Positions 1 to 64,000 of a stretch of DNA of 64,000 nt are shown here, piece by piece. A program made the position numbers and the translations under genes. The notes below the pieces were generated by a model that ran no database searches, had not been told where the DNA came from, and saw nothing but the letters and a program-made list of their open reading frames with translations. Source of the stretch: Acidobacteriota bacterium (lineage in GTDB: Bacteria > Acidobacteriota > UBA6911 > RPQK01 > JAJDTT01); NCBI GenBank assembly GCA_965217775.1, contig CBDCJH010000002.1:2528001-2592000 (forward strand). Direction: 5' to 3'. The number at the start of each line of letters is the position of its first letter. Position 1 is the first letter of the stretch.

Positions 1-3000
1 CAATAGCTCTCCGCCCTGATCGTAAAAGTAGATGGCGGGACGGGCGGTCGAAGCGGCCACGTTCACCAGCACCAGGTCGGAGGTGATCAAGGTCCCGTCG
101 CCGGACGTTCCATTGGCGAAGTGCGCGAAGTTGAGCGTCGTTTCCTGGTCTTCGGTAGCCTCCGGGCCGATCGGCACCACCGGCAGCGTGGTGAAGATCC
201 GGTTTCCCGCATCCAGCTCCACCGCCACTCCCGTGAACGACTCACCGGCAGGGACCGTACAACGCACCGACCCCACGAAGTCCGTGGTGTCGGTCGCGGT
301 GAACAGCTCCTCGAGGAACTGGGCATCCTGGCCGTTGGCGCTTAGCTCGATCTCCCCCTCTTCCAGCACTCTGCCGTCCTTCATCAACCGGCACTGGACG
401 TCGACAGCCTCCATCCCCAAGTTGTGGATGGCCGCCGCAGTGCGGATTCCGCCCGACTGCCGCCGGGCCGGGAACAGGGCGTCCGACGTGGGTTCGCTGG
501 CGCCGACGCCGGCGACGCCGATTCCGGGGATGTCGAAGCGGACCACGCCGCCGATGGGTCCGTCCGACACCACCCGCACCGACCCCGTCACCACCTCTCC
601 CCGGCCGTGGGTGGAGATCGTCAACTCGCCCAGCGACGCGATCTCTGTCCGGGGCGCCAGCCCTCCGTCCTCCCGGATCTCCAGATCCTCCCCGACGTCC
701 ACCACGGACTCGGCCTCAAACAGATCTCCCTCCCGGTCGAAGAAGTAGATGACGGGACGGATCTCATTCTCGGCCACGTTCACCAGCACCAGGTCGGAGG
801 TGATGAGGACGTCGTCGCCCGAAACCCCGTTGCCGAAATGGGCGAACTCCAGGATCACCTCCTCGGCCATAGGCGTGGCCTCGACCGGGCTGGAGGGAGG
901 ACTCTGGCCGACTTCGTTCACGGCCCGCACCTCGAAGATGTAGGTCCGACCGTTGGTCAGTCCGGCGACGGTATGGGTCAGGTCCGTGGAACCGATGGAG
1001 GTCCAGTCCCCGGCCCGGTCGATTCGGACCTGGTAGCCGGTGAGGGCAGAGCGGCCGTCGCTCTCGGGGGCCTTCCAGGTCAGCGTCACTTCACCGTCCC
1101 CGGCTTCTGCCTGCAGGTTCAACGGTGCCGTGGGCACAGTCGCAGCCGGAGGCGGTGGTGGCGGCGGCGGTGGTGGCGGTGGCGGAGGAGGCGGCGGCGG
1201 TGGAGGAGGTGGCGGCGGTGGTGGCGGAGGGGGAGGAGGAGGTGGTGGGGGCGGGGCCGAGACTTCGTTGTCCTGGACCGTCACCCGGGCGCTCCGGGTC
1301 GAAGTGGGTCCCAGCCGGTACTCGTCTCCCGGCAGCAGCCGGGCGGTGACCCGGCTGGTGGATTCGGCGACATCGTCATCATCGGTCAACACCTCCAGCG
1401 TCGCCGTCTCCTGTCCGGTCCGGAACTCCACCTCCTCCGGCGGTGCGTAGTCGCCCGAGGTCTCGATCATCGATCTCGTCTCCGTGACCTCCAGGTTCAC
1501 CGTCAGCGGGGCCTCCGTCGGGGGTCCGCGCGTCAGGGTGAACTCCACGGTGTCGCCTTCCGTCACCGTCTCGGATCCCTGCTTGGCTTGGATCGTGACC
1601 AGTGGCGGGTCCGCCCGTTGATCGGTCAACGCCTCCACGGTGTTACCCACCTCGTCCTGGAGCGGGTCGAGCCCGGGTGTATAGCTCACCCTTACCGTCT
1701 CGCCCGCCGTCACCCGTGAGGTCAGCGTCAAGATGACGCTGTTTCCGCTCACCCGAACCTGGAGCACCATTCGATCATCCCCGGCCACCGTCACCGCGAA
1801 ATCGAACCGCGATGGTGTCGAGCCCTCATCCAGCGCCTCGTCGTAGGTCAGCGCCACCCGCGAGCCATGCACCGTCACGCCCTCCAGTCCCGGCACGCTC
1901 GCGTCCACCTTGTGGTCCGCCTGCGCCTCCACCGCCTCGTAGCTCCGCGCCGCCGGGTTGTCCGCCAGATCCAGGATCTTTCCTCCATTGAGAGAGATGC
2001 TCCCGCGCGGGACGCTCACGCCGTCCTCGTCCTCATCTCCTTTCTCCACCGTGTAGACGAACAGCACGGCCGGCTGGTCCGGCCCCACACTGGCACTGGC
2101 CCGCTTCCGCCGGGTCCCCACCAGAAGATCCAACGTCGGCGTTCCGCGAATGGTGTCCACCGTCACCGGCTCGTCGTACCGCACCGTCACCGAGATCATG
2201 TCGTCGACCGCGTAGGTCTCGTCCGTCCCCGGGTTCGAGCTGATCTCGATCCCTTCGATCGACGGCGCCGTGGTGTCCGGTGTCCGGTTGTCCACGAACT
2301 GGTCTCTGAAGGCTTCGGCGTCATTGCCCACCGGGTCCTGGATCGGATTCGATCGCGGCTCGTAGCTCACCCGGATCCCCGTCTCTCCGTACTCCGCCGC
2401 CGGGTTCACCGTGAGACGAACCGTGCTCCCGCTCACCTGAACCCGGGTCACGGTGCGTGTCTCGTTGCCTCCCTCCACGGTGAAGTCGCTCGTCGCCGGC
2501 CGCGAAGAGGTGTCGAGCGGTTCGTTGTAGGTCAGCGTCAGCGTCGCGCCGTTGACCACCGCCGGATCGGTCAGTGCCAGCACCGGGGCCACCGCGTCCA
2601 CCTTGTGGCTGGAACTGGCCGCCACGGCCTCATAGTCCAAGGTCGCGTCATTGCCCGCTCCGTCGCGGATCCTTCCGCCGGCTCGCGACAGCCGGTTCTC
2701 CTCGAGGCTCACTCCGTCCTCGTCGTTGTCCCCAGTGACCACCCGGTAGGCGAACTTCACCGCCCGGGTCGAGACGCTCCGATACTCCGCCCTTCGGTTC
2801 CCGCCGCCCACGTTCAGGGTCAGTTCCGGCGTTCCGGTGATCACCACCGTCTCGTCGAACGTCACCGTCACCTCGATGGCCTCGTCCACGCCGTAGGTCC
2901 GATCCGACCCCGCACTCGAGGTGATCCGAACCCTCGACACGGCCGGTCCCGTCGTGTCTCCCGTCCGGTTCGTGACGCTCTTGCTGCTCAACCGGTCCGC

Positions 3001-6000
3001 GTCGTTCCCTGCGGTGTCCTGAATCGGATTCGATCCCGGCTCATAGTTCACCCGGAGGCGGCTCTCTCCATCCGCGACGGCCGAGCTCAGCGTCAGGAAC
3101 ACGGCGCTTCCGCTGACCCGGACGCCGGTGACCGTCCGCGTCTCACTCCCGCCTGTCACGGTGAAGTCGTCCGTCGCCGGCACCGAAGAGGAATCCAACG
3201 GCTCGCCGTACGCCAGCGTCAGCGTCCTCCCGTTCACGACCGCTCCGTCGCTGGTCGCCAGAGTGGGCTTGACCCCATCCACCTGGTGCCGGGAATCGGC
3301 CGCGACCGGCGCGTGGTTCCGCACGGCGTTGTTCCGGGCGCCGTCGCGGATGGTGCCGCCGGACAGGCGGTTCGCCTCGATGCTCACCCCGTAAGCAGCA
3401 CTGTCGCCGGAGACCACCTGGTATTCGAACCTCACGGCGGCCCCCGTGACGTCCTGGTAGTTGGCCGTCCGGTTCCGGCCGCCCACGTTCAGCGTCAACC
3501 GTGGCGTCCCCGTCACCACCACCGTCTCGCTGAACGTCACCGTCACTTCGATGGTCTCGCCGGCCGCGTAGGTTGAATCCGATCCTGCGTTCGAGGTGAT
3601 CCTCACCGTCTCCACGGTCGGCCCCGTCGTGTCTCCCGTGTGGTTGGTGACCGGTTGGTTGTTCAGCTCATCCGCGGCGTTGCCCACCGGGTCCTCGATC
3701 GGATTCCCCCCCGGTTGGTAGCTCAACCGGAGGCCGCTCTCTGTGTCCTGCACGGTCGGACTCAGAGTCAGCAAGACCGCGCTTCCGCTCACCTGCACCC
3801 GGGTGACCGTCCGGGCCTCACTCCCCCCGGTCACGGTGAAGGCGCTCGCCGCCGGTCTTGAGGAGGAGTTCAGCGGCTCGCTGTAGGCCAGCGTCAGCTT
3901 CGTTCCGTTCACCACCGCCCCGTCCGTCGTGGCCAGCACTGGGAGGATCCCGTCCACCTGGTGCCGCGCATCGGCCGCCACCCCCGCGTGGTCCAAGGTG
4001 GCGTCATTCCGGGCGCCGTCGCGGATCGTCCCCGCACCGCGCGACAGGCTGTCCGCATCGATGCTCACTCCGTCCCCGTCGTTGTCACCCGGGACCACCC
4101 GGTAGGCGAACTTCACGGCCTGGTTCTTGACACTTCGGAAGTTCGCCGTTCGACTCCGACCGCCTACGTTCAGGGTCAATTGCGGGGTCACCGTCACCAC
4201 CACCGTCTCGTCGAACGTCACCGTCACTTCGATAGTCTCGTCCACCCCGTAGGTCCGATCCGACCCTGCACTCGAGGTGATCCGAACCGTCGATACGGTC
4301 GGTCCCGTCGTGTCTCCCGTCCGGTTCGTGACGCTCTTGCTGCTCAACCGGTCCGCGTCGTTGCCCGCCGTGTCCTGAATCGGATCCGACCCGGGCTCGT
4401 AGCTCACCCGAAGGCCGCGCTCACCGTCCGTTACGGCCGAGCTCACCGTCAGGAACACCGCGCTTCCGCTCACCCGGACGCCGCTGACCGTCCGCGTCTC
4501 ACTCCCTCCCGTCACGGTGAAGTCGTCCGTCACCGGCACCGAAGAGGAATCCAACGGCTCGCCGTAGGCCAGCGTCAGCGTCGTGCCGCTGGCCACCGCC
4601 CCGTCGGACGTCGCCAGCCTGGGCTTGACCCCATCCACCTGGTGCCGGGAATCGGCCGCCACCGGCGCGTGGTTCCGCACGGCGTTGTTCCGGGCGCCGT
4701 CCCGGATCGTCCCTCCCGACAGGCGGTTCGCGTCGATGCTCACCCCGTAAGCAGCACTGTCGCCGGAGACCACCTGGTATTCGAACCTCACGGCGGCCCC
4801 CGTGACGTCCTGGTAGTTGGCCGTCCGACTGCGGCCGCCCAGGTTCAGCGTCAACCGCGGCGTCCCCGTCACCACCACCGTCTCGTTGAACGTCACCGTC
4901 ACTTCGATGGTCTCGCCGGCCGCGTAGGTTGAATCCGATCCTGCGTTCGAGGTGATCCTCACCGTCTCCACGGTCGGCCCCGTCGTGTCTCCCGTCCGGT
5001 TCGTGACTGGTCGGTTGTTCAGCTCGTCCGCGGCGTTGCCCACCACGTCCTCGATCGGATTCCCCCCCGGCTGGTAGCTCAACCGGAGGCCGCTCTCTAT
5101 GTCCGTTACGGCCGGGTTCAACGTCAACAGGACCGCGCTTCCGCTCACCTGCACCCGGGTGACCGTCCGTGTCTCACTCCCCCCGGTCACGGTGAAGACG
5201 CTCGTCGCTGGTCGAGATGACGACCTCAGCGGCTCGCTGTAAGCCAGCGTCAGCGTCGTTCCGTTCACCACCGCCCCGTCCGTAGTGGCCAGCACCGGAG
5301 GCACCCCGTCCACTTGGTGCCGGGAATCGGCCGCCACCGCCGCGTGGTCGAGCTGCGCGTTATTCCGGGCGCCGTCCCGGATCGTCCCTCCACCGCGCGA
5401 CAGGCTGTCGGCATCGATACTCACGCCGTCCCGGTCGCTGTCGCCCCGGGAGACCTTGTACTCGAACTTCACGGCCGCCCCCGTGACACTCAGGTAGTCG
5501 GCCGTTCGATTCCGGCCGCCCACATTCAGCGTCAGCCGCGGGGTTCCCGTCACCACCACCGTTTCGTCGAACGTCACCGTCACCTCGATGAGATCTTCCA
5601 CCGCGTAGGTCCGATCCGACCCCGCATTGGAGGTGATCCTCACCATCTCGACCGTCGGTCCTCCCGCATCGCCTGTGTTGTTGGTGACGCTCTTGTTGAT
5701 CAACCGGTCCGCATCGTTGCCGGCCGTGTCCTGAATTGGGCTCGCGCTCGCCCCGGTCGGCACCGTATAGCTCACCCGCAGGCCCGTCTCCCAGTGCTCC
5801 ACCGCCGGAGTCAGGGTCAGCTCCACCGAGTTCCCGCTCACCCGGACTCCGGTGACCGCCCTCGTCTCGCTCCCCCCCGTCACGGTGAAAGCATCGTTCC
5901 CCGGCGCCGAGGATGTGTCCAGAGGCTCACTGTAGGCCAGCGTCAGCATCGTTCCGTTCGCGACGGCGCCGTCGGTGCTCGCCAGGACGGGTTTGATGCC

Positions 6001-9000
6001 GTCCACCTTCTGCCCGGTGTCGGCCGCCACGGTCGAGTGGGTCAGGACGGCATGGTTCCCTGCGGTATCCCGGATCGTCCCGGTCAGGCTGTCCGCCTCG
6101 ATGCTCACCCCGTCCGTGTCGCTGTCGTTGGTGGCGACCGTGTAGGCAAAGACCACCACCGCACCCGTGACGCTCTCGTAGTTCGCCGATCGATCCCGCT
6201 CGCCCACCTTCAGCGTCACCCGCGGGGTCCCGGTCACGGTCACGGTCTCGCTGAAGGTCACCGTCACCTCGATCTCCTCGCCGATGCCGTAGACGTCACG
6301 GCTGTCCGGAGGATCCGACGTGATCTCCACCGAGGTGACCGTCGGCGGAATCCGGTCCGGCGTCTCGTTCGTCACGGGCGCGCCGCTCAGTCCGTCCGCG
6401 TCGTTTCCGGCCCGGTCCTGAATCGGCGTCGCCCCCATCCCGGCCGGGACCGTGTAGCTCACCCGGATCCCCGTCTCCCAATGCGCCACGGCGGAGGAAA
6501 GAGTCAGATCCACCGCACTTCCCCTCAACGCAACATCGGAGACGGTGCGGGACGAAGACCCTCCCGACACGAAGAAGGCGCCGGACGGCGGCGTTGACGC
6601 CGAGTCCAACGTCTCGGTATAGGTCAGCGTCAGCGCCGCTCCGTTCACCACCGCTCCGCGGGTCGCCGCCAACTCCGGCTGGATGCCGTCCACCTTGTGC
6701 CGCGATTGGGTTCCCAGCGCCCGGTGATCCAGATCGGCCTCGTTGTCCGAGCCGTCCTTGAGGGTTCCTCCGTTGAGCGACAGGCTGTCGGCCGCGATGC
6801 TCACGCCGTTGGTGTCGACGTCGCCGGTGACCACCCGGTAGCGGAACAGGACTTCCGCGTCGGTGACGCTGTCGTAGTTCGCCGTTCGATCCTGTTCTCC
6901 CACCCTCAGCGTCAACTGCGGCGTCCCGGTCACGAAGACGTCCTCGCTGAAGGTCACCGTCACCTCGATCACGTCCCGGATCGCGTAAGTTGAATCCGAT
7001 CCCGCGTCCGACGTGATCTCCAGCCTGCTGACCGTCGGGCCCGTCGTATCCGGAATCGGGACGTCCACCGAGACCCGGGCACTGCGGCTCGCTTCGCCGC
7101 CGTTGATCACGGCCGCCACTTGATAGACGTAGGTGGCGCCGGCGGTCACGCCGGTATCGACGTATGCGCGGCTTGAAGTGTTCTCGGAGAGGATCCGGAC
7201 GGTGGTTCCGGAGGTGCGGTAGAGATTGTAGGTCACCCCAGAGACGGAGACGGCGGACCAGATCAGCGTCACCCGACCCAGCGCGGGGGTCGCCATCAGG
7301 GCCGGGCCGGCGCGAATCTGCTGGCCGAACTCCTGCCAGGTCTCCCCGCCGACCCCATTCGTGTCCACGGAAAGCGCGGGGTACTGGCTGGACGTCCCGA
7401 AGTCCCAGGGGGCGTCGTTCATGCCGTCCCCGTCCAGGTCCAGGTTCCAGTTCCGATAGATGCCGGCGTAGTCCGTGGGCGTCTGCAGGTTCGCCGTGGT
7501 CTGGGGCTGGCCGTAGGATCCGGATGCGCGTCCCGAGGTTTCGATATCCCAAAAGCTGTCGCTGATGGCGCCGCCGCCGGTGTTGCGTCCCACCAGCCCG
7601 CCGATGGTGCTTCGGCCCGAGACCAGACCGGTGGCGTAGCTGACGTTGACGTCACCGCTGTTCCGGCCGATCAATCCTCCCGCCTCGGAATCCCCCACGA
7701 CTCGGCCCGTCGCGTAGGCGGCGGTCACCTCGCCGCGGTTGGACCCGGCAAGACCGCCGACGCGGTCGTCTCCCGTCACCTGCACGGTGGAGTAGCTGAC
7801 GGTCACGGCCCCATCATTCAGGTTGGACCCGATCAGGCCGCCGACATCGTCGTCGCCAGTCACCTTTCCCGTGGCGAAGCATCCGCTGACGGCGCCGCCG
7901 TTGGACCCGACCAGGCCGCCGACGTTGTCCGTTCCCGTCACCTGGACAGCCACCAGCTCCAGGTTCCGGATGACGGCGGAGGATGTCGTCTCGCCGAACA
8001 ATCCGACATCGTTTCCACTCCTGTCGATAAACAGATTGGTGAGGGTTTCCCCGTTGCCCTCGAAGATCGCCGAGAAGCTGTCGGACGAGTCGCCGATCGG
8101 CACCCACCCGGCGCCGCCGTTCCAATAGGTGTCGCCGGCGTCGGCCTCGCCGCTATTGTCGGTGTCGAAGTCCGGATCGGCGCTCAGCTCGTACCCCACG
8201 CACCCGAAGAGTCCGCCGCAGGCCAGTTGGTCGCTCCCGTTGGCGAACGCCCTGGCATAGGACCTGGCGCCCGTGGTCGTCGGGACCCCATCCCCGTCCA
8301 GGTCATGACGGACGGCGTCGAGCTGAGCTGGATTGCTGATTTCGATGAGTCCGTCGTCGTCAGCGTCGTAGTCGGTCGTCGTGGTGGGCAGAACCGTCAC
8401 CGTGAACCGCTGTGTCCTGCTCTTGTTGGACCCCGTTTCGTCGGTCGCGGTCACCGTGATCGTCGCCTGACCCGCTCCGACCGATACCATCGTCACTCGC
8501 GTTCCCGCAACCGTCACCGAGGCGATGGTGGGGTCCGACGAGGACACGCCGTAGGTGATCGTGTCTCCCTCCGGATCCCGGAACGCCCCCGCCACCTCCG
8601 TCATGGCCGAGTCACCCACGCGCAGCGTTCGATCCGGCAAGGTTCCTACCGGCACTGGCCGGCTGTTGCCGACCACCGTTACCGACACTGTGGCGCTCCG
8701 CACGGCTTCGCCGCCGTTCACCACTGCAGCCACCTGGTAGACGTAGGTTTCGCCCGCGACGTCGGTGTCCGTGTACTCCCGCGCGGTGAGGTTCTCGGCG
8801 ATGGTCTCAAGGGTGGCGCCGTCGTCCCGGGTCACGGTGTAGGACAGGCTCGGCGCCGGGGTCCATGCACTACTCAACGGCACTTCGGTCCATTCCAGTT
8901 CCACCTGGCTCTGCCCGGCATTCTCCGTGGGTGTCGCGGTCAAGTTCGGACCGGACCGAAGCTGATAGCCGAACTCCTCCCACGTCGCATCGCCATCTCC

Positions 9001-12000
9001 ATTCCTGTCCGCTCGCAGGGCCGGGTACTGGCTGGAGGTTCCGAAATCCCAGGGATCATCGTTCACACTGTCTCCATTGATATCCAGGTTCCAGCTTCCA
9101 TAGATGCCACTGTAGCTCCGGGGCGACTGCAACTGCGCCGTCGTCCTGCCGAAGGGCAGGACCCCTGTCGCATGACCCGATGTTTGCTTGTCCCAGTAGC
9201 TGGCGTTGATGCTTCCCCCCTCGAACAACCCGATCAATCCATCGACATTGGAACCGCCCGACACAGTGCCCGTGGCGTAGCCGGCGCTGATCTCACCCGT
9301 TGATTTATTATTCCCGACGAGACCGCCCACGTCGGTATTCCCGGCCGCGCGGCCCGTGGCGTAGCTGGCGACAATCTCGCCACGGTTGTCCCCGACCAGC
9401 CCGCCCACGTCGTCGTCCCCTGAAACGTGACTTGTGGCATAGCTACCGCGAATTTCGGCGAAAAGGCTGTTGATCCCCACCAGACCGCCCACGTTATTGA
9501 TACTCGACACGCGGCCCGTGACGTAGCTGCTCCGAATTTTGCCGCGGTTGAGTCCAACCAGACCTGCGGCGAGCTCGGGTCCCGACACATCGGCATCGAT
9601 CAACCCGAGGTTCCGAATGTTGGAGGAAGATCCAGCGAAGCCGAACAACCCCACCAGGAATATCGTGTCGGTTCCGATAAACAGATGACTGACGGTATGC
9701 CCGTTGCCCTCGAAGTTCGCTGTGAATGGATTTTCCACGTGGTACGCCTGGGCGTCCAGCGTCGATCCGGCGCCGCCGATGGGCACCCACCCGGCACCGC
9801 CGTTCCAGTATTCGTCGGCGGCGTCGGCGGCGCCGTTGCCGTTGGTGTCGAAATCCAGATCCACCGTCAACTCGTAGCCTCGGCACCCGACCGAAAGGCT
9901 GCAACCCATCCACTCCACGGCATTTGCGAACGCTCTTTCATAGGAATTCTTCCCGCGGGCCGTGGGTGTGCCGTCGCCGTCCAGATCGTGACGGACGGCA
10001 TCGAGCTGCGCCAGATTGCCGATTTCGATGAGGCTGTCGTCGTCGGTGTCGTAGTCAACCGCGTTCGCCGGCCAGACCGTCACCGTGAATCGCTGAGTTG
10101 CTGAATTGTTCGACCCGGCGCTGTCGGTTGCAGTCACGGTGATCGCCGTCCGGCCTCCGGCTACCGGGGTGATGGTCAATTGGGCCGCAGACGAGGTGAC
10201 GGAGGCCACGGCCGTTTCCGATGAGGACGCCCCATAGGTGAGGGTGTCGCTCTCCGGGTCCCGGAACGCCTCCGAGAGTGCCACCGTCCCCGTGCCTGCA
10301 CCCACGCGCAGAAACAGATCCTCCAAGATCCCGACGGCTACCGGCGGTTGGTTGCCCTCGCCTACGATCACCGATACCGGTGCACTGCGGATCGCTTCAC
10401 CACCATCGAGCAGGGCCGTGACCCGGTAGGTGTAGGTGGCGCCGGTGGTCACATCCGTGTCGGTGTACCGGAGCGCCGTGGCGCCTTTCTCGACCGCCTC
10501 TTCCGTGGTTCCGTCGTCGCGCACGAGTGTGTAGGTGACGTCGGGCGCCGGGCTCCAGGGGCTCGTCGACACCTGAGTCCAAGCCAGAGCCACTTGGGCC
10601 TGGCCCTCCGTCGCCGCTGCCGTCAGGGTCAAGCCGCCCCGAACCTGGTACCCGAATTCCTGCCAGGTCGCGCTTCGGTTCCGATTCAGGTCCGCAGTCA
10701 GTGCGGGATACTGGCTGGACGTCCCGAAATGCCAGGGGGCGTCGGGCTCTCCATCGAGGTTGACGTCCAGATTCCAGGTTTCGTAGATGCCTTCGTAGTA
10801 CGTCGGTGCTTGAAGGACGGCGGTTGTCTGGCCGGCCAAGCCGATCGAATGCGACTCCGTGCCATCGATCACACCGTTTTCATTCGAGTCGTCCTCGCCG
10901 ACGCCGACGCGAACGCCCGACGCCTCCATATCCCAATAATTGCCACGGAGAACAACCTCCGAATGAGTGGTGCCCACCAGGCCGCCGACGCCCACGCTGC
11001 CGGAAACCATCCCCGTGGCATAGCTGGCAAATATGTGGCCGCCATACCTCCCCGGATAGCAGGCGTTTCCGACCAGGCCGCCGACACCGCCGCCACCGAG
11101 TTCACACTCGGACGCTCCCATCTGCCGTGACCCCGTTCCCGAAACGTTCCCGGTAGCGTAAGCGGCCCAGATCGAAGTGCCGGACGACCCCACCAACCCA
11201 CCTATGGCGTTGGCGCCCGACACGTCCCCGGTGGCATAGCAACTGCCTATTCGGGAATGGTTTAACAAGTTAGCTGCCTTGATTGTGGCTTGACTCCCAA
11301 TCAGTCCGCCAACACTATTTCTACCCGACACCTTGACGGCGGCGTAGCTCTCCCAAACACCGCTGTCGCTATCCCCGACAAGTCCACCCACCCTGTCCCG
11401 TCCAGCCACACGGCCTGAAGCATGACTCCGCCTGGTCTCTAAATCGTCGGCCCGGCCAACCAGGCTGCCGACCTTGTCCCGACCGCTGATGTCGACACCG
11501 ATCAACCCGACATCGAGAATGTCGAACCCCGCGTCTGTATGAATTTCATCAGCAAAAAGGCCCGGAACCGGACCCAATTGCCCGAACAAACCGATCTCAT
11601 CCTCGTCGGGCCGGTTGATGAACAGGTTGGTCAAGGAATGACCGTTGCCGTAGAACCTCACTATGAAGGGATCGTCCGAGTTTCCGATGGACAACCAACC
11701 CTTGCCCTCGTTCCAATAGGTGTCGTCCGAGTCGATGTTTCCATCGCCGTCGGTGTCGAAGTCCAGGTTCGCCGTCAGCTCATAACCGATGCATCCGTCG
11801 GTGGGAGGGCACCCCATTCCCAGAGCGCCCATGGGGTAGGCGGTGTAATACGGCATCCAGGTTGCGCCGTCCACTTGGCCATCGCCGTTGAGGTCGTACC
11901 GCAGGGCGTCGAGCTGCGCCAGATTGCCGACCTCGATCAGACCGTCATCATCGGTATCGTAGTCCCGACTCCCCGCCGTGATCGTGACCGAGACGGAGTC

Positions 12001-15000
12001 GACTGCGCTCAGGCCGTCGGGATCGATCGCGCGCAACCTCACCACGACGCGGCCGGGCGCCCCCGGGGTGATCGTCACCTGTGCGTTGCTTCGCGTGAGG
12101 GTCAGCCGGTCGGGGTCGCTCGACATCGCCTCATAGGTCAGCGTGTCGTCGTCCGGATCGTCGAAGACGTCCTCCAGATCGATGTCCACTGCATCGCCAC
12201 CCAGGGTGAATGTCCGGTCGGATTCGGCGTTCTCCACGGTCGGCGCCCGATTGCGGTCCGCCACTGCGGCATCGACGGCATCCACGGCGCCAGGAGCCAT
12301 CACGATGCCGGCTCCGGAATCGCGATCGACGCCGGTCGCCTCGATGTCCAGGACCGCGGTCCCGGTCGTCATTCCCGTACGGAGCTCCGCGAGCGTGACT
12401 TGGTTGGGACCACCGGCCGCCTCCAGCATCAACGCCGCGATGGCCGCCGCGTGCGGCGCCGCGGATGAAGTGCCGCAGAACGTCGAGAAGCCGGGCGTCG
12501 CCGTCGTCACGCACGTCGCAGCGGCGAGATCCGGCTTCTCCAGCAGTTGCCCGCCGGTCGAGGAGAAATTGCCGGCCGTGATCGCAGTGCCGTCCGGTTG
12601 GAAGAAGATCCGGCGCGGGCCGTCCGAATTTGCTCTCCGGACGGACTCATTCCCGTTGAAGACGCCGCCGGTCCCAGCAGCCGTGCGTACGTCGACCATC
12701 GCCACACCGATTGCGTTCTCCACCGCCGGATGCCCGTACATGTTACCAGCGGTAGCGATCGTCAACCGGCCGCCGAAGACTTGTACTCGCAGGTAGCGAT
12801 CCACGCCGGAGACCCTGACCACGACCACGCTGCGGCCAGACAAATGAACGTGGGGAATGAACTCGATCGGGTCCTGCGTTCCGTCCTGAGTATCGGTTGA
12901 GCTCTCGATTACGTCGCCGTCTTTATTGATCACGAACAGGTCGTAATCGTTCGTTGACACACCCAGCGGGTCGGCCCATTGAAGGACAATGGAGCCGTCC
13001 CCATAGTCGCTCAACGCGTTCGCTTCCACGCCACCGCCGAAGTCATGCCGGGCGCCGACTGTCTCACCGTCCACGACCAGCGTGCTTCCTGCGGCGTAGT
13101 CCCCCTCCCAGACGCTACTCGTGCCATTGGTCAGGTTGCCGTCGTTGCCGCCCGCCGAGAAGAAGAAACACCCGTCAGCGACCGCCGCATTGACTCCTTT
13201 CGCTATGATGCCGTCCTGAAAAACGGCTTCCGTGGAGTATCCGATGTCGTCGACGATGACGTTCGCACCGGCCTCGCAGAGCGCCTCGATGTTCTCCGCC
13301 ATCCGGGCCTCGCCTCCATAGCCTGTCGCGAAATACAATTCTGCTCCGGGCGCGAGGTCGTGGACGATCTCGAGCAGCGCCGTCCCCTCGTCCCCCTCTC
13401 CCTCCTCTCCCGGCAGCACCGTTACCCGGGCGGGTACGTCACCCGATGCCTGCCGGTCGGCGAGCGACCGGACACCGTCCGAGATCACGCCGATCCCGAT
13501 TCCAGTACCGTCGACCTTGTGAGTGCTGCGTGCCGAGTCCGCCCGATGGGCGACGTCACCTTCCGTGGTGTCGTCCTTTTTAGTGACCGGGAAATCCGCG
13601 GTCCGGGTCCGGGAGGCGGGAGAGAGTCTCGCGGCTTGGCCGCGTGTCCTGGCCTTGTCGGCGGGCCGGATGGTTCGGATCTCGTCCAGTGCGGCGAGCA
13701 TCACCACTGCGCGGAGCGGGATTTGCGCCCGGATGGCCTGGTACTTCGGAACGCTGCTGATGACCGTGCCGCCCAGCTCCCGGATCCGGATCAGGACGGC
13801 CGGCGTGACCTCGGCCCGGATGTCCACCATCACCCGTTCATCCGTGGCTTGCGGGTCCGTCCCTTCGAGACGGCCGGCCGCTGGCGGCTTCTGCCGCGGT
13901 GTCCGGCGGGCATCCAGAAGCTGCGAACTCACCTTCCGCTCGGCCGGCGTCCGGCGGACCTTGGCCGATAGCAGCGACTGGATCTGCCGCACGGCCCTCG
14001 CCGGCAGCCGGCCGCCGGCCGGCTTCGTCTCCTCGCCGGTCCGGTTCGTCATCGCCGCCGCATCGCTGTCCAAGAGAGCAGGCTTGACGCCGTCCACCCT
14101 CTGGCCGGCTTGGTCCGGCAGTCCCGCATGGTCCAGCTCTGCGGCATTGTCCGAACCGCCCTCGATTGCTCCGTTGTCCACGGAAAGGCTGTCCGCCTCG
14201 ACACTCAACCCGTCGGTGTCTTCATCGTCCTCGGCTACGGTGTAGGAGAACACCAGCGCCGTCGTGCCGGCGCCGCCAGTGTAGCTCGCGCTCCGGGTGA
14301 GGCTCCCCACCGTCAGCCCCAACTGCGGCGTCCCGGCCACGGTCACCGGTTCGCTGAAGGTCACCGTCACCTCGATCGCGTCCCCGATCCCGTAGGTCTC
14401 CCGGCCCTCCGGAGGATTCGAGCTGATCTCGATCTTTCGCACCGCCGGACCTGTCGCCCCGCTCAACGGCATAGGCTCGGGCTCGAGTCCTCCTCCTGTG
14501 ACTGCCGCGCGGAGTTCTTCCAGCGAGGTGTTGTGGACTCCACCGGCCGACTCCAGGGTCAGGGCCACCATCGCCGCCACCTGCGGAGGGGGCGCCGAGC
14601 TGACACAGAAGGTCGCGAAATCCGGATTGGCCGTAGTCACGCACGTCGCCCCGGAGAGGCCGGCGGTCGTCCCTGCCGAATCCCCGGTGTTCGATAGATC
14701 GTCCGCCAGCGGCGGCAATCGGTCCGGAGCGGTTTCGCCTTCTCTGACCCTGGAATGGACCGGGTTGCCCCGAGCAGAGACGTAGACGCAACCGTTGCGG
14801 ACCGCCGCGTGGACCGCCTGGGCCATGAGGCCGCCCTGATAGATCGTCTCCTGATGGTCGAAGAGGTCGTCGACGATGACGTCCGCCCCCGCCCGGCAGA
14901 GCGCCTCGAGGTTGGCCGCGAACCGCGCCGGCCCGCCCCGGCCGGTCGCGAAGTAGAGCTCGCCGCCCGGGGCCAGGTCGTGGAGGATCGAAAGGGTCGC

Positions 15001-15312
15001 GGTCCCGTCGTCGCCTTCTCCCGCCTGGCCCGGCAGCACCGTCACCCGATCCCGAAGATCGCCCGCTGCCTCACCGGTGATCAGCGTCGCCACACCGCTG
15101 GAGAGCACGCCGATCCCGACGCCCGTGCCGTCGACACCCTGACTCCGGCGCATCGCTGTGCCTGGCCGGGCGGCCTGCTTCTGTATTCCACCTCCAGCGG
15201 CGACAGCCGGCTGCTGGGCCCGGATCGGCTCGATCAACAGAGAGATCGCCGCCAACACCCCGAATACACCAAGGGCCCATGACGAGTTTCCTGACCAGCG
15301 TGACCGCCTCAT
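1..15312 (-). CDS. G1: giant secreted multidomain protein (>5100 aa, 3'-partial): signal peptide, degenerate subtilase, Ig-like unit, S8/S53-like subtilase, 3x (cadherin-like + GLUG beta-helix + Fn3-like), 8 Ig-like/SwmB-like units, Calx-beta-like, poly-Pro, Fn3, conserved C-terminal domains
   Basis: Absent from the ORF track because the stop lies outside the window. ATG at 15312 (after CCAGGATT) reads MRRSRWSGNSSWALGVFGVLAAISLLIEPIRAQQP, homologous to the G2/G3 N-termini. Codon 3..1 (TTG in GGELL) is in the same frame. Spot translations (VDGTGIGIGVISDG near 13470-13515, FCGTSSAAPH near 12450-12480, GLUG region 11221-11640) are open and colinear with G2/G3. Confidence 0.9.
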   Translation of the reverse strand, partial: MRRSRWSGNSSWALGVFGVLAAISLLIEPIRAQQPAVAAGGGIQKQAARPGTAMRRSQGVDGTGVGIGVLSSGVATLITGEAAGDLRDRVTVLPGQAGEGDDGTATLSILHDLAPGGELYFATGRGGPARFAANLEALCRAGADVIVDDLFDHQETIYQGGLMAQAVHAAVRNGCVYVSARGNPVHSRVREGETAPDRLPPLADDLSNTGDSAGTTAGLSGATCVTTANPDFATFCVSSAPPPQVAAMVALTLESAGGVHNTSLEELRAAVTGGGLEPEPMPLSGATGPAVRKIEISSNPPEGRETYGIGDAIEVTVTFSEPVTVAGTPQLGLTVGSLTRSASYTGGAGTTALVFSYTVAEDDEDTDGLSVEADSLSVDNGAIEGGSDNAAELDHAGLPDQAGQRVDGVKPALLDSDAAAMTNRTGEETKPAGGRLPARAVRQIQSLLSAKVRRTPAERKVSSQLLDARRTPRQKPPAAGRLEGTDPQATDERVMVDIRAEVTPAVLIRIRELGGTVISSVPKYQAIRAQIPLRAVVMLAALDEIRTIRPADKARTRGQAARLSPASRTRTADFPVTKKDDTTEGDVAHRADSARSTHKVDGTGIGIGVISDGVRSLADRQASGDVPARVTVLPGEEGEGDEGTALLEIVHDLAPGAELYFATGYGGEARMAENIEALCEAGANVIVDDIGYSTEAVFQDGIIAKGVNAAVADGCFFFSAGGNDGNLTNGTSSVWEGDYAAGSTLVVDGETVGARHDFGGGVEANALSDYGDGSIVLQWADPLGVSTNDYDLFVINKDGDVIESSTDTQDGTQDPIEFIPHVHLSGRSVVVVRVSGVDRYLRVQVFGGRLTIATAGNMYGHPAVENAIGVAMVDVRTAAGTGGVFNGNESVRRANSDGPRRIFFQPDGTAITAGNFSSTGGQLLEKPDLAAATCVTTATPGFSTFCGTSSAAPHAAAIAALMLEAAGGPNQVTLAELRTGMTTGTAVLDIEATGVDRDSGAGIVMAPGAVDAVDAAVADRNRAPTVENAESDRTFTLGGDAVDIDLEDVFDDPDDDTLTYEAMSSDPDRLTLTRSNAQVTITPGAPGRVVVRLRAIDPDGLSAVDSVSVTITAGSRDYDTDDDGLIEVGNLAQLDALRYDLNGDGQVDGATWMPYYTAYPMGALGMGCPPTDGCIGYELTANLDFDTDGDGNIDSDDTYWNEGKGWLSIGNSDDPFIVRFYGNGHSLTNLFINRPDEDEIGLFGQLGPVPGLFADEIHTDAGFDILDVGLIGVDISGRDKVGSLVGRADDLETRRSHASGRVAGRDRVGGLVGDSDSGVWESYAAVKVSGRNSVGGLIGSQATIKAANLLNHSRIGSCYATGDVSGANAIGGLVGSSGTSIWAAYATGNVSGTGSRQMGASECELGGGGVGGLVGNACYPGRYGGHIFASYATGMVSGSVGVGGLVGTTHSEVVLRGNYWDMEASGVRVGVGEDDSNENGVIDGTESHSIGLAGQTTAVLQAPTYYEGIYETWNLDVNLDGEPDAPWHFGTSSQYPALTADLNRNRSATWQEFGYQVRGGLTLTAAATEGQAQVALAWTQVSTSPWSPAPDVTYTLVRDDGTTEEAVEKGATALRYTDTDVTTGATYTYRVTALLDGGEAIRSAPVSVIVGEGNQPPVAVGILEDLFLRVGAGTGTVALSEAFRDPESDTLTYGASSSETAVASVTSSAAQLTITPVAGGRTAITVTATDSAGSNNSATQRFTVTVWPANAVDYDTDDDSLIEIGNLAQLDAVRHDLDGDGTPTARGKNSYERAFANAVEWMGCSLSVGCRGYELTVDLDFDTNGNGAADAADEYWNGGAGWVPIGGAGSTLDAQAYHVENPFTANFEGNGHTVSHLFIGTDTIFLVGLFGFAGSSSNIRNLGLIDADVSGPELAAGLVGLNRGKIRSSYVTGRVSSINNVGGLVGINSLFAEIRGSYATSHVSGDDDVGGLVGDNRGEIVASYATGRAAGNTDVGGLVGNNKSTGEISAGYATGTVSGGSNVDGLIGLFEGGSINASYWDKQTSGHATGVLPFGRTTAQLQSPRSYSGIYGSWNLDINGDSVNDDPWDFGTSSQYPALRADRNGDGDATWEEFGYQLRSGPNLTATPTENAGQSQVELEWTEVPLSSAWTPAPSLSYTVTRDDGATLETIAENLTAREYTDTDVAGETYVYQVAAVVNGGEAVRSATVSVTVVGNSRPVPVGTLPDRTLRVGDSAMTEVAGAFRDPEGDTITYGVSSSDPTIASVTVAGTRVTMVSVGAGQATITVTATDETGSNKSRTQRFTVTVLPTTTTDYDADDDGLIEISNPAQLDAVRHDLDGDGVPTTTGARSYARAFANGSDQLACGGLFGCVGYELSADPDFDTDNSGEADAGDTYWNGGAGWVPIGDSSDSFSAIFEGNGETLTNLFIDRSGNDVGLFGETTSSAVIRNLELVAVQVTGTDNVGGLVGSNGGAVSGCFATGKVTGDDDVGGLIGSNLNDGAVTVSYSTVQVTGDDRVGGLAGSNRGEVTAAYATGRVVGDSEAGGLIGRNSGDVNVSYATGLVSGRSTIGGLVGRNTGGGAISDSFWDIETSGRASGSYGQPQTTANLQTPTDYAGIYRNWNLDLDGDGMNDAPWDFGTSSQYPALSVDTNGVGGETWQEFGQQIRAGPALMATPALGRVTLIWSAVSVSGVTYNLYRTSGTTVRILSENTSSRAYVDTGVTAGATYVYQVAAVINGGEASRSARVSVDVPIPDTTGPTVSRLEITSDAGSDSTYAIRDVIEVTVTFSEDVFVTGTPQLTLRVGEQDRTANYDSVTDAEVLFRYRVVTGDVDTNGVSIAADSLSLNGGTLKDGSDNEADLDHRALGTQSRHKVDGIQPELAATRGAVVNGAALTLTYTETLDSASTPPSGAFFVSGGSSSRTVSDVALRGSAVDLTLSSAVAHWETGIRVSYTVPAGMGATPIQDRAGNDADGLSGAPVTNETPDRIPPTVTSVEITSDPPDSRDVYGIGEEIEVTVTFSETVTVTGTPRVTLKVGERDRSANYESVTGAVVVFAYTVATNDSDTDGVSIEADSLTGTIRDTAGNHAVLTHSTVAADTGQKVDGIKPVLASTDGAVANGTMLTLAYSEPLDTSSAPGNDAFTVTGGSETRAVTGVRVSGNSVELTLTPAVEHWETGLRVSYTVPTGASASPIQDTAGNDADRLINKSVTNNTGDAGGPTVEMVRITSNAGSDRTYAVEDLIEVTVTFDETVVVTGTPRLTLNVGGRNRTADYLSVTGAAVKFEYKVSRGDSDRDGVSIDADSLSRGGGTIRDGARNNAQLDHAAVAADSRHQVDGVPPVLATTDGAVVNGTTLTLAYSEPLRSSSRPATSVFTVTGGSETRTVTRVQVSGSAVLLTLNPAVTDIESGLRLSYQPGGNPIEDVVGNAADELNNRPVTNRTGDTTGPTVETVRITSNAGSDSTYAAGETIEVTVTFNETVVVTGTPRLTLNLGGRSRTANYQDVTGAAVRFEYQVVSGDSAAYGVSIDANRLSGGTIRDGARNNAVRNHAPVAADSRHQVDGVKPRLATSDGAVASGTTLTLAYGEPLDSSSVPVTDDFTVTGGSETRTVSGVRVSGSAVFLTVSSAVTDGERGLRVSYEPGSDPIQDTAGNDADRLSSKSVTNRTGDTTGPTVSTVRITSSAGSDRTYGVDETIEVTVTFDETVVVTVTPQLTLNVGGRSRTANFRSVKNQAVKFAYRVVPGDNDGDGVSIDADSLSRGAGTIRDGARNDATLDHAGVAADARHQVDGILPVLATTDGAVVNGTKLTLAYSEPLNSSSRPAASAFTVTGGSEARTVTRVQVSGSAVLLTLSPTVQDTESGLRLSYQPGGNPIEDPVGNAADELNNQPVTNHTGDTTGPTVETVRITSNAGSDSTYAAGETIEVTVTFSETVVVTGTPRLTLNVGGRNRTANYQDVTGAAVRFEYQVVSGDSAAYGVSIEANRLSGGTIRDGARNNAVRNHAPVAADSRHQVDGVKPTLATSDGAVVNGRTLTLAYGEPLDSSSVPATDDFTVTGGSETRTVTGVRVSGSAVFLTLSSAVADGESRLRVNYEPGSNPIQDTAGNDADRLSSKSVTNRTGDTTGPAVSRVRITSSAGSDRTYGVDEAIEVTVTFDETVVITGTPELTLNVGGGNRRAEYRSVSTRAVKFAYRVVTGDNDEDGVSLEENRLSRAGGRIRDGAGNDATLDYEAVAASSSHKVDAVAPVLALTDPAVVNGATLTLTYNEPLDTSSRPATSDFTVEGGNETRTVTRVQVSGSTVRLTVNPAAEYGETGIRVSYEPRSNPIQDPVGNDAEAFRDQFVDNRTPDTTAPSIEGIEISSNPGTDETYAVDDMISVTVRYDEPVTVDTIRGTPTLDLLVGTRRKRASASVGPDQPAVLFVYTVEKGDEDEDGVSVPRGSISLNGGKILDLADNPAARSYEAVEAQADHKVDASVPGLEGVTVHGSRVALTYDEALDEGSTPSRFDFAVTVAGDDRMVLQVRVSGNSVILTLTSRVTAGETVRVSYTPGLDPLQDEVGNTVEALTDQRADPPLVTIQAKQGSETVTEGDTVEFTLTRGPPTEAPLTVNLEVTETRSMIETSGDYAPPEEVEFRTGQETATLEVLTDDDDVAESTSRVTARLLPGDEYRLGPTSTRSARVTVQDNEVSAPPPPPPPPPPPPPPPPPPPPPPPPPPPPPPPPPPPPAATVPTAPLNLQAEAGDGEVTLTWKAPESDGRSALTGYQVRIDRAGDWTSIGSTDLTHTVAGLTNGRTYIFEVRAVNEVGQSPPSSPVEATPMAEEVILEFAHFGNGVSGDDVLITSDLVLVNVAENEIRPVIYFFDREGDLFEAESVVDVGEDLEIREDGGLAPRTEIASLGELTISTHGRGEVVTGSVRVVSDGPIGGVVRFDIPGIGVAGVGASEPTSDALFPARRQSGGIRTAAAIHNLGMEAVDVQCRLMKDGRVLEEGEIELSANGQDAQFLEELFTATDTTDFVGSVRCTVPAGESFTGVAVELDAGNRIFTTLPVVPIGPEATEDQETTLNFAHFANGTSGDGTLITSDLVLVNVAASTARPAIYFYDQGGELL
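1147..1254 (-). repeat. Poly-proline tract, 36 Pro codons (G1)
   Basis: 108 nt of CCN codons with mixed synonymous usage, between the Calx-beta-like and Fn3 domains. Confidence 0.95.
1640..7050 (-). repeat. Intragenic tandem array of 8 ~680-bp Ig-like + SwmB-like units (G1)
   Basis: IEVTVTF..V.VTGTP and AVVNG.TLTL.Y.E.L motifs recur, with unit starts near 7050, 6360, 5670, 4990, 4310, 3630, 2955 and 2280. Confidence 0.85.
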
Positions 15313-15357
15313 AATCCTGGGGTGAGGAAGAATCGGTGTCCTTACGGGGACTTCGAT

Positions 15358-15471
15358 AAAGAGCGGGAAGGGAGGGTCGCTCTCATCCGTCTATCTTTAG
15401 ACTGCCGCTCGGCAGGGTGCTCCGAGCTATGCACTGTCTCTCCACATGATGAGTTCCATGTAATAGACATT
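15358..15471 (-). ncRNA. Candidate structured 5' leader RNA, copy 1 (family unassigned)
   Basis: Closing helix GUCUAUU/GAUAGAC (15468..15389), inner hairpin ACAUG-GAACUCAU-CAUGU, CUGCC/GGCAG hairpin, and a downstream GAGAGCG/CGCUCUU hairpin. 17-nt and 23-nt blocks are identical to 61494-61614. Confidence 0.4.
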
Positions 15472-15477
15472 GGGTCG

Positions 15478-15563
15478 ATTATAAGGAGCAACCCGGACGA
15501 ATTTGGGGCCTAATAGTGAAATCTGAGTGATATTTTGGTCGGTATAGTGATACTATAGTGAAA
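15478..15563 (-). promoter_or_regulatory. Conserved promoter module 1: -10 TATAAT plus four direct repeats
   Basis: TATAAT at 15483-15478 on the minus strand. Plus-strand GTGAAA 15516, GTGATA 15527, GTGATA 15547, GTGAAA 15558. Geometry is identical in all four intergenic regions. Confidence 0.75.
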
Positions 15564-15570
15564 TGTTCCA

Positions 15571-15600
15571 CCCGGACCGCCCTCACCGGCGGTGACCGGG
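15571..15600 (-). terminator. GC-rich hairpin 3' of G2 without a U-tract (possible terminator, pause or stability element)
   Basis: CCCGG-UC-ACCGCC-GGUGAG-GGCGGU-CCGGG. Weaker versions sit at the same position after G3, G4 and G6. Confidence 0.25.
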
Positions 15601-15641
15601 GGATTCAGGGAGGGGATCGTCTTCCGACTACTCTCGGCAGG

Positions 15642-18600
15642 TCATCTTTGAATCGGCACCACCGGCAGGGTGGTGAAGATCCGGTTGCCGGTATCCAGCT
15701 CTACCGCGACTCCCGTGAACAGGCCTTCCCCGAGAGCCGTGCATCTCACCGATCCGACGAAGTCTCTGGTATCCGTCCGGGTGAAGACCTCTTCGATGAA
15801 CCGGGCTTGCTGTCCGTGCGCGTTGAGACGAATGTCTACCTCTTCCAGGGCCTCGCCCCCGCTCATCAATTGACACCGCACCGTTGCGCGCTGCGCCGCC
15901 AGGTTGCGGATCGCCGCCGCGGTGCGGATCCCTCCCGCTTGCCTGCGGGCCGGGAACAGGGCGTCCACCGTGGGTTGACTCGCGCCCACGCCGGCCACGC
16001 CGACGCCCGGGATGTCGAAGCGCAGGACGCCGCCGATGGGCCCGTTCGCCACCACCCGCACCGATCCGGTCACCACCTCGCCCCGGCCGTGGGTCGAGAT
16101 CGTCAGCTCGCCCAGTCGGGCCAGGGCCGTTCGCAGGGTCAGACTTCCGTCCTCTCGGACGAGAAGATGGTCTTCGACCTCCACCATCGATTCCGGCTCC
16201 AATAGCTCTCCGCCCTGATCGTAAAAGTAGATGGCGGGACGGGCGGTCGAAGCGGCCACGTTCACCAGCACCAGGTCGGAGGTGATCAAGGTTCCGTCGG
16301 CGGAAGTTCCATTGGCGAAATGCGCGAAGGTCAGGGTCGTTTCTTCCTCTTCGCCGCCGTCCGGATCCACGGGCACCACCGGCAGCGTGGTGAAGATCCG
16401 GTTGCCCGCATCCAGCTCCACCGCCACTCCCGTGAACGACTCACCGGCCGGGACCGTACAACGCACCGACCCCACGAAGTCCGTGGTGTCGGTCTCCGTG
16501 AACAACTCCTCGAGGAACTGGGCATCCTGGCCGTTGGCGCTGAGTTTGATCTCCCCCTCTTCCAGTACCCTGCCGTTCTTCAGCAACCGGCACTGCACCT
16601 TCACCGCTTCCGGGCCCAGGTTGTGGATCGCTGCCGCCGTCCGGATCCCGCCCGCCTGCCTCCGGGCCGGGAACAGGGCGTCCGCCGTGGGTTCGCTGGC
16701 GCCCACGCCGGCCACCCCGATCCCGGGGATGTCAAAGCGCACCACTCCGCCGACAGGTCCGTCCGACACGACTCGGACTGATCCGGTCACCACCTCGCCC
16801 CGGCCGTGGGTGGAGATCGTCAACTCGCCCAGCGACGCGATCTCTGTCCGGGGCGTCAGCCCTCCGTCCTCCCGGATCTCCAGATCGTCCCCGAGGTCCA
16901 CCACGGACCCGGCTTCAAACAGATCTCCCTCCCGGTCGAAGAAGTAGATGACGGGACGGATCTCCGACTCGGCCACGTTCACCAGCACCAGGTCGGAGGT
17001 GATGAGCACGTCGTTGTCCGAATAGCCGTTGCCGAAATGGGCAAACTCCAGGATCACCTCCTCGGCCATGGGCGTGGACTCGACTGCGTCGGAGGGGGGA
17101 CTCTGGCCGATCTCGTTCACGGCCCGCACTTCGAAGACGTAGGTCCGGCCGTTGGTCAGTCCGGTGACCGTATGGGTCAGGTCCGTGGAGCCGATGGAGG
17201 TCCACTCCCCGGCCCGGTCGATCCGGACCTCGTAGCCGGTGAGTGCAGACCGGCCGTCGCTCTCGGGAGCCTTCCAGGAGAGCGTCACTTCACCGTTCCC
17301 GGCTTCTGCCTGCAGGTTCAGCGGTGCCGTGGGCGCCGTCGCAGCCGGCGGCGGAGGTGGCGGCGGAGGCGGAGGCGGTGGCGGCGGAGGCGGAGGCGGC
17401 GGGGGAGGTGGCGGTGGAGGAGGAGGGGGAGGCGGCGGCGGGGTCGAGACTTCGTTGTCCTGGACCGTCACGCGGGCGCTCTGAGTCGAAGCGGATCCCA
17501 GCCGGTACTCGGCTCCCGACTGCAGCCGGGCGGTGACCCGGCTGGTGGATTCGGCGACGTCGTCATCGTCGGTCAACACCTCCAGCGTCGCCGTCTCCTG
17601 CCCGGACCGGAACTCCACCTCCTTCGGCGGATCGTACCCGCCCGAGGTCTCGATCATCGATCTCGTCTCCGTGACCTCCAGGCTCACCATCAGCGGGGCC
17701 TCCGTCGGGGGTCCGCGCGTCAGGGTGAACTCCACGGTGTCGCCTTCCGTCACCGTCTCGGATCCCTCCTTGGCCTGGATGGTCACCAGGGGCGGGTCTA
17801 CCCTTCGATCCGTCAACCCATCCACGGCGTTGCCCACCTCGTCCTGGATCGGGTTGAACCCTGGCGTATAGCTCACCATCACGAGTTCGCCCGCCGTCAC
17901 CGCTGAGGTCAGCCTCAAGATGACGCTGTTTCCGCTCACCCGAACCTGGAGCACCGTTCGATCATCCCCGGCCACCGTGACCTCGAAGTCGGAGTTCGAC
18001 GGTGTCGAGCCCTCATCCAGCGCCTCGTCGTAGGTCAGCGCCACCCGCGAGCCATGCACCGTCACGCCCTCCAGTCCCGGCACGCTCGCATCCACCTTGT
18101 GGTCCGCCTGCGCCTCCACCGCTTCGTAGCTCCGCGCCGCCGGGTTGTCCGCCAGATCCAGGATCTTTCCTCCATTGAGCGCGATGCTCCCGCGCGGGAC
18201 GCTCACTCCGTCCTCGTCCTCGTCCCCTTTCTCCACCGTGTAGACGAACATCACCGCCGCCCGGTCCGACCCGACAATGGCGCTGGCCCGCTTCCGCCGG
18301 GTCCCCACCAGCAGGTCCAACGTCGGCGTTCCGCGAATGGTGTCCACCGTCACCGTCTCGTCGTACCGCACCGTCACCGAGATCATGTCGTCGACCGCGT
18401 AGGTCTCGTCCGTCCCCGGGTCCGAGCTGATCTCGATCCCTTCGATCGACGGGGCCGTCGTGTCCGGCGTCCGGTTGTCCACGAACTGGTCCCTGAAGGC
18501 ATCGGCGTCGTTGCCCACCCGGTCCTGGATCGGGTTCGATCGCGGCTCGTAGCTCACCCGGATCCCCGTCTCTCCGTACTCCGCCGACGGGTTCACCGTG

Positions 18601-21600
18601 AGACGAACCTCACTCCCGCTCACCCGAACCCGGGTCACGGTGCGCGTCTCGTTGCCTCCCTCCACGGTGAAGTCGCTCGTCGCTGGTCGTGAGGACGTAT
18701 TCAGGGGTTCGTTGTAGGTCAGCGTCAGTGTCGCGCCGTTGACCACCACCGGATCGGTCAGCGCCAGGACCGGGGCGACCGCGTCCACTTTGTGGCTGGA
18801 GCTGGCCGCCACTGCCTCATGGTCCAAGGTGGCGTCATTGCCCGCACCGTCCCGGATCGTCCCGCCGGCTCGCGACAGCCGGTTCGCCTCGATGCTCATT
18901 CCGTCCTCGTCGTCGTCCCCAGTGACCACCCGGTAGGCGAACTTCACCGCCCGGGTCGAGACGCTCCGGTACTCCGCCCTTCGGTTCCCGCCGCCCACGT
19001 CCAGGGTCAGTTCGGGCGTTCCGGTGATCACCACCGTCTCGTCGAACGTCACCGTCACCTCGATGGTCTCGTCCACGACGTAGGTCCGGTCCGACCCTGC
19101 ACTCGAGGTGATCCGAACCCTCGACACGGCCGGTCCCGTCGGGTCTCCCGTCCGGTTCGTGACGCTCTTGTTGCTCAACCGGTCCGCGTCGTTGCCGGCG
19201 GTGTCCTGGATCGGATTCGATCCCGGCTCATAGTTCACCCGAAGGCGGCTCTCTCCATCCACGACGGCCGAGCTCAGGGTCAGGAACACCGCGTTTCCGC
19301 TGACCCGGACGCCGGTGACCGTCCGGGTTTCACTCCCGCCTGTCACGGTGAAGTCGTCCGTCGCCGGCACCGAAGAGGAATCCAACGGCTCGCCGTAGGC
19401 CAGCGCTAGCGTCGTGCCGCTGGCCACCGCTCCATCGGACGTCGCCAGCGTCGGCTTGACCCCATCCACCTGGTGCCGGGAATCGGCCGCTACCGGCGCG
19501 TGGCTCAGCACGGCGTTGTTCCGGGCGCCGTCGCGGATCGTCCCACCGGACAGGCGGTTCGCCTCGAGGCTCACCCCGTAGGCGGCACTGTCCCCGGAAA
19601 CCACTTTGTATTCGAACCTCACGGCGGCCCCCGTGACGTCCTGGTAGTTGGCCGTCCGGCTGCGGCCGCCCAGGTTCAGCGTCAACCGCGGCGTCCCCGT
19701 CACCACCACCGTCTCGCTGAACGTCACCGTCACTTCGATGGTTTCGCCGGCCGCGTAGGTCCGGTCCGATCCTGCGTTCGAGGTGATCCTCACCGTCTCC
19801 ACTGTTGGCCCCGTCGTGTCTCCCGTGCGGTTGGTGACCGTTCGGTTGTTCAGCCCGTCCGCGGCGTTCCCCACCACGTCCTCGATCGGATTCCCCCCCG
19901 GCTGGTAGCTCAACCGGAGGCCGCTCTCTCCGTCCGTTACGGCCGGGTTCAACGTCAGCAGGACCGCGCTTCCGCTCACCTGGACCCGGATCACCGTCCG
20001 CGTCTCACTGCCCCCGGTCACGGTGAAGGCGCTCGCCGCCGGCCTCGAGGAGGAGTTCAGCGGCTCGCTGTAGGCCAGCGTCAGAATCGTTCCGTTCGCC
20101 ACCGCCCCGTCCGTAGTGGCCAGCACCGGAGGCACCCCGTCCACTTGGTGCCGGGAATCGGCCGCCACTGCCGCGTGGTCGAGCTGCGCGTTATTCCGGG
20201 CGCCGTCGCGGATCGTCCCTCCACCGCGCGACAGGCTGTCGGCATCGATACTCACGCCGTCCCGGTCGCGGTCGCCCCGGACAACCCTGTACTCGAACTT
20301 GACGGCTGCCCCGCGGTTGACGCTCAGGTAGTCGGCCGTTCGATTCTGCCCGCCCAGGTTCAGCGTCAACCGTGGGGTTCCCGTCACCACCACCGTCTCG
20401 TTGAACGTCACCGTCACCTCGATGGGATCTTCCACCGCGTAGGTCCGATCCGATCCCGCACTCGAGGTGATCCTCACCGTCTCGACCGTCGGCCCCGTCG
20501 TGTCTCCCGTGACGTTGGTGACCGTCCGGTTGCTCAACCGGTCCGCGTCGTTCCCCGCCGTGTCCTGGATCGGAGTCGCTCCCGACCCGGTCGGCACCGT
20601 GTAGCTCACCCGCAGGCCCGTCTCCCCGTGCTCCACCGCCGGATTCAGGGTCAGCTCCACCGCGCTCCCACTCACCCGGACTCCGGTGACCATCCTCATC
20701 TCATTCCCTCCCGTCACGGTGAAGGCGTCGTTCCCCGGCACCGAGGAGGAATCCAACGGCTCGCCGTAGGCCAGCGTCAGCATCGTTCCGTTGGCCACCG
20801 CCCCGTCGGTGCTCGCCAGTACGGGTTTGATGCCGTCCACCTGCTGCCCGGTGTCGGCCGCCACCGCCGTATGGGTCAGGACGGCATGGTTCCCTGCGGT
20901 GTCCCGGATCGTCCCGGTGCCTCGCGACAGGCTGTCCGCCTCGAGGCTCACCCCGTCCGTGTCGCTGTCGTTGACGGCCACGGTGTAGGCAAAGACCACC
21001 ACCGCCCCCGTGACACTCTCGTAGTTCGCCGATCGATTCCGTTCTCCCACCTTCAGCGTCACCCGGGGCGTCCCGGTCACCAGGACCGTCTCGCTGAAGG
21101 TCACCGTCACCTCGATCTCGTCGCCGGCCCCGTAGACGTCGCGGCTGTCCGGGGGAACCGACGTGATCTCCACCGAGGTGACCGTCGGCGGGACCCGGTC
21201 CGCAGTCTCGTTCGTCACCGGCGCGCCGCTCAGTCCGTCCGCGTCGTTTCCGGCCCGGTCCTGAATCGGCGTCGCCCCCATCCCGGCCGGGACCGTGTAG
21301 CTCACCCGGATTCCCGTCTCCCAATGCGCCACCGCGGAGGAGAGAGTCAGATCCACCGCATTTCCCCTCACCGCGACCCCGGAAACATTTCGCGATGAAG
21401 AACCTCCCGAGACGGAGAAGGCGCTGGACGGCGGCGTTGACGCCGAGTCCAAGGTCTCGGTATAGGTCAGCGTCAGCGTCGCTCCGGTCACCACCGCTCC
21501 GCGGGTCGCCGCCAACTCCGGCTGGATGCCGTCCACCTGGTGCCGCGATTGGGTTCCCAGCGCCCGGTGATCCAGATCGGCCTCGTTGTCCATGCCGTCC

Positions 21601-24600
21601 TCGATGGTGCCGCCGTTGAGCGACAGGCTGTCGGCCGCGATGCTCACTCCGTTGGCGTCGACGTCCCCGGGGACCACCCGGTAGCGGAACAGCACCTCCT
21701 CGTCGGTGACGCTGTCGTAGTCCGCAGTTCGGTCCTGGTCCCCCACCCTCAGCGTCAACTGCGGCGTCCCGGTCACGAAGACGTCCTCGCTGAAGGTCAC
21801 CGTCACCTCGATCACGTCCCGGATGGCGTAAGTCGAATCCGATCCCGCGTCCGACGTGATCTCCAGCTTGCTGACCGTCGGGTCCCTCGTATCCGGGATC
21901 GGGACGTCCACCGAGACCCGGGCACTGCGGCTCGGCTCGCCGCCGTTGATCACGGCCGCCACCTGGTAGACGTAGGTGGCGCCGGCGGTCACGTCGGTAT
22001 CGACGTAGGAGCGGCTTGAACTGTTCTCGGAGAGGATCTCGACGGTGGTTCCGGAGGTGCGGTAGAGGTTGTAGGTCACCCCAGTGACGGCAGACCAGGT
22101 CAGCGTAACCCGACCCAGCGCGGGGGTCGCCATCAGGACCGGGCCGGCGCGAATCTGCTGGCCGAACTCCTGCCAGGTAGCCCCGCCGACTCCATTGGTG
22201 TCCACGGAAAGCGCGGGGTACTGGCTGGACGTCCCGAAGTCCCAGGGGGCGTCGTTCATGCCGTCGCCGTCCAGGTCCCGGTTCCATTTCCGATAGATGC
22301 CGGTGTAGACCGTGGGCGCCTGCAGGTTCGCCGTGGTCTGGCCTCGGCCGTACGATACAGTGGTCGGTCCCGAGGTCTCAGTGTCCCAATAGCTGTTGTT
22401 GATGTTGCCGCCGCGGGTGTTGTCTCCCACCAGCCCGCCGATGGTGCGTCCGCCCGAGACCAGACCGGTCGCGTAGCTGGCCTTGACGTCACCACTGTTC
22501 CAGCCGACCAGGCCACCGACGGTGCGTCGACCCGAGACCCGACCGGTTGCGTAGCTGACGTTGACGTCACCGGTGTTCCGGCCGAGCAATCCTCCCGCCT
22601 CGGTATCCGCCACGACTCGGCCCGTCGCGTAGGCGGCGGTCACCTCGCCACTGTTGGACCCGGCGAGGCCGCCGATGCGGTCGTCTCCCGTCGCCTGCAC
22701 GGTGGAGTAACTGGCCGACGCGGATCCAGCATCCAAGTTGGCTCCGACCAACCCGCCGATAATGTCGTCGCCGGATACTTTGCCCGTGGCGTAGCATCCG
22801 CTGACGGCGCCGCCGTTGGACCCGACCAGGCCGCCGACGTTGTCCGTTCCCGTCACCAGGACAGCAACCATCTCCAGGTTCCGGATGACGGCGGAGAACC
22901 CGGTCACGCCGAACAATCCGATATCGTTTTCGCTACTGTCGATAAACAGATTGGTGATGGTTCGACCGTTGCCCTCGAAGATCGCACCGAAGCCGGAGAC
23001 GCTGCCGGATGAGTCACCGATGGGCACCCATCCGGCGCCATTGTTCCAGTAGGCGTCACCGGCGTCGGCCTCACCGCTGCTGTCGGTGTCGAAATCCAGA
23101 TCGGCGTTCAATTCATAGCCCACACATCCGAGCAGGCCGCCGCAGGCCAGGACGTCGCCCCCGTCGGGGAACGCCTCGGCATGGACCGCGTCAGAGTTCC
23201 GGCCGGACCCGTTCAGGTCATGACGGACGGCATCGAGCTGCGCCAGATGACTGATTTCGATGAGGCCGTCGTCGTCGGTGTCGTAATCAACCGTCGTGGT
23301 GGAAAGAACCGTCACCCGGAACTGCTGAGTCGTGCTCTGGTTGGACCCATCGTCGGTCGCGGTCACCGTGATGGTCGTGCGGCCTTCGGCGACCGGGATG
23401 ATCGTCACCCGCGTCCCCGAAAGAGTCACCCGGGCGACGCCGGTGTCCGAGGAGGACACGGCGTAGATGATGGTGTCACCCTCCGGATCCTGGAACGCCC
23501 CACCCAACTCCGTCATCGCCGAGTCTCCGACGAGCAGCACCCGGCTCCGCAAGGCGTCCACCACCACCGGACGTTTGTTGCCGACCACCGTCACCGATAC
23601 CATGGCGCTCCGCGCGGCTTCGCCGCCGTCCACCACCGCCACCACCTGGTAGACGTAGGTTTCGCCGCCGGCGAGGTCGGTGTCCGTGTACTCGCGCACG
23701 GTGAGGTTCTGGGCGATGGTCTCGAGGTTCTCGCCGCCTCCTCGGTTCACGGTGTAGGACGCACGCGGCGCCGGGGTCCATGCACTACTCAACGGCACTT
23801 CGGCCCATTCCAATTCGATTTGGCCTTGTCCGGCAGTCGTCGTCGGTGTCGCGGTCAAGGTCGGCCCGGACCGAAGCTGATAGCCGAATTCCTCCCACGT
23901 CGCATCGTCATCTCCATCCAGGTCCGCCCTGAGGGCCGGGTACTGGCTGGACGTCCCGAAATCCCAGGGGTCGTCGTTCACATCGTCTCCATTGACATCC
24001 ACGTTCCAGCTTCGGTAGATGCCGCTGTAGCTCGTGGGCGACTGCAGTTGCGACGTCGTCCTGCCCGAGCCGGGTGACCCCGATCCCTGCCCTGACGTGC
24101 GCGTATCCCAGTAGCTGTTGCTGACGGTCCCTCCCTCATCGTCTCCCACCAACCCACTTTTTCTGCTGCCACCGGAGACGCGGCCCGTCGCATAGCTGGC
24201 ACTGATCATGCCCTCGTCGTAGACGTGACCGACCAGCCCGCCGGCAGGCGAACCATCAACGCTGCCGGTCGCGTAGCTGGCCCTGATCGTTGCCCTTTGG
24301 GACGGCGTCCCGATGGTGCCGACGAGTCCGCCGGCGGGCGCCCCCGTGACCGGACCCGTCGCATAGCTGGCACTGATCAATCTGCTTCGGTGGTAACCGA
24401 CCAGCCCGCCGGCATCACGGTCCGACGTGACCCGGCCCGTCGCATGGCTGGAGACGACGAAACCGGCGTTGTAACCGACCAGCCCCCCGACGTGAAGCTC
24501 CCCAGAGACTTGTCCCGACGACCGGATGCCGATGAGAAGGCCTTGATTCTCCCCGACCAGTGCACCGGCAGCCTCCGTGCCCGACACGTTCACGTCGCTC

Positions 24601-27600
24601 AGCGTGACGTCGCGGACGACACCGGACCGGCCGATCCTGCCGAACAACCCGGAATATCCACGACCCGCAACGAAGAGGTTGCTCAGGGTGTGTTGGTTGC
24701 CGTCGAACCTCGGGTTGAAGAAAAAGTCGACCTCGTCGGTGGAATCCCACCCGATGGGCTCCCAGCCGTCGCCGTCGTTCCAGTAGTCGTCGTCCGAGTC
24801 GACCGCCCCGTCCCCGTCGGTGTCGAAGTCCAGGTCCGCGAGGAGCTCATACCCCGAGCAACCGTTCACGCCGCAGCCCATCCGATCGAACGGCGAGGGG
24901 AACGCCGCCGCATACGCCGCCACGGCGCCCGCGTCGCCATTCCCGTCCAGGTCATGGCGCATGGCATCGAGCTGCGCCAGATTACTGATGCCGATGAGGC
25001 CGTCGCCGTCGGCGTCGTAGTCGTGGCCGACCTTCACTCTGAAGCGCTGCGACGCACTCATGTCTGATCCACTGACGTCGGTCGCCGTCACGGTGATGAT
25101 CGTCCGGCCTGCGGCCACCGGCGTGATCGTCACCACGGATCCCGACCGGCTCAACCTGGCGACGGATGTCAGCGACGAGCTGGCCCCATACGTCAGCGTG
25201 TCGTTGTCCGGATCCTGGAAGGCCGACGCAACCTCCACGTCCACCGCCATGGCCCCCACTGTCAGTTGCCGATCCGGCAAAATGCCCACCGCTAACGGGG
25301 GCTGGTTCGCCCCGCCGGCGGTCACCGACACTGGCGCACTGCGAGCCGCTTCGCCTCCGTCCAACACTGCAGCCACCCAGTAGATATAGGGGTCGCCGAT
25401 CGTCACGTCGGTGTCGGTGTGAGTGAGCCCGGTGAGATTCGTCCCGACGGCCTCAATGGTGGCGCCGTCGTCGCGATAGAGGGTGTAGCTGACGTCCGGC
25501 GCCGGGCTCCAGGAAGTCGTCGACAGCGCGTTCCAGCTCAGGTCCACTTGGGCCTGGTTGGCCGTCGTCGCCGCCGTCAGAGTCAAGCTGGTGCGGACCT
25601 GGTAGCCGGCCTCCTGCCAGGTCGCTCGATCGTCATCATTCAGATCCAGCGACAGGACCGGATACTGCGTCGCCGTCCCGAAATCCCAGGGATCGTCGGG
25701 CTCCCCGTCTTCGAAAACCGGGTTGCCCAAATCCACGTTCCACCCCTCGTAGATGCCCGTGTAGTCCGTCGGCGTCTGCAACTCTGCGGTGGTCTTCCCG
25801 CCCACGCCCAGCCGCACCCACTCCGTACCGTCGATCACGCCGTTGTCGTTCGCATCGTCCTCGCCCACTCCGACGCGCACCCCGGAGGTCTCCGCATCCC
25901 AGTAGCTGGACCGAGGCTTGGCAAAGCGACCACTACCGACAAGCCCGCCGACTGCCGTCGTTCCGGAGACCGCACCCGTGGCATAGCTCGCCTGGACATG
26001 ACCGCAGGAACTGCCGGCCAGACCACCGACGCCCCCGCCGCTGCTGGTCGTGGCTGCTACGGGTCCGGATTCGGTGAGGGTCCCGACGAGATCACAAATG
26101 ATGAACCCGGAATCCGAATCCGTGAGTCGAGCCCCACGGCCCGACACGTTCCCGGTGGCATAGCTGGCCTCAATGATCTGGTTCACATCGCTGACGGCCC
26201 CGACCAGTCCACCGACCGCCTCCATCCCTTCCACGTTCCCGGTGGCATAGCTGGCGACGATGGGGTTCAGAGTCTGGTGCCCCACCAACCCGCCGACCGC
26301 ATCGTTGCCGGACACATTGACCGCGGCGGAGCTGTGCCACACCTCGCCCCCGGCCCGGCCCACCAAGCCGCCCACTTCATCCTGGCCGGACACCTGGCCC
26401 GTGGCACGGCTGGCGACGGTGGGGTTCAGAGTCTGGTACCCCACCAACCCGCCGACCGCATCGTTGCCGGACACATTGACCGCGGCGGAGCTGTACCACA
26501 CCGAGCCCCAGGTCCGGCCCACCAGGCCGCCCACTTCATCCTGGCCGGACACCTGGCCCGTGGCGTGGTTGTCAAGGGTCGCCACGTAGACCGCGGCCCC
26601 CAGCAGGCTGCCCACCGCATGGCGCCCCGTCACGTCGGCGCCGGCCAGGCTGACGCCACTGATTCTGTTGCTGTCGACCGCCCCGAACAGACCGACCTCG
26701 TTCTCGGTGTCCCGGTCGATGAACAGGTTGGACACGGTCTGACGATTGCCCATGAAGTCTGCAGTGAAGGGCGTGTCGGCCTCACCGATCGGCTCCCAGC
26801 CGTCGCCGCCGTTCCAGTAGTCGTCGTCCGAGTCGACGTCTCCATCGTCGTCGGTGTCGAAGTCCAAGTCCTCCGTCAGCTCGTAGCCCGCGCATCCGTC
26901 GCTGGGACACCCCATTCCCAGAGCGCCCATGGGGTAGGCGGTGTAATACGGCATCCAGATCGCACCATCCACCAGGCCATCGCCGTTCAGGTCGTACCGC
27001 AGGGCGTCCAGCTGCGCCAGATTGCTGACATCGATAAGACCGTCGTTATCGGAGTCGTAGTCCCTGGTTCCCGCTCTGACCGTGACCGAAAAGGAGTCGG
27101 TGGCGCTCAGGCCGTCGGGATCGATCGCGCGCAACCTCACCACCGCGTGGCCCGGCGACCCCGGGGTGATCGTCACCTGTGCGTTGCTCCGCGTGATGCT
27201 CAGCCGGGCGGGGTAGCTCGATATCGCCTCGTAGGTCAGCGCGTCGTCGTCCGGATCGTCGAAGACGTCCTCCAGATCGATGTCCACTGCGTCGTCACCC
27301 GTGGCGAATGTCCGGTCGGATTCGGCGTTCTCCACGGTCGGCGCCCGATTGCGGTCGGCCGCTGCGACATCGACGGCATCCACGGAGCCGGGAGCCATCA
27401 CGATGCCGGCTCCGGAATCACGATCGACGCCGGCAGCTTCGATGTCCAGGACCGCGGCCCCGGTCGTCATTCCGGTACGGAGCTGTGCGAGGGTGACTTG
27501 GTTGGGACCACCCGCCGCCTCCAGCATCAGGGCTGCGATGGCCGTTGCGTGCGGCGCCGCGGATGAAGTGCCGCAGAACGTCGAGAAGCCGGGCGTCGCC

Positions 27601-30134
27601 GTCCTCACGCAGGTCGCAGCGGTGAGATCCGGCTTCTGCAGCAGTTGCCCGCCCGTCGAGGAAAAATTGCCGGCCGTGATCGCAGTGCCGTCCGGCTCGA
27701 AGAAGATCCGGCGCGGCCCGTCCGAATTGCTCGTGCGGACGGACTCGGTCCCGTTGAAAACGCGGCCGGACCCGGCAGCAGTGCGTACGTCGACCATCGC
27801 CACAACGACCGCGTTCTCCGCCGCTGCGTGGCCGTACAGGTTGCCCGCGGTCCGGATCCCCAGCCTCCCGTCGAAAGCGTGCACCCGCAGGTACCGGTCC
27901 GATCCGGAGGCCTTGACGACGACCACACCGAGTCCGGAGAGGCCACCTTCCGGGGAACGGATGACCTCGATCGGATCTTGGGTTCCGTCCTGGGTGTCCG
28001 TCGAGCTGGCGCTCACGTCGCCGTCTTCATTGACCAGGAACAAATCGTAATCGTTCGCTGAAGCCCCCAGCGGGTCGGCCCACTGAAGGACAATGATGCG
28101 GGCCCTGGAGCCTCTCACTTCGTTCGCTTCCGCCCCGCCACCGAAGTCGTGCCGGATGCCGACTGTCTCGCCATCCACAACCAGAGCACTTCCCGCAGCG
28201 TAGTCTCCTTCCCAGACCCCGGTCGTGCGATAGGTCAGATTGCCGTCGTTGCCGCCCGCCGAGAAGAAGAAACACCCGTCAGCGACCGCCGCATTGACTC
28301 CTTGCGTTATGATGCCGTCCTGAAAAACGGGTTCCGTGAGGTATCCGACGTCGTCGACGATGACGTTCGCACCGGCCTCGCAGAGCGCCTCGATGTTCTC
28401 CGCCATCCGGGCCTCGCCTCCATTGCCTGTCGCGAAATACAGCTCTGCTCCCGGCGCCAGGTCGTGGACGATCTCGAGCAGCGCCGTCCCTTCGTCTCCA
28501 CTGCCCTCTTGGCCCGGCAGCACCGTGACCCGGGCCGGCAGGTCGTCCGTTGCCTGCCGGCCGGCGAGCGACCGGACACCGTTTGCGATCACGCCGACTC
28601 CAATTCCAGTGCCGTCGACGTTGTGAGTTCTGCGCGCCGAGTTCGCCCGATGAGCGACGTCACCCTGCGAGGTGTTGTCCTTTTTGGTTACCGGGGCATC
28701 CGCTGCCCGGGTCCGGGAGGCGGGCGAGAGGGTCGCGGCTTGGCCGCGTGTCCTGGCCTCATCGGCGGGCCGGATCGTTCGGACCTCGTCCAGTGCGGCG
28801 AGCCTCACCACTGAGCGGAGCGGGATTTGCGCCCGGATGGCCTGGTACTTCGGTACGCTGTCGATGACGGTGCCACCCAGCTCCCGGATCCGGGTCAGGA
28901 CGGCCGGCGTGACGTCGGCCCGGATGTCCACCATCACCCGTTCATCCTTGGCTTGCGGATCCGTGGCTTGGAGACTGGCGATTCCGGCCGCCGTTGGCTT
29001 CGGCCGCGGTTTTCGGCGGGCCTCCAGAAGTTGCGAACTCACCTTCCGCTGGGCCGGCGTCCGGCGGACCTTGGCCGATAGCAGCGACCGGATCTGCCGC
29101 ACGGCCCGGGCCGGCAGTCGGCCGCCCGCCGGCTTCGTCTCCTCGCCGGCCCGGTTCGTCACCGCCGCCGCATCGCTGTCCAAAGGAGCAGGCTTGACGC
29201 CGTCCACCCTCGGGCCGGCCGGGTCCGGCAGTCCTGCATGGTTCAGGTCCGCGGCGTTTTCCGAACCGCCCTCAATCGCTCGGTCGTCCACGGAAAGGCT
29301 GTCCGCGATCGTAGGGGCAACCCCAAGTCTTCCACCCGTGACTGCCGCGCGGAGTTCTTCCAGCGAGATGTTGTGGACGCCACCGGCCGCCTCCAGGGTC
29401 AGGGCCACCAGTGCCGCGACCTGGGGAGGGGGCGCCGAGCTGACGCAGAAGGTCGCGAAATCCGGATTGGCCGCAGTCACGCACGTCGCTCCGGAGAGAT
29501 CGACGTTCGGCCCGGCCGAATCCCCGGTGGTCGAGAGATCGTCCGCCAGCGGCGACGGGTCCGGATCAAATTCGCCTCCCCGGACCTTGGACTTGGCTTG
29601 CTTGCCCTTCGCAGAGACGTAGACGCAACCGTTACGGACTGCCGCGTTGACCGCTTGGGCCATGAGGCCGCCCTGATAGATCGTCTCCTGATGGTCGAAG
29701 AGGTCGTCGACGATGACGTCCGCCCCCGCTCGGCAGAGCGCCTCGAGGTTGGCCGCGAACCGCGCCGGCCCGCCCCGGCCGGTCGCGAAGTAGAGCTCGC
29801 CGCCCGGAACCAGGTCGTGGAGGTTTGCGAGGGTCTCCGTTCCGTCGTCCCCTTCTCCCGCCTGACCCGGAAGCACCGTCACCCGATCCCGAAGATCGCC
29901 CGCTGCCTCACCGGTGATCAGCGTCGCCACACCGCTTGAGAGCACGCCGATCCCGACGCCCGTGCCGTCGACACCCTGACTCCAGAGCATCGCTGCGCCT
30001 TGCCGGGCGACCGCCGGCTGCTCGGTTCGGATCGGCTCGATCAACAGAGAGACCGCCACCAGCGCCCCGAGCATTCCACGCCACCCACGACTGCGGGACC
30101 ACGACGCGATTCCTGTCAGGCGGATCCTCTTCAT
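15642..30134 (-). CDS. G2: giant secreted multidomain subtilase/adhesin-like protein (about 4830 aa)
   Basis: ORF 15642..30350. The first 72 codons run through the promoter-proximal region and REPs, so the likely start is ATG 30134 (GGAAGG-TG-ATG; MKRIRLTGIASW matches the G3 start). Motifs: DEGT, SAGGNDG, FCGTSSAAPH, three DYDxDxDGLI/GLUG modules, 6 SwmB-like units, P32, Fn3, duplicated C-terminal domain. Confidence 0.92.
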   Translation of the reverse strand: MKRIRLTGIASWSRSRGWRGMLGALVAVSLLIEPIRTEQPAVARQGAAMLWSQGVDGTGVGIGVLSSGVATLITGEAAGDLRDRVTVLPGQAGEGDDGTETLANLHDLVPGGELYFATGRGGPARFAANLEALCRAGADVIVDDLFDHQETIYQGGLMAQAVNAAVRNGCVYVSAKGKQAKSKVRGGEFDPDPSPLADDLSTTGDSAGPNVDLSGATCVTAANPDFATFCVSSAPPPQVAALVALTLEAAGGVHNISLEELRAAVTGGRLGVAPTIADSLSVDDRAIEGGSENAADLNHAGLPDPAGPRVDGVKPAPLDSDAAAVTNRAGEETKPAGGRLPARAVRQIRSLLSAKVRRTPAQRKVSSQLLEARRKPRPKPTAAGIASLQATDPQAKDERVMVDIRADVTPAVLTRIRELGGTVIDSVPKYQAIRAQIPLRSVVRLAALDEVRTIRPADEARTRGQAATLSPASRTRAADAPVTKKDNTSQGDVAHRANSARRTHNVDGTGIGVGVIANGVRSLAGRQATDDLPARVTVLPGQEGSGDEGTALLEIVHDLAPGAELYFATGNGGEARMAENIEALCEAGANVIVDDVGYLTEPVFQDGIITQGVNAAVADGCFFFSAGGNDGNLTYRTTGVWEGDYAAGSALVVDGETVGIRHDFGGGAEANEVRGSRARIIVLQWADPLGASANDYDLFLVNEDGDVSASSTDTQDGTQDPIEVIRSPEGGLSGLGVVVVKASGSDRYLRVHAFDGRLGIRTAGNLYGHAAAENAVVVAMVDVRTAAGSGRVFNGTESVRTSNSDGPRRIFFEPDGTAITAGNFSSTGGQLLQKPDLTAATCVRTATPGFSTFCGTSSAAPHATAIAALMLEAAGGPNQVTLAQLRTGMTTGAAVLDIEAAGVDRDSGAGIVMAPGSVDAVDVAAADRNRAPTVENAESDRTFATGDDAVDIDLEDVFDDPDDDALTYEAISSYPARLSITRSNAQVTITPGSPGHAVVRLRAIDPDGLSATDSFSVTVRAGTRDYDSDNDGLIDVSNLAQLDALRYDLNGDGLVDGAIWMPYYTAYPMGALGMGCPSDGCAGYELTEDLDFDTDDDGDVDSDDDYWNGGDGWEPIGEADTPFTADFMGNRQTVSNLFIDRDTENEVGLFGAVDSNRISGVSLAGADVTGRHAVGSLLGAAVYVATLDNHATGQVSGQDEVGGLVGRTWGSVWYSSAAVNVSGNDAVGGLVGYQTLNPTVASRATGQVSGQDEVGGLVGRAGGEVWHSSAAVNVSGNDAVGGLVGHQTLNPIVASYATGNVEGMEAVGGLVGAVSDVNQIIEASYATGNVSGRGARLTDSDSGFIICDLVGTLTESGPVAATTSSGGGVGGLAGSSCGHVQASYATGAVSGTTAVGGLVGSGRFAKPRSSYWDAETSGVRVGVGEDDANDNGVIDGTEWVRLGVGGKTTAELQTPTDYTGIYEGWNVDLGNPVFEDGEPDDPWDFGTATQYPVLSLDLNDDDRATWQEAGYQVRTSLTLTAATTANQAQVDLSWNALSTTSWSPAPDVSYTLYRDDGATIEAVGTNLTGLTHTDTDVTIGDPYIYWVAAVLDGGEAARSAPVSVTAGGANQPPLAVGILPDRQLTVGAMAVDVEVASAFQDPDNDTLTYGASSSLTSVARLSRSGSVVTITPVAAGRTIITVTATDVSGSDMSASQRFRVKVGHDYDADGDGLIGISNLAQLDAMRHDLDGNGDAGAVAAYAAAFPSPFDRMGCGVNGCSGYELLADLDFDTDGDGAVDSDDDYWNDGDGWEPIGWDSTDEVDFFFNPRFDGNQHTLSNLFVAGRGYSGLFGRIGRSGVVRDVTLSDVNVSGTEAAGALVGENQGLLIGIRSSGQVSGELHVGGLVGYNAGFVVSSHATGRVTSDRDAGGLVGYHRSRLISASYATGPVTGAPAGGLVGTIGTPSQRATIRASYATGSVDGSPAGGLVGHVYDEGMISASYATGRVSGGSRKSGLVGDDEGGTVSNSYWDTRTSGQGSGSPGSGRTTSQLQSPTSYSGIYRSWNVDVNGDDVNDDPWDFGTSSQYPALRADLDGDDDATWEEFGYQLRSGPTLTATPTTTAGQGQIELEWAEVPLSSAWTPAPRASYTVNRGGGENLETIAQNLTVREYTDTDLAGGETYVYQVVAVVDGGEAARSAMVSVTVVGNKRPVVVDALRSRVLLVGDSAMTELGGAFQDPEGDTIIYAVSSSDTGVARVTLSGTRVTIIPVAEGRTTITVTATDDGSNQSTTQQFRVTVLSTTTVDYDTDDDGLIEISHLAQLDAVRHDLNGSGRNSDAVHAEAFPDGGDVLACGGLLGCVGYELNADLDFDTDSSGEADAGDAYWNNGAGWVPIGDSSGSVSGFGAIFEGNGRTITNLFIDSSENDIGLFGVTGFSAVIRNLEMVAVLVTGTDNVGGLVGSNGGAVSGCYATGKVSGDDIIGGLVGANLDAGSASASYSTVQATGDDRIGGLAGSNSGEVTAAYATGRVVADTEAGGLLGRNTGDVNVSYATGRVSGRRTVGGLVGWNSGDVKASYATGLVSGGRTIGGLVGDNTRGGNINNSYWDTETSGPTTVSYGRGQTTANLQAPTVYTGIYRKWNRDLDGDGMNDAPWDFGTSSQYPALSVDTNGVGGATWQEFGQQIRAGPVLMATPALGRVTLTWSAVTGVTYNLYRTSGTTVEILSENSSSRSYVDTDVTAGATYVYQVAAVINGGEPSRSARVSVDVPIPDTRDPTVSKLEITSDAGSDSTYAIRDVIEVTVTFSEDVFVTGTPQLTLRVGDQDRTADYDSVTDEEVLFRYRVVPGDVDANGVSIAADSLSLNGGTIEDGMDNEADLDHRALGTQSRHQVDGIQPELAATRGAVVTGATLTLTYTETLDSASTPPSSAFSVSGGSSSRNVSGVAVRGNAVDLTLSSAVAHWETGIRVSYTVPAGMGATPIQDRAGNDADGLSGAPVTNETADRVPPTVTSVEITSVPPDSRDVYGAGDEIEVTVTFSETVLVTGTPRVTLKVGERNRSANYESVTGAVVVFAYTVAVNDSDTDGVSLEADSLSRGTGTIRDTAGNHAVLTHTAVAADTGQQVDGIKPVLASTDGAVANGTMLTLAYGEPLDSSSVPGNDAFTVTGGNEMRMVTGVRVSGSAVELTLNPAVEHGETGLRVSYTVPTGSGATPIQDTAGNDADRLSNRTVTNVTGDTTGPTVETVRITSSAGSDRTYAVEDPIEVTVTFNETVVVTGTPRLTLNLGGQNRTADYLSVNRGAAVKFEYRVVRGDRDRDGVSIDADSLSRGGGTIRDGARNNAQLDHAAVAADSRHQVDGVPPVLATTDGAVANGTILTLAYSEPLNSSSRPAASAFTVTGGSETRTVIRVQVSGSAVLLTLNPAVTDGESGLRLSYQPGGNPIEDVVGNAADGLNNRTVTNRTGDTTGPTVETVRITSNAGSDRTYAAGETIEVTVTFSETVVVTGTPRLTLNLGGRSRTANYQDVTGAAVRFEYKVVSGDSAAYGVSLEANRLSGGTIRDGARNNAVLSHAPVAADSRHQVDGVKPTLATSDGAVASGTTLALAYGEPLDSSSVPATDDFTVTGGSETRTVTGVRVSGNAVFLTLSSAVVDGESRLRVNYEPGSNPIQDTAGNDADRLSNKSVTNRTGDPTGPAVSRVRITSSAGSDRTYVVDETIEVTVTFDETVVITGTPELTLDVGGGNRRAEYRSVSTRAVKFAYRVVTGDDDEDGMSIEANRLSRAGGTIRDGAGNDATLDHEAVAASSSHKVDAVAPVLALTDPVVVNGATLTLTYNEPLNTSSRPATSDFTVEGGNETRTVTRVRVSGSEVRLTVNPSAEYGETGIRVSYEPRSNPIQDRVGNDADAFRDQFVDNRTPDTTAPSIEGIEISSDPGTDETYAVDDMISVTVRYDETVTVDTIRGTPTLDLLVGTRRKRASAIVGSDRAAVMFVYTVEKGDEDEDGVSVPRGSIALNGGKILDLADNPAARSYEAVEAQADHKVDASVPGLEGVTVHGSRVALTYDEALDEGSTPSNSDFEVTVAGDDRTVLQVRVSGNSVILRLTSAVTAGELVMVSYTPGFNPIQDEVGNAVDGLTDRRVDPPLVTIQAKEGSETVTEGDTVEFTLTRGPPTEAPLMVSLEVTETRSMIETSGGYDPPKEVEFRSGQETATLEVLTDDDDVAESTSRVTARLQSGAEYRLGSASTQSARVTVQDNEVSTPPPPPPPPPPPPPPPPPPPPPPPPPPPPPPPPAATAPTAPLNLQAEAGNGEVTLSWKAPESDGRSALTGYEVRIDRAGEWTSIGSTDLTHTVTGLTNGRTYVFEVRAVNEIGQSPPSDAVESTPMAEEVILEFAHFGNGYSDNDVLITSDLVLVNVAESEIRPVIYFFDREGDLFEAGSVVDLGDDLEIREDGGLTPRTEIASLGELTISTHGRGEVVTGSVRVVSDGPVGGVVRFDIPGIGVAGVGASEPTADALFPARRQAGGIRTAAAIHNLGPEAVKVQCRLLKNGRVLEEGEIKLSANGQDAQFLEELFTETDTTDFVGSVRCTVPAGESFTGVAVELDAGNRIFTTLPVVPVDPDGGEEEETTLTFAHFANGTSADGTLITSDLVLVNVAASTARPAIYFYDQGGELLEPESMVEVEDHLLVREDGSLTLRTALARLGELTISTHGRGEVVTGSVRVVANGPIGGVLRFDIPGVGVAGVGASQPTVDALFPARRQAGGIRTAAAIRNLAAQRATVRCQLMSGGEALEEVDIRLNAHGQQARFIEEVFTRTDTRDFVGSVRCTALGEGLFTGVAVELDTGNRIFTTLPVVPIQR
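17346..17441 (-). repeat. Poly-proline tract, 32 Pro codons (G2)
   Basis: 96 nt of CCN codons. Confidence 0.95.
17810..21895 (-). repeat. Intragenic array of 6 Ig-like + SwmB-like units (G2)
   Basis: Six D..(G/P)P(T/A/S)V...I(T/S)S unit starts in the translated ORF. Confidence 0.85.
26242..26564 (-). repeat. 159-bp in-frame tandem duplication in the first GLUG module of G2
   Basis: ATGQVSGQDEVGGLVGR...GNDAVGGLVG.QTLNP.VAS occurs twice (markers at 26242, 26401, 26560). G3 has a single copy. Confidence 0.9.
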
Positions 30135-30171
30135 CACCTTCCGGGGGGTCGGGGACAGGTGAGGATTGCGA

Positions 30172-30290
30172 CGTCGGGCACCCGTTGTGGGTGCCCGTTG
30201 TTGCCCCCCGCTGATCGGCGCAGGGAGGGCAACCACACAAGGGTTGCCCCCACGAGCCCGGGGAGGGCGACCACAAGGGTCGCCCCTACG
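30172..30290. repeat. Cluster of GTAG-type REP palindromes (REPIN-like) in the G2 leader
   Basis: GGGCACCC-GTTGT-GGGTGCCC (30176-30196), GGGCAACC-ACACAAG-GGTTGCCC-CCACG (30227-30254) and GGGCGACC-ACAAG-GGTCGCCC-CTACG (30265-30290). The last reads GTAGGGGCGACCCTTGTGGTCGCCC on the minus strand, the GTAG-foot plus hairpin form of RAYT-associated REPs. Confidence 0.8.
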
Positions 30291-30336
30291 GGTGTGCGAG
30301 CGTCCGCTGTTCCATCCTCTATCCGTCCACGTGTCG

Positions 30337-30422
30337 ATTTTAAGGAACAACCCGGACGAATTTGGAGCTAATTCGTGAAATTAGGATGATATTTTGGTCA
30401 GTACAGTGATACTTTAGTGAAA
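30337..30422 (-). promoter_or_regulatory. Conserved promoter module 2
   Basis: -10 TAAAAT at 30342-30337. Repeats GTGAAA 30375, ATGATA 30386, GTGATA 30406, GTGAAA 30417. Confidence 0.75.
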
Positions 30423-30500
30423 TGTTCCACCCGAACCGCCCTCACCGGGGGCGACCGGGGGATTCAGGGAAGGGATCGTCTTTCGACTACTCTCGGCGGG

Positions 30501-33500
30501 TCATCTTTGAATCGGCACTACCGGCAGGGTGGTGAAGATCCGGTTGCCGGTATCCAGCTCCACCGCGACTCCCGTGAACAGGCCTTCCCCGAGAGCCGTG
30601 CATCTCACCGATCCGACGAAGTCTCTGGTATCCGTCCGGGTGAAGACCTCTTCGATGAACCGGGCATGCTGTCCGTGGGCGTTGAGACGGATGTCCACCT
30701 CTTCCAGCGCCTCGCCCCCGCTCATCAATTGGCACCGCACCGTTGCGCGCTGCGACGCCAGGTTGCGGATCGCCGCCGCGGTGCGGATCCCTCCCGCTTG
30801 CCGGCGGGCCGGGAACAGGGCGTCCACCGTGGGTTGACTCGCGCCCACCCCGGCCACGCCGACGCCGGGGATGTCGAAGCGCAGGACGCCGCCGATGGGC
30901 CCGTTCGACACCACCCGCACCGATCCCGTCACCACGTCTCCCCGGCCGTGGGTCGAGATCGTCAACTCGCCCAGACGGGCCAGGGCCGTTCGCAGGGTCA
31001 AGCCTCCATCTTCTCGGATGAGAAGATGGTCTTCGACCTCCACCATGGATTCCGGCTCCAGCAGTTCACCGCCCTGATCGTAAAAGTAGATGGCGGGACG
31101 GGCCGTTGACGCCGCCACGTTCACCAGCACCAGGTCGGAGGTGATCAAGGTTCCGTCGGCGGAAGTTCCATTGGCGAAATGCGCGAAGGTCAGGGTCGTT
31201 TCTTCCTCTTCGCCGCCGTCCGGATCCACGGGCACCACCGGCAGCGTGGTGAAGATCCGGTTGCCCGCATCCAGTTCCACCGCCACTCCCGTGAACGATT
31301 CACCGGCCGGGACCGTACAGCGCACCGACCCCACGAAGTCCGTGGTGTCGGTCTCCGTGAACAGTTCCTCGATGAACTGGGCGTCCTGGCCGTTGGCGCT
31401 GAGTTCGATCTCCCCCTCTTCCAGCACGCTGCCGTTCTTCAGCAACCGGCACTGCACCTTCACCGCTTCCGGGCCCAGGTTGTGGATCGCTGCCGCCGTC
31501 CGGATCCCGCCCGCCTGCCGCCGCGCCGGGAACAGGGCGTCCGCCGTGGGTTCGCTGGCGCCCACGCCGGCTACCCCGATCCCGGGGATGTCAAAGCGCA
31601 CCACTCCGCCGACAGGTCCGTCCGACACGACCCGGACCGACCCCGTCACCACTTCGCCCCGGCCGTGGGTCGAGATCGTCAGCTCGCCCAGCGACGCCAT
31701 CTCCGTCCGGGGCGACAGCCCTCCGTCCTCCCGGATCTCCAGATCCTCCCCGACATCCACCACGGACTCGGCCTCAAACAGATCTCCCTCCCGGTCGAAG
31801 AAGTAGATGACGGGACGGATCTCCGACTCGGCCACGTTCACCAGCACCAGGTCGGAGGTGATGAGGACGTCGTTGCCCGAGACCCCGTTGCCGAAATGGG
31901 CGAACTCCAGGATCACCTCCTCGGCCATGGGCGTGGCCTCGACCGGGCTGGAGGGAGGACTTGGACCGACTGAATTCACCGCCCGCACCTCGAAGACGTA
32001 GGTCCGGCCATTGGTCAGTCCGGTGACGGTATAGGCCAGGTCCGCGGAGCCGATGGAGGTCCACTCCCCGGCCCGGTCGATCCGGATCTGGTAGCCGGTG
32101 AGGGCGGAGCGCCCGTCGCTCGCAGGCACATCCCAGGTCAGCGTCACTTCACCGTCCCCGGCCTCTGCCTGCAGGTTCAGCGGTGCCGTGGGCGCCGTCG
32201 CAGCCGGCGGAGGAGGCGGAGGAGGCGGCGGAGGTGGTGGTGGCGGAGGCGGTGGCGGCGGCGGAGGGGGAGGCGGCGGTGGAGGAGGAGGGGGAGGCGG
32301 CGGCGGGGCCGAGACTTCGTTGTCCTGGACCGTCACCCGGGCGTTCTGGGTCGAAGTCGGGCCCAGCCGGTACTCGGCTCCCGGCCGCAGCCGGGCGGTG
32401 ACCCGGCTCGCGGATTCGGCGACGTCGTCATTGTCGGTCAACACTTCCAACGTCGCCGTCTCCTGTCCGGTCCGGAACTCCACCTCCTCCGGCGGTTCGT
32501 ACCCGCCCGAGGTCTCGATCATCGATCTCGTCTCCGTGACCTCCAGGTTCACCGTCAGCGGGGCCTCCGTCGGGGGCCCCCGCGTCAGCGTGAACTCCAC
32601 GGTCTCGCCTTCCGTCACCGTCTCCGACCCCTCCTTGGCCCCGATGGTGACCAGGGGCGGCTCGGCTGGTTCATTGGTCAACGTCTCGACCCCGTTCCCC
32701 ACCTCGTCCTGGATCGGATTGAATCCCGGCGTATAGCTCACCATCACGGTTTCGCCGGCCGTCACTGGAGAGTTCAGCCTCAAGATGACGCTGTTTCCGC
32801 TCACCCGAACCTGGACCACCGTTCGATCATCCCCGGCCACCGTCACCGCGAAATCGAACCGCGATGGTGTCGAGCCCTCATCCAGCGCCTCGTCGTAGGT
32901 CAGCGCCACCCGCAAGCCATGCACCGTCACGCCCTCCAGTCCCGGCACGCTCGCATCCACCTTGTGGCCCGCCTGCGCCTCCACCGCCTCGTAACTCCGT
33001 GCCGCCGGGTTGTCCGCCAGATCCAGGATCTTTCCTCCATTGAGCGCGATGCTCCCGCGCGGGACGCTCACTCCGTCCTCGTCCTCGTCCCCTTTCTCCA
33101 CCGTGTAGACGAACACCACGGCCGGCCGGTCCGACCCTAAACTGGCGCTGGCCCGCTTCCGCCGGGTCCCTACCAGCAGGTCCAGCGTCGGCGTTCCCCG
33201 CACGGTGTCCACCGTCACAGGCTCGTCGTACCTCACCGTCACCGAGATCATGTCGTCGACCGCGTAGGTCGCGTCCGTCCCCGGGTCCGAGCTGATCTCG
33301 ATCCCTTCGATCGACGGCGCCGTCGTGTCCGGTGTCCGGTTGTCCACGAACTGGTCCCTGAAGGCTTCGGCGTCGTTGCCCACCCGGTCCTGGATCGGAT
33401 TCGATCGGGGTTCATAGGTCACCCGGATCCCCGTCTCTCCGTGTTCCGCCGCCGGGTTCACCGTGAGACGAACCTCACTCCCGCTCACCCGAAATCGGGT

Positions 33501-36500
33501 CACCGTGCGCGTCTCGTTGCCTCCCTCCACGGTGAAGTCACTCGTCGCCGGTCGTGAGGACGTATTCAGGGGTTCGTTGTAGGTCAGCGTCAGCGTCGCG
33601 CCGTTGACCACCGCCGGATCGGTGAGTGCCAGCAACGGGGCGACCGCGTCCACCTTGTGGCTCGAACTGGCCGCCACGGCCTCATGGTCCAGCACGGCGT
33701 TATTGCCGGCGCCGTCCTGAATCGTCCCTCCGGCTCGCGACAGCCGGTTCGCCTCGAGGCTCACTCCGTCCTCGTCGTTGTCACCAGTGACCACCCGGTA
33801 GGCGAATTTCACCGCCCGGTTCGAGACGCTCCGGTACTCCGCCGTTCGGCTTCGGCCGCCCACGTCCAGGGTCACTTCCGGCGTTCCGGTGATCACCACC
33901 GTCTCCTCGAACGTCACCGTCACCTCGATGGTCTCGTCCACGCCGTAGGTCCGGTCCGGCCCTGCGATCGAGGTGATCGCCACGTTGCTCACCGTTGGTC
34001 CCTTCGTATCTCCCGTCTCGTTCGTGACGATCTTGTTGCTCAACTGATCCGCATCGTTCCCTGCGGTGTCCTGGATCGGATTCGACCTGGGCTCGTAGTT
34101 CACCCGGAGGCGGCTCTCTCCATCCGCGACGGCCGAGCTCAGGGTCAGGAACACCGCGTTTCCGCTGACCCGGACGCCGGTGACCGTCCGGGTTTCACTC
34201 CCGCCTGTCACGGTGAAGTCGTCCGTCGCCGGCACCGAAGAGGAATCCAAAGGCTCGCCGTAGGCCAGCGTCAGCGTCGTCCCGTTCACGACCGCTCCGT
34301 CGGTCGTCGCCAAAGTGGGCTTGACCCCATCCACCTGGTGCCGGGAATCGGCCGCTACCGGCGCGTGGCTCAGCACGGCGTTGTTCCGGGCGCCGTCCCG
34401 GATCGTGCCGCCGGACAGGCGATTCGCATCGATGCTCACCCCATAGGCGGCACTGTCGCCCGAGACCGCCTGGTATTCGAACCTCACGGCCGCTCCCGTG
34501 AGGTCCTGGTAGTTGGCCGTCCGGCTCCGGCCGCCCAGGTTCAGCGTCAACCGCGGCGTCCCCGTCACCACCACCGTCTCGCTGAACGTCACCGTCACTT
34601 CGATGGTTTCGCCGGCCGCGTAGGTCCGGTCCGATCCTGCGTTCGAGGTGATCCTCACCGTCTCCACGGTCGGCCCCGTCGTGTCTCCCGTGTGGTTGGT
34701 GACCGGTTGGTCGTTCAGCTCATCCGCGGCGTTGCCCACCGGGTCCTCGATCGGATTCCCCCCCGGCTGGTAGCTCAACCGGAGGCCGCTCTCTGTGTCC
34801 TGCACGGTCGGACTCAGAGTCAGCAAGACCGCGCTTCCGCTCACCTGCACCCGGGTGACCGTCCGGGCCTCACTCCCCCCGGTCACGGTGAAGGCGCTCG
34901 CCGCCGGTCTTGAGGAGGAGTTCAGCGGTTCGCTGTAGGCCAGCGTCAGCATCGTCCCGTTCACGACCGCTCCGTCGCTGGTCGCCAGAGTGGGCTTGAC
35001 CCCATCCACCTGGTGCCGGGAATCGGCCACCACCGCCGCGTGCTCCAACACCGCGTCATTCTGCGCGCCGTCCCGGATCGTCCCGGTGCCCCGCGACAGG
35101 CGATTCGCCTCGATGCTCACTCCGTCCCTGTCGTTGTCACCCGGGACCACCCGGTAGGCGAACTTCACTGCCTGGCTCATGACACTTCGGAAGTTCGCCG
35201 TTCGACTCCGACCGCCTAGGTTCAGGGTCAATTGCGGGGTCCCCGTCACCACCACCGTCTCGTCGAACGTCACCGTCACCTCGATGGTCTCGTCCACCCC
35301 GTAGGTCCGATCCGACCCCGCACTCGAGGTGATCCGAACCGTCGATACGGCCGGTCCCGTCGTGTCTCCCGTCCGGTTCGTGACGCTCTTGCTGCTCAAC
35401 CGGTCCGCGTCGTTGCCGACCGTGTCCTGAATCGGATCCGACCCGGGCTCGTAGCTCACCCGAAGGCCGCGCTCACCGTCCGTTACGGCCGAGCTCAGCG
35501 TCAGGAACACCGCGCTTCCGCTCACCCGGACGCCGCTGACCGTCCGGGTCTCACTCCCTCCCGTCACGGTGAAGTCATCCGTCACCGGCACCGAAGAGGA
35601 ATCCAACGGCTCGCCGTAGGCCAGCGTCAGCGTCATGCCGCTGGCCACCGCTCCGTCGGTCGTCGCCAAAGTGGGCTTGACCCCATCCACCTGGTGCCGG
35701 GAATCGGCCGCCACCGGCGCGTGGTTCCGCACGGCGTTGTTCCGGGCGCCGTCCCGGATCGTCCCTCCCGACAGGCGGTTCGCGTCGATGCTCACCCCGT
35801 AAGCAGCACTGTCGCCGGAGACCACCTGGTATTCGAACCTCACGGCGGCCCCCGTGACGTCCTGGTAGTTGGCTGTCCGGCTGCGTCCACCCAGGTTCAA
35901 CATCAACCGCGGCGTCCCCGTCACCACCACCGTCTCGCTGAACGTCACCGTCACTTCGATGGTCTCGCCGGCCGCGTAGGTGGCATCCGACCCTGCATTC
36001 GAGGTGATCCTCACCGTCTCCACGGTCGGCCCCGTCGTGTCTCCCGTGTTGTTGGTGACCGGTTGGTTGTTCAACCCGTCCGCGGCGTTGCCCACCGTGT
36101 CCTCGATCGGATTCCCCCCCGGCTGGTAGCTCAACCGGAGGCCGCTCTCTCCGTCCGTTACGGCCGGGTTCAGCCTCAACAAGACCTCGCTTCCGCTCAC
36201 CTGGACTCGTGTGACCGTCCGCGTCTCGTTCCCGCCGGTCACGGTGAAGGCGCTCGCCGCCGGTCTTGAGGAGGAGTTCAACGGCTCGCTGTAGGCCAGC
36301 GTCAGCGTCGTTCCGTTCGCCACCGCCCCGTCGGTCGTGGCCAGCATCGGGGGCACCCCGTCCACCTGGTGCCGCGAATCGGCCGCCACCGCCGCGTGGT
36401 CGAGCTGCGCGTCATTCCCGGCGCCGTCGCGAATCCTCCCGCCGCCTCGTGACAGGCTGTCCGCATCGATACTCACCCCGTCCCGGTCGCGGTCGCCCCG

Positions 36501-39500
36501 GGCGACCTCGTACTCGAACTTCACGGCCGCCCCCGTGACACTCTGGTAGCCGGCCGTTCGACTCCCGCCACCCAGGTTCAGCGTCAGCCGCGGGGTCCCC
36601 GTCACCACCACCGTTTCGTCGAACGTCACCGTCACCCCGATGAGATCGCCCACCGCGTAGGTCCCGTCCGAATCCGCATTCGATGTGATCCGCACCGTCT
36701 CGACCACCGGCCCCGTCGTGTCGCCGGTGTTGTTGGCGACGCTTTGATTGCTCAACCGGTCCGCGTCGTTGCCCGCCGTGTCCCGGATCGGACTCTCTCC
36801 CGTCCCCGTCGGCACCGTGTAGCTCACTCGGAGGCTCGTCTCCCCGTGCTCCGCCGGTGGATCCAGCGTCAACTCCACCGCGCTCCCACTCACCCGCACC
36901 CCGGTGACCGTGCGCGTCCGGTTGCCCCCCGTCACCGTGAAGGCGCCCGCCGGCGGCACTGAGAACCGGTCCAGCTCCTCGCTGTAGGCCAGCGTCAGCG
37001 TCGCCCCGTTCACCACCGCGGAAGAAAACACCGGCGCCGTATCGTCCACGTCCTGGAGCCGGACGATGAAGTCCGCCTCCACTGGGTTGAACCCGTCGGT
37101 GACCTGCACCCGGACTTCGTAGTCTCGGTCTCTATTGGCGTCGTCCGGCCTCTCGTAGTCCTTGGCCGTCTTGAAAGCGAGCTCGCCGTCAGCCGTCACC
37201 GTAAACCTGTTCCGGTCCGCACCCCCCGCAATTTTCCACTCCAAATCCTCCACCGGGCCATCCGCGTCCGCCGCCGTCAGTCTCACCACCGCCGTCTGGT
37301 TCTCCGGCACGAGAATCGGTGAGGTCGTCGTGATCACCGGCGCCGCATCGTCATCGACGATCGTCAGCGTCAGGGCAGACGGTGGCGTCAACCCATTGAT
37401 GTTTTCCGCCGTCGCCGACACCGTCACCATCTTGTTGGGTGCGTCCACCTTGTTGTCCACGGCCCCTACCGTCACTTCCCCGGTGCTCGAGGTCTCGCCC
37501 GCCTTGATCGTCAGGGTCCGGTTCGCACTCAGCCTGAAGTCTCCCGCCACTGCCGGGGCTACCGTCACCGCCGACACCGTCACCGTCGTCACCGCGTTTG
37601 ACGCCCGTTCCAGGCTCGCCGTCACCGTGCTGACGCCGCCGTTCTCAGTGATCGAATCCGGCGTCAAATTCAGCGTCACCAGCACCGCTTCGTCCTTGAC
37701 GATCTTGAGGATCCGGTCCGTGCCGCGGCCGTTCGAGGTGGTCACATACAGGGCTCCGTCGGGGCCCAGCATCGGAGTCCGGAGCCGGCCGAATGCGTCT
37801 TCGAGCTCGGGTACGACGACCTGACTCACATAGCTGCCATCCGAGGTGAACTCGAAGAGGCGCAGCTTCGTGTCCTTGAGCGTGGCCACCGCCAGTCGTC
37901 CCTCCCAGACCCCCCACTGGTCACCCTCGAGGAAGATGCCTCCGCTGGTGGCCAAGGTCGGGAACCCCGACGACCACTTGGCCTCAACCGCGCCGGGAAA
38001 CTTCACCAGGTCGGTCATGGAAACCGATTCGTCGTAGCCCGGCACCGGATCCCAGCCGTAGTTGCGGCCGGCGGCCAGCAGGTTGATCTCGTCGTCCACC
38101 GACGGGCCGTGCTCCACCGACCACATCTGGCTGGTGCCGGGGCGGAGCGCCAAGCCCTGCACGTTCCTGTGGCCATAGGTGTAGACCCGTGAGGGAGCGA
38201 ACGGGTTGACCGGCGCTCCCGCGCCCGTGGACGGGTCGACCCGAAGGACCTTCCCTCCGAGCGAATTCAGGTCCTGCGGGACGGTTCCGGTTACCGCGTC
38301 GCCGGTCGCGATCCACAGATAGCCGTCCGGTCCGAAGCGCAACCGGCATCCGCCGTGACGGCTGCTGCCGGCGGGCATGCCCCCGACCAGCGGATCGTCA
38401 GTTCGGGTGGCGGTGGTGTAGGCAGCATCGATGGTCCAGGCGATCACCTGTATCTCAAGCCCGGTGTGGCCCTGGCAGGTGTAAAAGCGCCGGTTGGAGG
38501 TGAAATCCGGATCGACGGCGATTCCCATCAACCCGTTCTCTCCGGTGCTGAACAAGTCGCCGAAATCGGCGTTGACGGTCTGAACCGTACCGTCGACGAG
38601 TCGACTGCTCAGAACACCCCTACGCTGGGTGAACAGCATCGTCCCGTCGGGCGTGAAGGCGAGATCCCAGGGGATGGACAGGCCGGAGACGAGGGTGGAA
38701 ACCAGGAGTTTGGGCGGGGTGATCTCGTAGCTGCTGACGCCCCGCGCCCGCTTGCCGGAACCCTGCCTGTCGCTGTAGGACACCGTGGCTCGCAGATACA
38801 TTTCCTCGTCGGCGCCGGTCGGGCGGTAGCTGTCCGAGGTGGCGCCATCGATGTTCACCCATCCCCTGCTCCGGTCCGAAGATCGGGCCCATTGCCAGCT
38901 CGCGCCGCTCACACCGCCGTCCGGATCGCTCAATTTCGCCTCGATACCGGCCCCGGGCTTGGAAAAGCTCACCGTTCCGTCTTCCTCCAGATTGCGCACG
39001 GCAACGGTGACCGTCTGCTCTGCCGTCAGCGCCCGATCGTCCCTGCCGCCAGTCGCCGTCACGGTCACGACGTATTCGTTGTTCCCCGCGCCGTTGGGAG
39101 GATCCATGCTGGCGAGATCCGCCGCTCGCTCGTAGTTCGGCGGCGTCGCGAAGGTCAACTCGCCCGTGGTTTCACCGATCTCGAACCAGGAGGCGTCGGC
39201 GCCGCCGCTGACCGTATAGGTGACCCCGTCGCCGCTGTCCCGGTCCACGGCGACCAGGGTGGCGACCTCCGTCCGGTTCTCGTCCACCGTGAAGCTCGCG
39301 TTGCTGGTGAAGGAGGGCGCGGTGTTGACCGACTGGCGAGTGAAGGTCAGGGTCGCGATCGGCGCGTTCGAGAACTTGACCCGCCCCCGGAGGCTGGTGA
39401 TGGTTCCCCGCGGCGAGGTGTCGGCGTTCGACAGCGAAAATTCGGTTCCCTCCTCGGTCCCGGCGTCCCAGGGATACAGGTTCAACGCGCGCGACCGCAC

Positions 39501-42500
39501 CCAGCGTCCCTGCGCATCGAGCAGGGACAGCCCGGAGACGCCCACGAACCAGTCCGGACTCGGCGCGACCATCGTGAGCAGGGTGACCCGGGGATGTTCG
39601 GTGGTGAGCGAGACCGTCCCGATGGTTGACGAGCTGGTTGGGAGGATATTGCCGTCGCTGCCCTGAAGGACGGCGAGCGCATTCGGCTCGGCTGCCCGGA
39701 CTTCATTGGCCAGGATCCGGGTTCCCCCGAGTTCCGCCATGGACTCGACCCCCTGGCTGGCCATGCCGCCCTCTCTCAGGAAGGTCACGCCGGCGTCGTG
39801 GACACCGCCGATCAGGGTCGTGAAATGGGCTCCGGATGGAACGCCGCCGGAGCTGACGGAGGAGGTCCAGGTTCCCCGGAAGGTCACACTGTAGGTGGCT
39901 GTCGACGCGACCGAGACCGTCGGATCGCTCGCCGCCGGGTTCAGCCACATGTTGGGCAGCGCCTCGTCGTCGTCCTCGATCGTCAGCGTCAGGTCGGAAG
40001 GGTCGGTCACTCCCTGGCTGTTGGCGGCGTCCCCGGACACCCGGACCGTCTTGTCGGGGCCCTCCACATCGTTGTTGTTGGCGGTGATAGCCACGGTCCC
40101 CGTGCTGCCGGTCCGGCCCGCCGTGATGGTCAGCGCCTGGTTCGTGCTCAGGGTGAAGTCCCCCTCCACCGCAGGATTCACCGGCGTCACCGATACGGCC
40201 ACCGTCGTCGTCTCGCTCGACGCACGGTCCAACCTCGCCGTCACGGTGGTGGATCCTCGATTCTCAGTAATGGAGGTCCGCGACAGCCGGAGCGTCACCT
40301 TCGGAGCGGGGTCGTCGTCGGTGAGCGTGAGCGTCACTTCAGCCGGACCCATCACCCCCAGGCTGTTGCCGGCCATCCCCATAACTCTCACCGTCTTGTC
40401 GGGCGTGTCGACGTCGTTGTCGTTGGCGGTGATCGTCACCGTCCCCGTGCTGGTGGTCTGACCGGCAGTGATCATCAGCGTCTGGTTCGAGGTAAGCGTG
40501 AAGTCCCGCGACACCGCCGGGGCCACCGCCGTTGCCGACACCGACACCGTCGTCGTCTCACCCGACGGATTGCTCAGCCTCGCCGTCACGGTAGTGGACC
40601 CTCGATTCTCACTAATGGAGGTTTGCGACAGCTCCAGCATCACCGTCGGAGTGTCGTCATCCACGATCGTCAGCGTCACGTCGGCCGGACCCGTCACCCC
40701 CTGGCTGTTGCTGGCGGATCCCGACACCCGCACCGTCTTGTCCGGTGCGTGCAGGTTGTTGTTGTTGGCTCTGATCGTCACCATCCCCGTGCTGTTGGCC
40801 TGACCGGCCGCGATCGTCAACGTCCGGTTCGCGCTCAGCGCGAAGTCCCCCATCAGGGCCGGGGAGTTCGCCGTGGCGGACACGGTCACCGTCGTCGTCT
40901 CGCTCGAGGTATGGCTCAGCTTCGCCGTCACCATGGCGGACCCGCCGTTCTCGCTGATGGAGGCCGGGGACAGCTCGAGCGTCACCGTGGGCAGGACGCC
41001 CGGCATCGGCACCTCCACGGAAACCCGCGGACTGCGGCTCCCTTCGCCGCCGTTGACCACGGCCGCCACCTGGTAGACGTAGGTGGCGCCGGCAGTCACG
41101 TCGGTGTCGACGTAGGTGCGGTTGGAAGTGTTCTCGGAGAGGATCTCGACGGTGGTTCCGGCGGTGCGATAGAGGTTGTAGGTCCCGCCGGAGATTGCGG
41201 ACCAGGTCAGCGTCACTTGGCCCACCGTGGGTGTCGCCATCAGGTTCGGGCCGGCGCGAACCTGCCGGCCGAACTCCTGCCAGGTCGCTCCCCCGACCCC
41301 ATTGGTGTCCACGGAAAGCGCGGGGTACTGGCTGGAGGTCCCGAAGACCCAGGGATCATCGTTCATGCCGTCGCCGTCCAGGTCCAGGTTCCAGGCCGAA
41401 TAGATGCCGCTGGCGGCCGTGGGCAACTGCAACTCCGCCGTGGTCTTTGCTTGACCGGAGAAGCCGGTGGTGCGCCCCGACGTGTCGGAATCCCAATAGC
41501 TGTCGGTGACGCCGCCGCCGCTGGCGTTCCAGCCGATCAGGCCGCCGATGGCGCTTCGACCCGAGACCAGACCGGTTGCGTAGCTGACGTTGACGTCACC
41601 GCTGTTCCGGCCGATCAATCCTCCCGCCTCGAAATCTCCCACGACTCGGCCCGTCGCGTAGGCGGCGGTCAGGTTCCCGCTGTTGGACCCGGCGAGGCCG
41701 CCGACGCGGTCGTCTCCCGTCACCTGAACGGTGGAGAAACTGGCCGACACGGATCCGTCATCCAAGTTGGCCCCGACCAACCCGCCGACGTCGTCGTCGC
41801 CGGATACCTTGCCCGTGGCGAAGCATCCGCTGACGGCGCCGCCGTTGGACCCGACCAGGCCGCCGACGTTGTCCGTTCCCGTCAGCTGGACGGAAACCAG
41901 CTCCAGGTTACGGATGACAGCGGAGGATACGGCGCCGGACCGGGTCGCGCCGAACAATCCGATATCGTTTTCGCTACTGTCGATAAACAGATTGGTGATG
42001 GTCCGGCCGTTGCCCTCGAAGATGGCGGCGAAGCTGGAGAAGCTGTCGGATGAGTCACCGATGGGCAGCCATCCGGCGCCGTCGTTCCAGTAGGCGTCGC
42101 CGGCGTCGGCCTCACCGCTGCCGTCGGTGTCGAAGTCCAGATCGGCGTTCAATTCATATCCCACACAACCGAGCAGGCCGCCGCAGGCCAGGGAACCGCC
42201 CCCCCCGTCGGTGAACGCTTCGAAATAGGCTGTGGCATAGCTGAAGCCGTCCCCGGTCAGGTCAAGACGGACGGCATCGAGCTGCGCCAGATTACCGATT
42301 TCGATGAGGCCGTCGTCGTCGGTGTCGTAATCAACCGCCGTGGTGGGCCGAACCGACACCCAGAACCGCTGAGTCCTGCTCCGGTTGGACCCATCGTCGG
42401 TAGCGGTCACCGTGATTAACGTACGGCCTTCGGCGACCGGGATGATCGTCACCCGCGTCCCCGAAAGGGTCACCCGGGCGACGCTGGTGTCCGAGGAGGA

Positions 42501-45500
42501 CACGGCGTAGGTGATGGTGTCGCCCTCCGGATCCTTGAACGCCCCACCCACCTCCGTCATCGCCGAGTCTCCCACGAGCAGCACCCGCCACCTCAATCTG
42601 CCCACCGCCACCGGACGCTTGTTGCCGGCCACCGTCACCGATCCCGTGGCGCTCCGCACGGGTTCGCCGCCGTCCACCACCGCCACCACCTGGTAGATGT
42701 AGGTTTCACCGGCGACGTCGGTGTCCGTGTAGTCGAGCACGGTGAGGTTTTCGGCGATGGTCTCGAGGTCCTCGTCGTCTTCTCGGGTCACGGCGTAGGA
42801 CACACCCGGCGCCGGGCTCCATGCACTACTCAACGGCACTTCGGTCCATTCCAGTTCGACCTGGCTTTGCCCGGCGCTCGTCGTCGGTGTCGCGGTCAAG
42901 GTCGGACCGGACCGAAGCTGATAGCCGAACTCCTCCCACGTCGCATCGTCGTCTCCATTCATGTCCGCCTTGAGGGCCGGATACTCGCTGGACGTCCCGA
43001 AGTCCCAGGGGTTATCGTTTATTTTGTCTTCGTCGATATCCACGTTCCAGCTTCCGTAGATGCCGCTGTAGCTCCGGGGCGACTGCAGTTGCGCCGTCGT
43101 CCTGCCCGAGCCGGGTGATCCCGATCCCTGCCCTGACGTGCGCGTATCCCAGTAGCTGTTGGTGACGGTCCCTCGCTCATTTCGTCCCACCAGCCCACCA
43201 GTCCTGGAGCCCGCGACGCGCCCCGTCGCATAGCTGGCAGTGATAATGCCCTCGTCGTAGACACGACCGACCAGCCCGCCGGCAGTCCCCCCATCAACGC
43301 TGCCGGTCGCATAGCTGGCCCTGATCGTTGCCTCAGCGCGTGGCGTCGCGATCGTGCCGACGAGTCCGCCCGCGGGCGACCCGCTGACCGGACCCGTCGC
43401 ATAGCTGCCACTGATCAATTTACTTTGGTGGTAACCGACCAACCCGCCGGCTGAACTGTCCGAGGTGACCGGACCGGTCGCAAAGCTGGAGATGACGAAA
43501 CCGGTGTTGTAACCGACCAACCCGCCGGTGGCGGCTAGCGGCCCGAACGTAAGGACGAGGCCTGTGCCGGGAGGCCGTGGCGGCCTCTTTCCCGTTACCG
43601 CCGCGGAGCTGCGGGAGAGGTAGACGAGCTTCAGATTGAGCCCGACCAGTCCCCCGACGTGAAGCTCCCCAGATACTTGCCCCGACGACTGGATGCCGAT
43701 GAGAAGGCCTTGGTTCTCCCCGACCAGCGCCCCGGCAGCCTCCGTGCCTGTCACGTTCACGTCGCTCAACGTGAGGTTGCCGACGACGCCGTCCAATCCG
43801 ATTCTGCCGAACAACCCCGAGTACGCACGACCCGCAGTGAAGAGGTTGCTCAGGGTGTGTCCGTTGCCGTCGAACGTCGCGTTGAAGAACAGGGCATACT
43901 CGTAGGTGGAATCCCAGCCGATGGGCACCCAGCCGTTGCCGTCGTTCCAGTAGTCGTCGTCTGAATCGACCGCCCCATCCCCGTCGGTGTCGAAGTCCAA
44001 GTCCGCGAGGAGCTCATACCCCGAGCAACCGTTCACGCCGCAGCCGAAACGATCAAGCGCCGAGGGGAACGCCGCCGCGTACGCCGCCACGGTGCCGGCG
44101 TAGCCATTCCCGTCCAGGTCATGGCGCATGGCGTCGAGCTGCGCCAGATTGCTGATGCCGATGAGGCCGTCGCCGTCGGTGTCGTAGTCGTGGCCGACCG
44201 TCACTCTGAAACGCTGCGACGCACTCATATTGGACCCGCCGGCGTCGGTTGCCGTCACGGTGATGATCGTCCGGCCTGCGGCCACCGGCGTGATCGTCAC
44301 CATGGATCCCGAGCGGCTCAACGTGGCGACGGATGTCAGCGACGAGGTTGCGCCATACGTCAGCGTGTCGCTGTCTGGATCCTGGAAGGCCGCCGCGACG
44401 TCGACCTCGACCGCCATGGACCCCACTGTCAGCTGCTGATCTGCAATAATCCCCACCGATACCGGGGGCTGGTTCGCCCCGCCCGCGATCACCGACACTG
44501 GCGCACTGCGAGCCGCTTCGCCACCACCCACCACGGCAGCCACCCAGTAGGTATAGGGGTCGCCAATCGTCACGCCGGTGTCGGTGTGGGTGAGCCCGGT
44601 GAGATTCGTCCCGATGGCCTCAATGGTGGCGCCGTCGTCGCGATATAGGGTGTAGCTGACGTCCGGCGCCGGGCTCCAGGAACTTGTCGATATCGCGTTC
44701 CAGCTCAGGACCACTTGTGCCTGGTTGGCCGTCGTCGTCGCCCTCAGAGTCAAGCTGGTGCGGACCTGGTAGCCGACCTCCTGCCAGGTCGCTCGATTGT
44801 CATCATTCAGATCCAGCGACAGGACCGGATACTGCGTCGCCGTCCCGAAATCCCAGGGATCGTCGGGCTCCCCGTCGTCGAAAAACGGGTCGCCCAACTC
44901 CACGTTCCACGCCTCGTAGATGCCCGTGTAGTCCGTCGGGGTCTGCAACTCCGCGGTGGTCTTCCCGCCCACGCCCAGCCGCAGCCGCTCCGTACCGTCG
45001 ATCACGCCATCGTCGTTCGCATCGTCCTCGCCCACTCCGACGCGCACCCCGGAGGTCTCCAGATTCCAGTAGCTGGATTGGGGCTTGGCAAAGCGGCCAC
45101 TACCGACAAGCCCGCCGACTGCCGTCGTTCCGGAGACGGCACCCGTGGCATAGCTCGCCTGGACATGACTGCAGGAACTGCCGACCAGACCACCGACACC
45201 GCCGCCGGTGCTGGTCGTGGTTTCTGCGGGTCCGGATAAGGTCAAGGCCCCGACGAGATCACAAATGATGAACCCGGAATCCGAATCCGTGAGTCGAGCC
45301 CCACGGCCCGACACGTTCCCGGTGGCATAGCTGGCCTCAATGAACTGGGTCACATCGCTGACGGCGCCGACCAGTCCGCCGACCGCATCCATCCCTTCCA
45401 CGTTCCCGGTGGCATAGCTGGCGACGGTGGCGTTCAGAGTCTGGTGCCCCACCAACCCGCCGACCGCATCATTGCCGGACACATTGACGGCGGCGGAGCT

Positions 45501-48500
45501 GTACCACACCGTGCCCCAGGTCCGGCCCACCAGGCCGCCGACTTCATCCTGGCCGGACACCTGGCCGGTAGCGTGGTTGTCAATGACCGTCCCATAGACG
45601 CTGTTCCCCCGCAGGCTGCCCACCGCATGGCGCCCGGTCACGTCGGCGCCGGCCAGGGTGACGCCACTGATTCTGCTGCTGTCGCCCGTCCCGAACAGAC
45701 CGACCTCGTCCTCCGTGTCCCGGTCGATGAACAGGTTGGACACGGTGTGACGATTGCCCTTGAAGTCCGCAGTGAAGGGCGTGTCGGCTTCACCGATCGG
45801 CTCCCAGCCGTCGCCGCCGTTCCAGTAGTCGTCGTCCGAGTCGACATCTCCATCGTCGTCGGTGTCGAAGTCCAAGTCCTCCGTCAGCTCGTAGCCCGTG
45901 CAGCCGTCGTCGCTGGGACACCCCATTCCCAGAGCACCCATGGGGTAGGCGGTGTAATACGGCCTCCAGATCGCACCGTCTACTTGGCCATCGCCGTTCA
46001 GGTCGTACCGCAGGGCGTCCAACTGCGCCAGATTGGCGACGTCGATGAAACCGTTGTTATCGGCATCGTAGTCCCTGTTTCCCGCCGTGACCGTGACCGA
46101 GAACGAGTCGGTGACACTCATGCCGTCGGGGTCGATCGCGCGCAAACTCACCCTGACTCGGCCGGGCGAGCCCGCAGTGATCGTCACCTGTGCGTTGCTC
46201 CGCGTGATGCTCAGCCGGTCGGGGTCGCTCGATATCGCCTCGTAGGTCAGCGTGTCGTCGTCCGGATCGTCGAAGACGTCCTCCAGATCGATGTCCACTG
46301 CGGCGTCACCCGGGGCGAATGTCCGGTCGGATTCGGCGTTCTCCACGGTTGGCGCCCCATTGCGGTCCGCCTCGGCGACATCGACGGCATCCACGGCGCC
46401 AGGCGCCATCACGATGCCGGCTCCGGAATCACGATCGACGCCGGCAGCCTCGATGTCCAGGACCGCAGCCCCGGTCGTCATTTCCGTACGGAGCTGGGCG
46501 AAGGTGACTTGGTTGGGACCACCGGCCGCCTCCAGCATCAAAGCCGCGATGGCCGCCGCGTGCGGCGCCGCGGATGAAGTGCCGCAGAACGTCGAGAAGC
46601 CGGGCGTCGCCGTCGACACGCAGGTCGCAGCGGTGAGATCCGGCTTCTGCAGCAGTTCCCCGCCAGTCGAGGAAAAATTGCCGGCCGTGATCGCGGTGCC
46701 GTCCGGTTCGAAGAAGATCCGGCGCGGTCCGTCCGAATTGTTTGCCCGGACGGACTCGGTCCCGTTGAAAACACTGCCGGTCCCGGCAGCGGTCCCCACG
46801 TCGACCATCGCCACAACGACCGCGTTCTCTGCCGCTGCGTGGCCGTACAGGTTGCCGGCGGTCCGGATCTCCAACCCCCCGTCGAAGGCGTGCACCCGCA
46901 GGTACCGGTCCGATCCGGAGGCCTTGACGACGACCACACTGTGTCCGGAATAGTCAAAAAACGATTGTATGGACTCGATCGGATCTTGGGTTCCGTCCTG
47001 AGTGTCCGTCGAGCTGGCGATCACGTCGCCGTCTTCATTGACCAGGAACAAGTCGTAATCGTTCGCTGAAGCCCCCAGCGGGTCGGCCCACTGAAGGACA
47101 ATGGCGCTGACCCCGCCAAACCCGGAGCCGCTCACTTCGTTCGCTTCCACCCCGTCACCGAAGTCGTGCCGGACACCGAGCGTCTCACCGTCCACGACCA
47201 GCGTGCTTCCTGCGGCGTAGTCCCCCTCCCAGACCCCGGTCGTGCCATAGGTCAGATTGCCGTCGTTGCCGCCCGCCGAGAAGAAGAAACACCCGTCAGC
47301 GACCGCCGCATTGACTCCTTTCGATACGATGCCGTCCTGAAAAACGGGTTCCGTGAGGTATCCGATGTCGTCGACGATGACGTTCGCACCGGCCTCGCAG
47401 AGCGCCTCGATGTTCTCCGCCATCCGGGCCTCGCCTCCAAAGCCCGTCGCGAAATACAGCTCTGCTCCCGGCGCGAGGTCGTGGACGATCTCGAGCAGCG
47501 CCGTCCCTTCGTCTCCCCTGCCCCCCTGGCCCGGCAGCACCGTGACCCGGGCCGGCAGGTCGTCCGATGCCTGCCGGTCGGCGAGCGACCGGACACCGTT
47601 CGAGATCACGCCGATCCCGATTCCAGTGCCGTCGACGTTGTGAGTTCTGCGCGCCGAGTTCGCCCGATGAGCGACGTCACCCTGCGAGGTGTTGTCCTTT
47701 TTGGTTATCGGGGCATCCGCTGTCCGGGTCCGGGAGGCGGGCAATAGGGTCGCGGCTTGGCCGCGTGTCCTGGCCTCGTCGGCAGGCCGGATCGTGCGGA
47801 TCGCGTCCAATCCGGCGAGCATCTCGACCGCGCGCAGTGGAAGTTTTGCCCGGATGGCCTCGTACTTCGGCACGCTGTTGATGACCGTGCCGCCCAACTT
47901 CCGGATCCGGGCCAGGACGGCCGGCGTGACCTCGGCCCGGATGTCCACCATCATCCGGTCATCCGCGGTTTGCGGATCCGTCTCTTGGAGACGGCCGATC
48001 CCGGCCGCTGGCGGCTCCCGCCGCGTTTTTTCGCGGGCCTCCAGAAGCTCCGAACTCACCTTCCGCTGGGCGGGGGTCCGGCGGACCTTGGCCGACAGCA
48101 GCGACCGGATCTGCCGCACGGCCTTCGCCGGCAGTCGGCCGCCGGCCGGCTTCGTCTCCTCGCCGGTCCGGTTCGTCACCGCCTGCTCGGTGAACGCGAT
48201 GGTCTCGTTGCTCCCCGGGTCCCGGACCGTCTGCGCCGCCTCGCCGTCCACGAGAGCAGGCTGGACGCCGAGCACCCCCTGTCCAGCTTGGTCCGGCAGT
48301 CCCGCACGGTCCAGGTCTGCGGCGTTTTCCGAACCGTCCTCGATCGCTCCGTCGTCCACGGAAAGGCTGTCCGCGATCGTCGGGGCAACCCCAAGCCGTC
48401 CATCCTTGACTGCCGCGCGGAGTTCTTCCAGCGAGGTGTTGTGGGCGCCACCGGCCGCCTCCAGGGTCAGGGCCACCATCGCCGCCACCTGGGGAGGGGG

Positions 48501-49238
48501 CGCCGAGCTGACGCAGAAGGTCTCGAAATCCGGATTGGCCGCAGTCACGCAGGTCGTCCCGGTGAGGCCAGCGCTCAACCCTGCCGAATCTCCGGTGGTC
48601 GAGAGATCGTCCGGTAACGGCGGCAATCGGTCGGGAGCGGTTTCGCCTTCCCTGACCCTGGAATGGACTGGGTTGCCCCGAGCGGAGACGTAGACGCAAC
48701 CGTTGCGGACCGCCGCTCTGACCGCCTGGGCCATGAGGCCGCCCTGATAGACCGTCCCCTGATAGTCGAAAAGGTCGTCGACGATGACGTCCGCCCCCGC
48801 TCGGCAGAGCGCCTCGAGGTTGGCTGCGAACCGCGCCGGTCCGCCCAGTCCGGTCGCGAAGTAGAGGTCGCCGCCCGGAGCCAGGTCGCGGAGGATTGCG
48901 AGGGTCGCCGTTCCCTCGTCCCCTTCCCCCGCCTGGCCCGGCAACACCGTCACCCGATCCGACAGGTCGCCCGCCGCCTCACCGGTCATCAGCGTCGCCA
49001 CACCGCTTGAGAGCACGCCGATCCCGACGCCTGTGCCGTCGACACCGTGACTCCGGCGCACCGCTACGACTTGCCGGGCGGCCCACTTCCGGATTCCACC
49101 TCCAGCGGCGGCCGCCGGCTGCTCGGTTCGGATCGGCTCGATCAACAGGGAGATCGCCACCAGCGCCCCCAGCAATCCACGCCACCCACCACCGCGGGCC
49201 CACGATGCGATTCCTGTCAGGCGGATCTTCTTCATCAT
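30501..49238 (-). CDS. G3: giant secreted multidomain protein (6245 aa): two subtilase-like domains, 3 GLUG modules, Calx-beta-like repeats, Spondin_N, cadherin, PQQ glucose/sorbosone dehydrogenase propeller, SwmB-like array, poly-Pro, Fn3, duplicated C-terminal domain
   Basis: Uninterrupted 18.7-kb ORF with a basic/hydrophobic N-terminus. Motifs are listed in the sub-features. Colinear with G2 except for about 36700-41000. Confidence 0.95.
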   Translation of the reverse strand: MMKKIRLTGIASWARGGGWRGLLGALVAISLLIEPIRTEQPAAAAGGGIRKWAARQVVAVRRSHGVDGTGVGIGVLSSGVATLMTGEAAGDLSDRVTVLPGQAGEGDEGTATLAILRDLAPGGDLYFATGLGGPARFAANLEALCRAGADVIVDDLFDYQGTVYQGGLMAQAVRAAVRNGCVYVSARGNPVHSRVREGETAPDRLPPLPDDLSTTGDSAGLSAGLTGTTCVTAANPDFETFCVSSAPPPQVAAMVALTLEAAGGAHNTSLEELRAAVKDGRLGVAPTIADSLSVDDGAIEDGSENAADLDRAGLPDQAGQGVLGVQPALVDGEAAQTVRDPGSNETIAFTEQAVTNRTGEETKPAGGRLPAKAVRQIRSLLSAKVRRTPAQRKVSSELLEAREKTRREPPAAGIGRLQETDPQTADDRMMVDIRAEVTPAVLARIRKLGGTVINSVPKYEAIRAKLPLRAVEMLAGLDAIRTIRPADEARTRGQAATLLPASRTRTADAPITKKDNTSQGDVAHRANSARRTHNVDGTGIGIGVISNGVRSLADRQASDDLPARVTVLPGQGGRGDEGTALLEIVHDLAPGAELYFATGFGGEARMAENIEALCEAGANVIVDDIGYLTEPVFQDGIVSKGVNAAVADGCFFFSAGGNDGNLTYGTTGVWEGDYAAGSTLVVDGETLGVRHDFGDGVEANEVSGSGFGGVSAIVLQWADPLGASANDYDLFLVNEDGDVIASSTDTQDGTQDPIESIQSFFDYSGHSVVVVKASGSDRYLRVHAFDGGLEIRTAGNLYGHAAAENAVVVAMVDVGTAAGTGSVFNGTESVRANNSDGPRRIFFEPDGTAITAGNFSSTGGELLQKPDLTAATCVSTATPGFSTFCGTSSAAPHAAAIAALMLEAAGGPNQVTFAQLRTEMTTGAAVLDIEAAGVDRDSGAGIVMAPGAVDAVDVAEADRNGAPTVENAESDRTFAPGDAAVDIDLEDVFDDPDDDTLTYEAISSDPDRLSITRSNAQVTITAGSPGRVRVSLRAIDPDGMSVTDSFSVTVTAGNRDYDADNNGFIDVANLAQLDALRYDLNGDGQVDGAIWRPYYTAYPMGALGMGCPSDDGCTGYELTEDLDFDTDDDGDVDSDDDYWNGGDGWEPIGEADTPFTADFKGNRHTVSNLFIDRDTEDEVGLFGTGDSSRISGVTLAGADVTGRHAVGSLRGNSVYGTVIDNHATGQVSGQDEVGGLVGRTWGTVWYSSAAVNVSGNDAVGGLVGHQTLNATVASYATGNVEGMDAVGGLVGAVSDVTQFIEASYATGNVSGRGARLTDSDSGFIICDLVGALTLSGPAETTTSTGGGVGGLVGSSCSHVQASYATGAVSGTTAVGGLVGSGRFAKPQSSYWNLETSGVRVGVGEDDANDDGVIDGTERLRLGVGGKTTAELQTPTDYTGIYEAWNVELGDPFFDDGEPDDPWDFGTATQYPVLSLDLNDDNRATWQEVGYQVRTSLTLRATTTANQAQVVLSWNAISTSSWSPAPDVSYTLYRDDGATIEAIGTNLTGLTHTDTGVTIGDPYTYWVAAVVGGGEAARSAPVSVIAGGANQPPVSVGIIADQQLTVGSMAVEVDVAAAFQDPDSDTLTYGATSSLTSVATLSRSGSMVTITPVAAGRTIITVTATDAGGSNMSASQRFRVTVGHDYDTDGDGLIGISNLAQLDAMRHDLDGNGYAGTVAAYAAAFPSALDRFGCGVNGCSGYELLADLDFDTDGDGAVDSDDDYWNDGNGWVPIGWDSTYEYALFFNATFDGNGHTLSNLFTAGRAYSGLFGRIGLDGVVGNLTLSDVNVTGTEAAGALVGENQGLLIGIQSSGQVSGELHVGGLVGLNLKLVYLSRSSAAVTGKRPPRPPGTGLVLTFGPLAATGGLVGYNTGFVISSFATGPVTSDSSAGGLVGYHQSKLISGSYATGPVSGSPAGGLVGTIATPRAEATIRASYATGSVDGGTAGGLVGRVYDEGIITASYATGRVAGSRTGGLVGRNERGTVTNSYWDTRTSGQGSGSPGSGRTTAQLQSPRSYSGIYGSWNVDIDEDKINDNPWDFGTSSEYPALKADMNGDDDATWEEFGYQLRSGPTLTATPTTSAGQSQVELEWTEVPLSSAWSPAPGVSYAVTREDDEDLETIAENLTVLDYTDTDVAGETYIYQVVAVVDGGEPVRSATGSVTVAGNKRPVAVGRLRWRVLLVGDSAMTEVGGAFKDPEGDTITYAVSSSDTSVARVTLSGTRVTIIPVAEGRTLITVTATDDGSNRSRTQRFWVSVRPTTAVDYDTDDDGLIEIGNLAQLDAVRLDLTGDGFSYATAYFEAFTDGGGGSLACGGLLGCVGYELNADLDFDTDGSGEADAGDAYWNDGAGWLPIGDSSDSFSSFAAIFEGNGRTITNLFIDSSENDIGLFGATRSGAVSSAVIRNLELVSVQLTGTDNVGGLVGSNGGAVSGCFATGKVSGDDDVGGLVGANLDDGSVSASFSTVQVTGDDRVGGLAGSNSGNLTAAYATGRVVGDFEAGGLIGRNSGDVNVSYATGLVSGRSAIGGLIGWNASGGGVTDSYWDSDTSGRTTGFSGQAKTTAELQLPTAASGIYSAWNLDLDGDGMNDDPWVFGTSSQYPALSVDTNGVGGATWQEFGRQVRAGPNLMATPTVGQVTLTWSAISGGTYNLYRTAGTTVEILSENTSNRTYVDTDVTAGATYVYQVAAVVNGGEGSRSPRVSVEVPMPGVLPTVTLELSPASISENGGSAMVTAKLSHTSSETTTVTVSATANSPALMGDFALSANRTLTIAAGQANSTGMVTIRANNNNLHAPDKTVRVSGSASNSQGVTGPADVTLTIVDDDTPTVMLELSQTSISENRGSTTVTARLSNPSGETTTVSVSATAVAPAVSRDFTLTSNQTLMITAGQTTSTGTVTITANDNDVDTPDKTVRVMGMAGNSLGVMGPAEVTLTLTDDDPAPKVTLRLSRTSITENRGSTTVTARLDRASSETTTVAVSVTPVNPAVEGDFTLSTNQALTITAGRTGSTGTVAITANNNDVEGPDKTVRVSGDAANSQGVTDPSDLTLTIEDDDEALPNMWLNPAASDPTVSVASTATYSVTFRGTWTSSVSSGGVPSGAHFTTLIGGVHDAGVTFLREGGMASQGVESMAELGGTRILANEVRAAEPNALAVLQGSDGNILPTSSSTIGTVSLTTEHPRVTLLTMVAPSPDWFVGVSGLSLLDAQGRWVRSRALNLYPWDAGTEEGTEFSLSNADTSPRGTITSLRGRVKFSNAPIATLTFTRQSVNTAPSFTSNASFTVDENRTEVATLVAVDRDSGDGVTYTVSGGADASWFEIGETTGELTFATPPNYERAADLASMDPPNGAGNNEYVVTVTATGGRDDRALTAEQTVTVAVRNLEEDGTVSFSKPGAGIEAKLSDPDGGVSGASWQWARSSDRSRGWVNIDGATSDSYRPTGADEEMYLRATVSYSDRQGSGKRARGVSSYEITPPKLLVSTLVSGLSIPWDLAFTPDGTMLFTQRRGVLSSRLVDGTVQTVNADFGDLFSTGENGLMGIAVDPDFTSNRRFYTCQGHTGLEIQVIAWTIDAAYTTATRTDDPLVGGMPAGSSRHGGCRLRFGPDGYLWIATGDAVTGTVPQDLNSLGGKVLRVDPSTGAGAPVNPFAPSRVYTYGHRNVQGLALRPGTSQMWSVEHGPSVDDEINLLAAGRNYGWDPVPGYDESVSMTDLVKFPGAVEAKWSSGFPTLATSGGIFLEGDQWGVWEGRLAVATLKDTKLRLFEFTSDGSYVSQVVVPELEDAFGRLRTPMLGPDGALYVTTSNGRGTDRILKIVKDEAVLVTLNLTPDSITENGGVSTVTASLERASNAVTTVTVSAVTVAPAVAGDFRLSANRTLTIKAGETSSTGEVTVGAVDNKVDAPNKMVTVSATAENINGLTPPSALTLTIVDDDAAPVITTTSPILVPENQTAVVRLTAADADGPVEDLEWKIAGGADRNRFTVTADGELAFKTAKDYERPDDANRDRDYEVRVQVTDGFNPVEADFIVRLQDVDDTAPVFSSAVVNGATLTLAYSEELDRFSVPPAGAFTVTGGNRTRTVTGVRVSGSAVELTLDPPAEHGETSLRVSYTVPTGTGESPIRDTAGNDADRLSNQSVANNTGDTTGPVVETVRITSNADSDGTYAVGDLIGVTVTFDETVVVTGTPRLTLNLGGGSRTAGYQSVTGAAVKFEYEVARGDRDRDGVSIDADSLSRGGGRIRDGAGNDAQLDHAAVAADSRHQVDGVPPMLATTDGAVANGTTLTLAYSEPLNSSSRPAASAFTVTGGNETRTVTRVQVSGSEVLLRLNPAVTDGESGLRLSYQPGGNPIEDTVGNAADGLNNQPVTNNTGDTTGPTVETVRITSNAGSDATYAAGETIEVTVTFSETVVVTGTPRLMLNLGGRSRTANYQDVTGAAVRFEYQVVSGDSAAYGVSIDANRLSGGTIRDGARNNAVRNHAPVAADSRHQVDGVKPTLATTDGAVASGMTLTLAYGEPLDSSSVPVTDDFTVTGGSETRTVSGVRVSGSAVFLTLSSAVTDGERGLRVSYEPGSDPIQDTVGNDADRLSSKSVTNRTGDTTGPAVSTVRITSSAGSDRTYGVDETIEVTVTFDETVVVTGTPQLTLNLGGRSRTANFRSVMSQAVKFAYRVVPGDNDRDGVSIEANRLSRGTGTIRDGAQNDAVLEHAAVVADSRHQVDGVKPTLATSDGAVVNGTMLTLAYSEPLNSSSRPAASAFTVTGGSEARTVTRVQVSGSAVLLTLSPTVQDTESGLRLSYQPGGNPIEDPVGNAADELNDQPVTNHTGDTTGPTVETVRITSNAGSDRTYAAGETIEVTVTFSETVVVTGTPRLTLNLGGRSRTANYQDLTGAAVRFEYQAVSGDSAAYGVSIDANRLSGGTIRDGARNNAVLSHAPVAADSRHQVDGVKPTLATTDGAVVNGTTLTLAYGEPLDSSSVPATDDFTVTGGSETRTVTGVRVSGNAVFLTLSSAVADGESRLRVNYEPRSNPIQDTAGNDADQLSNKIVTNETGDTKGPTVSNVAITSIAGPDRTYGVDETIEVTVTFEETVVITGTPEVTLDVGGRSRTAEYRSVSNRAVKFAYRVVTGDNDEDGVSLEANRLSRAGGTIQDGAGNNAVLDHEAVAASSSHKVDAVAPLLALTDPAVVNGATLTLTYNEPLNTSSRPATSDFTVEGGNETRTVTRFRVSGSEVRLTVNPAAEHGETGIRVTYEPRSNPIQDRVGNDAEAFRDQFVDNRTPDTTAPSIEGIEISSDPGTDATYAVDDMISVTVRYDEPVTVDTVRGTPTLDLLVGTRRKRASASLGSDRPAVVFVYTVEKGDEDEDGVSVPRGSIALNGGKILDLADNPAARSYEAVEAQAGHKVDASVPGLEGVTVHGLRVALTYDEALDEGSTPSRFDFAVTVAGDDRTVVQVRVSGNSVILRLNSPVTAGETVMVSYTPGFNPIQDEVGNGVETLTNEPAEPPLVTIGAKEGSETVTEGETVEFTLTRGPPTEAPLTVNLEVTETRSMIETSGGYEPPEEVEFRTGQETATLEVLTDNDDVAESASRVTARLRPGAEYRLGPTSTQNARVTVQDNEVSAPPPPPPPPPPPPPPPPPPPPPPPPPPPPPPPPPPAATAPTAPLNLQAEAGDGEVTLTWDVPASDGRSALTGYQIRIDRAGEWTSIGSADLAYTVTGLTNGRTYVFEVRAVNSVGPSPPSSPVEATPMAEEVILEFAHFGNGVSGNDVLITSDLVLVNVAESEIRPVIYFFDREGDLFEAESVVDVGEDLEIREDGGLSPRTEMASLGELTISTHGRGEVVTGSVRVVSDGPVGGVVRFDIPGIGVAGVGASEPTADALFPARRQAGGIRTAAAIHNLGPEAVKVQCRLLKNGSVLEEGEIELSANGQDAQFIEELFTETDTTDFVGSVRCTVPAGESFTGVAVELDAGNRIFTTLPVVPVDPDGGEEEETTLTFAHFANGTSADGTLITSDLVLVNVAASTARPAIYFYDQGGELLEPESMVEVEDHLLIREDGGLTLRTALARLGELTISTHGRGDVVTGSVRVVSNGPIGGVLRFDIPGVGVAGVGASQPTVDALFPARRQAGGIRTAAAIRNLASQRATVRCQLMSGGEALEEVDIRLNAHGQHARFIEEVFTRTDTRDFVGSVRCTALGEGLFTGVAVELDTGNRIFTTLPVVPIQR
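32205..32306 (-). repeat. Poly-proline tract, 34 Pro codons (G3)
   Basis: 102 nt of CCN codons. Confidence 0.95.
32660..37050 (-). repeat. Intragenic array of 6 Ig-like + SwmB-like units plus one lone SwmB-like domain (G3)
   Basis: Repeat motifs in the translated ORF. Confidence 0.85.
37701..38711 (-). other. PQQ-dependent glucose/sorbosone dehydrogenase (GSDH) beta-propeller domain within G3
   Basis: GLSIPWDLAFTPDG, GLMGIAVDPDF, RHGGCRLRFGPDGYLWIATGD, QDLNSLGGKVLR, YGHRNVQG, EHGP..DDEIN, NYGW and GRLR...GPDGALYVTTSN match the soluble aldose dehydrogenase pattern. Confidence 0.9.
39333..39899 (-). other. Spondin_N (F-spondin/mindin-like) domain within G3
   Basis: ATYSVTF.G.W, AHFTTLIGGVH, AS.GVE.MAE.G, MVAPSPDWFVGV and LYPWDAGTE.G..F are Spondin_N signature motifs. 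Confidence 0.9.
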
Positions 49239-49271
49239 CTTCCGGGGGTCGGGGACAGGTGAGGATCGCGG

Positions 49272-49350
49272 CGTAGGGGCACCCCTTGTGGGTGCCCGCT
49301 GTCGCCCCTACGAGCCCGGGGAGGGCGACCACACAAGGGTCGCCCCTACG
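49272..49350. repeat. Inverted pair of GTAG-type REPs (REPIN-like) with an internal REP fragment, in the G3 leader
   Basis: cGTAG-GGGCACCC-CTTGT-GGGTGCCC (49272-49297), fragment GTCGCCCCTACG (49301-49312), and inverted GGGCGACC-ACACAAG-GGTCGCCC-CTACg (49323-49350). Confidence 0.8.
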
Positions 49351-49396
49351 GGTGTGCGAGCGTCCGCTGCTCCATCCTCTATCCGTCCACGTGTCG

Positions 49397-49482
49397 ATTT
49401 TAAGGAGCAACCCGGACAAATTTGGAGCTAATCCGTGAAATTAGGATGATATTTTGGTCTGTATAGTGGTTCTTCAGTGAAA
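49397..49482 (-). promoter_or_regulatory. Conserved promoter module 3
   Basis: -10 TAAAAT at 49402-49397. Repeats GTGAAA 49435, ATGATA 49446, degenerate GTGGTT 49466, GTGAAA 49477. Confidence 0.72.
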
Positions 49483-49560
49483 TGTTCCACCCGGACCGCC
49501 CTCAGCGGGGGCAACCGAGGGATTCAGGGAGGGAATCGTCTTCCGACGACTCTCGGCGGA

Positions 49561-52500
49561 TCATCTTTGAATCGGCACCACCGGCAGCGTGGTGAAGATC
49601 CGGTTGCCGGTGTCCAGCTCCACCGCGACTCCCGTGAACAGGCCTTCCCCGAGAGCCGTGCATCTCACCGATCCGACGAAGTCTCTGGTATCCGTCCGGG
49701 TGAAGACCTCTTCGATGAAACGGGCTTGCTGTCCGTGGGCGTTGAGACGGATGTCCGCCTCTTCCAGGGGCTCGCCCCCGCTCATTAACCGGCACCGCAC
49801 CGTTGCGCGCTGCGCCGCCAAGTTGCGGATCGCCGCTGCGGTGCGGATCCCGCCTGCCTGCCGCCGCGCCGGGAACAGCGCGTCCGACGTGGGTTGACTC
49901 GCGCCCACGCCGGCCACGCCGACGCCGGGAATGTCGAAGCGCAGGACGCCGCCGATGGGCCCGTTCGCCACCACCCGCACCGATCCGGTGACCACGTCTC
50001 CGCGGCCGTGAGTCGAGATCGTCAACTCGCCCAGACGGGCCATGGCGGTTCGCAGGGTCAGACCTCCGTCCTCTCGGACGAGAAGATGGTCTTCGACCTC
50101 CACCATCGATTCCGGCTCCAGCAGTTCGCCGCCGTGATCGTAAAAGTAGATGGCGGGACGGGCCGTTGACGCCGCCACGTTCACCAGCACCAGGTCGGAG
50201 GTGATCAAGGTCCCGTCGCCGGAGGTTCCATTGGCGAAATGGGCGAGGTTGAGGGTCGTTTCCTGGTCTTCGATAGCCTCCGGGCCGATCGGCACCACCG
50301 GGAGGGTGGTGAAGATCCGGTTGCCCGCATCCAGCTCCACCGCCACTCCCGAGAACGACTCACCGGCCGGGACCGTACAACGCACCGACCCCACGAAGTC
50401 CGTGGTGTCGGTCGCGGTGAACAGTTCCTCGATGAACTGGGCGGCCTGGCCGTTGGCGCTCAACGGGATCTCCCCCTCTTCCAGCACCCTGCCGTCCTTC
50501 ATCAACCGGCACTGCACGTCGACGGCCTCCAATCCCAGGTTGTGGATGGCCGCCGCGGTGCGGATCCCTCCGGCCTGCCGCCGGGCCGGGAACAGGGCGT
50601 CCGCCGTGGGTTCGCTGGCGCCCACGCCGGCGACGCCGATTCCGGGGATGTCGAAGCGGACTACGCCTCCGATGGGGCCGTCCGACACGACTCGGACCGA
50701 TCCCGTCACCACTACGCCCCGGCCGTGCGTCGAGATCGTCAGCTCGCCCAGCGATGCGATCTCCTTCCGGGGCGACAGCCCACCGTCCTCCCGGATCTCC
50801 AGATCCTCCCCGACATCTACCACGGACTCGGCTTCAAACAGATCTCCCGCCCGGTCGAAGAAGTAGATGACGGGACGAATCTCTGACTCGGCTACGTTCA
50901 CCAGCACCAGGTCGGAGGTGATGAGCACGTCATTGCCCGAATAGCCGTTTCCGAAATGAGCGAACTCCAGGATCACCTCCTTGGCCATGGGCGTGGCCTC
51001 GACCGGGCTCGAGGGAGGACTTGGACCGACCGAATTCACCGCCCGCACCTCGAAGACGTAGGTCCGGCCGTTCGTCAGTCCGGTGACCGTATGGGTCCGG
51101 TCCGTGGAACCGATGGAGATCCAGTCCCCGGCCCGGTCGATCCGGACCTCGTAGTCCATGATGGCGGCGCGGCCGTCGCTCTCGGGGGCCTCCCAGAAGA
51201 GCGTCATTTCACCGTCCCCGCCTTCTGCCTGCAGGTTCAACGGCGCCGTGGGTACCGTCGCAGCCGGAGGCGGAGGAGGTGGTGGCGGCGGCGGTGGCGG
51301 TGGAGGTGGCGGCGGCGGTGGCGGTGGAGGTGGCGGCGGCGGTGGGGGAGGAGGGGGAGGAGGTGGTGGTGGGGGCGGGGCCGAGACTTCGTTGTCCTGG
51401 ACCGTCACGCGGGCGCTCCGGGTCGAGGTCGGTCCCAGCCGGTACTCGTCTTCCGGCTGTAGCCTGGCGGTGACCCGGCTGGTGGATTCGGCGACATCGT
51501 CATCGTCGGTCAACACTTCCAGCGTCGCCGTCTCCTGTCCGGACCGGAACTCCACCTCCTCCGGCGGTTCGTACCCGCCCGAGGTCTCGATCATCGATCT
51601 CGTCTCCGTGACCTCCAGGCTCACCGTCAGCGTGGCCTCCGTCGGCGGCCCCCGCGTCAGGGTGAACACCACGGTGTCGCCTTCCGTCACCGTTTCGGAT
51701 CCCTGCTTGGCTTGGATCGTGACCAGGGGCGGGTCCACCCGGTGATCGATCAACCCCTCCACGGCGTTACCCGCCTCGTCCTGGATCGGGTTGAACCCTG
51801 GCGTATAGCTCACCATCACGGGTTCGCCCGCCGTCACCTCTGAGGTCAGCGTCAAGATGACGCTGTTTCCGCTCACCCGAACTTGGACCACCGTTCGATC
51901 ATCCCCGGCCACCGTCACCGCGAAATCGAACCGCGATGGCGTCGAGCCCTCATCCAGCGCCTCGTCGTAGGTCAGCGCCACCCGCGAGCCATGCACCGTG
52001 ACGCCCTCCAGTTCCGGCACGCTCGCATCCACCTTGTGGCCCGCCTGAGCCTCAACCGCCTCATAGCTCCGCGCCGCCGTGTTGTCCGCCAGATCCAGGA
52101 TCTTTCCCCCGTTCAGAGAGATGCTCCCGCGCGGGACGCTCACTCCGTCCTCGTCCTCGTCTCCCTTCTCCACCGTATAGACGAACACCACCGCCGGCCG
52201 GTCCGGCCCCGCACTGGCGGCGGCCCGCTTCCGCCGGGTCCCCACCAGCAGATCCAACGTCGGCGTTCCGCGAATGGTGTCCACCGTCACCGTCTCGTCG
52301 TACCGCACCGTCACCGAGATCATGTCGTCGACCGCGTAGGTCTCGTCCGTCCCCGGGTCCGAGCTGATCTGGATCCCTTCGATCGACGGCGCCGTCGTGT
52401 CCGGCGTCCGGTTGTCCACGAACTCGTCCCTGAACGCTTCGGCATCGTTGCCGATCGCATCCTGGATCGGATTCGATCGCGGCTCGTAGCTCACCCGGAT

Positions 52501-55500
52501 CCCCGTCTCTCCGTGCTCCGCCGCTGGATTCACCGTCAGCCGAACCTCACTCCCGGTCACCTGAACCCGAGTCACGGTGCGCGTCTCGTTGCCTCCCTCC
52601 ACGGTGAAGTCACTCGTCAACGGTCGTAAGGAGGTATTCAGGGGTTCGTTGTAGGTCAACGTCAGCGTCGCGCCGTTGACCACCGCCGGATCGGTCAGCG
52701 CCAGGACCGGGGCCACCGCGTCCACCTTGTGGCTTGAACTGGCCGCCACGGCCATATGGTCCAGCACGGCGTCATTGCCCGCCCCGTCGCGGATCGTCCC
52801 GCCGGCTCGCGACAGCCGGTTCGCCTCAAGGCTCACTCCATCCTCGTCGTTGTCATCCGTGACCACCCGGTAGGCGAACTTCACCGCTTGGTTCGAGACG
52901 CTCCTGTATTCCGCCGTTCGGCTTCGGCCGCCCACGTCCAGGGTCACTTCCGGCGTTCCGGTGATCACCACCGTCTCGTCGAACGTCACCGTCACCTCGA
53001 TGGTCTCGTCCACGCCGTAGGTCCGGTCCGACCCCGCACTCGAGGTGATCCGAACCGTCGACACGGCCGGTCCCATCGTGTCTGCCGTCCGGTTCGTGAC
53101 GCTCCTGTTGCTCAACCGGTCCGCGTCGTTCCCTGCGGTGTCCTGGACCGGATTCGATCCCGGCTCATAGTTCACCCGGAGGCGGCTCTCTCCCTCCGCG
53201 ACGGCCGAGCTCAGCGTCAGGAACACCGCGCTTCCGCTGACCCGGACTCCGGTGACCGTCCGCGTCTCACTCCCTCCCGTCACGGTGAAGTCGTCCGTCG
53301 CCGGCACCGAAGAGGAATCCAACGGCTCGCCGTAGGCCAGCGTCAGCGTTGTGCCTTTGGCCACCGCTCCATCGCTGGTCGCCAATGTGGGCTTGACGCC
53401 ATCCACCTGGTGCCGGGAATTGGCCACTACCGGCGCGTGGTTCAGCCCGGCGTTGTTCCGGGCGCCGTCCCGGATCGTGCCGCCGGACAGGCGGTTCGCC
53501 TCGATACTCACCCCGTAGGCGGCGCTGTCGCCCGAGACCACCTGGTATTCGAACCTCACGGCGGCCCCCGTGACGTCCTGGTAGTTGGCCGTCCGGTTCC
53601 GGCCGCCCAGGTTCAGCGTCAACTGCGGCGTTCCCGTCACCACCACCGTTTCGTTGAAGGTCACCGTCACTTCAATGGTCTCGCCGGCTGCGTAGGTTGA
53701 ATCCGATCCCGCATTCGAGGTGATCCTCACCGTCTCCACGGCCGGCCCCGTGGTGTCCCCCGTGTGGTTCGTGACCGGTTCGTTGTTCAACCCGTCTGCG
53801 GCGTTGCCCACCGTGTCCTCGATGGGGTTCGTCCCCGCCTGGTAGCTCAACCGGAGGCCGCTCTCTGCGTCCGTCACGGCCGGGTTCAACCTCAGCAGGA
53901 CCGCGCTTCCGCTCACCTGCACCCGAGTGACCGTTCGGGCCTCACTCCCCCCGGTCACGGTGAAGGCGCTCGTCGCTGGTCGAGATGACGACCTCAGCGG
54001 CTCGCTGTAAGCCAGCGTCAGCGTCGTTCCGTTCACCACCGCCCCGTCCGTACTCGCCAGCATCGGGGGCACCCCGTCCACCTGGTGCCGGGAGTCGGCC
54101 GCCACCGCCGCGTGGTCCAAAGTGGCGTCATTCCCGGCGCCGTCGCGAATCGTCCCGCCGCCTCGTGACAGGCTGTCCGCATCGATACTCACCCCGTCCC
54201 GGTCGCTGTCGCCCCGGGCGACCCTGTACTCGAACTTCACGGCCGCCCCCGTGACATTCAGGTAGTCGGCCGTTCGACTCCGGCCGCCCAGGTTCAACGT
54301 CAACCGCGGCGTCCCCGTCACCACCACCGTCTCGCCGAACGTCACCGTCACCTCGATGGGATTGTCCACTCGGTAGGTCCGATCCGAACCCGCATTCGAG
54401 GTGATCCGCACCATCTCGACCGTCGGCCCCGCCGTGTCTCCCGTCCGGTTCGTGACGCTCTGGTTGCTCAACCGGTCCGCGTCGTTGCCGGCCGTGTCCC
54501 GGATCGGATTCGATCCCGGCTCATAGTTCACCCGGAGGCGGACCTCTCCGACCGCGACGGCCGAACTCAGCGTCAGGAACACCGCGCTTCCGCTCACCCG
54601 GACTCCGGTGACCGCCCGCGTCTCACTCCCTCCCGTCACGGTGAAGTCGTCCGTCGCCGGCACCGAAGCGGAATCCAATGGCTCGCCGTAGGCCAGCGTC
54701 AGCGTCGTTCCGTTCACCACCGCTCCGTCGGTCGTCGCCAGTGCGGGCTTGACCCCATCCACCCGGTGCCGGGAATCGGCCGCCACCGGCGCGTGATTCA
54801 GCACGGCGTTGTTCCGGGCGCCGTCCCGGATGGTCCCACCGGACAGGCGGTTCGCATCGAGGCTCACGCCGTAAGCAGCACTGTCGCCCGAAACCACCTG
54901 GTATTCGAACCTCACGGCGGCCCCCGTGACGTCCTGGTAGTTGGCCGTCCGGTTCCGGCCGCCCAGGTTCAACGTCAACCGCGGCGTCCCCGTCACCACC
55001 ACCGTCTCGCTGAACGTCACCGTCACTTCGATGGTCTCGCCGGCCGCGTAGGTTGAATCCGATCCTGCGTTCGAGGTGATCCTCACCGTCTCCACGGTCG
55101 GCCCCCTGGTGTCCCCCGTGTGGTTCGTGACCGGTCGGTTGTTCAGCTCGTCCGCGGCGTTCCCCACCGTGTCCTCGATCGGGTTCCCGCCCGGCTGGTA
55201 GCTCAACCGGAGGCCGCTCTCCCCGTCCGTTACGGCCGGGTTCAACGTCAGCAGGACCGCGTTTCCGCTCACCTGGACCCGGGTGACCGTCCGCGTCTCA
55301 CTGCCCCCGGTCACGGTGAAGGCGCTCGCCGCCGGCCGCGAGGAGGAGTTCAGCGGCTCGCTGTAGGCCAGCGTCAGCGTCGTTCCGTTCACCACTGCCC
55401 CGTCCGTACTCGCCAGCATCGGGGGCACCCCGTCCACCTGGTGCCGCGAGTCGGCCGCCACTGCCGCGTGGTCGAGCTGCGCGTTATTCCGGGCGCCGTC

Positions 55501-58500
55501 GCGGATCGTGCCTCCACCGCGCGACAGGCTGTCCGCATCGATACTCACGCCGTCCCGGTCGCTGTCGCCCCGGGCGACCCTGTACTCGAACTTCACGGCC
55601 GCCCCCGTGACACTCAGGTAGACGGCCGTTCGACTCCGGCCACCCAGGTTCAGCGTCAACCGCGGCGTGCCCGTCACCACCACCGTCTCGTTGAACGTCA
55701 CCGTCGCCTCGATGGGATCGTCCACGGCGTAAGTTGAATCCGATCCCGCACTCGAGGTGATGCGCACCGTCTCCACGGTCGGCCCCGTCGTGTCTCCCGT
55801 GACGTTGTTGACCGGCTGGGAGGGCAACGGGTCCGCATCGTTGCCGGCCGTGTCCTGAATCGGGCTCGCGCTCGCCCCCGTCGGCACCGTGTACCTCACC
55901 CGCAGGCCCGTCTCCCCGTGCTCCACCGCCGGATTCAGGGTCAGCTCCACCGCGCTTCCGCTCACCCGGACTCCCGTGACGGTCCGCGTTTCACTCGCTC
56001 CGGTCACGGTGAAGGCGTCGTTCCCCGGCGCCGAAGACGTATCCAGCGGCTCGCCGTAGGCCAGCGTCAGCATCGTCCCGTTCGCGACGGCACCGCCGGT
56101 GCTTGCCAGTACGGGCTTGATGCCGTCCACCTTCTGCCCGGTGTCGGCCGCCACGGCCGTATGGGTCAGGACGGCATGGTTCCTTGCGGTGTCCCGGATC
56201 GTCCCGGTGCCCCGCGACAGGCTGTCCGCCTCGAGGCTCACCCCGTCGGTGTCGCTGTCGTTGGTGGCCACCGTGTAGGCGAAGACCACCACCGCCCCCG
56301 TGACGCTCTCGTAGTTCGCCGATCGATCCCTCTCTCCCACCTTCAACGTCACCCGGGGCGTCCCGGTCACCAGGACCGTCTCGCTGAAGGTCACCGTCAC
56401 CTCGATCTCCTCGCCGGCCCCGTAGACGTCGCGGCTGTCCGGGGGATCCGACGTGAGCTCCACCGAGGTGACGGTCGGTGGGATCCGGTCCGGAGTCTCG
56501 TTCGTCACCGGCGCGCCGCTCAGCCGGTCCGCGTCGTTTCCGGCCCGGTCCTGAATCGGCGTCGCCCCCATCCCGGCCGGGACCGTGTAGCTCACCCGGA
56601 TCCCCGTCTCCCAATGCGCCACCGCGGAGGACAGAGTCAGATCCACCGCACTTCCCCTCAACGCAACATTGGAGACCGCGCGGGACGAAGACCCCCCCGA
56701 CACGGAGAAGGCGCCGGAAGGCGGCGTTGACGCCGAGTCCAGCGTCTCGGTATAGGTCAGCGTCAGCGTCGTTCCGTTCACCACCGCTCCGCGGGTCGCC
56801 GCCAACTCCGGCTGGATGCCGTCCACCTGGTGCCGCGATTGGGTTCCCAGCGCCCGGTGATCCAGATCGGCCTCGTTGTCCGAGCCGTCTTTGAGGGTTC
56901 CTCCGTTCAGCGACAGGCTGTCGGCCGCGATGCTCACTCCGTTGGCGTCGACGTCCCCGGGGACCACCCGGTAGCGGAACAGCACCTCCTCGTCGGCGAC
57001 GCTGTCGTAGTCCGCCGGTCGATCCCGGTTGCCCACCTTCAGCGTCAACTGCGGCGTCCCGGTCACGAAGACCTCCTCGCTGAAGGTCACCGTCACCTCG
57101 ATCTCGTCCCCGATCGCGTATGTTGAATCCGATCCCGCATCCGACGTGATCTCCAGCTTGCTGACCGTCGGGTCCGTCGTATCCGGGATCGGCACGAACA
57201 CCGAGACCCGCCGGCTTCGGCTCGCTTCGCCGCCATGGACCACGGCCGCCACTTGATAGACGTAGGTGGCGCCGGCGGGCGCGTCGGTATCGACGTAGGT
57301 GCGGCTTGAAGTGTTCTCGGAGAGGATCTCGACCGTGGCCCCTTCCCGCGTGACGGTGTAGGTGACGTTCGCCTCCGGGGTCCAGTGGGTCGCGTCCACC
57401 GCGGTCCATTCCAACTCCACCTGTCCCACGCCCCGCGTCGCCATCAGAGTCGGACCTTCCCGGATCTGATGGCCGAACTCCTTCCAGTCGCCGGTCCCCT
57501 TCAGCACCGGATATTCGTCGGTCATCCCGAAGTGCCAGGGGTCGTCCTCCATGCCGTCGCCGTCGAGGTCCACGTTCCAGTCCGCGTAGATGCCGCTGTA
57601 GCCGGTGGGCGCCTGCAGAGTTCCCGTGCTCCGGCCGACGCCTCCGTCGCCGGTGGATTGGCCCGACGTCGTCCTGTCCCAGTAGCTGACGCTGATCTCG
57701 CGGGAACCGAACCGTCCGACCAGTCCGCCGACCTGCTCCTCGCCCGACACCGGGCCGGTCGCGTAGCTGGCCGTGATCGCGCGGACGCCGCCGGTGAAGG
57801 ACTCCCCCACCAGCCCACCCACGCTCGTCGTGCCCGACACCCGGCCGGTCGCGTAGCTGGCCGTGATCGCGCCACCGTAGTAGTTCTCCCCGGCCAGTCC
57901 GCCGACATGGCTGTTGCCCGACACCCGGCCGGTCGCGTAGCCGGCCACGATGGCGCCGTCGTTTCTACCCGCCAACCCACCGACCCGCTCCTCACCGGAC
58001 ACCCGGCCCGCCGCGTAGCTGGCCGTGATCTTGCCGGTGTTGCTACCCACCAACCCACCGACCCAGGAGTTTCCCGTCACCTCGATCTCGATGACCCCGA
58101 CATTACGAATACTGCCGGACCGGTCGGTTTTGGCGAACAGCCCGACCCCGTTCTCCGTGGGCCGGTTGATGAACAGGTGGCGAATGGCATGCCCGTTGCC
58201 CTCGAACTCTGCTCCGTATGAGGTCCCCCCGCCGTTACTGACAGGGTCCCAGCCGGCGCCCCCGTTCCACCAGGTGGTGTCGTCCGCAGCGACCCGACCG
58301 TCCCCGTTGGCGTCATCGTTCGTATCGACCTGGCCATCCCCGTTGACGTCCAGGAAGTCCAGTTCCGCCAGCAGCTCGTAGCCAATGCACGCCCCCTGGC
58401 AGCGCAGCCGCTCCTGGTCGTCGGGGAACGCCAGGGGGAACGCCGCTCGATACACCGCTGCTCCGCGGATAGAGGGCTTGCCATTGCCGTCCAGGTCATG

Positions 58501-60831
58501 CCGGACCGCATCGAACTGCGCCAGCGTCGTGATCTCGATCAGCCCGTCATGGTCCGCGTCGTAGTGCGGCTGCGGTGTCTCGTTCGTCACCGACCGATCG
58601 GTGAAGGCCGCCGCCTTGGTGCCCGCCGCATCGCGAAGAGACCACGCTCCCGGACTGTAGCTCACCGTCACCGTTTGCCCGTGAAACACCCACCGAGACA
58701 ACCTCAGCACCAAGGTCTGCGACATCACCTCCACACCTTCCACGTGCACGGTGTTGCCGCCGCTCGTCACCGCGAACGAGGCCAAGACCCGGGTGTCGAA
58801 GCCCGAGGTCCGTTTCAGTGCCTCGTCGTAGGTCAACGCCAGCCGGGTGCCGTCGGCCACTGCCCCCTGCAGCACCGGCCGGACGCCGTCCACCCGGTGG
58901 CCCGCGTCGGCCTCCACCGCCGCGTGCGTCAGGTCGGCATTGTCGGCGCCGTCCCGGATCGTGCCCGACAGACTGTCGGCCGCGATGCCCACCCCGTCGG
59001 TGTCGCTGTCGCCCTCGACCACGGTGTAGGCGAAGGTGAGCACCTCGCCGCCGCCGCCCCGATGCGTCATCTGCCGCGTAGCGCCGCCCAGCGTCAACCC
59101 GAGTTGCGGGGTGCCCGTGACCGTGACGCTCTGGTCGAAGCGCACCGTGGCCTCGATCTCGTCGCCCAGGGCGTAGATCGCGCGCGAGCCCGGATCCGAG
59201 GTCAGGGCAACCGCGTTCACGCTCGGCGCGCCCGCCACCGTGGCTTCGTCGTCGTCGAGCGTCACCGTGGCGCTGTCCGGGCTGCCGACCGTCATCTCCG
59301 ACGGCAGCAGCGAGGTGTCGAACGCGAGCGTGACCGTCTCGCCGTCGTCGTCGGCGTCGTCGTCGACCGCAGTGACGGTGAAGGTCTGCGCGGTCTCGTC
59401 GGCGGCAAAGGCGACGCTTCCCGGCGCGGTGTAGTCGCCGGCCGTGGCGCCGCTCGCTCCCGTCGACAGCAGGGGAATGGAAACCGGGCGTCCGGGCGCC
59501 GCGCTCAAGCTGACCGTCACGGTCGCCGCGGCGCCGCTCTCGGCCGCGGTGTAGGTCGCTGCGCCGAAGGAGACCGTGACTGCGGGTGGCGTCCGGAAGT
59601 TCGCCACCGTGGCGCGCGTCCGGTTGAGCGTGCGAACCGCGTCGGCGGGGCCTTCCAAAGCGTTCGAGGGCTCGCGGCCGGCCGCGCCCAGGGGGTCCCC
59701 CCCCGGATCGGGATAGGCCTGGTCCGGGTTCGAGAAACGCATCAACCTCTGACAGTAGAAATCTCCACGGACGCACTGGTAATCGTAGGACATGATCGTG
59801 CGCCAGCGGGCGGACGCCGGGGCATCCTCGTCGAAGGCCCGCTGGTTCACATAGCCGTAGGCGTAGGCCGTCGCCCCTTCGGTGCATCTACCGTCCCCGA
59901 GGAACTGACACGCCAGATATCGGTCTTGGGCCAGGCCCATGAGGTGGCCCAACTGATGGGCAAATGTGCGGGAACCGCCGCGACGGCCTGAAACGGCAAA
60001 CGCATCGGCCGCGGAGGCATTGGCGGGCGTCAGGAACGTGTAGGCAGCGCCGGTCCGGTACCTGGCGATCAGCACGACGATGTCCGCTGCAACCTGGTCG
60101 CGGATGGTGTGGACTTCGTCCATGCGGCCGTCCGACGGATCCTGCAGACGGTCCACATCGAAACCCGGGTCCGGGTCCGGGTACTCCACCTCCTCGACGG
60201 CGGCGAGGGCGATGCGCTGGTTCACCCCGCTCGCCCGGTAGGCCCGGTTGGTCTCCGCGGCCATGAGGTCGATCTCGGCCATGATCGCGGCGGTCCCGCC
60301 GGCGCCGTTCCGGGCGGCCGGCGTGTAGAAGACCGCCACGTCGATCACGGACTGCTCCGTCGGCGGACAGGTCAGGCCGGCGAAGGAGATCCCGGCCAGC
60401 CAGGTCTGAAAGTCGGTGTCGGCCGGGGCGCACAGCTCGGTGTGGGACAGATCCACGGCCGCGAGCGCCGACAGCTCCCGCAGGCCGTCCGGGAGCGGAC
60501 CCGTCAACGCGTAGTTGCGGTCGAGCAACAGAGATTCGAGGTGGGTCAGGTTCTCCAGCTCAGTCGGGAGCGTCCCGTTCAACCCGTTTTCTTGGAGTTC
60601 CAGCCTGGTGACGCGGCCGTCGCCGTCGGTGGTCACGCCGTGCCACGTCGACAACGCCTGAGCAGTTCCCCAGTTCGTGGCGTCCGTCCAGTCCGCGCCG
60701 TTCGTGGCGTCGTACAGCGCCTGCAGCGCCGCCGTGTCGGTCGCGACACTTCCTTGCTGTGCACGAGCGCCGGCCGCCAGGCACAGCAGCACGACCGGCA
60801 ACAGGTTGTAACGATGAATACGACGGCGCAT
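49561..60831 (-). CDS. G4: giant secreted protein (3756 aa): signal peptide, LRR with N-cap, reprolysin/M12B-like pseudopeptidase, Calx-beta, Ig/SwmB unit, one GLUG module, 8 SwmB-like units, poly-Pro, Fn3, duplicated C-terminal domain
   Basis: Sec signal ending ARA|QQ. ALQALYDATNG..W...NW...WHGVT...GRVTRLEL..NGLNGTLP.EL.NL is a plant-type LRR with cap. IDVAVFYT...FAHQLGHLMGLAQD...TIMSY...FSNP is a metzincin domain. Confidence 0.95.
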   Translation of the reverse strand: MRRRIHRYNLLPVVLLCLAAGARAQQGSVATDTAALQALYDATNGADWTDATNWGTAQALSTWHGVTTDGDGRVTRLELQENGLNGTLPTELENLTHLESLLLDRNYALTGPLPDGLRELSALAAVDLSHTELCAPADTDFQTWLAGISFAGLTCPPTEQSVIDVAVFYTPAARNGAGGTAAIMAEIDLMAAETNRAYRASGVNQRIALAAVEEVEYPDPDPGFDVDRLQDPSDGRMDEVHTIRDQVAADIVVLIARYRTGAAYTFLTPANASAADAFAVSGRRGGSRTFAHQLGHLMGLAQDRYLACQFLGDGRCTEGATAYAYGYVNQRAFDEDAPASARWRTIMSYDYQCVRGDFYCQRLMRFSNPDQAYPDPGGDPLGAAGREPSNALEGPADAVRTLNRTRATVANFRTPPAVTVSFGAATYTAAESGAAATVTVSLSAAPGRPVSIPLLSTGASGATAGDYTAPGSVAFAADETAQTFTVTAVDDDADDDGETVTLAFDTSLLPSEMTVGSPDSATVTLDDDEATVAGAPSVNAVALTSDPGSRAIYALGDEIEATVRFDQSVTVTGTPQLGLTLGGATRQMTHRGGGGEVLTFAYTVVEGDSDTDGVGIAADSLSGTIRDGADNADLTHAAVEADAGHRVDGVRPVLQGAVADGTRLALTYDEALKRTSGFDTRVLASFAVTSGGNTVHVEGVEVMSQTLVLRLSRWVFHGQTVTVSYSPGAWSLRDAAGTKAAAFTDRSVTNETPQPHYDADHDGLIEITTLAQFDAVRHDLDGNGKPSIRGAAVYRAAFPLAFPDDQERLRCQGACIGYELLAELDFLDVNGDGQVDTNDDANGDGRVAADDTTWWNGGAGWDPVSNGGGTSYGAEFEGNGHAIRHLFINRPTENGVGLFAKTDRSGSIRNVGVIEIEVTGNSWVGGLVGSNTGKITASYAAGRVSGEERVGGLAGRNDGAIVAGYATGRVSGNSHVGGLAGENYYGGAITASYATGRVSGTTSVGGLVGESFTGGVRAITASYATGPVSGEEQVGGLVGRFGSREISVSYWDRTTSGQSTGDGGVGRSTGTLQAPTGYSGIYADWNVDLDGDGMEDDPWHFGMTDEYPVLKGTGDWKEFGHQIREGPTLMATRGVGQVELEWTAVDATHWTPEANVTYTVTREGATVEILSENTSSRTYVDTDAPAGATYVYQVAAVVHGGEASRSRRVSVFVPIPDTTDPTVSKLEITSDAGSDSTYAIGDEIEVTVTFSEEVFVTGTPQLTLKVGNRDRPADYDSVADEEVLFRYRVVPGDVDANGVSIAADSLSLNGGTLKDGSDNEADLDHRALGTQSRHQVDGIQPELAATRGAVVNGTTLTLTYTETLDSASTPPSGAFSVSGGSSSRAVSNVALRGSAVDLTLSSAVAHWETGIRVSYTVPAGMGATPIQDRAGNDADRLSGAPVTNETPDRIPPTVTSVELTSDPPDSRDVYGAGEEIEVTVTFSETVLVTGTPRVTLKVGERDRSANYESVTGAVVVFAYTVATNDSDTDGVSLEADSLSRGTGTIRDTARNHAVLTHTAVAADTGQKVDGIKPVLASTGGAVANGTMLTLAYGEPLDTSSAPGNDAFTVTGASETRTVTGVRVSGSAVELTLNPAVEHGETGLRVRYTVPTGASASPIQDTAGNDADPLPSQPVNNVTGDTTGPTVETVRITSSAGSDSTYAVDDPIEATVTFNETVVVTGTPRLTLNLGGRSRTAVYLSVTGAAVKFEYRVARGDSDRDGVSIDADSLSRGGGTIRDGARNNAQLDHAAVAADSRHQVDGVPPMLASTDGAVVNGTTLTLAYSEPLNSSSRPAASAFTVTGGSETRTVTRVQVSGNAVLLTLNPAVTDGESGLRLSYQPGGNPIEDTVGNAADELNNRPVTNHTGDTRGPTVETVRITSNAGSDSTYAAGETIEVTVTFSETVVVTGTPRLTLNLGGRNRTANYQDVTGAAVRFEYQVVSGDSAAYGVSLDANRLSGGTIRDGARNNAVLNHAPVAADSRHRVDGVKPALATTDGAVVNGTTLTLAYGEPLDSASVPATDDFTVTGGSETRAVTGVRVSGSAVFLTLSSAVAVGEVRLRVNYEPGSNPIRDTAGNDADRLSNQSVTNRTGDTAGPTVEMVRITSNAGSDRTYRVDNPIEVTVTFGETVVVTGTPRLTLNLGGRSRTADYLNVTGAAVKFEYRVARGDSDRDGVSIDADSLSRGGGTIRDGAGNDATLDHAAVAADSRHQVDGVPPMLASTDGAVVNGTTLTLAYSEPLRSSSRPATSAFTVTGGSEARTVTRVQVSGSAVLLRLNPAVTDAESGLRLSYQAGTNPIEDTVGNAADGLNNEPVTNHTGDTTGPAVETVRITSNAGSDSTYAAGETIEVTVTFNETVVVTGTPQLTLNLGGRNRTANYQDVTGAAVRFEYQVVSGDSAAYGVSIEANRLSGGTIRDGARNNAGLNHAPVVANSRHQVDGVKPTLATSDGAVAKGTTLTLAYGEPLDSSSVPATDDFTVTGGSETRTVTGVRVSGSAVFLTLSSAVAEGESRLRVNYEPGSNPVQDTAGNDADRLSNRSVTNRTADTMGPAVSTVRITSSAGSDRTYGVDETIEVTVTFDETVVITGTPEVTLDVGGRSRTAEYRSVSNQAVKFAYRVVTDDNDEDGVSLEANRLSRAGGTIRDGAGNDAVLDHMAVAASSSHKVDAVAPVLALTDPAVVNGATLTLTYNEPLNTSLRPLTSDFTVEGGNETRTVTRVQVTGSEVRLTVNPAAEHGETGIRVSYEPRSNPIQDAIGNDAEAFRDEFVDNRTPDTTAPSIEGIQISSDPGTDETYAVDDMISVTVRYDETVTVDTIRGTPTLDLLVGTRRKRAAASAGPDRPAVVFVYTVEKGDEDEDGVSVPRGSISLNGGKILDLADNTAARSYEAVEAQAGHKVDASVPELEGVTVHGSRVALTYDEALDEGSTPSRFDFAVTVAGDDRTVVQVRVSGNSVILTLTSEVTAGEPVMVSYTPGFNPIQDEAGNAVEGLIDHRVDPPLVTIQAKQGSETVTEGDTVVFTLTRGPPTEATLTVSLEVTETRSMIETSGGYEPPEEVEFRSGQETATLEVLTDDDDVAESTSRVTARLQPEDEYRLGPTSTRSARVTVQDNEVSAPPPPPPPPPPPPPPPPPPPPPPPPPPPPPPPPPPPPPPAATVPTAPLNLQAEGGDGEMTLFWEAPESDGRAAIMDYEVRIDRAGDWISIGSTDRTHTVTGLTNGRTYVFEVRAVNSVGPSPPSSPVEATPMAKEVILEFAHFGNGYSGNDVLITSDLVLVNVAESEIRPVIYFFDRAGDLFEAESVVDVGEDLEIREDGGLSPRKEIASLGELTISTHGRGVVVTGSVRVVSDGPIGGVVRFDIPGIGVAGVGASEPTADALFPARRQAGGIRTAAAIHNLGLEAVDVQCRLMKDGRVLEEGEIPLSANGQAAQFIEELFTATDTTDFVGSVRCTVPAGESFSGVAVELDAGNRIFTTLPVVPIGPEAIEDQETTLNLAHFANGTSGDGTLITSDLVLVNVAASTARPAIYFYDHGGELLEPESMVEVEDHLLVREDGGLTLRTAMARLGELTISTHGRGDVVTGSVRVVANGPIGGVLRFDIPGVGVAGVGASQPTSDALFPARRQAGGIRTAAAIRNLAAQRATVRCRLMSGGEPLEEADIRLNAHGQQARFIEEVFTRTDTRDFVGSVRCTALGEGLFTGVAVELDTGNRIFTTLPVVPIQR
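51265..51378 (-). repeat. Poly-proline tract, 38 Pro codons (G4)
   Basis: 114 nt of CCN codons. Confidence 0.95.
51740..57185 (-). repeat. Intragenic array of 8 Ig-like + SwmB-like units (G4)
   Basis: Repeat motifs in the translated ORF. Confidence 0.85.
59600..60360 (-). other. Reprolysin/M12B-like metzincin domain with altered zinc motif (within G4)
   Basis: HQLGHLMGLAQD (59958-59923) replaces HExGHxxGxxHD. The Met-turn TIMSY is present near 59785-59799. Confidence 0.85.
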
Positions 60832-61442
60832 TAGGGGGAACGGTGCATCAGGCGGGTTCCCTCGGCTTGCGACCCCAGCACCTCACATTCCAGAGGCGGC
60901 ATCTCGACTCGGCTGACGGCGTACAGTCCATCGCCCGCCGACCGAATCCAGTAGGTCCCACCGAGTGTCCGTACCGTGCCGGCGACCGTCTCGCCGTTGA
61001 CGACGAGCGTCACCGTACCCGGCTCTTCCCCAACGAGCCGGCCCGATAATGAATAACCGCCCGAGAACGTCGGCGCCGTCCGCTCGACGATCCCTGTGAA
61101 CACCACGTCCTCGAACAGGTTCAAGGTCAAGGTCTCATCCGCCGCAGGCACCCGGTCACGCACGCCCCGACGCGGCGACACGACTTCCGTCTGCACGCGG
61201 GGGCGGGAGAGCACGGAGGCGGCGGCCCGGGCGCGCTGGAGCCGTTGCAAGTCGATCGTCACCAGCCGGCGGCGCACCACCGTGGCGTCGTGCGACGCGG
61301 GGGCGGGCGAATCCAGCCGTGCCGCCGGGCGATCGATCGTGGAAAAGAGGTCTCGGCTCCGGGCCTCGACGGCTAAGGGGGCCAGCCACGCCAGCCCCAA
61401 GACGAAGACCACTGTGATGCTCCGCACGCTTGTCCACGACAC
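60831..61442 (-). CDS. G5: secreted 203-aa protein resembling a stand-alone prodomain of bacterial M12B/reprolysin metallopeptidases
   Basis: GTG start with GGAGG 9 nt upstream. Signal peptide ending VEA|. LTLNLFEDVVFTGIVER...GYSLSGRL...VTLVVNG..VAGTVRT...Y.IR...PPLEC resembles M12B propeptides. Its TAA overlaps the G4 ATG (TAATG). Confidence 0.8.
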   Translation of the reverse strand: MSWTSVRSITVVFVLGLAWLAPLAVEARSRDLFSTIDRPAARLDSPAPASHDATVVRRRLVTIDLQRLQRARAAASVLSRPRVQTEVVSPRRGVRDRVPAADETLTLNLFEDVVFTGIVERTAPTFSGGYSLSGRLVGEEPGTVTLVVNGETVAGTVRTLGGTYWIRSAGDGLYAVSRVEMPPLECEVLGSQAEGTRLMHRSP

Positions 61443-61493
61443 GGCACGTCCCTCCCTTGCGCGTCCCCGACGCCTCGGCGACGCCGTTCCGCA

Positions 61494-61614
61494 GAGAGCG
61501 AGAAAGGATGCTCGCTCCCATCCGTCTACCGTTAGGCTCGACTCCTGCCAGGCAGGGTGCTCCGAGCCGATGCGCGCTGTCTCTCCACATGATGAGTTCT
61601 GTGCGATAGACAGC
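61494..61614 (-). ncRNA. Candidate structured 5' leader RNA, copy 2
   Basis: Closing helix GUCUAUCG/CGGUAGAC (61611..61524), hairpin CACA-GAACUCAUCA-UGUG, CCUGCC/GGCAGG, and downstream hairpin GGGAGCGAG/CUCGCUCUC. Homologous to 15358-15471. Confidence 0.4.
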
Positions 61615-61620
61615 GTGTCT

Positions 61621-61706
61621 ATTGTAAGAAGGAACCCGGACGATATTGGTTCAAATACATGAAAATAGGGTGATATTTTCGTTGATAAAGTGATACTTCA
61701 GTGAAA
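61621..61706 (-). promoter_or_regulatory. Conserved promoter module 4
   Basis: -10 TACAAT at 61626-61621. Repeats ATGAAA 61659, GTGATA 61670, GTGATA 61690, GTGAAA 61701. Confidence 0.75.
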
Positions 61707-61784
61707 TGTTCCACCGGGACCACCCTCACCGGTGGCAATCGAGGGATTCAGGGAGGGGATCGTCTTCCGACTACTCTCGGCGGG

Positions 61785-64000
61785 TCATCTTTGAATCGGC
61801 ACCACCGGCAGCGTGGTGAAGATCCGGTTGCCGGTGTCCAGCTCCACCGCGACTCCCGTGAACAGGCCTTCCCCGAGAGCCGTGCATCTCACTGATCCGA
61901 CGAAGTCTCTGGTATCCGTCCGGGTGAAGACCTCTTCGATGAACCGGGCATGCTGCCCGTGGGCGTTGAGACGGATGTCCACCTCTTCCAGCGCCTCGCC
62001 CCCGCTCATCAACCGGCACCGCACCGTTGCGCGCTGCGCCGCCAGGTTGCGGATCGCCGCCGCGGTGCGGATCCCGGTTGGCTGCCGCCTCGCCGGGAAC
62101 AGGGCGTCCGTCGTGGTTTGACTCGCGCCCACGCCGGCCACGCCGACGCCGGGGATGTCGAAGCGCAGGACGCCGCCGAGGGATCCGTTCGCCACCACCC
62201 GCACCGATCCGGGCACCACCTCGCCCCGGCCGTGGGTCGAGATCGTCAACTCGCCCAGACGGGCCATGGCCGTTCGTACGGTCAGACTTCCGTCCTCTCG
62301 GACGAGAAGATGGTCTTCGACCTCCACCATCGACTCCGGCTCCAATAGCTCTCCGCCCTGATCGTAAAAGTAGATGGCGGGACGGGCGGTCGAAGCGGCC
62401 ACGTTCACCAGCACCAGGTCGGAGGTGATCAAGGTCCCGTCGCCGGAAGTTCCGTTGGCGAAATGGGCGAAGTTGAGTGTCGTTTCCTGGTCTTCGGCAG
62501 CCTCCGGGCCGATCGGCACCACCGGCAGCGTGGTGAAGATCCGGTTGCCCGCATCCAGCTCCACCGCCACTCCCGTGAACGACTCACCCGCCGGGACCGT
62601 ACAACGGACCGACCCCACGAAGTCCGTGGTGTCGGTCGCGGTGAACAGCTCCTCGATGAACTGGGCGGCCTGGCCGTTGGCGCTCAACGGGATCTCCCCC
62701 TCTTCCAGCACCCTGCCGTTCTTCAGCAACCGGCACTGCACGTCGACGGCCTCCATTCCCAGGTTGTGGATGGCCGCCGCGGTGCGGATCCCTCCGTCCT
62801 GCCGCCGGGCCGGGAACAGGGCGTCGGACGTGGGTTCGCTGGCGCCGACACCGGCGACGCCGATTCCGGGGATGTCGAAGCGGACTACGCCTCCGATGGG
62901 GCCGTCCGACACGACTCGGACCGATCCCGTCACCACTACGCCCCGGCCGTGGGTGGAGATCGTCAGCTCGCCCAGCGACGCGATCTCCGTCCGGGGCGAC
63001 AGCCCTCCGTCCTCCCGGATCTCCAGATCGTCCCCGACATCCACCACGGACTCGGCTTCAAACAGATCTCCCTCCCGGTCGAAGAAGTAGATGACGGGAC
63101 GAATCTCCGACTCGGCCACGTTCACCAGCACCAGGTCTGAGGTGATGAGCACGTCGTTGTCCGAAACCCCGTTGCCGAAATGGGCGAACTCCAGGATCAC
63201 CTCCTCGGCCATGGGCGTGGCCTCGACCGGGCTGGAGGGAGGACTTGGACCGACTGAATTCACCGCCCGCACCTCGAAGACGTAGGTCCGGCCATTGGTC
63301 AGTCCGGTGACCGTATGGGTCAGGTCCGTGGAACCGATGGAGGTCCAGTCCCCGGCCCGGTCGATCCGGAGCTCGTAGTCCGTGACGGCCGCGCGGCCGT
63401 CGCTCTCAGGCACCTTCCAGATCAGCTTCACTTCACCGTCCCCGGCTTCTGCCTGGAGGTTCAAGGGCGCTGTGGGCGCCGTCGCAGCCGGAGGCGGTGG
63501 TGGCGGTGGTGGTGGAGGTGGTGGCGGTGGTGGCGGCGGCGGTGGGGGAGGTGGAGGTGGTGGGGGAGGAGGGGGAGGTGGCGGAGGCGGGGTCGAGACT
63601 TCGTTGTCCTGGACCGTCACCCGGGCGCTCTGAGTCGAAGTGGGTCCCAGCCGGTACTCGTCTCCCGGCTGCAGCCGGGCGGTGACCAGGCTGGTGGATT
63701 CGGCGACGTCGTCATCGTCGGTCAACACTTCCAGCGTCGCCGTCTCCTGTCCGGTCCGGAACTCCACCTCCTCCGGCGGTTCGTACCCGCCCGAGGTCTC
63801 GATCATCGATCTCGTCTCCGTGACCTCCAGGTTCACCGTCAGTGGGGCCTCCGTCGGGGGTCCCCGCGTCAGGATGAACTCCACGGGGGCGCCTTCCGTC
63901 ACCGTCTCGGATCCCTCCTTGACCTGGATGGTCACCAGGGGCGGGTCCGCCCGGTGATCGGTCAACCCCTCCACGGCGTTACCCACCTCATCCTGGATCG
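61785..64000 (-). CDS. G6: 3' end of a further giant paralog (5'-partial): end of SwmB-like unit, Calx-beta-like, poly-Pro, Fn3, duplicated C-terminal domain
   Basis: The frame stays open past the track start (IQDEVGN up to the window edge). The sequence is nearly identical to the last ~735 aa of G2-G4. Confidence 0.93.
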   Translation of the reverse strand, partial: IQDEVGNAVEGLTDHRADPPLVTIQVKEGSETVTEGAPVEFILTRGPPTEAPLTVNLEVTETRSMIETSGGYEPPEEVEFRTGQETATLEVLTDDDDVAESTSLVTARLQPGDEYRLGPTSTQSARVTVQDNEVSTPPPPPPPPPPPPPPPPPPPPPPPPPPPPPPPPPPAATAPTAPLNLQAEAGDGEVKLIWKVPESDGRAAVTDYELRIDRAGDWTSIGSTDLTHTVTGLTNGRTYVFEVRAVNSVGPSPPSSPVEATPMAEEVILEFAHFGNGVSDNDVLITSDLVLVNVAESEIRPVIYFFDREGDLFEAESVVDVGDDLEIREDGGLSPRTEIASLGELTISTHGRGVVVTGSVRVVSDGPIGGVVRFDIPGIGVAGVGASEPTSDALFPARRQDGGIRTAAAIHNLGMEAVDVQCRLLKNGRVLEEGEIPLSANGQAAQFIEELFTATDTTDFVGSVRCTVPAGESFTGVAVELDAGNRIFTTLPVVPIGPEAAEDQETTLNFAHFANGTSGDGTLITSDLVLVNVAASTARPAIYFYDQGGELLEPESMVEVEDHLLVREDGSLTVRTAMARLGELTISTHGRGEVVPGSVRVVANGSLGGVLRFDIPGVGVAGVGASQTTTDALFPARRQPTGIRTAAAIRNLAAQRATVRCRLMSGGEALEEVDIRLNAHGQHARFIEEVFTRTDTRDFVGSVRCTALGEGLFTGVAVELDTGNRIFTTLPVVPIQR
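63489..63590 (-). repeat. Poly-proline tract, 34 Pro codons (G6)
   Basis: 102 nt of CCN codons. Confidence 0.95.

Follow-up and report, generated by a model that had tools for sequence, protein, structure and literature searches.

Giant, predicted exported proteins with variable N-termini and a shared tandem C-terminal domain form a probably recombining array in an uncultured Acidobacteriota bacterium

Introduction

SwmB of marine Synechococcus is reportedly a giant cell-surface protein, encoded by a single gene and tied to swimming motility. The proteins described here share with it the giant size, the presumed surface location and a stalk of SWM_repeat units (PF13753, E values down to 1e-101), whereas in the 13-member family described here the repeat is accompanied by enzyme-like heads, a poly-proline rod and another C-terminal domain. 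The model TIGR02059 (swm_rep_I) scored 26.8 bits against these giants, below its cut-off of 40.1. A long repetitive Ig-like stalk that spaces ligand-binding or enzymatic domains from the cell is also known from the RTX adhesins exported by T1SS, as LapA, MpIBP and SiiE, and LapA-type and Calx-beta domains are shared with one of our genes (G3). However, a predicted N-terminal Sec-type signal replaces here the C-terminal T1SS signal, the Pfam tables of the giants contain no RTX repeat family, and in LapA the variable end is opposite to that of the array giants. The hybrid two-component regulators of Bacteroides PULs join a sensor kinase and a receiver to a DNA-binding output within a single polypeptide, lie beside a presumed surface-protein target and have many paralogs, which is also the case of the candidate regulator of our locus. 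Their sensor is periplasmic and their output is of AraC type, whereas here the sensor is a cytoplasmic GAF-PAS, the output is of OmpR type, and the link to the array consists of adjacency and motif type.

Cargo proteins with a T9SS CTD, SLH, LPXTG or PEP-CTERM module resemble the array in having a constant C-terminal module on many exported payloads per lineage, with numerous and often clustered paralogs; in contrast, the module reported here is made of tandem 235-aa Ig-like plus ASRT-like units that match none of those models. Modelling suggests a likeness to the ASRT/TM1070 (ASRAH) superfamily in the beta-sandwich, the Asn of strand 2 and the tandem extracellular use, the latter described for actinobacterial surface lipoproteins in PMC2739507. 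Our domain differs by an added Ig-like half, its C-terminal place on giant proteins and its lineage, and at sequence level it matched neither ASRT nor DUF5719 of Pfam. Polymorphic toxins (Rhs, CDI; PMC3482391) likewise combine a constant and a variable part and are diversified by recombination of tandem copies, whereas here the variable part is N-terminal and non-toxin, and every copy forms a whole gene preceded by an upstream module of its own.

Organization of the array

The window, that is, the whole stretch of 64,000 nt that was analysed (C2:2528001-2592000 in the genome), holds five giant ORFs, all of them head-to-tail on the minus strand and two of them truncated by the window edges (Table 1). 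An earlier note on this DNA had described at least five giant paralogs in an array leaving both edges, and the genome agrees, with six genes over 92.5 kb on the minus strand. Extension of the flanks added one further member, G6 (4204 aa, outside the window), with a fused kinase/OmpR-type regulator next to it. In genome coordinates, G1 ends outside the window, 555 nt beyond its first position. For G2, the ORF caller proposed an upstream TTG at 30350, and the ATG of MKRIRLTG was used instead.

Table 1. Features of the array, with positions counted within the window
Feature	Position	Strand	Description
G1	1..15312	-	last gene of the array; 5289 aa in the genome, final 185 codons outside the window; degenerate subtilase, 1 SWM unit, I9-like propeptide, subtilase-like S8b, 3 Big_9/GLUG modules, 8 SWM units, Calx-like domain, poly-Pro 36, Fn3, CTD1, CTD2
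Module upstream of G1	15473..15584	-	hexamer pairs 15563-15547 and 15532-15516; TATAAT about 15483-15478; type A leader
3' trailer after G2	15597..15641	-	about 45 nt following the stop
G2	15642..30134	-	4830 aa counted from the ATG of MKRIRLTG; subtilase-type payload with 3 GLUG modules, 6 SWM units, Calx-like, poly-Pro 32, Fn3, CTD1, CTD2
REP-like hairpin	30168-30204		in the type B leader of G2
Module upstream of G2	30332..30443	-	hexamer pairs 30422-30406 and 30391-30375; type B leader
3' trailer after G3	30456-30500		matching trailer
G3	30501..49238	-	6245 aa; subtilase/GLUG, 3 Calx/LapA domains, Spondin_N, cadherin, PQQ glucose/sorbosone dehydrogenase (GSDH), another Calx/LapA-like unit with cadherin-like domains, 6 SWM units, constant tail, poly-Pro 34
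Module upstream of G3	49392..49503	-	hexamer pairs 49482-49466 and 49451-49435; type B leader
3' trailer after G4	49516-49560		matching trailer
G4	49561..60831	-	3756 aa; signal peptide, LRR, reprolysin-like domain, Calx-beta, SWM unit, GLUG module, 8 SWM units, constant tail, poly-Pro 38
Companion ORF	60831..61442	-	203 aa, exported; stop overlaps the G4 ATG by 1 nt
Module upstream of 203-aa ORF and G4	61616..61727	-	hexamer pairs 61706-61690 and 61675-61659; type A leader
3' trailer after G5	61740-61784		matching trailer
G5	61785..64000	-	C-terminal 737 aa in the window; 4623 aa in the genome; subtilase/GLUG payload

The intergenic spacers in the window measure 329, 366 and 322 nt, and the G5-G4 gap of 953 nt contains a 203-aa ORF beginning 342 nt past the G5 stop. 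A spacing of 300-370 bp, as claimed earlier, holds in 4 of 4 spacers, provided that this ORF is assigned to the G4 cassette as its first gene. Paralogs of it lie upstream of both other LRR-metzincin giants (3/3 in all), and a complex model predicts that the companion protein sits on the metzincin cleft. A common 3' trailer had also been claimed, and it was found after G2-G5 and behind G1 as well. The folding of four trailers was no better than that of shuffles (z -1.8 to +0.1), so that read-through transcription over several genes is possible; a consensus scan of 2 spacers revealed neither a sigma-70 promoter nor an intrinsic terminator.

Architecture and payloads

All six array proteins have a stalk of 6-8 SWM-repeat units, a weakly Calx-like domain, a poly-Pro segment (32-38), Fn3 and, in tandem, a C-terminal domain (CTD) of 235 aa; all six differ in their N-terminal payload. 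The order payload, SWM units, Calx-like, poly-Pro, Fn3, CTD1 and CTD2 was observed in 13/13 members of the giant family of this genome, where the poly-Pro (24-38 residues) is placed 567-572 aa from the C-terminus and the stalk comprises 5-8 units of about 225 aa (SWM_repeat plus Big_5-like). Judged by their sequences, which have signal-peptide-like N-termini in G1-G4, these are Sec-exported modular proteins. From the constant stalk and tail of the earlier note, the SWM stalk (Pfam E values of 1e-63 to 1e-101), poly-Pro, Fn3 (1e-12 to 1e-20) and double CTD stood, but not the name Calx, as the domain directly before the poly-Pro scored 14.9 bits with Calx-beta (E 0.027) and so stayed below the threshold of 27.

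The domain architectures bear out that the N-terminal payloads are variable. The family includes subtilase-like heads with GLUG modules, LRR with reprolysin-like domains, spondin and cadherin with PQQ dehydrogenase, and cadherin and dehydrogenase with an arylsulfotransferase-like domain (Peptidase_S8 5e-12, GSDH 1e-68, Spond_N 4e-37 and Reprolysin_4 2e-10, Cadherin and LRR being also detected). GLUG-motif modules, missing from the earlier note, constitute a large share of the payloads. That these heads are interchangeable enzymes is doubtful for several of them, in which catalytic residues are altered or missing. The serine motif is absent from subtilase copy 1, copy 2 falls within a clade where Ser and Glu replace the subtilisin Asp and His, and the G4 metzincin, rightly labelled a pseudo-metalloprotease, has lost the catalytic Glu, with HQLGHLMGLAQD (HQLGH) against HELGHxMGLxHD in paralogs A1 and A3. 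In G6, an in-frame relic of a subtilase-type leader precedes its own signal peptide, a further sign of recombination.

The C-terminal domain

Each 235-aa CTD pairs an Ig-like half with an ASRT/TM1070-like beta-sandwich, and the domain matched nothing in Pfam or NCBIfam, hence it has no family name. The AlphaFold model (pLDDT 95.0, pTM 0.91) is all-beta, and its residues 370-480 align with TM1070 (1nc7_A; Z 13.2, rmsd 2.4, 106/116 residues), followed by ASRT (2ii7_A; Z 9.9) and then by a match with Z 7.0, while DUF5719 and ASRT were the closest named clusters in the Atlas. The Ig-like half gave generic matches alone (Z about 6; Foldseek TM <= 0.17). Conserved residues are R141, Q186, D199, E223, D225 and the pair C165/C209, together with an Asn at the end of strand 2, where the ASRT superfamily has its hallmark Asn. 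For this superfamily, sugar binding is a computational prediction and extracellular tandem forms exist, according to PMC2739507.

The CTD occurs in 29 ORFs of this genome (51 units) and in 31/31 related genomes, a tally that includes the unpublished genome G016, as well as in 18/201 genomes sampled phylum-wide, 15 of those 18 belonging to the same order as this bacterium. It matched 1301 protein clusters at E<=1e-3, nearly always C-terminal to varied payloads, which among 29 matches scanned included trypsin, astacin, LRR, NHL, CARDB, cadherin, GSDH with spondin, and S8 with GLUG. The constant C-terminus is thus not array-specific, but a domain family found across one order on dozens of payload types. 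This does not favour the analogy with a polymorphic toxin of reverse polarity drawn in the earlier note, and neither promoterless spare cassettes nor immunity-like genes were found in the four window spacers and the G6-G5 gap. By analogy, the CTD family appears closer to the sorting and anchor domain families (T9SS CTD, SLH, LPXTG cargo) than to an inverted polymorphic toxin.

We hypothesize that the tandem CTD is a glycan-binding module by which the protein would be retained, its ligand being a polysaccharide of the cell envelope or of the envelope matrix. The CTD would then be the anchor, i.e., the cell-proximal end, and the rigid proline rod and the stalk would keep the payload tens of nanometres away. 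Neither a C-terminal transmembrane helix nor a sortase motif was found in the array protein sequences. Instead of glycan retention, the tandem CTD might serve as a sorting signal read by an outer-membrane export or attachment machine, being perhaps removed or covalently processed, a role that we consider unlikely. Many unrelated exported payloads of a single lineage carry it at their very C-terminal end, as is known of sorting domains, a protein of 4-6 thousand residues that bears a Sec signal needs an outer-membrane route, and the final residues FTTLPVVP are nearly invariant, a closing motif F[TS]T[LMIV]P lying about 10-24 aa from the C-terminus in 96 of 150 matches listed. Nevertheless, 2 x 235 aa far exceeds known sorting tags, T9SS and other sorting-domain models gave no match, the domain pair is internal in two ORFs of the genome, and the CTD has the fold and the hallmark Asn of a predicted ligand-binding superfamily.

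C-terminal carbohydrate-binding modules are common on secreted hydrolases and proteases. In a comparable manner, the CTD could be the substrate- or host-binding end of proteins that are released or held elsewhere, so that the polarity would be reversed or absent. We give this possibility the same low probability, since the expected cleavage of the N-terminal signal peptide would leave no anchor there, and since a constant rod and a stalk of 5-8 units beside the CTD, with the variation distal, better fit a common base and a variable tip. Spondin, cadherin, LRR, reprolysin and astacin, payload families of a kind known from the extracellular matrix of animals, speak for such binding and make a host matrix a plausible target for either end; the sugar binding predicted for the ASRT superfamily (PMC2739507) also points in this direction.

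Upstream modules and a candidate regulator

As the earlier note had stated for gene starts, a conserved module precedes every array gene, and its sequence, four phased T[TA]TCAC hexamers plus TAnAAT, makes it a putative promoter. Only 8 copies exist genome-wide, all upstream of giants (G1-G6, A2 and S2), and 2/8 have no giant gene on their upstream side; blastn (E 1e-3) detected none for A1, A3, S1, B1 and B2. Both sites expected in the sister species are conserved, and in an alignment of 10 copies the conservation ends about 10 nt past TAnAAT, where the leaders diverge into two types. The start of G5 is parted from its module by a 3.25-kb multi-copy mobile element that encodes a transposase.

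We propose that each cassette would be transcribed from its own activator-dependent promoter, with TAnAAT, no -35 and the four direct hexamers at about -92, -81, -61 and -50. Activation would probably fall to the fused GAF-PAS-kinase-receiver-OmpR-type regulator, divergent beside the first gene. This 798-aa protein contains HisKA, HATPase_c, Response_reg and Trans_reg_C (fused histidine-kinase/OmpR-type), and its gene starts on the opposite strand about 50 nt beyond the G6 module and 285 nt from the G6 reading frame. An ortholog (91%) flanks the sister array, and 4/5 regulator paralogs of the genome lie <=25 kb from a CTD gene, which 73 of 20000 random placements equalled or bettered. The number of paralogs per genome is 3-11, and no regulator was found near arrays A and B and the single gene S1.

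Evidence for recombination among cassettes

A repeat of 10,775 nt with 88% identity covers the 3' half of one gene, the spacer and the 5' part of the next, and in every pair listed a shared 3' tract of 6.3-10.1 kb (85-91% nucleotide identity) continues past the stop into the spacer. The tree of the subtilase payload S8b, ((G5,A2),(S1,(G1,(G3,G2)))), and that of the CTD, (S1,(A2,((G1,G5),(G2,G3)))), are incompatible (AU p 0.012 and 0.001, for clades chosen after the trees were seen), and CTDs group by array rather than by payload (A1 with A2, support 100). The conflict between these per-module phylogenies, together with the duplicated unit spanning 3' end, spacer and 5' end, argues for the recombination by which the earlier note had explained the expansion. 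Array content also differs between congeners, with 2 genes at the locus of the sister species and 6 here. We suggest that unequal crossing-over and gene conversion would enlarge and reshuffle the array, acting in the shared 3' halves of 6-10 kb and in the promoter modules.

Recombination among tandem paralogs with long shared tracts would also suit a system of antigenic or phase variation with a single cassette active at any one time, as would the mobile element that severs G5 from its module. We regard such a system as highly improbable, since each cassette has a complete start, a signal peptide and its own upstream module, promoterless silent copies were not seen, and a common regulator module predicts co-regulation. 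The spacers read contained no invertible element (inverted repeats in the three checked were short hairpins only), and the array has no recombinase gene except the transposase of the multi-copy element. That the array is an assembly artefact joining dispersed or strain-variant genes is hardly credible, for although long repeats are hard to assemble, the genome contamination estimate is 7.5%, and the matching public contigs are fragmented, with many loose ends and a longest of 627 nt that gives no independent confirmation of contiguity, the genome is in 2 contigs, the paralogs are 9-15% apart in DNA and each is an open frame of 3.7-6.2 thousand codons, near-identical fragments of the G4 payload and the 203-aa ORF occur in 4 runs from 4 studies, and independent single-contig genomes of the genus and order have tandem CTD giants (two in G006; three and four in a row in G023).

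Conclusion

The observation of the earlier note is confirmed and its interpretation is partly supported. The best explanation as a whole, which we judge to have an even chance of being correct, is a recombining family of giant surface proteins with a glycan-retained tail and their own activator-dependent promoters. The array resembles a recombining toolkit of surface proteins.

Organization of the giant-gene array

The giant paralogs lie head-to-tail and overrun both window edges, as the earlier note had described. The ORF listing of the window gave five giant reading frames, all on the minus strand and with zero internal stops in their translations, and only spurious antisense frames on the opposite strand. 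Since the extensions of G1 and G5 and a sixth member lie outside the window, the array comprises six genes, from G6 (first) to G1 (last), with a total of 92.5 kb and 28,947 codons. The spacers measure 329, 366 and 322 nt, within the 300-370 bp read at first sight; the gap before G4 is 953 nt and contains a 203-aa ORF whose start lies 342 nt past the G5 stop, a distance that falls in the same range.

A mis-assembly is argued against by the source genome being in two contigs (6.29 Mb and 144 kb; G+C 62.3%), by the 9-15% divergence of the paralogs, by the intact giant frames and by the presence of tandem giants in independent single-contig relatives. Public contigs from four runs in four studies, aligned to window positions 44500-64000, are short (longest piece 627 nt) and broken by frequent joints and loose ends around repeats; they show near-identical sequence in four studies and not the contiguity of the array. 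The search for sequencing runs turned up none from RNA. The G+C content of the array (63-69% in 2-kb windows) is higher than that of the genome, and an Rfam scan of the whole window returned 0 families. About 9 kb downstream of the array lie the genes of two adjacent 865-aa exported LRR proteins, adjoining those of a GSDH-cytochrome c protein and a 3-keto-disaccharide hydrolase.

Coordinates and composition of the features discussed (C2, contig CBDCJH010000002.1; L, loci taken from genomes; A1-A3 and B1-B2, giants of two further arrays; S1-S2, single giants of the same genome)
Feature	Position	Strand	Remarks
G1	stop end outside the window, 555 nt beyond its start	minus	
G5	extends to about 2603656 in genome	minus	
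G6	2607283 to about 2619897	minus	sixth member, farther upstream
Companion ORF (203 aa)	window 60831-61442	minus	stop overlaps G4 start by one base
Companion ORF paralogs	L017:9905-10501; L019:8616-9197	minus	directly before A1 and A3
Regulator (798 aa)	L016:12975-15368	plus	GAF, PAS, HisKA, HATPase_c, Response_reg, Trans_reg_C; cytoplasmic, one-polypeptide
Head of G1, G2, G3, G5, A2, S1			degenerate subtilase, I9-like propeptide, subtilase-like S8b, Big_9/GLUG modules
Additional head domains of G3			subtilase-type head plus three Calx/LapA domains, spondin, cadherin, GSDH
S8b of G3 (residues 415-960)	window 46359-47996	minus	second subtilase-like domain
Head of G4, A1, A3			LRR, reprolysin-like domain, Calx, with or without GLUG
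Head of G6			cadherin, GSDH, cadherin, Fn3, arylsulfotransferase-like
PPDK_N-like head of B1, B2	L022:202-9240; L023:515-9532 (C2:2076201-2094777)		two tandem giants
Head of S2			370 aa, no family given
REP-like hairpins	window 30168-30204; 49272-49312		in type B leaders
G5 leader stretch	genome 2603660-2603834		
IS481-type element	C2:2603821-2607070 (L015:14037-17286)		3.25 kb
G6 start with leader relic	L016, about 2619600-2619897		
Exported LRR proteins	L024:1405-6742 (C2:2513404-2518744)		two, 865 aa each
Sister-species gene 1	L002:476-3586; 3583-9522; 9500-11440		three frames

A constant stalk and tail under different heads

Self-defined modules were placed by BLASTP on all 13 giants of the genome that carry this C-terminal part, and every one follows the same order: payload (head), 5-8 stalk units of about 225 aa, a Calx-like domain, poly-Pro, Fn3 and two tandem 235-aa C-terminal domains, CTD1 and CTD2 (the tail). 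The giants are a real family of modular exported proteins, and the proposed division into a constant C-terminal part and different N-terminal halves holds throughout. The poly-Pro tract has 24-38 residues in mixed codons and lies 567-572 aa before the C-terminus. Most domains named earlier were recovered with Pfam or NCBIfam, among them SWM_repeat (PF13753; 5-9 matched stretches per protein, 208-331 bits vs a cut-off of 27), fn3, Peptidase_S8 (E 5e-12), GSDH/PQQ dehydrogenase (1e-68), Spond_N (4e-37), LRR and a reprolysin-like/Mep72-like domain (3e-16), together with cadherin, LapA and Calx-beta; the Calx assignment of the domain directly before poly-Pro is weak (E 0.027). SwmB, which is linked to non-flagellar swimming and with which the giants have the stalk repeat in common, is the closest described relative of the stalk. 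GLUG-motif modules of 430-580 aa, each with a Big_9-like domain ahead of it, make up a large share of the subtilase-type payloads.

The catalytic machinery of several heads reads as non-canonical. Subtilases have an Asp-His-Ser triad and an oxyanion Asn. The first subtilase copy of each protein is without the Ser (GTS) motif, and the Peptidase_S8 match covers the C-terminal two thirds of the profile. The second subtilase-like domain, S8b, belongs to a large clade (>4400 matches) in which GTSxAAPH (Ser motif) and GNxGN (Asn motif) are invariant; a motif reading without structural superposition puts Ser and Glu at the subtilisin Asp32 and His64 motif positions in 33 of 33 aligned rows, a pair that may form part of a non-canonical catalytic set. 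Among the metzincins, A1 and A3 keep the zinc site HExxHxxGxxH as HELGHxMGLxHD, and G4 has HQLGHLMGLAQD, that is, HQLGH...Q. G4 is therefore a degenerate metzincin, in line with the pseudo-metalloprotease first suspected. The head of B1 and B2 matches PPDK_N (pyruvate phosphate dikinase AMP/ATP-binding; E 1e-24 and 4e-22), an odd domain on an exported protein.

A companion ORF of ~200 aa, also exported, stands ahead of all three LRR-metzincin giants, the A1 and A3 paralogs being 64-66% identical to that of G4. Complex prediction placed the companion on the metzincin domain, at the cleft, with a score of 0.87 (best of three controls, 0.00); 116 of 157 solved complexes reach this mark, against 2 of 215 mismatched pairs. 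At least 65% of contacts were common to the runs, with a companion pLDDT of at least 74. The predicted interface joins metzincin motif residues 132-133, 136 and 142 to the conserved companion tail 181-190, a stretch that includes the invariant Cys186. This result supports, short of proof, the possibility that the companion is a prodomain-like partner given in trans; the high score may also be an effect of likeness to solved prodomain complexes.

The tail as a structural relative of ASRT/TM1070

The last 480 aa of the giants have no match in Pfam (E<=1) or NCBIfam (E<=0.1). A scan of 1.84 billion representative proteins gave 1301 matches to the CTD at E<=1e-3, of which 345 reach E<=1e-30, and a closing motif, F[TS]T[LMIV]P, occurs within ~10-24 residues of the end in 96 of the 150 matches listed. 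A Pfam scan of 29 matches gave heads of many kinds: trypsin, astacin, LRR, NHL/teneurin, CARDB, cadherin, Calx, GSDH plus spondin, S8 plus GLUG, and arylsulfotransferase. The source genome holds 51 copies of the unit in 29 ORFs. Every one of the 31 related genomes of the order carries the domain, 1-34 times per genome (a tally that takes in one unpublished genome, G016), whereas across the phylum only 18 of 201 sampled genomes do, 15 of those 18 belonging to this order; the closest loci are from 'Acidobacteriota bacterium' MAGs. Three short ORFs with a single unit (254-307 aa) were considered as stand-alone domain proteins and rejected; these frames have neither start nor signal peptide and are therefore probably remnants.

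The AlphaFold model of the CTD, built on a 67-row alignment, is confident (pLDDT 95.0, pTM 0.91), all-beta and made of two near-identical units. Foldseek against the PDB returned only generic multi-Ig proteins (TM <= 0.17). In an exhaustive structural search, the second half of the unit resembled TM1070 (1nc7_A; Z 13.2, rmsd 2.4, 106 of 116 residues) and the Anabaena sensory rhodopsin transducer (2ii7_A; Z 9.9), with the next match at Z 7.0; the likeness of the first half to pilin-type Ig domains is at background level (Z about 6). The nearest named neighbours in a language-model protein atlas are DUF5719 and ASRT. De Souza, Iyer and Aravind (PMC2739507) define the ASRT/TM1070 (ASRAH) superfamily and describe tandem extracellular forms, a nearly invariant Asn that ends strand 2, and sugar binding that is predicted even for the founding members. 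The modelled CTD half is likewise an eight-stranded beta-sandwich superposable on TM1070. Residue N155, at least 90% conserved in the 67 aligned rows, ends strand 148-155, the second of that half, and matches N32 of TM1070 by position; R141, Q186, D199, E223, D225 and a Cys pair are also conserved. Since the CTD matches by fold only, with no sequence match to Pfam ASRT (PF07100) or DUF5719 at E<=1, it is a structural relative rather than a filed member of the superfamily. In our reading, the tail represents a new extracellular branch of the ASRT/TM1070 fold; it is probably a ligand-binding foot, by which, we infer, the protein is anchored to the cell.

A promoter-like module and an adjacent candidate regulator

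Four window spacers align over the first ~190 nt after the stop and then diverge into two leader types, A and B. BLASTN placed the spacer element in the genome upstream of G1-G6, A2 and S2 only, in agreement with the claim that the same module precedes each gene start visible in the window. Upstream of G6 and S2, where no giant comes before, the first 45-57 nt of the element are absent, and after G1 only its first ~45 nt are found; these partial copies resolve it into two parts, a 3' trailer of 45 nt and, on the promoter side, a module of ~110 nt. Within the module lie four direct T[TA]TCAC hexamers with starts 11, 20 and 11 nt apart, two GTCCGGGT boxes and an invariant TAnAAT, with no recognisable -35. 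The strict four-hexamer pattern has 7 matches in 6.3 Mb, every one at these giant loci, and in the sister species (G006, OZ253580.1) the module occurs in both expected places with 81-82% identity. In an alignment of 10 copies, conservation ends ~10 nt after TAnAAT, which would be the look expected of a promoter followed by a freely evolving leader. A consensus scan of two spacers gave no sigma-70 site and no terminator, and RNA folds of four trailers were no better than shuffles (z -1.8 to +0.1). Type B leaders carry REP-like hairpins. The G5 leader is interrupted between module and start by a mobile element that encodes an IS481-type transposase and has six copies of 99.5-99.7% identity in the genome; a stretch of the same leader has 73-90% matches at many other genome loci.

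A divergent gene encodes a 798-aa candidate regulator; its start is ~50 nt past the G6 module and 285 nt away from the reading frame of G6. An ortholog (91%) flanks the array of the sister species, and genomes of the genus hold 3-11 paralogs each, several of which adjoin CTD genes. Of the five paralogs in the source genome, four are no more than 25 kb away from a CTD gene, and 73 of 20000 random placements gave as many or more; in each of three related genomes (G001, G003, G006), one paralog is within ~2 kb of a giant CTD gene, as read from coordinates. In OmpR/PhoB-type regulons, direct repeats with about 11-bp phasing lie upstream of the activator-dependent promoter and are bound by a Trans_reg_C protein. 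The 11, 20 and 11 nt hexamer spacing is conserved in 10 copies of the module, and the Trans_reg_C protein encoded beside the G6 module is a candidate for binding; such phased direct repeats beside an OmpR-type protein suggest that the adjacent regulator activates every cassette.

Recombination between heads and tails

Self-comparison of the array revealed shared 3' tracts of 6.3-10.1 kb with 85-91% identity. The earlier note had proposed growth by unequal crossover within the 3' end and intergenic region, and a 10,775-nt repeat of 88% identity spans a gene-spacer-gene stretch: one copy extends from codon 1598 of G4 across the spacer to codon 1314 of G3, the other from codon 4097 of G3 across the spacer to codon 1341 of G2. 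Such a repeat is the footprint of unequal crossing-over. The per-module phylogenies that had been called for conflict, the maximum-likelihood tree of the subtilase domain being ((G5,A2),(S1,(G1,(G3,G2)))) and that of the tail (S1,(A2,((G1,G5),(G2,G3)))); each data set rejects the grouping of the other (AU p 0.012 and 0.001, with groups named after the trees were seen). Tails group by chromosomal array, whatever the head: A1, of the metzincin type, joins A2, of the subtilase type, with support 100, as do B1 and B2, and G1-G6 come together with weak support (63/91 or lower). The start of G6 has a subtilase-type leader, MKRIRLTG..., which continues in the same frame into another signal peptide, different from the first, and then into an unrelated payload; the relic looks like a recombination scar.

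Array content differs between relatives, contrary to the identical content that would have spoken against the earlier note: against six genes here, the orthologous locus of the sister species has two, followed by a TonB-dependent receptor. The first, of the arylsulfotransferase type, is split by two frame breaks and is either a pseudogene or the product of long-read indel errors; the second encodes 6660 aa of the subtilase/GLUG/Calx type. Tandem sets occur in other genomes of the order too; G023, for example, has three and four giants in a row.

Relation to known systems and significance

In overall logic, the closest described relatives of the giants are RTX-type giant adhesins, and in organisation they are cargo families marked by a sorting or anchor domain at the C-terminus. 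However, no RTX family occurs in any Pfam table of the giants, which have N-terminal signal-peptide-like sequences where T1SS adhesins have RTX nonapeptide repeats and a C-terminal secretion signal. Unlike T9SS cargo, their last 480 aa give no Por_Secre_tail match (PF18962 or TIGR04183; Pfam E<=1, NCBIfam E<=0.1), and unlike PEP-CTERM or LPXTG proteins, in which a hydrophobic helix and a basic tail come after the C-terminal motif, they end in ...NRIFTTLPVVPIQR, without a hydrophobic stretch. Nor are they polymorphic toxins, which combine a variable C-terminal toxin domain with an immunity gene and spare cassettes: the variable part is N-terminal, as the earlier note had it, and the spacers consist of trailer, module and leader plus one metzincin-cassette companion ORF, and no adjacent immunity gene or spare cassettes were found in them. 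Literature searches, mostly at abstract level, on giant or SwmB-like proteins of Acidobacteriota and of sponge symbionts and on tandem giant paralogs returned nothing on this system. What is new is the tandem tail, unnamed and ASRT-like in fold, the private promoter-like module with its adjacent one-polypeptide kinase-regulator, and the recombination of heads and tails.

The payloads belong to families characteristic of the extracellular matrix of animals (spondin, cadherin, LRR, reprolysin or astacin, NHL), and such families are discussed as attachment factors of sponge-associated bacteria (PMC8163846). As a tentative proposal, to which we give clearly less than even chances, one Acidobacteriota order would have a display system of its own, defined by the tandem Ig-plus-ASRT-like tail as a new class of C-terminal domain for surface retention (or sorting). 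Hundreds of enzymes and binding heads would stand on a common glycan-binding foot, in some species on giant stalks whose genes form tandem arrays; these would be recombination-driven makers of head-stalk combinations, co-switched by the dedicated one-polypeptide kinase-regulator via a private promoter module.

Acidobacteriota are abundant and mostly uncultured, and to our knowledge their export and surface holding of very large proteins has not been worked out. The handles offered here are an unnamed, confidently modelled CTD in >1300 protein clusters, a control module of 110 nt together with its candidate regulator, and a natural head-swap series on a constant stalk. Should the tail prove to be a domain for retention or sorting, the exported and surface proteins of the lineage would become recognisable from sequence, and the tail would offer a scaffold for display.

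Follow-up and report, generated by a model that had tools for sequence, protein, structure and literature searches.

A lineage-specific leader module preceding giant secreted-protein genes of two Acidobacteriota species

Five giant genes and the junctions between them

The window, by which we mean the whole 64,000-nt stretch of Acidobacteriota DNA that was analysed, contains five giant ORFs arranged in tandem, all of them minus-strand (>5104, 4902, 6245, 3756, and >733 aa), with a 203-aa ORF before the 3756-aa one. Two of the junctions between them carry the leader element described here, which we refer to as copy 1 and copy 2. The genes that follow these two copies are:

1 to 15312, minus strand: giant ORF downstream of copy 1, >5104 aa, running off the window, with a signal-peptide-like N-terminus
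60831 to 61442, minus strand: 203-aa ORF after copy 2, ending flush against the start of the 3756-aa ORF
49561 to 60831, minus strand: 3756-aa M12B/Calx-beta/LRR ORF

A first-pass annotation had labelled the gene after copy 1 a subtilase; its first 500 aa match no Pfam or NCBIfam family. The gene after copy 2 had been read as the start of an M12 prodomain, and that label does not hold either: the 203-aa ORF matches no Pfam or NCBIfam family, and M12B/reprolysin is found in the next ORF, the one of 3756 aa. The 203-aa ORF has a signal-peptide-like start, and it is this gene, not the protease, that copy 2 directly serves.

All giant ORFs of the array end in a common domain of ~250 aa with the terminus ...GNRIFTTLPVVPIQR, which matches no Pfam or NCBIfam family and may be a sorting or secretion domain. 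In the window it is encoded at 15642-16400 and 61785-62550 (minus strand) and at the ORF ends at 30501 and 49561; the otherwise unrelated gene at L018, a locus elsewhere in this genome, has it too (positions 2500-3126 of that locus). The 4902-aa ORF has two of these domains in tandem. Paralogs agree in ~95% of the bases that encode the domain, a figure suggestive of gene conversion.

The same C-terminal domain stands at the end of a third kind of gene, headed by two further copies of the element (L018 and L020, introduced below), and at all four junctions between the giant ORFs of the window this domain end is followed by one and the same type of promoter. Since domain and promoter are both shared, the genes that had been described as unrelated are members of one family.

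Nor is the element an isolated feature common to two such genes. When 1.15 kb from each of the two loci is aligned, mean column identity is 92% over 1166 columns, and similarity stops only past hairpin P4 at the 3' end of the leader. The repeat is thus >1.1 kb long, with the element as its last part. It comprises the final ~750 nt of the upstream giant ORFs, coding for the repeated C-terminal domain, then a GC-rich hairpin, an AT-rich promoter (four TCACT repeats and a TATAAT or TACAAT box), and finally the leader. Because upstream and intergenic sequences are alike over >1 kb, we regard the element as part of a duplicated junction cassette. The promoters of the window are:

15478 to 15483, minus strand: TATAAT box of copy 1, the presumed -10, without a -35 consensus
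15513 to 15563, minus strand: four direct TCACT repeats of copy 1, the putative activator site of the shared promoter
61621 to 61706, minus strand: copy 2 promoter with its TACAAT box and TCAC repeats
30310 to 30425, minus strand: paralogous promoter with another leader, without the ~88-nt element
49380 to 49490, minus strand: paralogous promoter with another leader, without the element

The TCACT repeats are spaced 11, 20, and 11 bases apart (measured between CACT starts), and the four matches compare with 0.18 expected. A sigma-70 scan found no promoter site at either locus, and the transcription start site predicted in the first-pass annotation was read solely from the TATAAT/TACAAT box.

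A MAFFT alignment of six array promoters is near-identical to just past the -10 box and then divides into two leader classes. In the class without the element, at 30.3 kb and 49.4 kb, the leader begins GUGGACGGAUAGAGG... and continues into REP-like repeats. The word GACGGAU(G)AGAG follows directly on the -10 region in this class and directly on P1' in the element class, and because its position shifts in this way the element core from P1 to P1' (~88 nt) can be read from the alignment as a discrete indel between the classes.

The REP-like palindromic repeats fill the other leader type at 49260-49380 and 30200-30310 on the minus strand. The word GTAGGGGCGACC has 29 occurrences in the genome, and a second REP-like family, G(G/C)GACATCC(C/T)TGTC(G/C)C, which P4 resembles, has 31.

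The leader module, its copies, and its distribution

Copy 1 starts directly behind the TATAAT box and finishes with hairpin P4. The element is present at both places proposed in the first-pass annotation, on the minus strand, with the following parts:

15358 to 15474, minus strand: leader module copy 1 (type A), 150 bits with covariance model R1
15463 to 15468, minus strand: 5' arm of P1, GUCUAU, with its partner AUAGAC at 15389-15394
15444 to 15456, minus strand: near-invariant block GAACUCAUCAUGU
15402 to 15415, minus strand: hairpin P3, CUGCC-GAGC-GGCAG
15380 to 15388, minus strand: tail GGAUGAGAG, directly 3' of P1
15359 to 15384, minus strand: hairpin P4, GAGAGCG/CGCUCUU, with the pyrimidine-rich loop ACCCUCCCUUCC and without a U tract
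61494 to 61617, minus strand: leader module copy 2 (type A), 136.1 bits with model R1
61604 to 61611 with 61524 to 61531, minus strand: P1 of copy 2
61494 to 61519, minus strand: P4 of copy 2

The block GAACUCAUCAUGU contributes the loop and the 3' arm to the inner hairpin (P2), and it is also the 5' strand of a long-range pairing with the tail. That tail, GGAUGAGAG, has the CUCAUCAU block as its partner or else pairs within P4. P3 reads CCUGC/GCAGG in other type A copies and CGAU/GUUG in type B, a subfamily described below. The blocks GAACTCATCATGTGGAGAGACAG and GCTCGGAGCACCCTGCC are indeed identical in the two copies of the window.

BLAST against the genome itself (G000) finds two close copies (E 1.6e-68 and 6.1e-21; further rows at E 0.79 and 2.75 are chance), and a covariance-model search added one diverged copy, L018. 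There are eight full copies in all, namely copy 1, copy 2, and L018 in G000 and L005, L006, L007, L008, and L020 in a congener, G014, together with the truncated L058. All nine have the same orientation and lie directly downstream of the TCACT promoter. Three of them (L008, L018, and L020) form the type B subfamily, in which the TCACT promoter is kept, a hairpin is added at the 5' side, and the core is shorter. Types A and B are 57-63% identical over the element and 47-67% over the promoter, and the runs GAACUCA.CAUG, CGG.G.ACCC, and CUAAAGA are kept across both. The 3' part of the module is degenerate in L007.

A DNA search with the promoter returned 8 places in G000, 5 in G014, and nothing in the family's 13 remaining genomes. 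The 8 places found by BLAST in G000 comprise two with the full element, one (L058) with a truncated element, and five with the other leader; overall this genome has at least nine occurrences of the promoter cassette (3 full element, 1 truncated, 5 other leader). Since five paralogous cassettes bear another leader, the element is dispensable for promoter function. All four G014 rows that cover the promoter itself have the element directly after it, and the fifth covers just the upstream end of the cassette, at the L006 locus. In L058 (positions 1600-1660; G000:C2 near 1235730, plus strand) the cassette runs through the promoter and ~25 nt into the element, as far as GAACTCATC, and there gives way to unrelated sequence, a join that would show the cassette to recombine within the leader.

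A scan of the family gave matches in 2 of 15 genomes, G000 and G014, and model R1 over 76 genomes of the order gave real copies there alone (3 and 5, respectively). A degenerate three-block pattern searched in the genomes of 185,579 species returned a single record, titled as an Acidobacteriota MAG, whose copy scores 105.7 bits, equal to L007. The exact 23-nt block had no match in genome contigs, and the three-block degenerate pattern had none in JGI metagenome contigs. With filters off, the regions upstream of L018-gene homologs in congeners contained no element (the best score, 14.4 bits at E 0.018, lies elsewhere in L035), and the two of these regions that were read through showed no TCACT promoter. 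The element is lineage-specific, confined to two species of one Acidobacteriota genus.

Some candidates were discarded. L021, obtained with a looser pattern in metagenome contigs, is a chance match in a coding-like stretch that lacks the other blocks and to which model R1 does not respond. The match L022 in G011, from a covariance-model search of nine genomes of the genus, has neither promoter nor blocks. In G022, G051, and G047 the model matched only a P4-like hairpin; weak matches of this kind in other families arise because P4 resembles the REP-like hairpin. A loose scan for P4-like hairpins returned 302, belonging to the REP-like family only, with no further leaders.

As to known RNA families, Rfam had no match anywhere in the window at gathering scores. 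With E up to 10, the stretch 15200-15700 gave only two snoRNA-type chance matches on the opposite strand, and with E up to 1 the five loci with other copies gave none. The first-pass annotation had held that the likeness to two known aptamers was superficial, and this stands: there is no Rfam 15 match to SAM-I (RF00162) or glycine (RF00504). Among the papers listed, judged by title and opening of the abstract, we found none on this leader element.

Pairing in the leader RNA

The helices drawn in the first-pass annotation are feasible: P1 (GUCUAU/AUAGAC), the inner hairpin, and the next hairpin (GAGAGCG/CGCUCUU or GGGAGCGAG/CUCGCUCUC) can all form. What could not be maintained is that P1 substitutions compensate each other between the two copies. 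The changes are one-sided (U-A to U-G, U-G to C-G), with no double changes. P1 is paired in 29 of 30 cells in the five type A copies and is not kept in the type B columns. Over all copies, P1 is 80% paired and P2 68.8%, with P1 failing in type B and L007 in the MAFFT columns; shifted P1/P2 alternatives can be drawn by eye and are present in the MFE fold of L018.

The pseudoknot between loop and tail, in the register first proposed, is fully paired in three of the eight copies, has one mismatch in three more, and has three of five pairs mismatched in the remaining two (77.5% of cells paired). The structure as a whole is 78.2% paired, and four pairs are changed on both sides vs 4.1 in shuffles.

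When given all eight copies, RNAalifold selects a long-range helix together with the small hairpin P3. Its covariation term is +1.53 with six sequences and +0.09 with eight, which lends no net support. The helix joins the near-invariant C-UC-UCAU-UG to the tail GAC-GGAUGAGAG (columns 26-37 with 100-109). It is the earlier loop-tail pairing moved by two bases, nested instead of knotted, and it excludes the inner hairpin, P1, and P4. The proposal of mutually exclusive structures therefore survives in altered form: the tail GAUGAGAG can pair with CUCAUCAU or with the 3' arm of P4.

Long-range helix and P3 together (13 pairs, eight copies) have 87.5% of cells paired. Their covariation score is 0.330 vs 0.188 in shuffled alignments and is reached by 1 of 500 shuffles, a figure to be read with the caveat that related sequences can outscore every shuffle without any structure. 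Two column pairs of the long-range helix vary in type B: 31/106 goes from U-A to G-U in L018 and L020, and 33/104 from A-U to G-C in L020, where L018 shows the intermediate state A.C. P3 (helix 2) is 90.6% paired, and two of its four pairs are changed on both sides (U-A/G-C/C-G to G-U/A-U/U-G). P4 is kept in six of the eight copies, and its pair 110/121 (alignment A3) is A.C, A-U (3 copies), or G-C (1 copy). Many of the substitutions lead to G-U, so that pairing is kept solely in the RNA of the minus strand. The answer on covariation among homologs is divided: there are double changes in the loop-tail pairing, P3, and P4, and the diverged copies do not keep P1 and P2.

Because the long-range helix was picked by RNAalifold on the same eight sequences, the controls and the held-out comparison are biased towards it; with that in mind, all six slid controls have at most 48.1% of cells paired, and, of the two held-out copies, L018 obtains 36.1 bits under the long-range + P3 model, 33.5 under a P1-based model, and 29.6 under a sequence-only model, the corresponding values for L020 being 32.7, 26.7, and 23.1 bits; the sequence-only model has a lower information content. 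The held-out scores appear to favour structure only mildly.

Folding stability is uneven. Against 300 dinucleotide shuffles, the MFE z-scores of copies 1 and 2 are -2.50 and -2.60, and those of the other six copies are -0.31, -0.61, +0.95, -1.31, -1.14, and +1.40; the antisense strand of copy 2 has a similar z-score of -2.42. Between the orthologs copy 1 and L005, identity is 89% over the element (71/80), 94% over tail and P4, 98% over the rest of the UTR, and 91% over the core promoter. At 89% vs 91-98% in the flanks, the element is not specially conserved. Taken over eight sequences from two clades and two species, the comparison appears to lend a structure modest support.

The customary outputs of a leader RNA were also sought. 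No terminator-like site was found at either locus. P4 has a 12-nt loop and no U tract, and it is therefore not an intrinsic terminator; it lies 45-70 nt from the start codons, and its 3' flanks read UUUAUCG, CUGCGG, and CUUUCCG. We found no expression platform, whether intrinsic terminator or ribosome-binding-site masking, that alternates with an aptamer. A leader peptide encoded by a conserved short ORF was likewise not found: the frames opened by the AUG of the invariant block vary in length and sequence, and in L008 a stop follows this AUG immediately.

RNA libraries labelled sponge metagenome contain near-identical pieces of the region. Among RNA-library contigs from two studies (>=85% likeness), the element is covered by records from two runs of one study (X14, records 9 and 10; X15, records 17 and 18). 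Being ~86-94% alike, these contigs come from relatives; X14 and X15 contain copies that are ~86-90% alike and differ in their flanks. Their depth is low, they could be DNA carry-over, and because record 9 also crosses the promoter no transcription start site is supported. The contigs show the presence of the element in RNA libraries, and neither a start site nor regulation.

In the same contigs, summed depth at 15616-15768 and 15973-16074 rises to 20 to 100x the neighbouring level, reaching ~1700, and loose ends are numerous. Both of these parts lie within the coding region of the C-terminal domain and are stretches common to many related genes or organisms.

What the module may do

The ~115-base leader module is real: in two related species it precedes some of the genes for giant secreted proteins, and it may regulate these genes as a cis-acting RNA. 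Our preferred reading, to which we give a probability of roughly 40%, is a cis-acting RNA leader in which the CUCAUCAU/GAUGAGAG helix alternates with P4 and the inner hairpin and so affects elongation, processing, or stability of the message. The element would form the 5' leader within a promoter cassette that has been duplicated and that heads giant secreted proteins with one type of C-terminal domain, and it would be transcribed from the TATAAT box. Once made, the near-invariant CUCAUCAU would pair over a long range with the GAUGAGAG tail, to the exclusion of the inner hairpin and P4. The output would be a change in elongation (e.g., Rho-dependent), processing, or stability of very long mRNAs; we favour this over intrinsic termination or ribosome-binding-site masking because P4 has no U tract and lies far from the ribosome-binding site. 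As the trigger, recognition of the invariant blocks by a protein or a small RNA seems likelier than a metabolite.

A bolder form of this proposal sees in the module a new, lineage-restricted class of riboregulator, in which the choice between the CUCAUCAU/GAUGAGAG helix and P4 is set by a host-derived or cell-state signal and so separates, within a co-regulated family of giant secreted proteins with a probable role in host interaction, a subset from the paralogs that have this promoter without the module. We put this forward as speculation, with the odds well against it.

Among the alternatives, the one to take most seriously is that the leader has no function. Its likeness between loci would stem from recent duplication and gene conversion of the cassette, and its helices would be due to chance or to self-complementary repeats. 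A repeat of >1 kb at 92% identity is what such a history would leave, and so is an element conserved no better than its flanks between orthologs. Several cassettes have also lost the module or keep it in truncated or degenerate form (5 of 9 in G000 lack it), its folding stability is inconsistent, and its spread is narrow, with real matches in 2 of 15 family genomes and 2 of 76 order genomes. Against a mere passenger, types A and B have drifted to 57-63% identity in the element and 47-67% in the promoter and yet keep the conserved runs, while P3, P4, and the long-range helix keep pairing by means of double changes. On balance, we find a functionless leader somewhat unlikely. If it were one, the finding of "two unrelated genes" with a common element would come down to a homogenised 1.1-kb junction cassette, and sequence identity within that cassette would therefore be no evidence of selection on the RNA.

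The conserved blocks may instead act as DNA. Lying 3' of the -10 box, they could bind a transcription factor, either as a repressor or roadblock site or by adding one more site, the fifth, to those of the factor that binds the TCACT repeats. The inner hairpin of type B is a DNA palindrome, TCACA-N12-TGTGA in L008, whose 5' half TTTCAC resembles the promoter repeats, and sequence blocks are conserved more than helices. The palindrome is, however, imperfect in seven of the eight copies, and G-U-type variation amounts to mismatches in DNA. In copy 1 the last promoter repeat is 58 bp from the site, which is out of helical phase, and P3 and P4 covary. We consider a DNA operator distinctly unlikely.

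A true metabolite or ion riboswitch, with an aptamer closed by P1 and a loop-tail pseudoknot, is very unlikely in our estimation. The evidence for a riboswitch, drawn from eight sequences in two clades and two species, is thin. The 5' UTR position would suit it, as would invariant unpaired blocks, a tail that overlaps the next hairpin, and the placing of P1 exactly at the limits of the ~88-nt module, which is missing from the other leader type. Most of the remaining evidence goes the other way. Rfam has no match even at E up to 10, the pseudoknot register is fully paired in only three of eight copies, P1 and P2 are lost in type B or L007, six of eight copies have no excess stability, there is neither a terminator nor ribosome-binding-site masking, the downstream genes encode giant secreted proteins and not transport or metabolic functions, and just two species have the element.

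Comparison with known leaders bears on the same question. There are riboswitch and attenuator leaders, e.g., those of the SAM-II, preQ1-II, and fluoride classes, whose loop pairs with a 3' tail. Like these, the element is part of a 5' UTR, and an invariant stretch of its loop is complementary to the bases that follow the closing helix; these bases also belong to the next hairpin, so that the structures are mutually exclusive. Unlike these, it has short and inconsistently kept helices, belongs to no Rfam family, occurs in two species, shows no excess stability in six of eight copies, has neither a U-tract terminator nor ribosome-binding-site masking, and precedes genes for giant secreted proteins.

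A second point of reference is the JUMPStart/ops leader elements, which are read by RfaH-type NusG paralogs. The resemblance is in short conserved blocks placed in the 5' leader of very long units for secreted or surface products, and the difference is that five giant-gene cassettes here do without the element. No specialised NusG paralog of the RfaH or LoaP type was found: PF02357 matches one gene per genome in eight of nine genomes of the genus, G000 and G014 among them, so that these two have the same count as congeners without the element. The exception, G010, has two near-identical PF02357 matches on two contigs and 8% contamination.

P4 (GCGAC-CAUCCCUUC-UCGC) resembles the 31-fold hairpin among the REP-like palindromes of this genome. 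It differs from them in its fixed position in the leader, its own stem sequence, and its retention across two species and both types A and B.

Finally, a MITE-like mobile element inserted after the promoter is scarcely credible: a short non-coding module at some paralogous sites only, an ~88-nt indel against the other leader type, with inverted-repeat ends (GTCTAT/ATAGAC), might suggest one, but the inverted repeats are merely 6-8 bp long, no target-site duplication is apparent on either side, and the genome of 6.4 Mb has just three full and one truncated copies, co-oriented, in one context, and at the same place after the same promoter.

Should the cis-acting RNA leader that we prefer prove functional, a symbiont-type bacterium would control part of a giant secreted-protein family apart from the rest, with one activator-type promoter fitted with or without an RNA module. 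It would also add a lineage-specific regulatory RNA to a phylum with few known.

TCAC-repeat promoters lie on the minus strand of the window at 15513-15563, 30371-30425, 49440-49490, and 61656-61706, and elsewhere in the genome at G000:C2 near 48240, 1235613, 2607202, and 2620184. The repeat has the form (A/T)TCAC(T) and stands upstream of a TATAAT-like box without a -35 consensus. A loose regular expression for the repeat array finds 9 sites in the genome vs 2 in a reversed-genome control, four of them at unrelated loci; from its sequence, the array resembles a set of binding sites for a regulon-defining activator.
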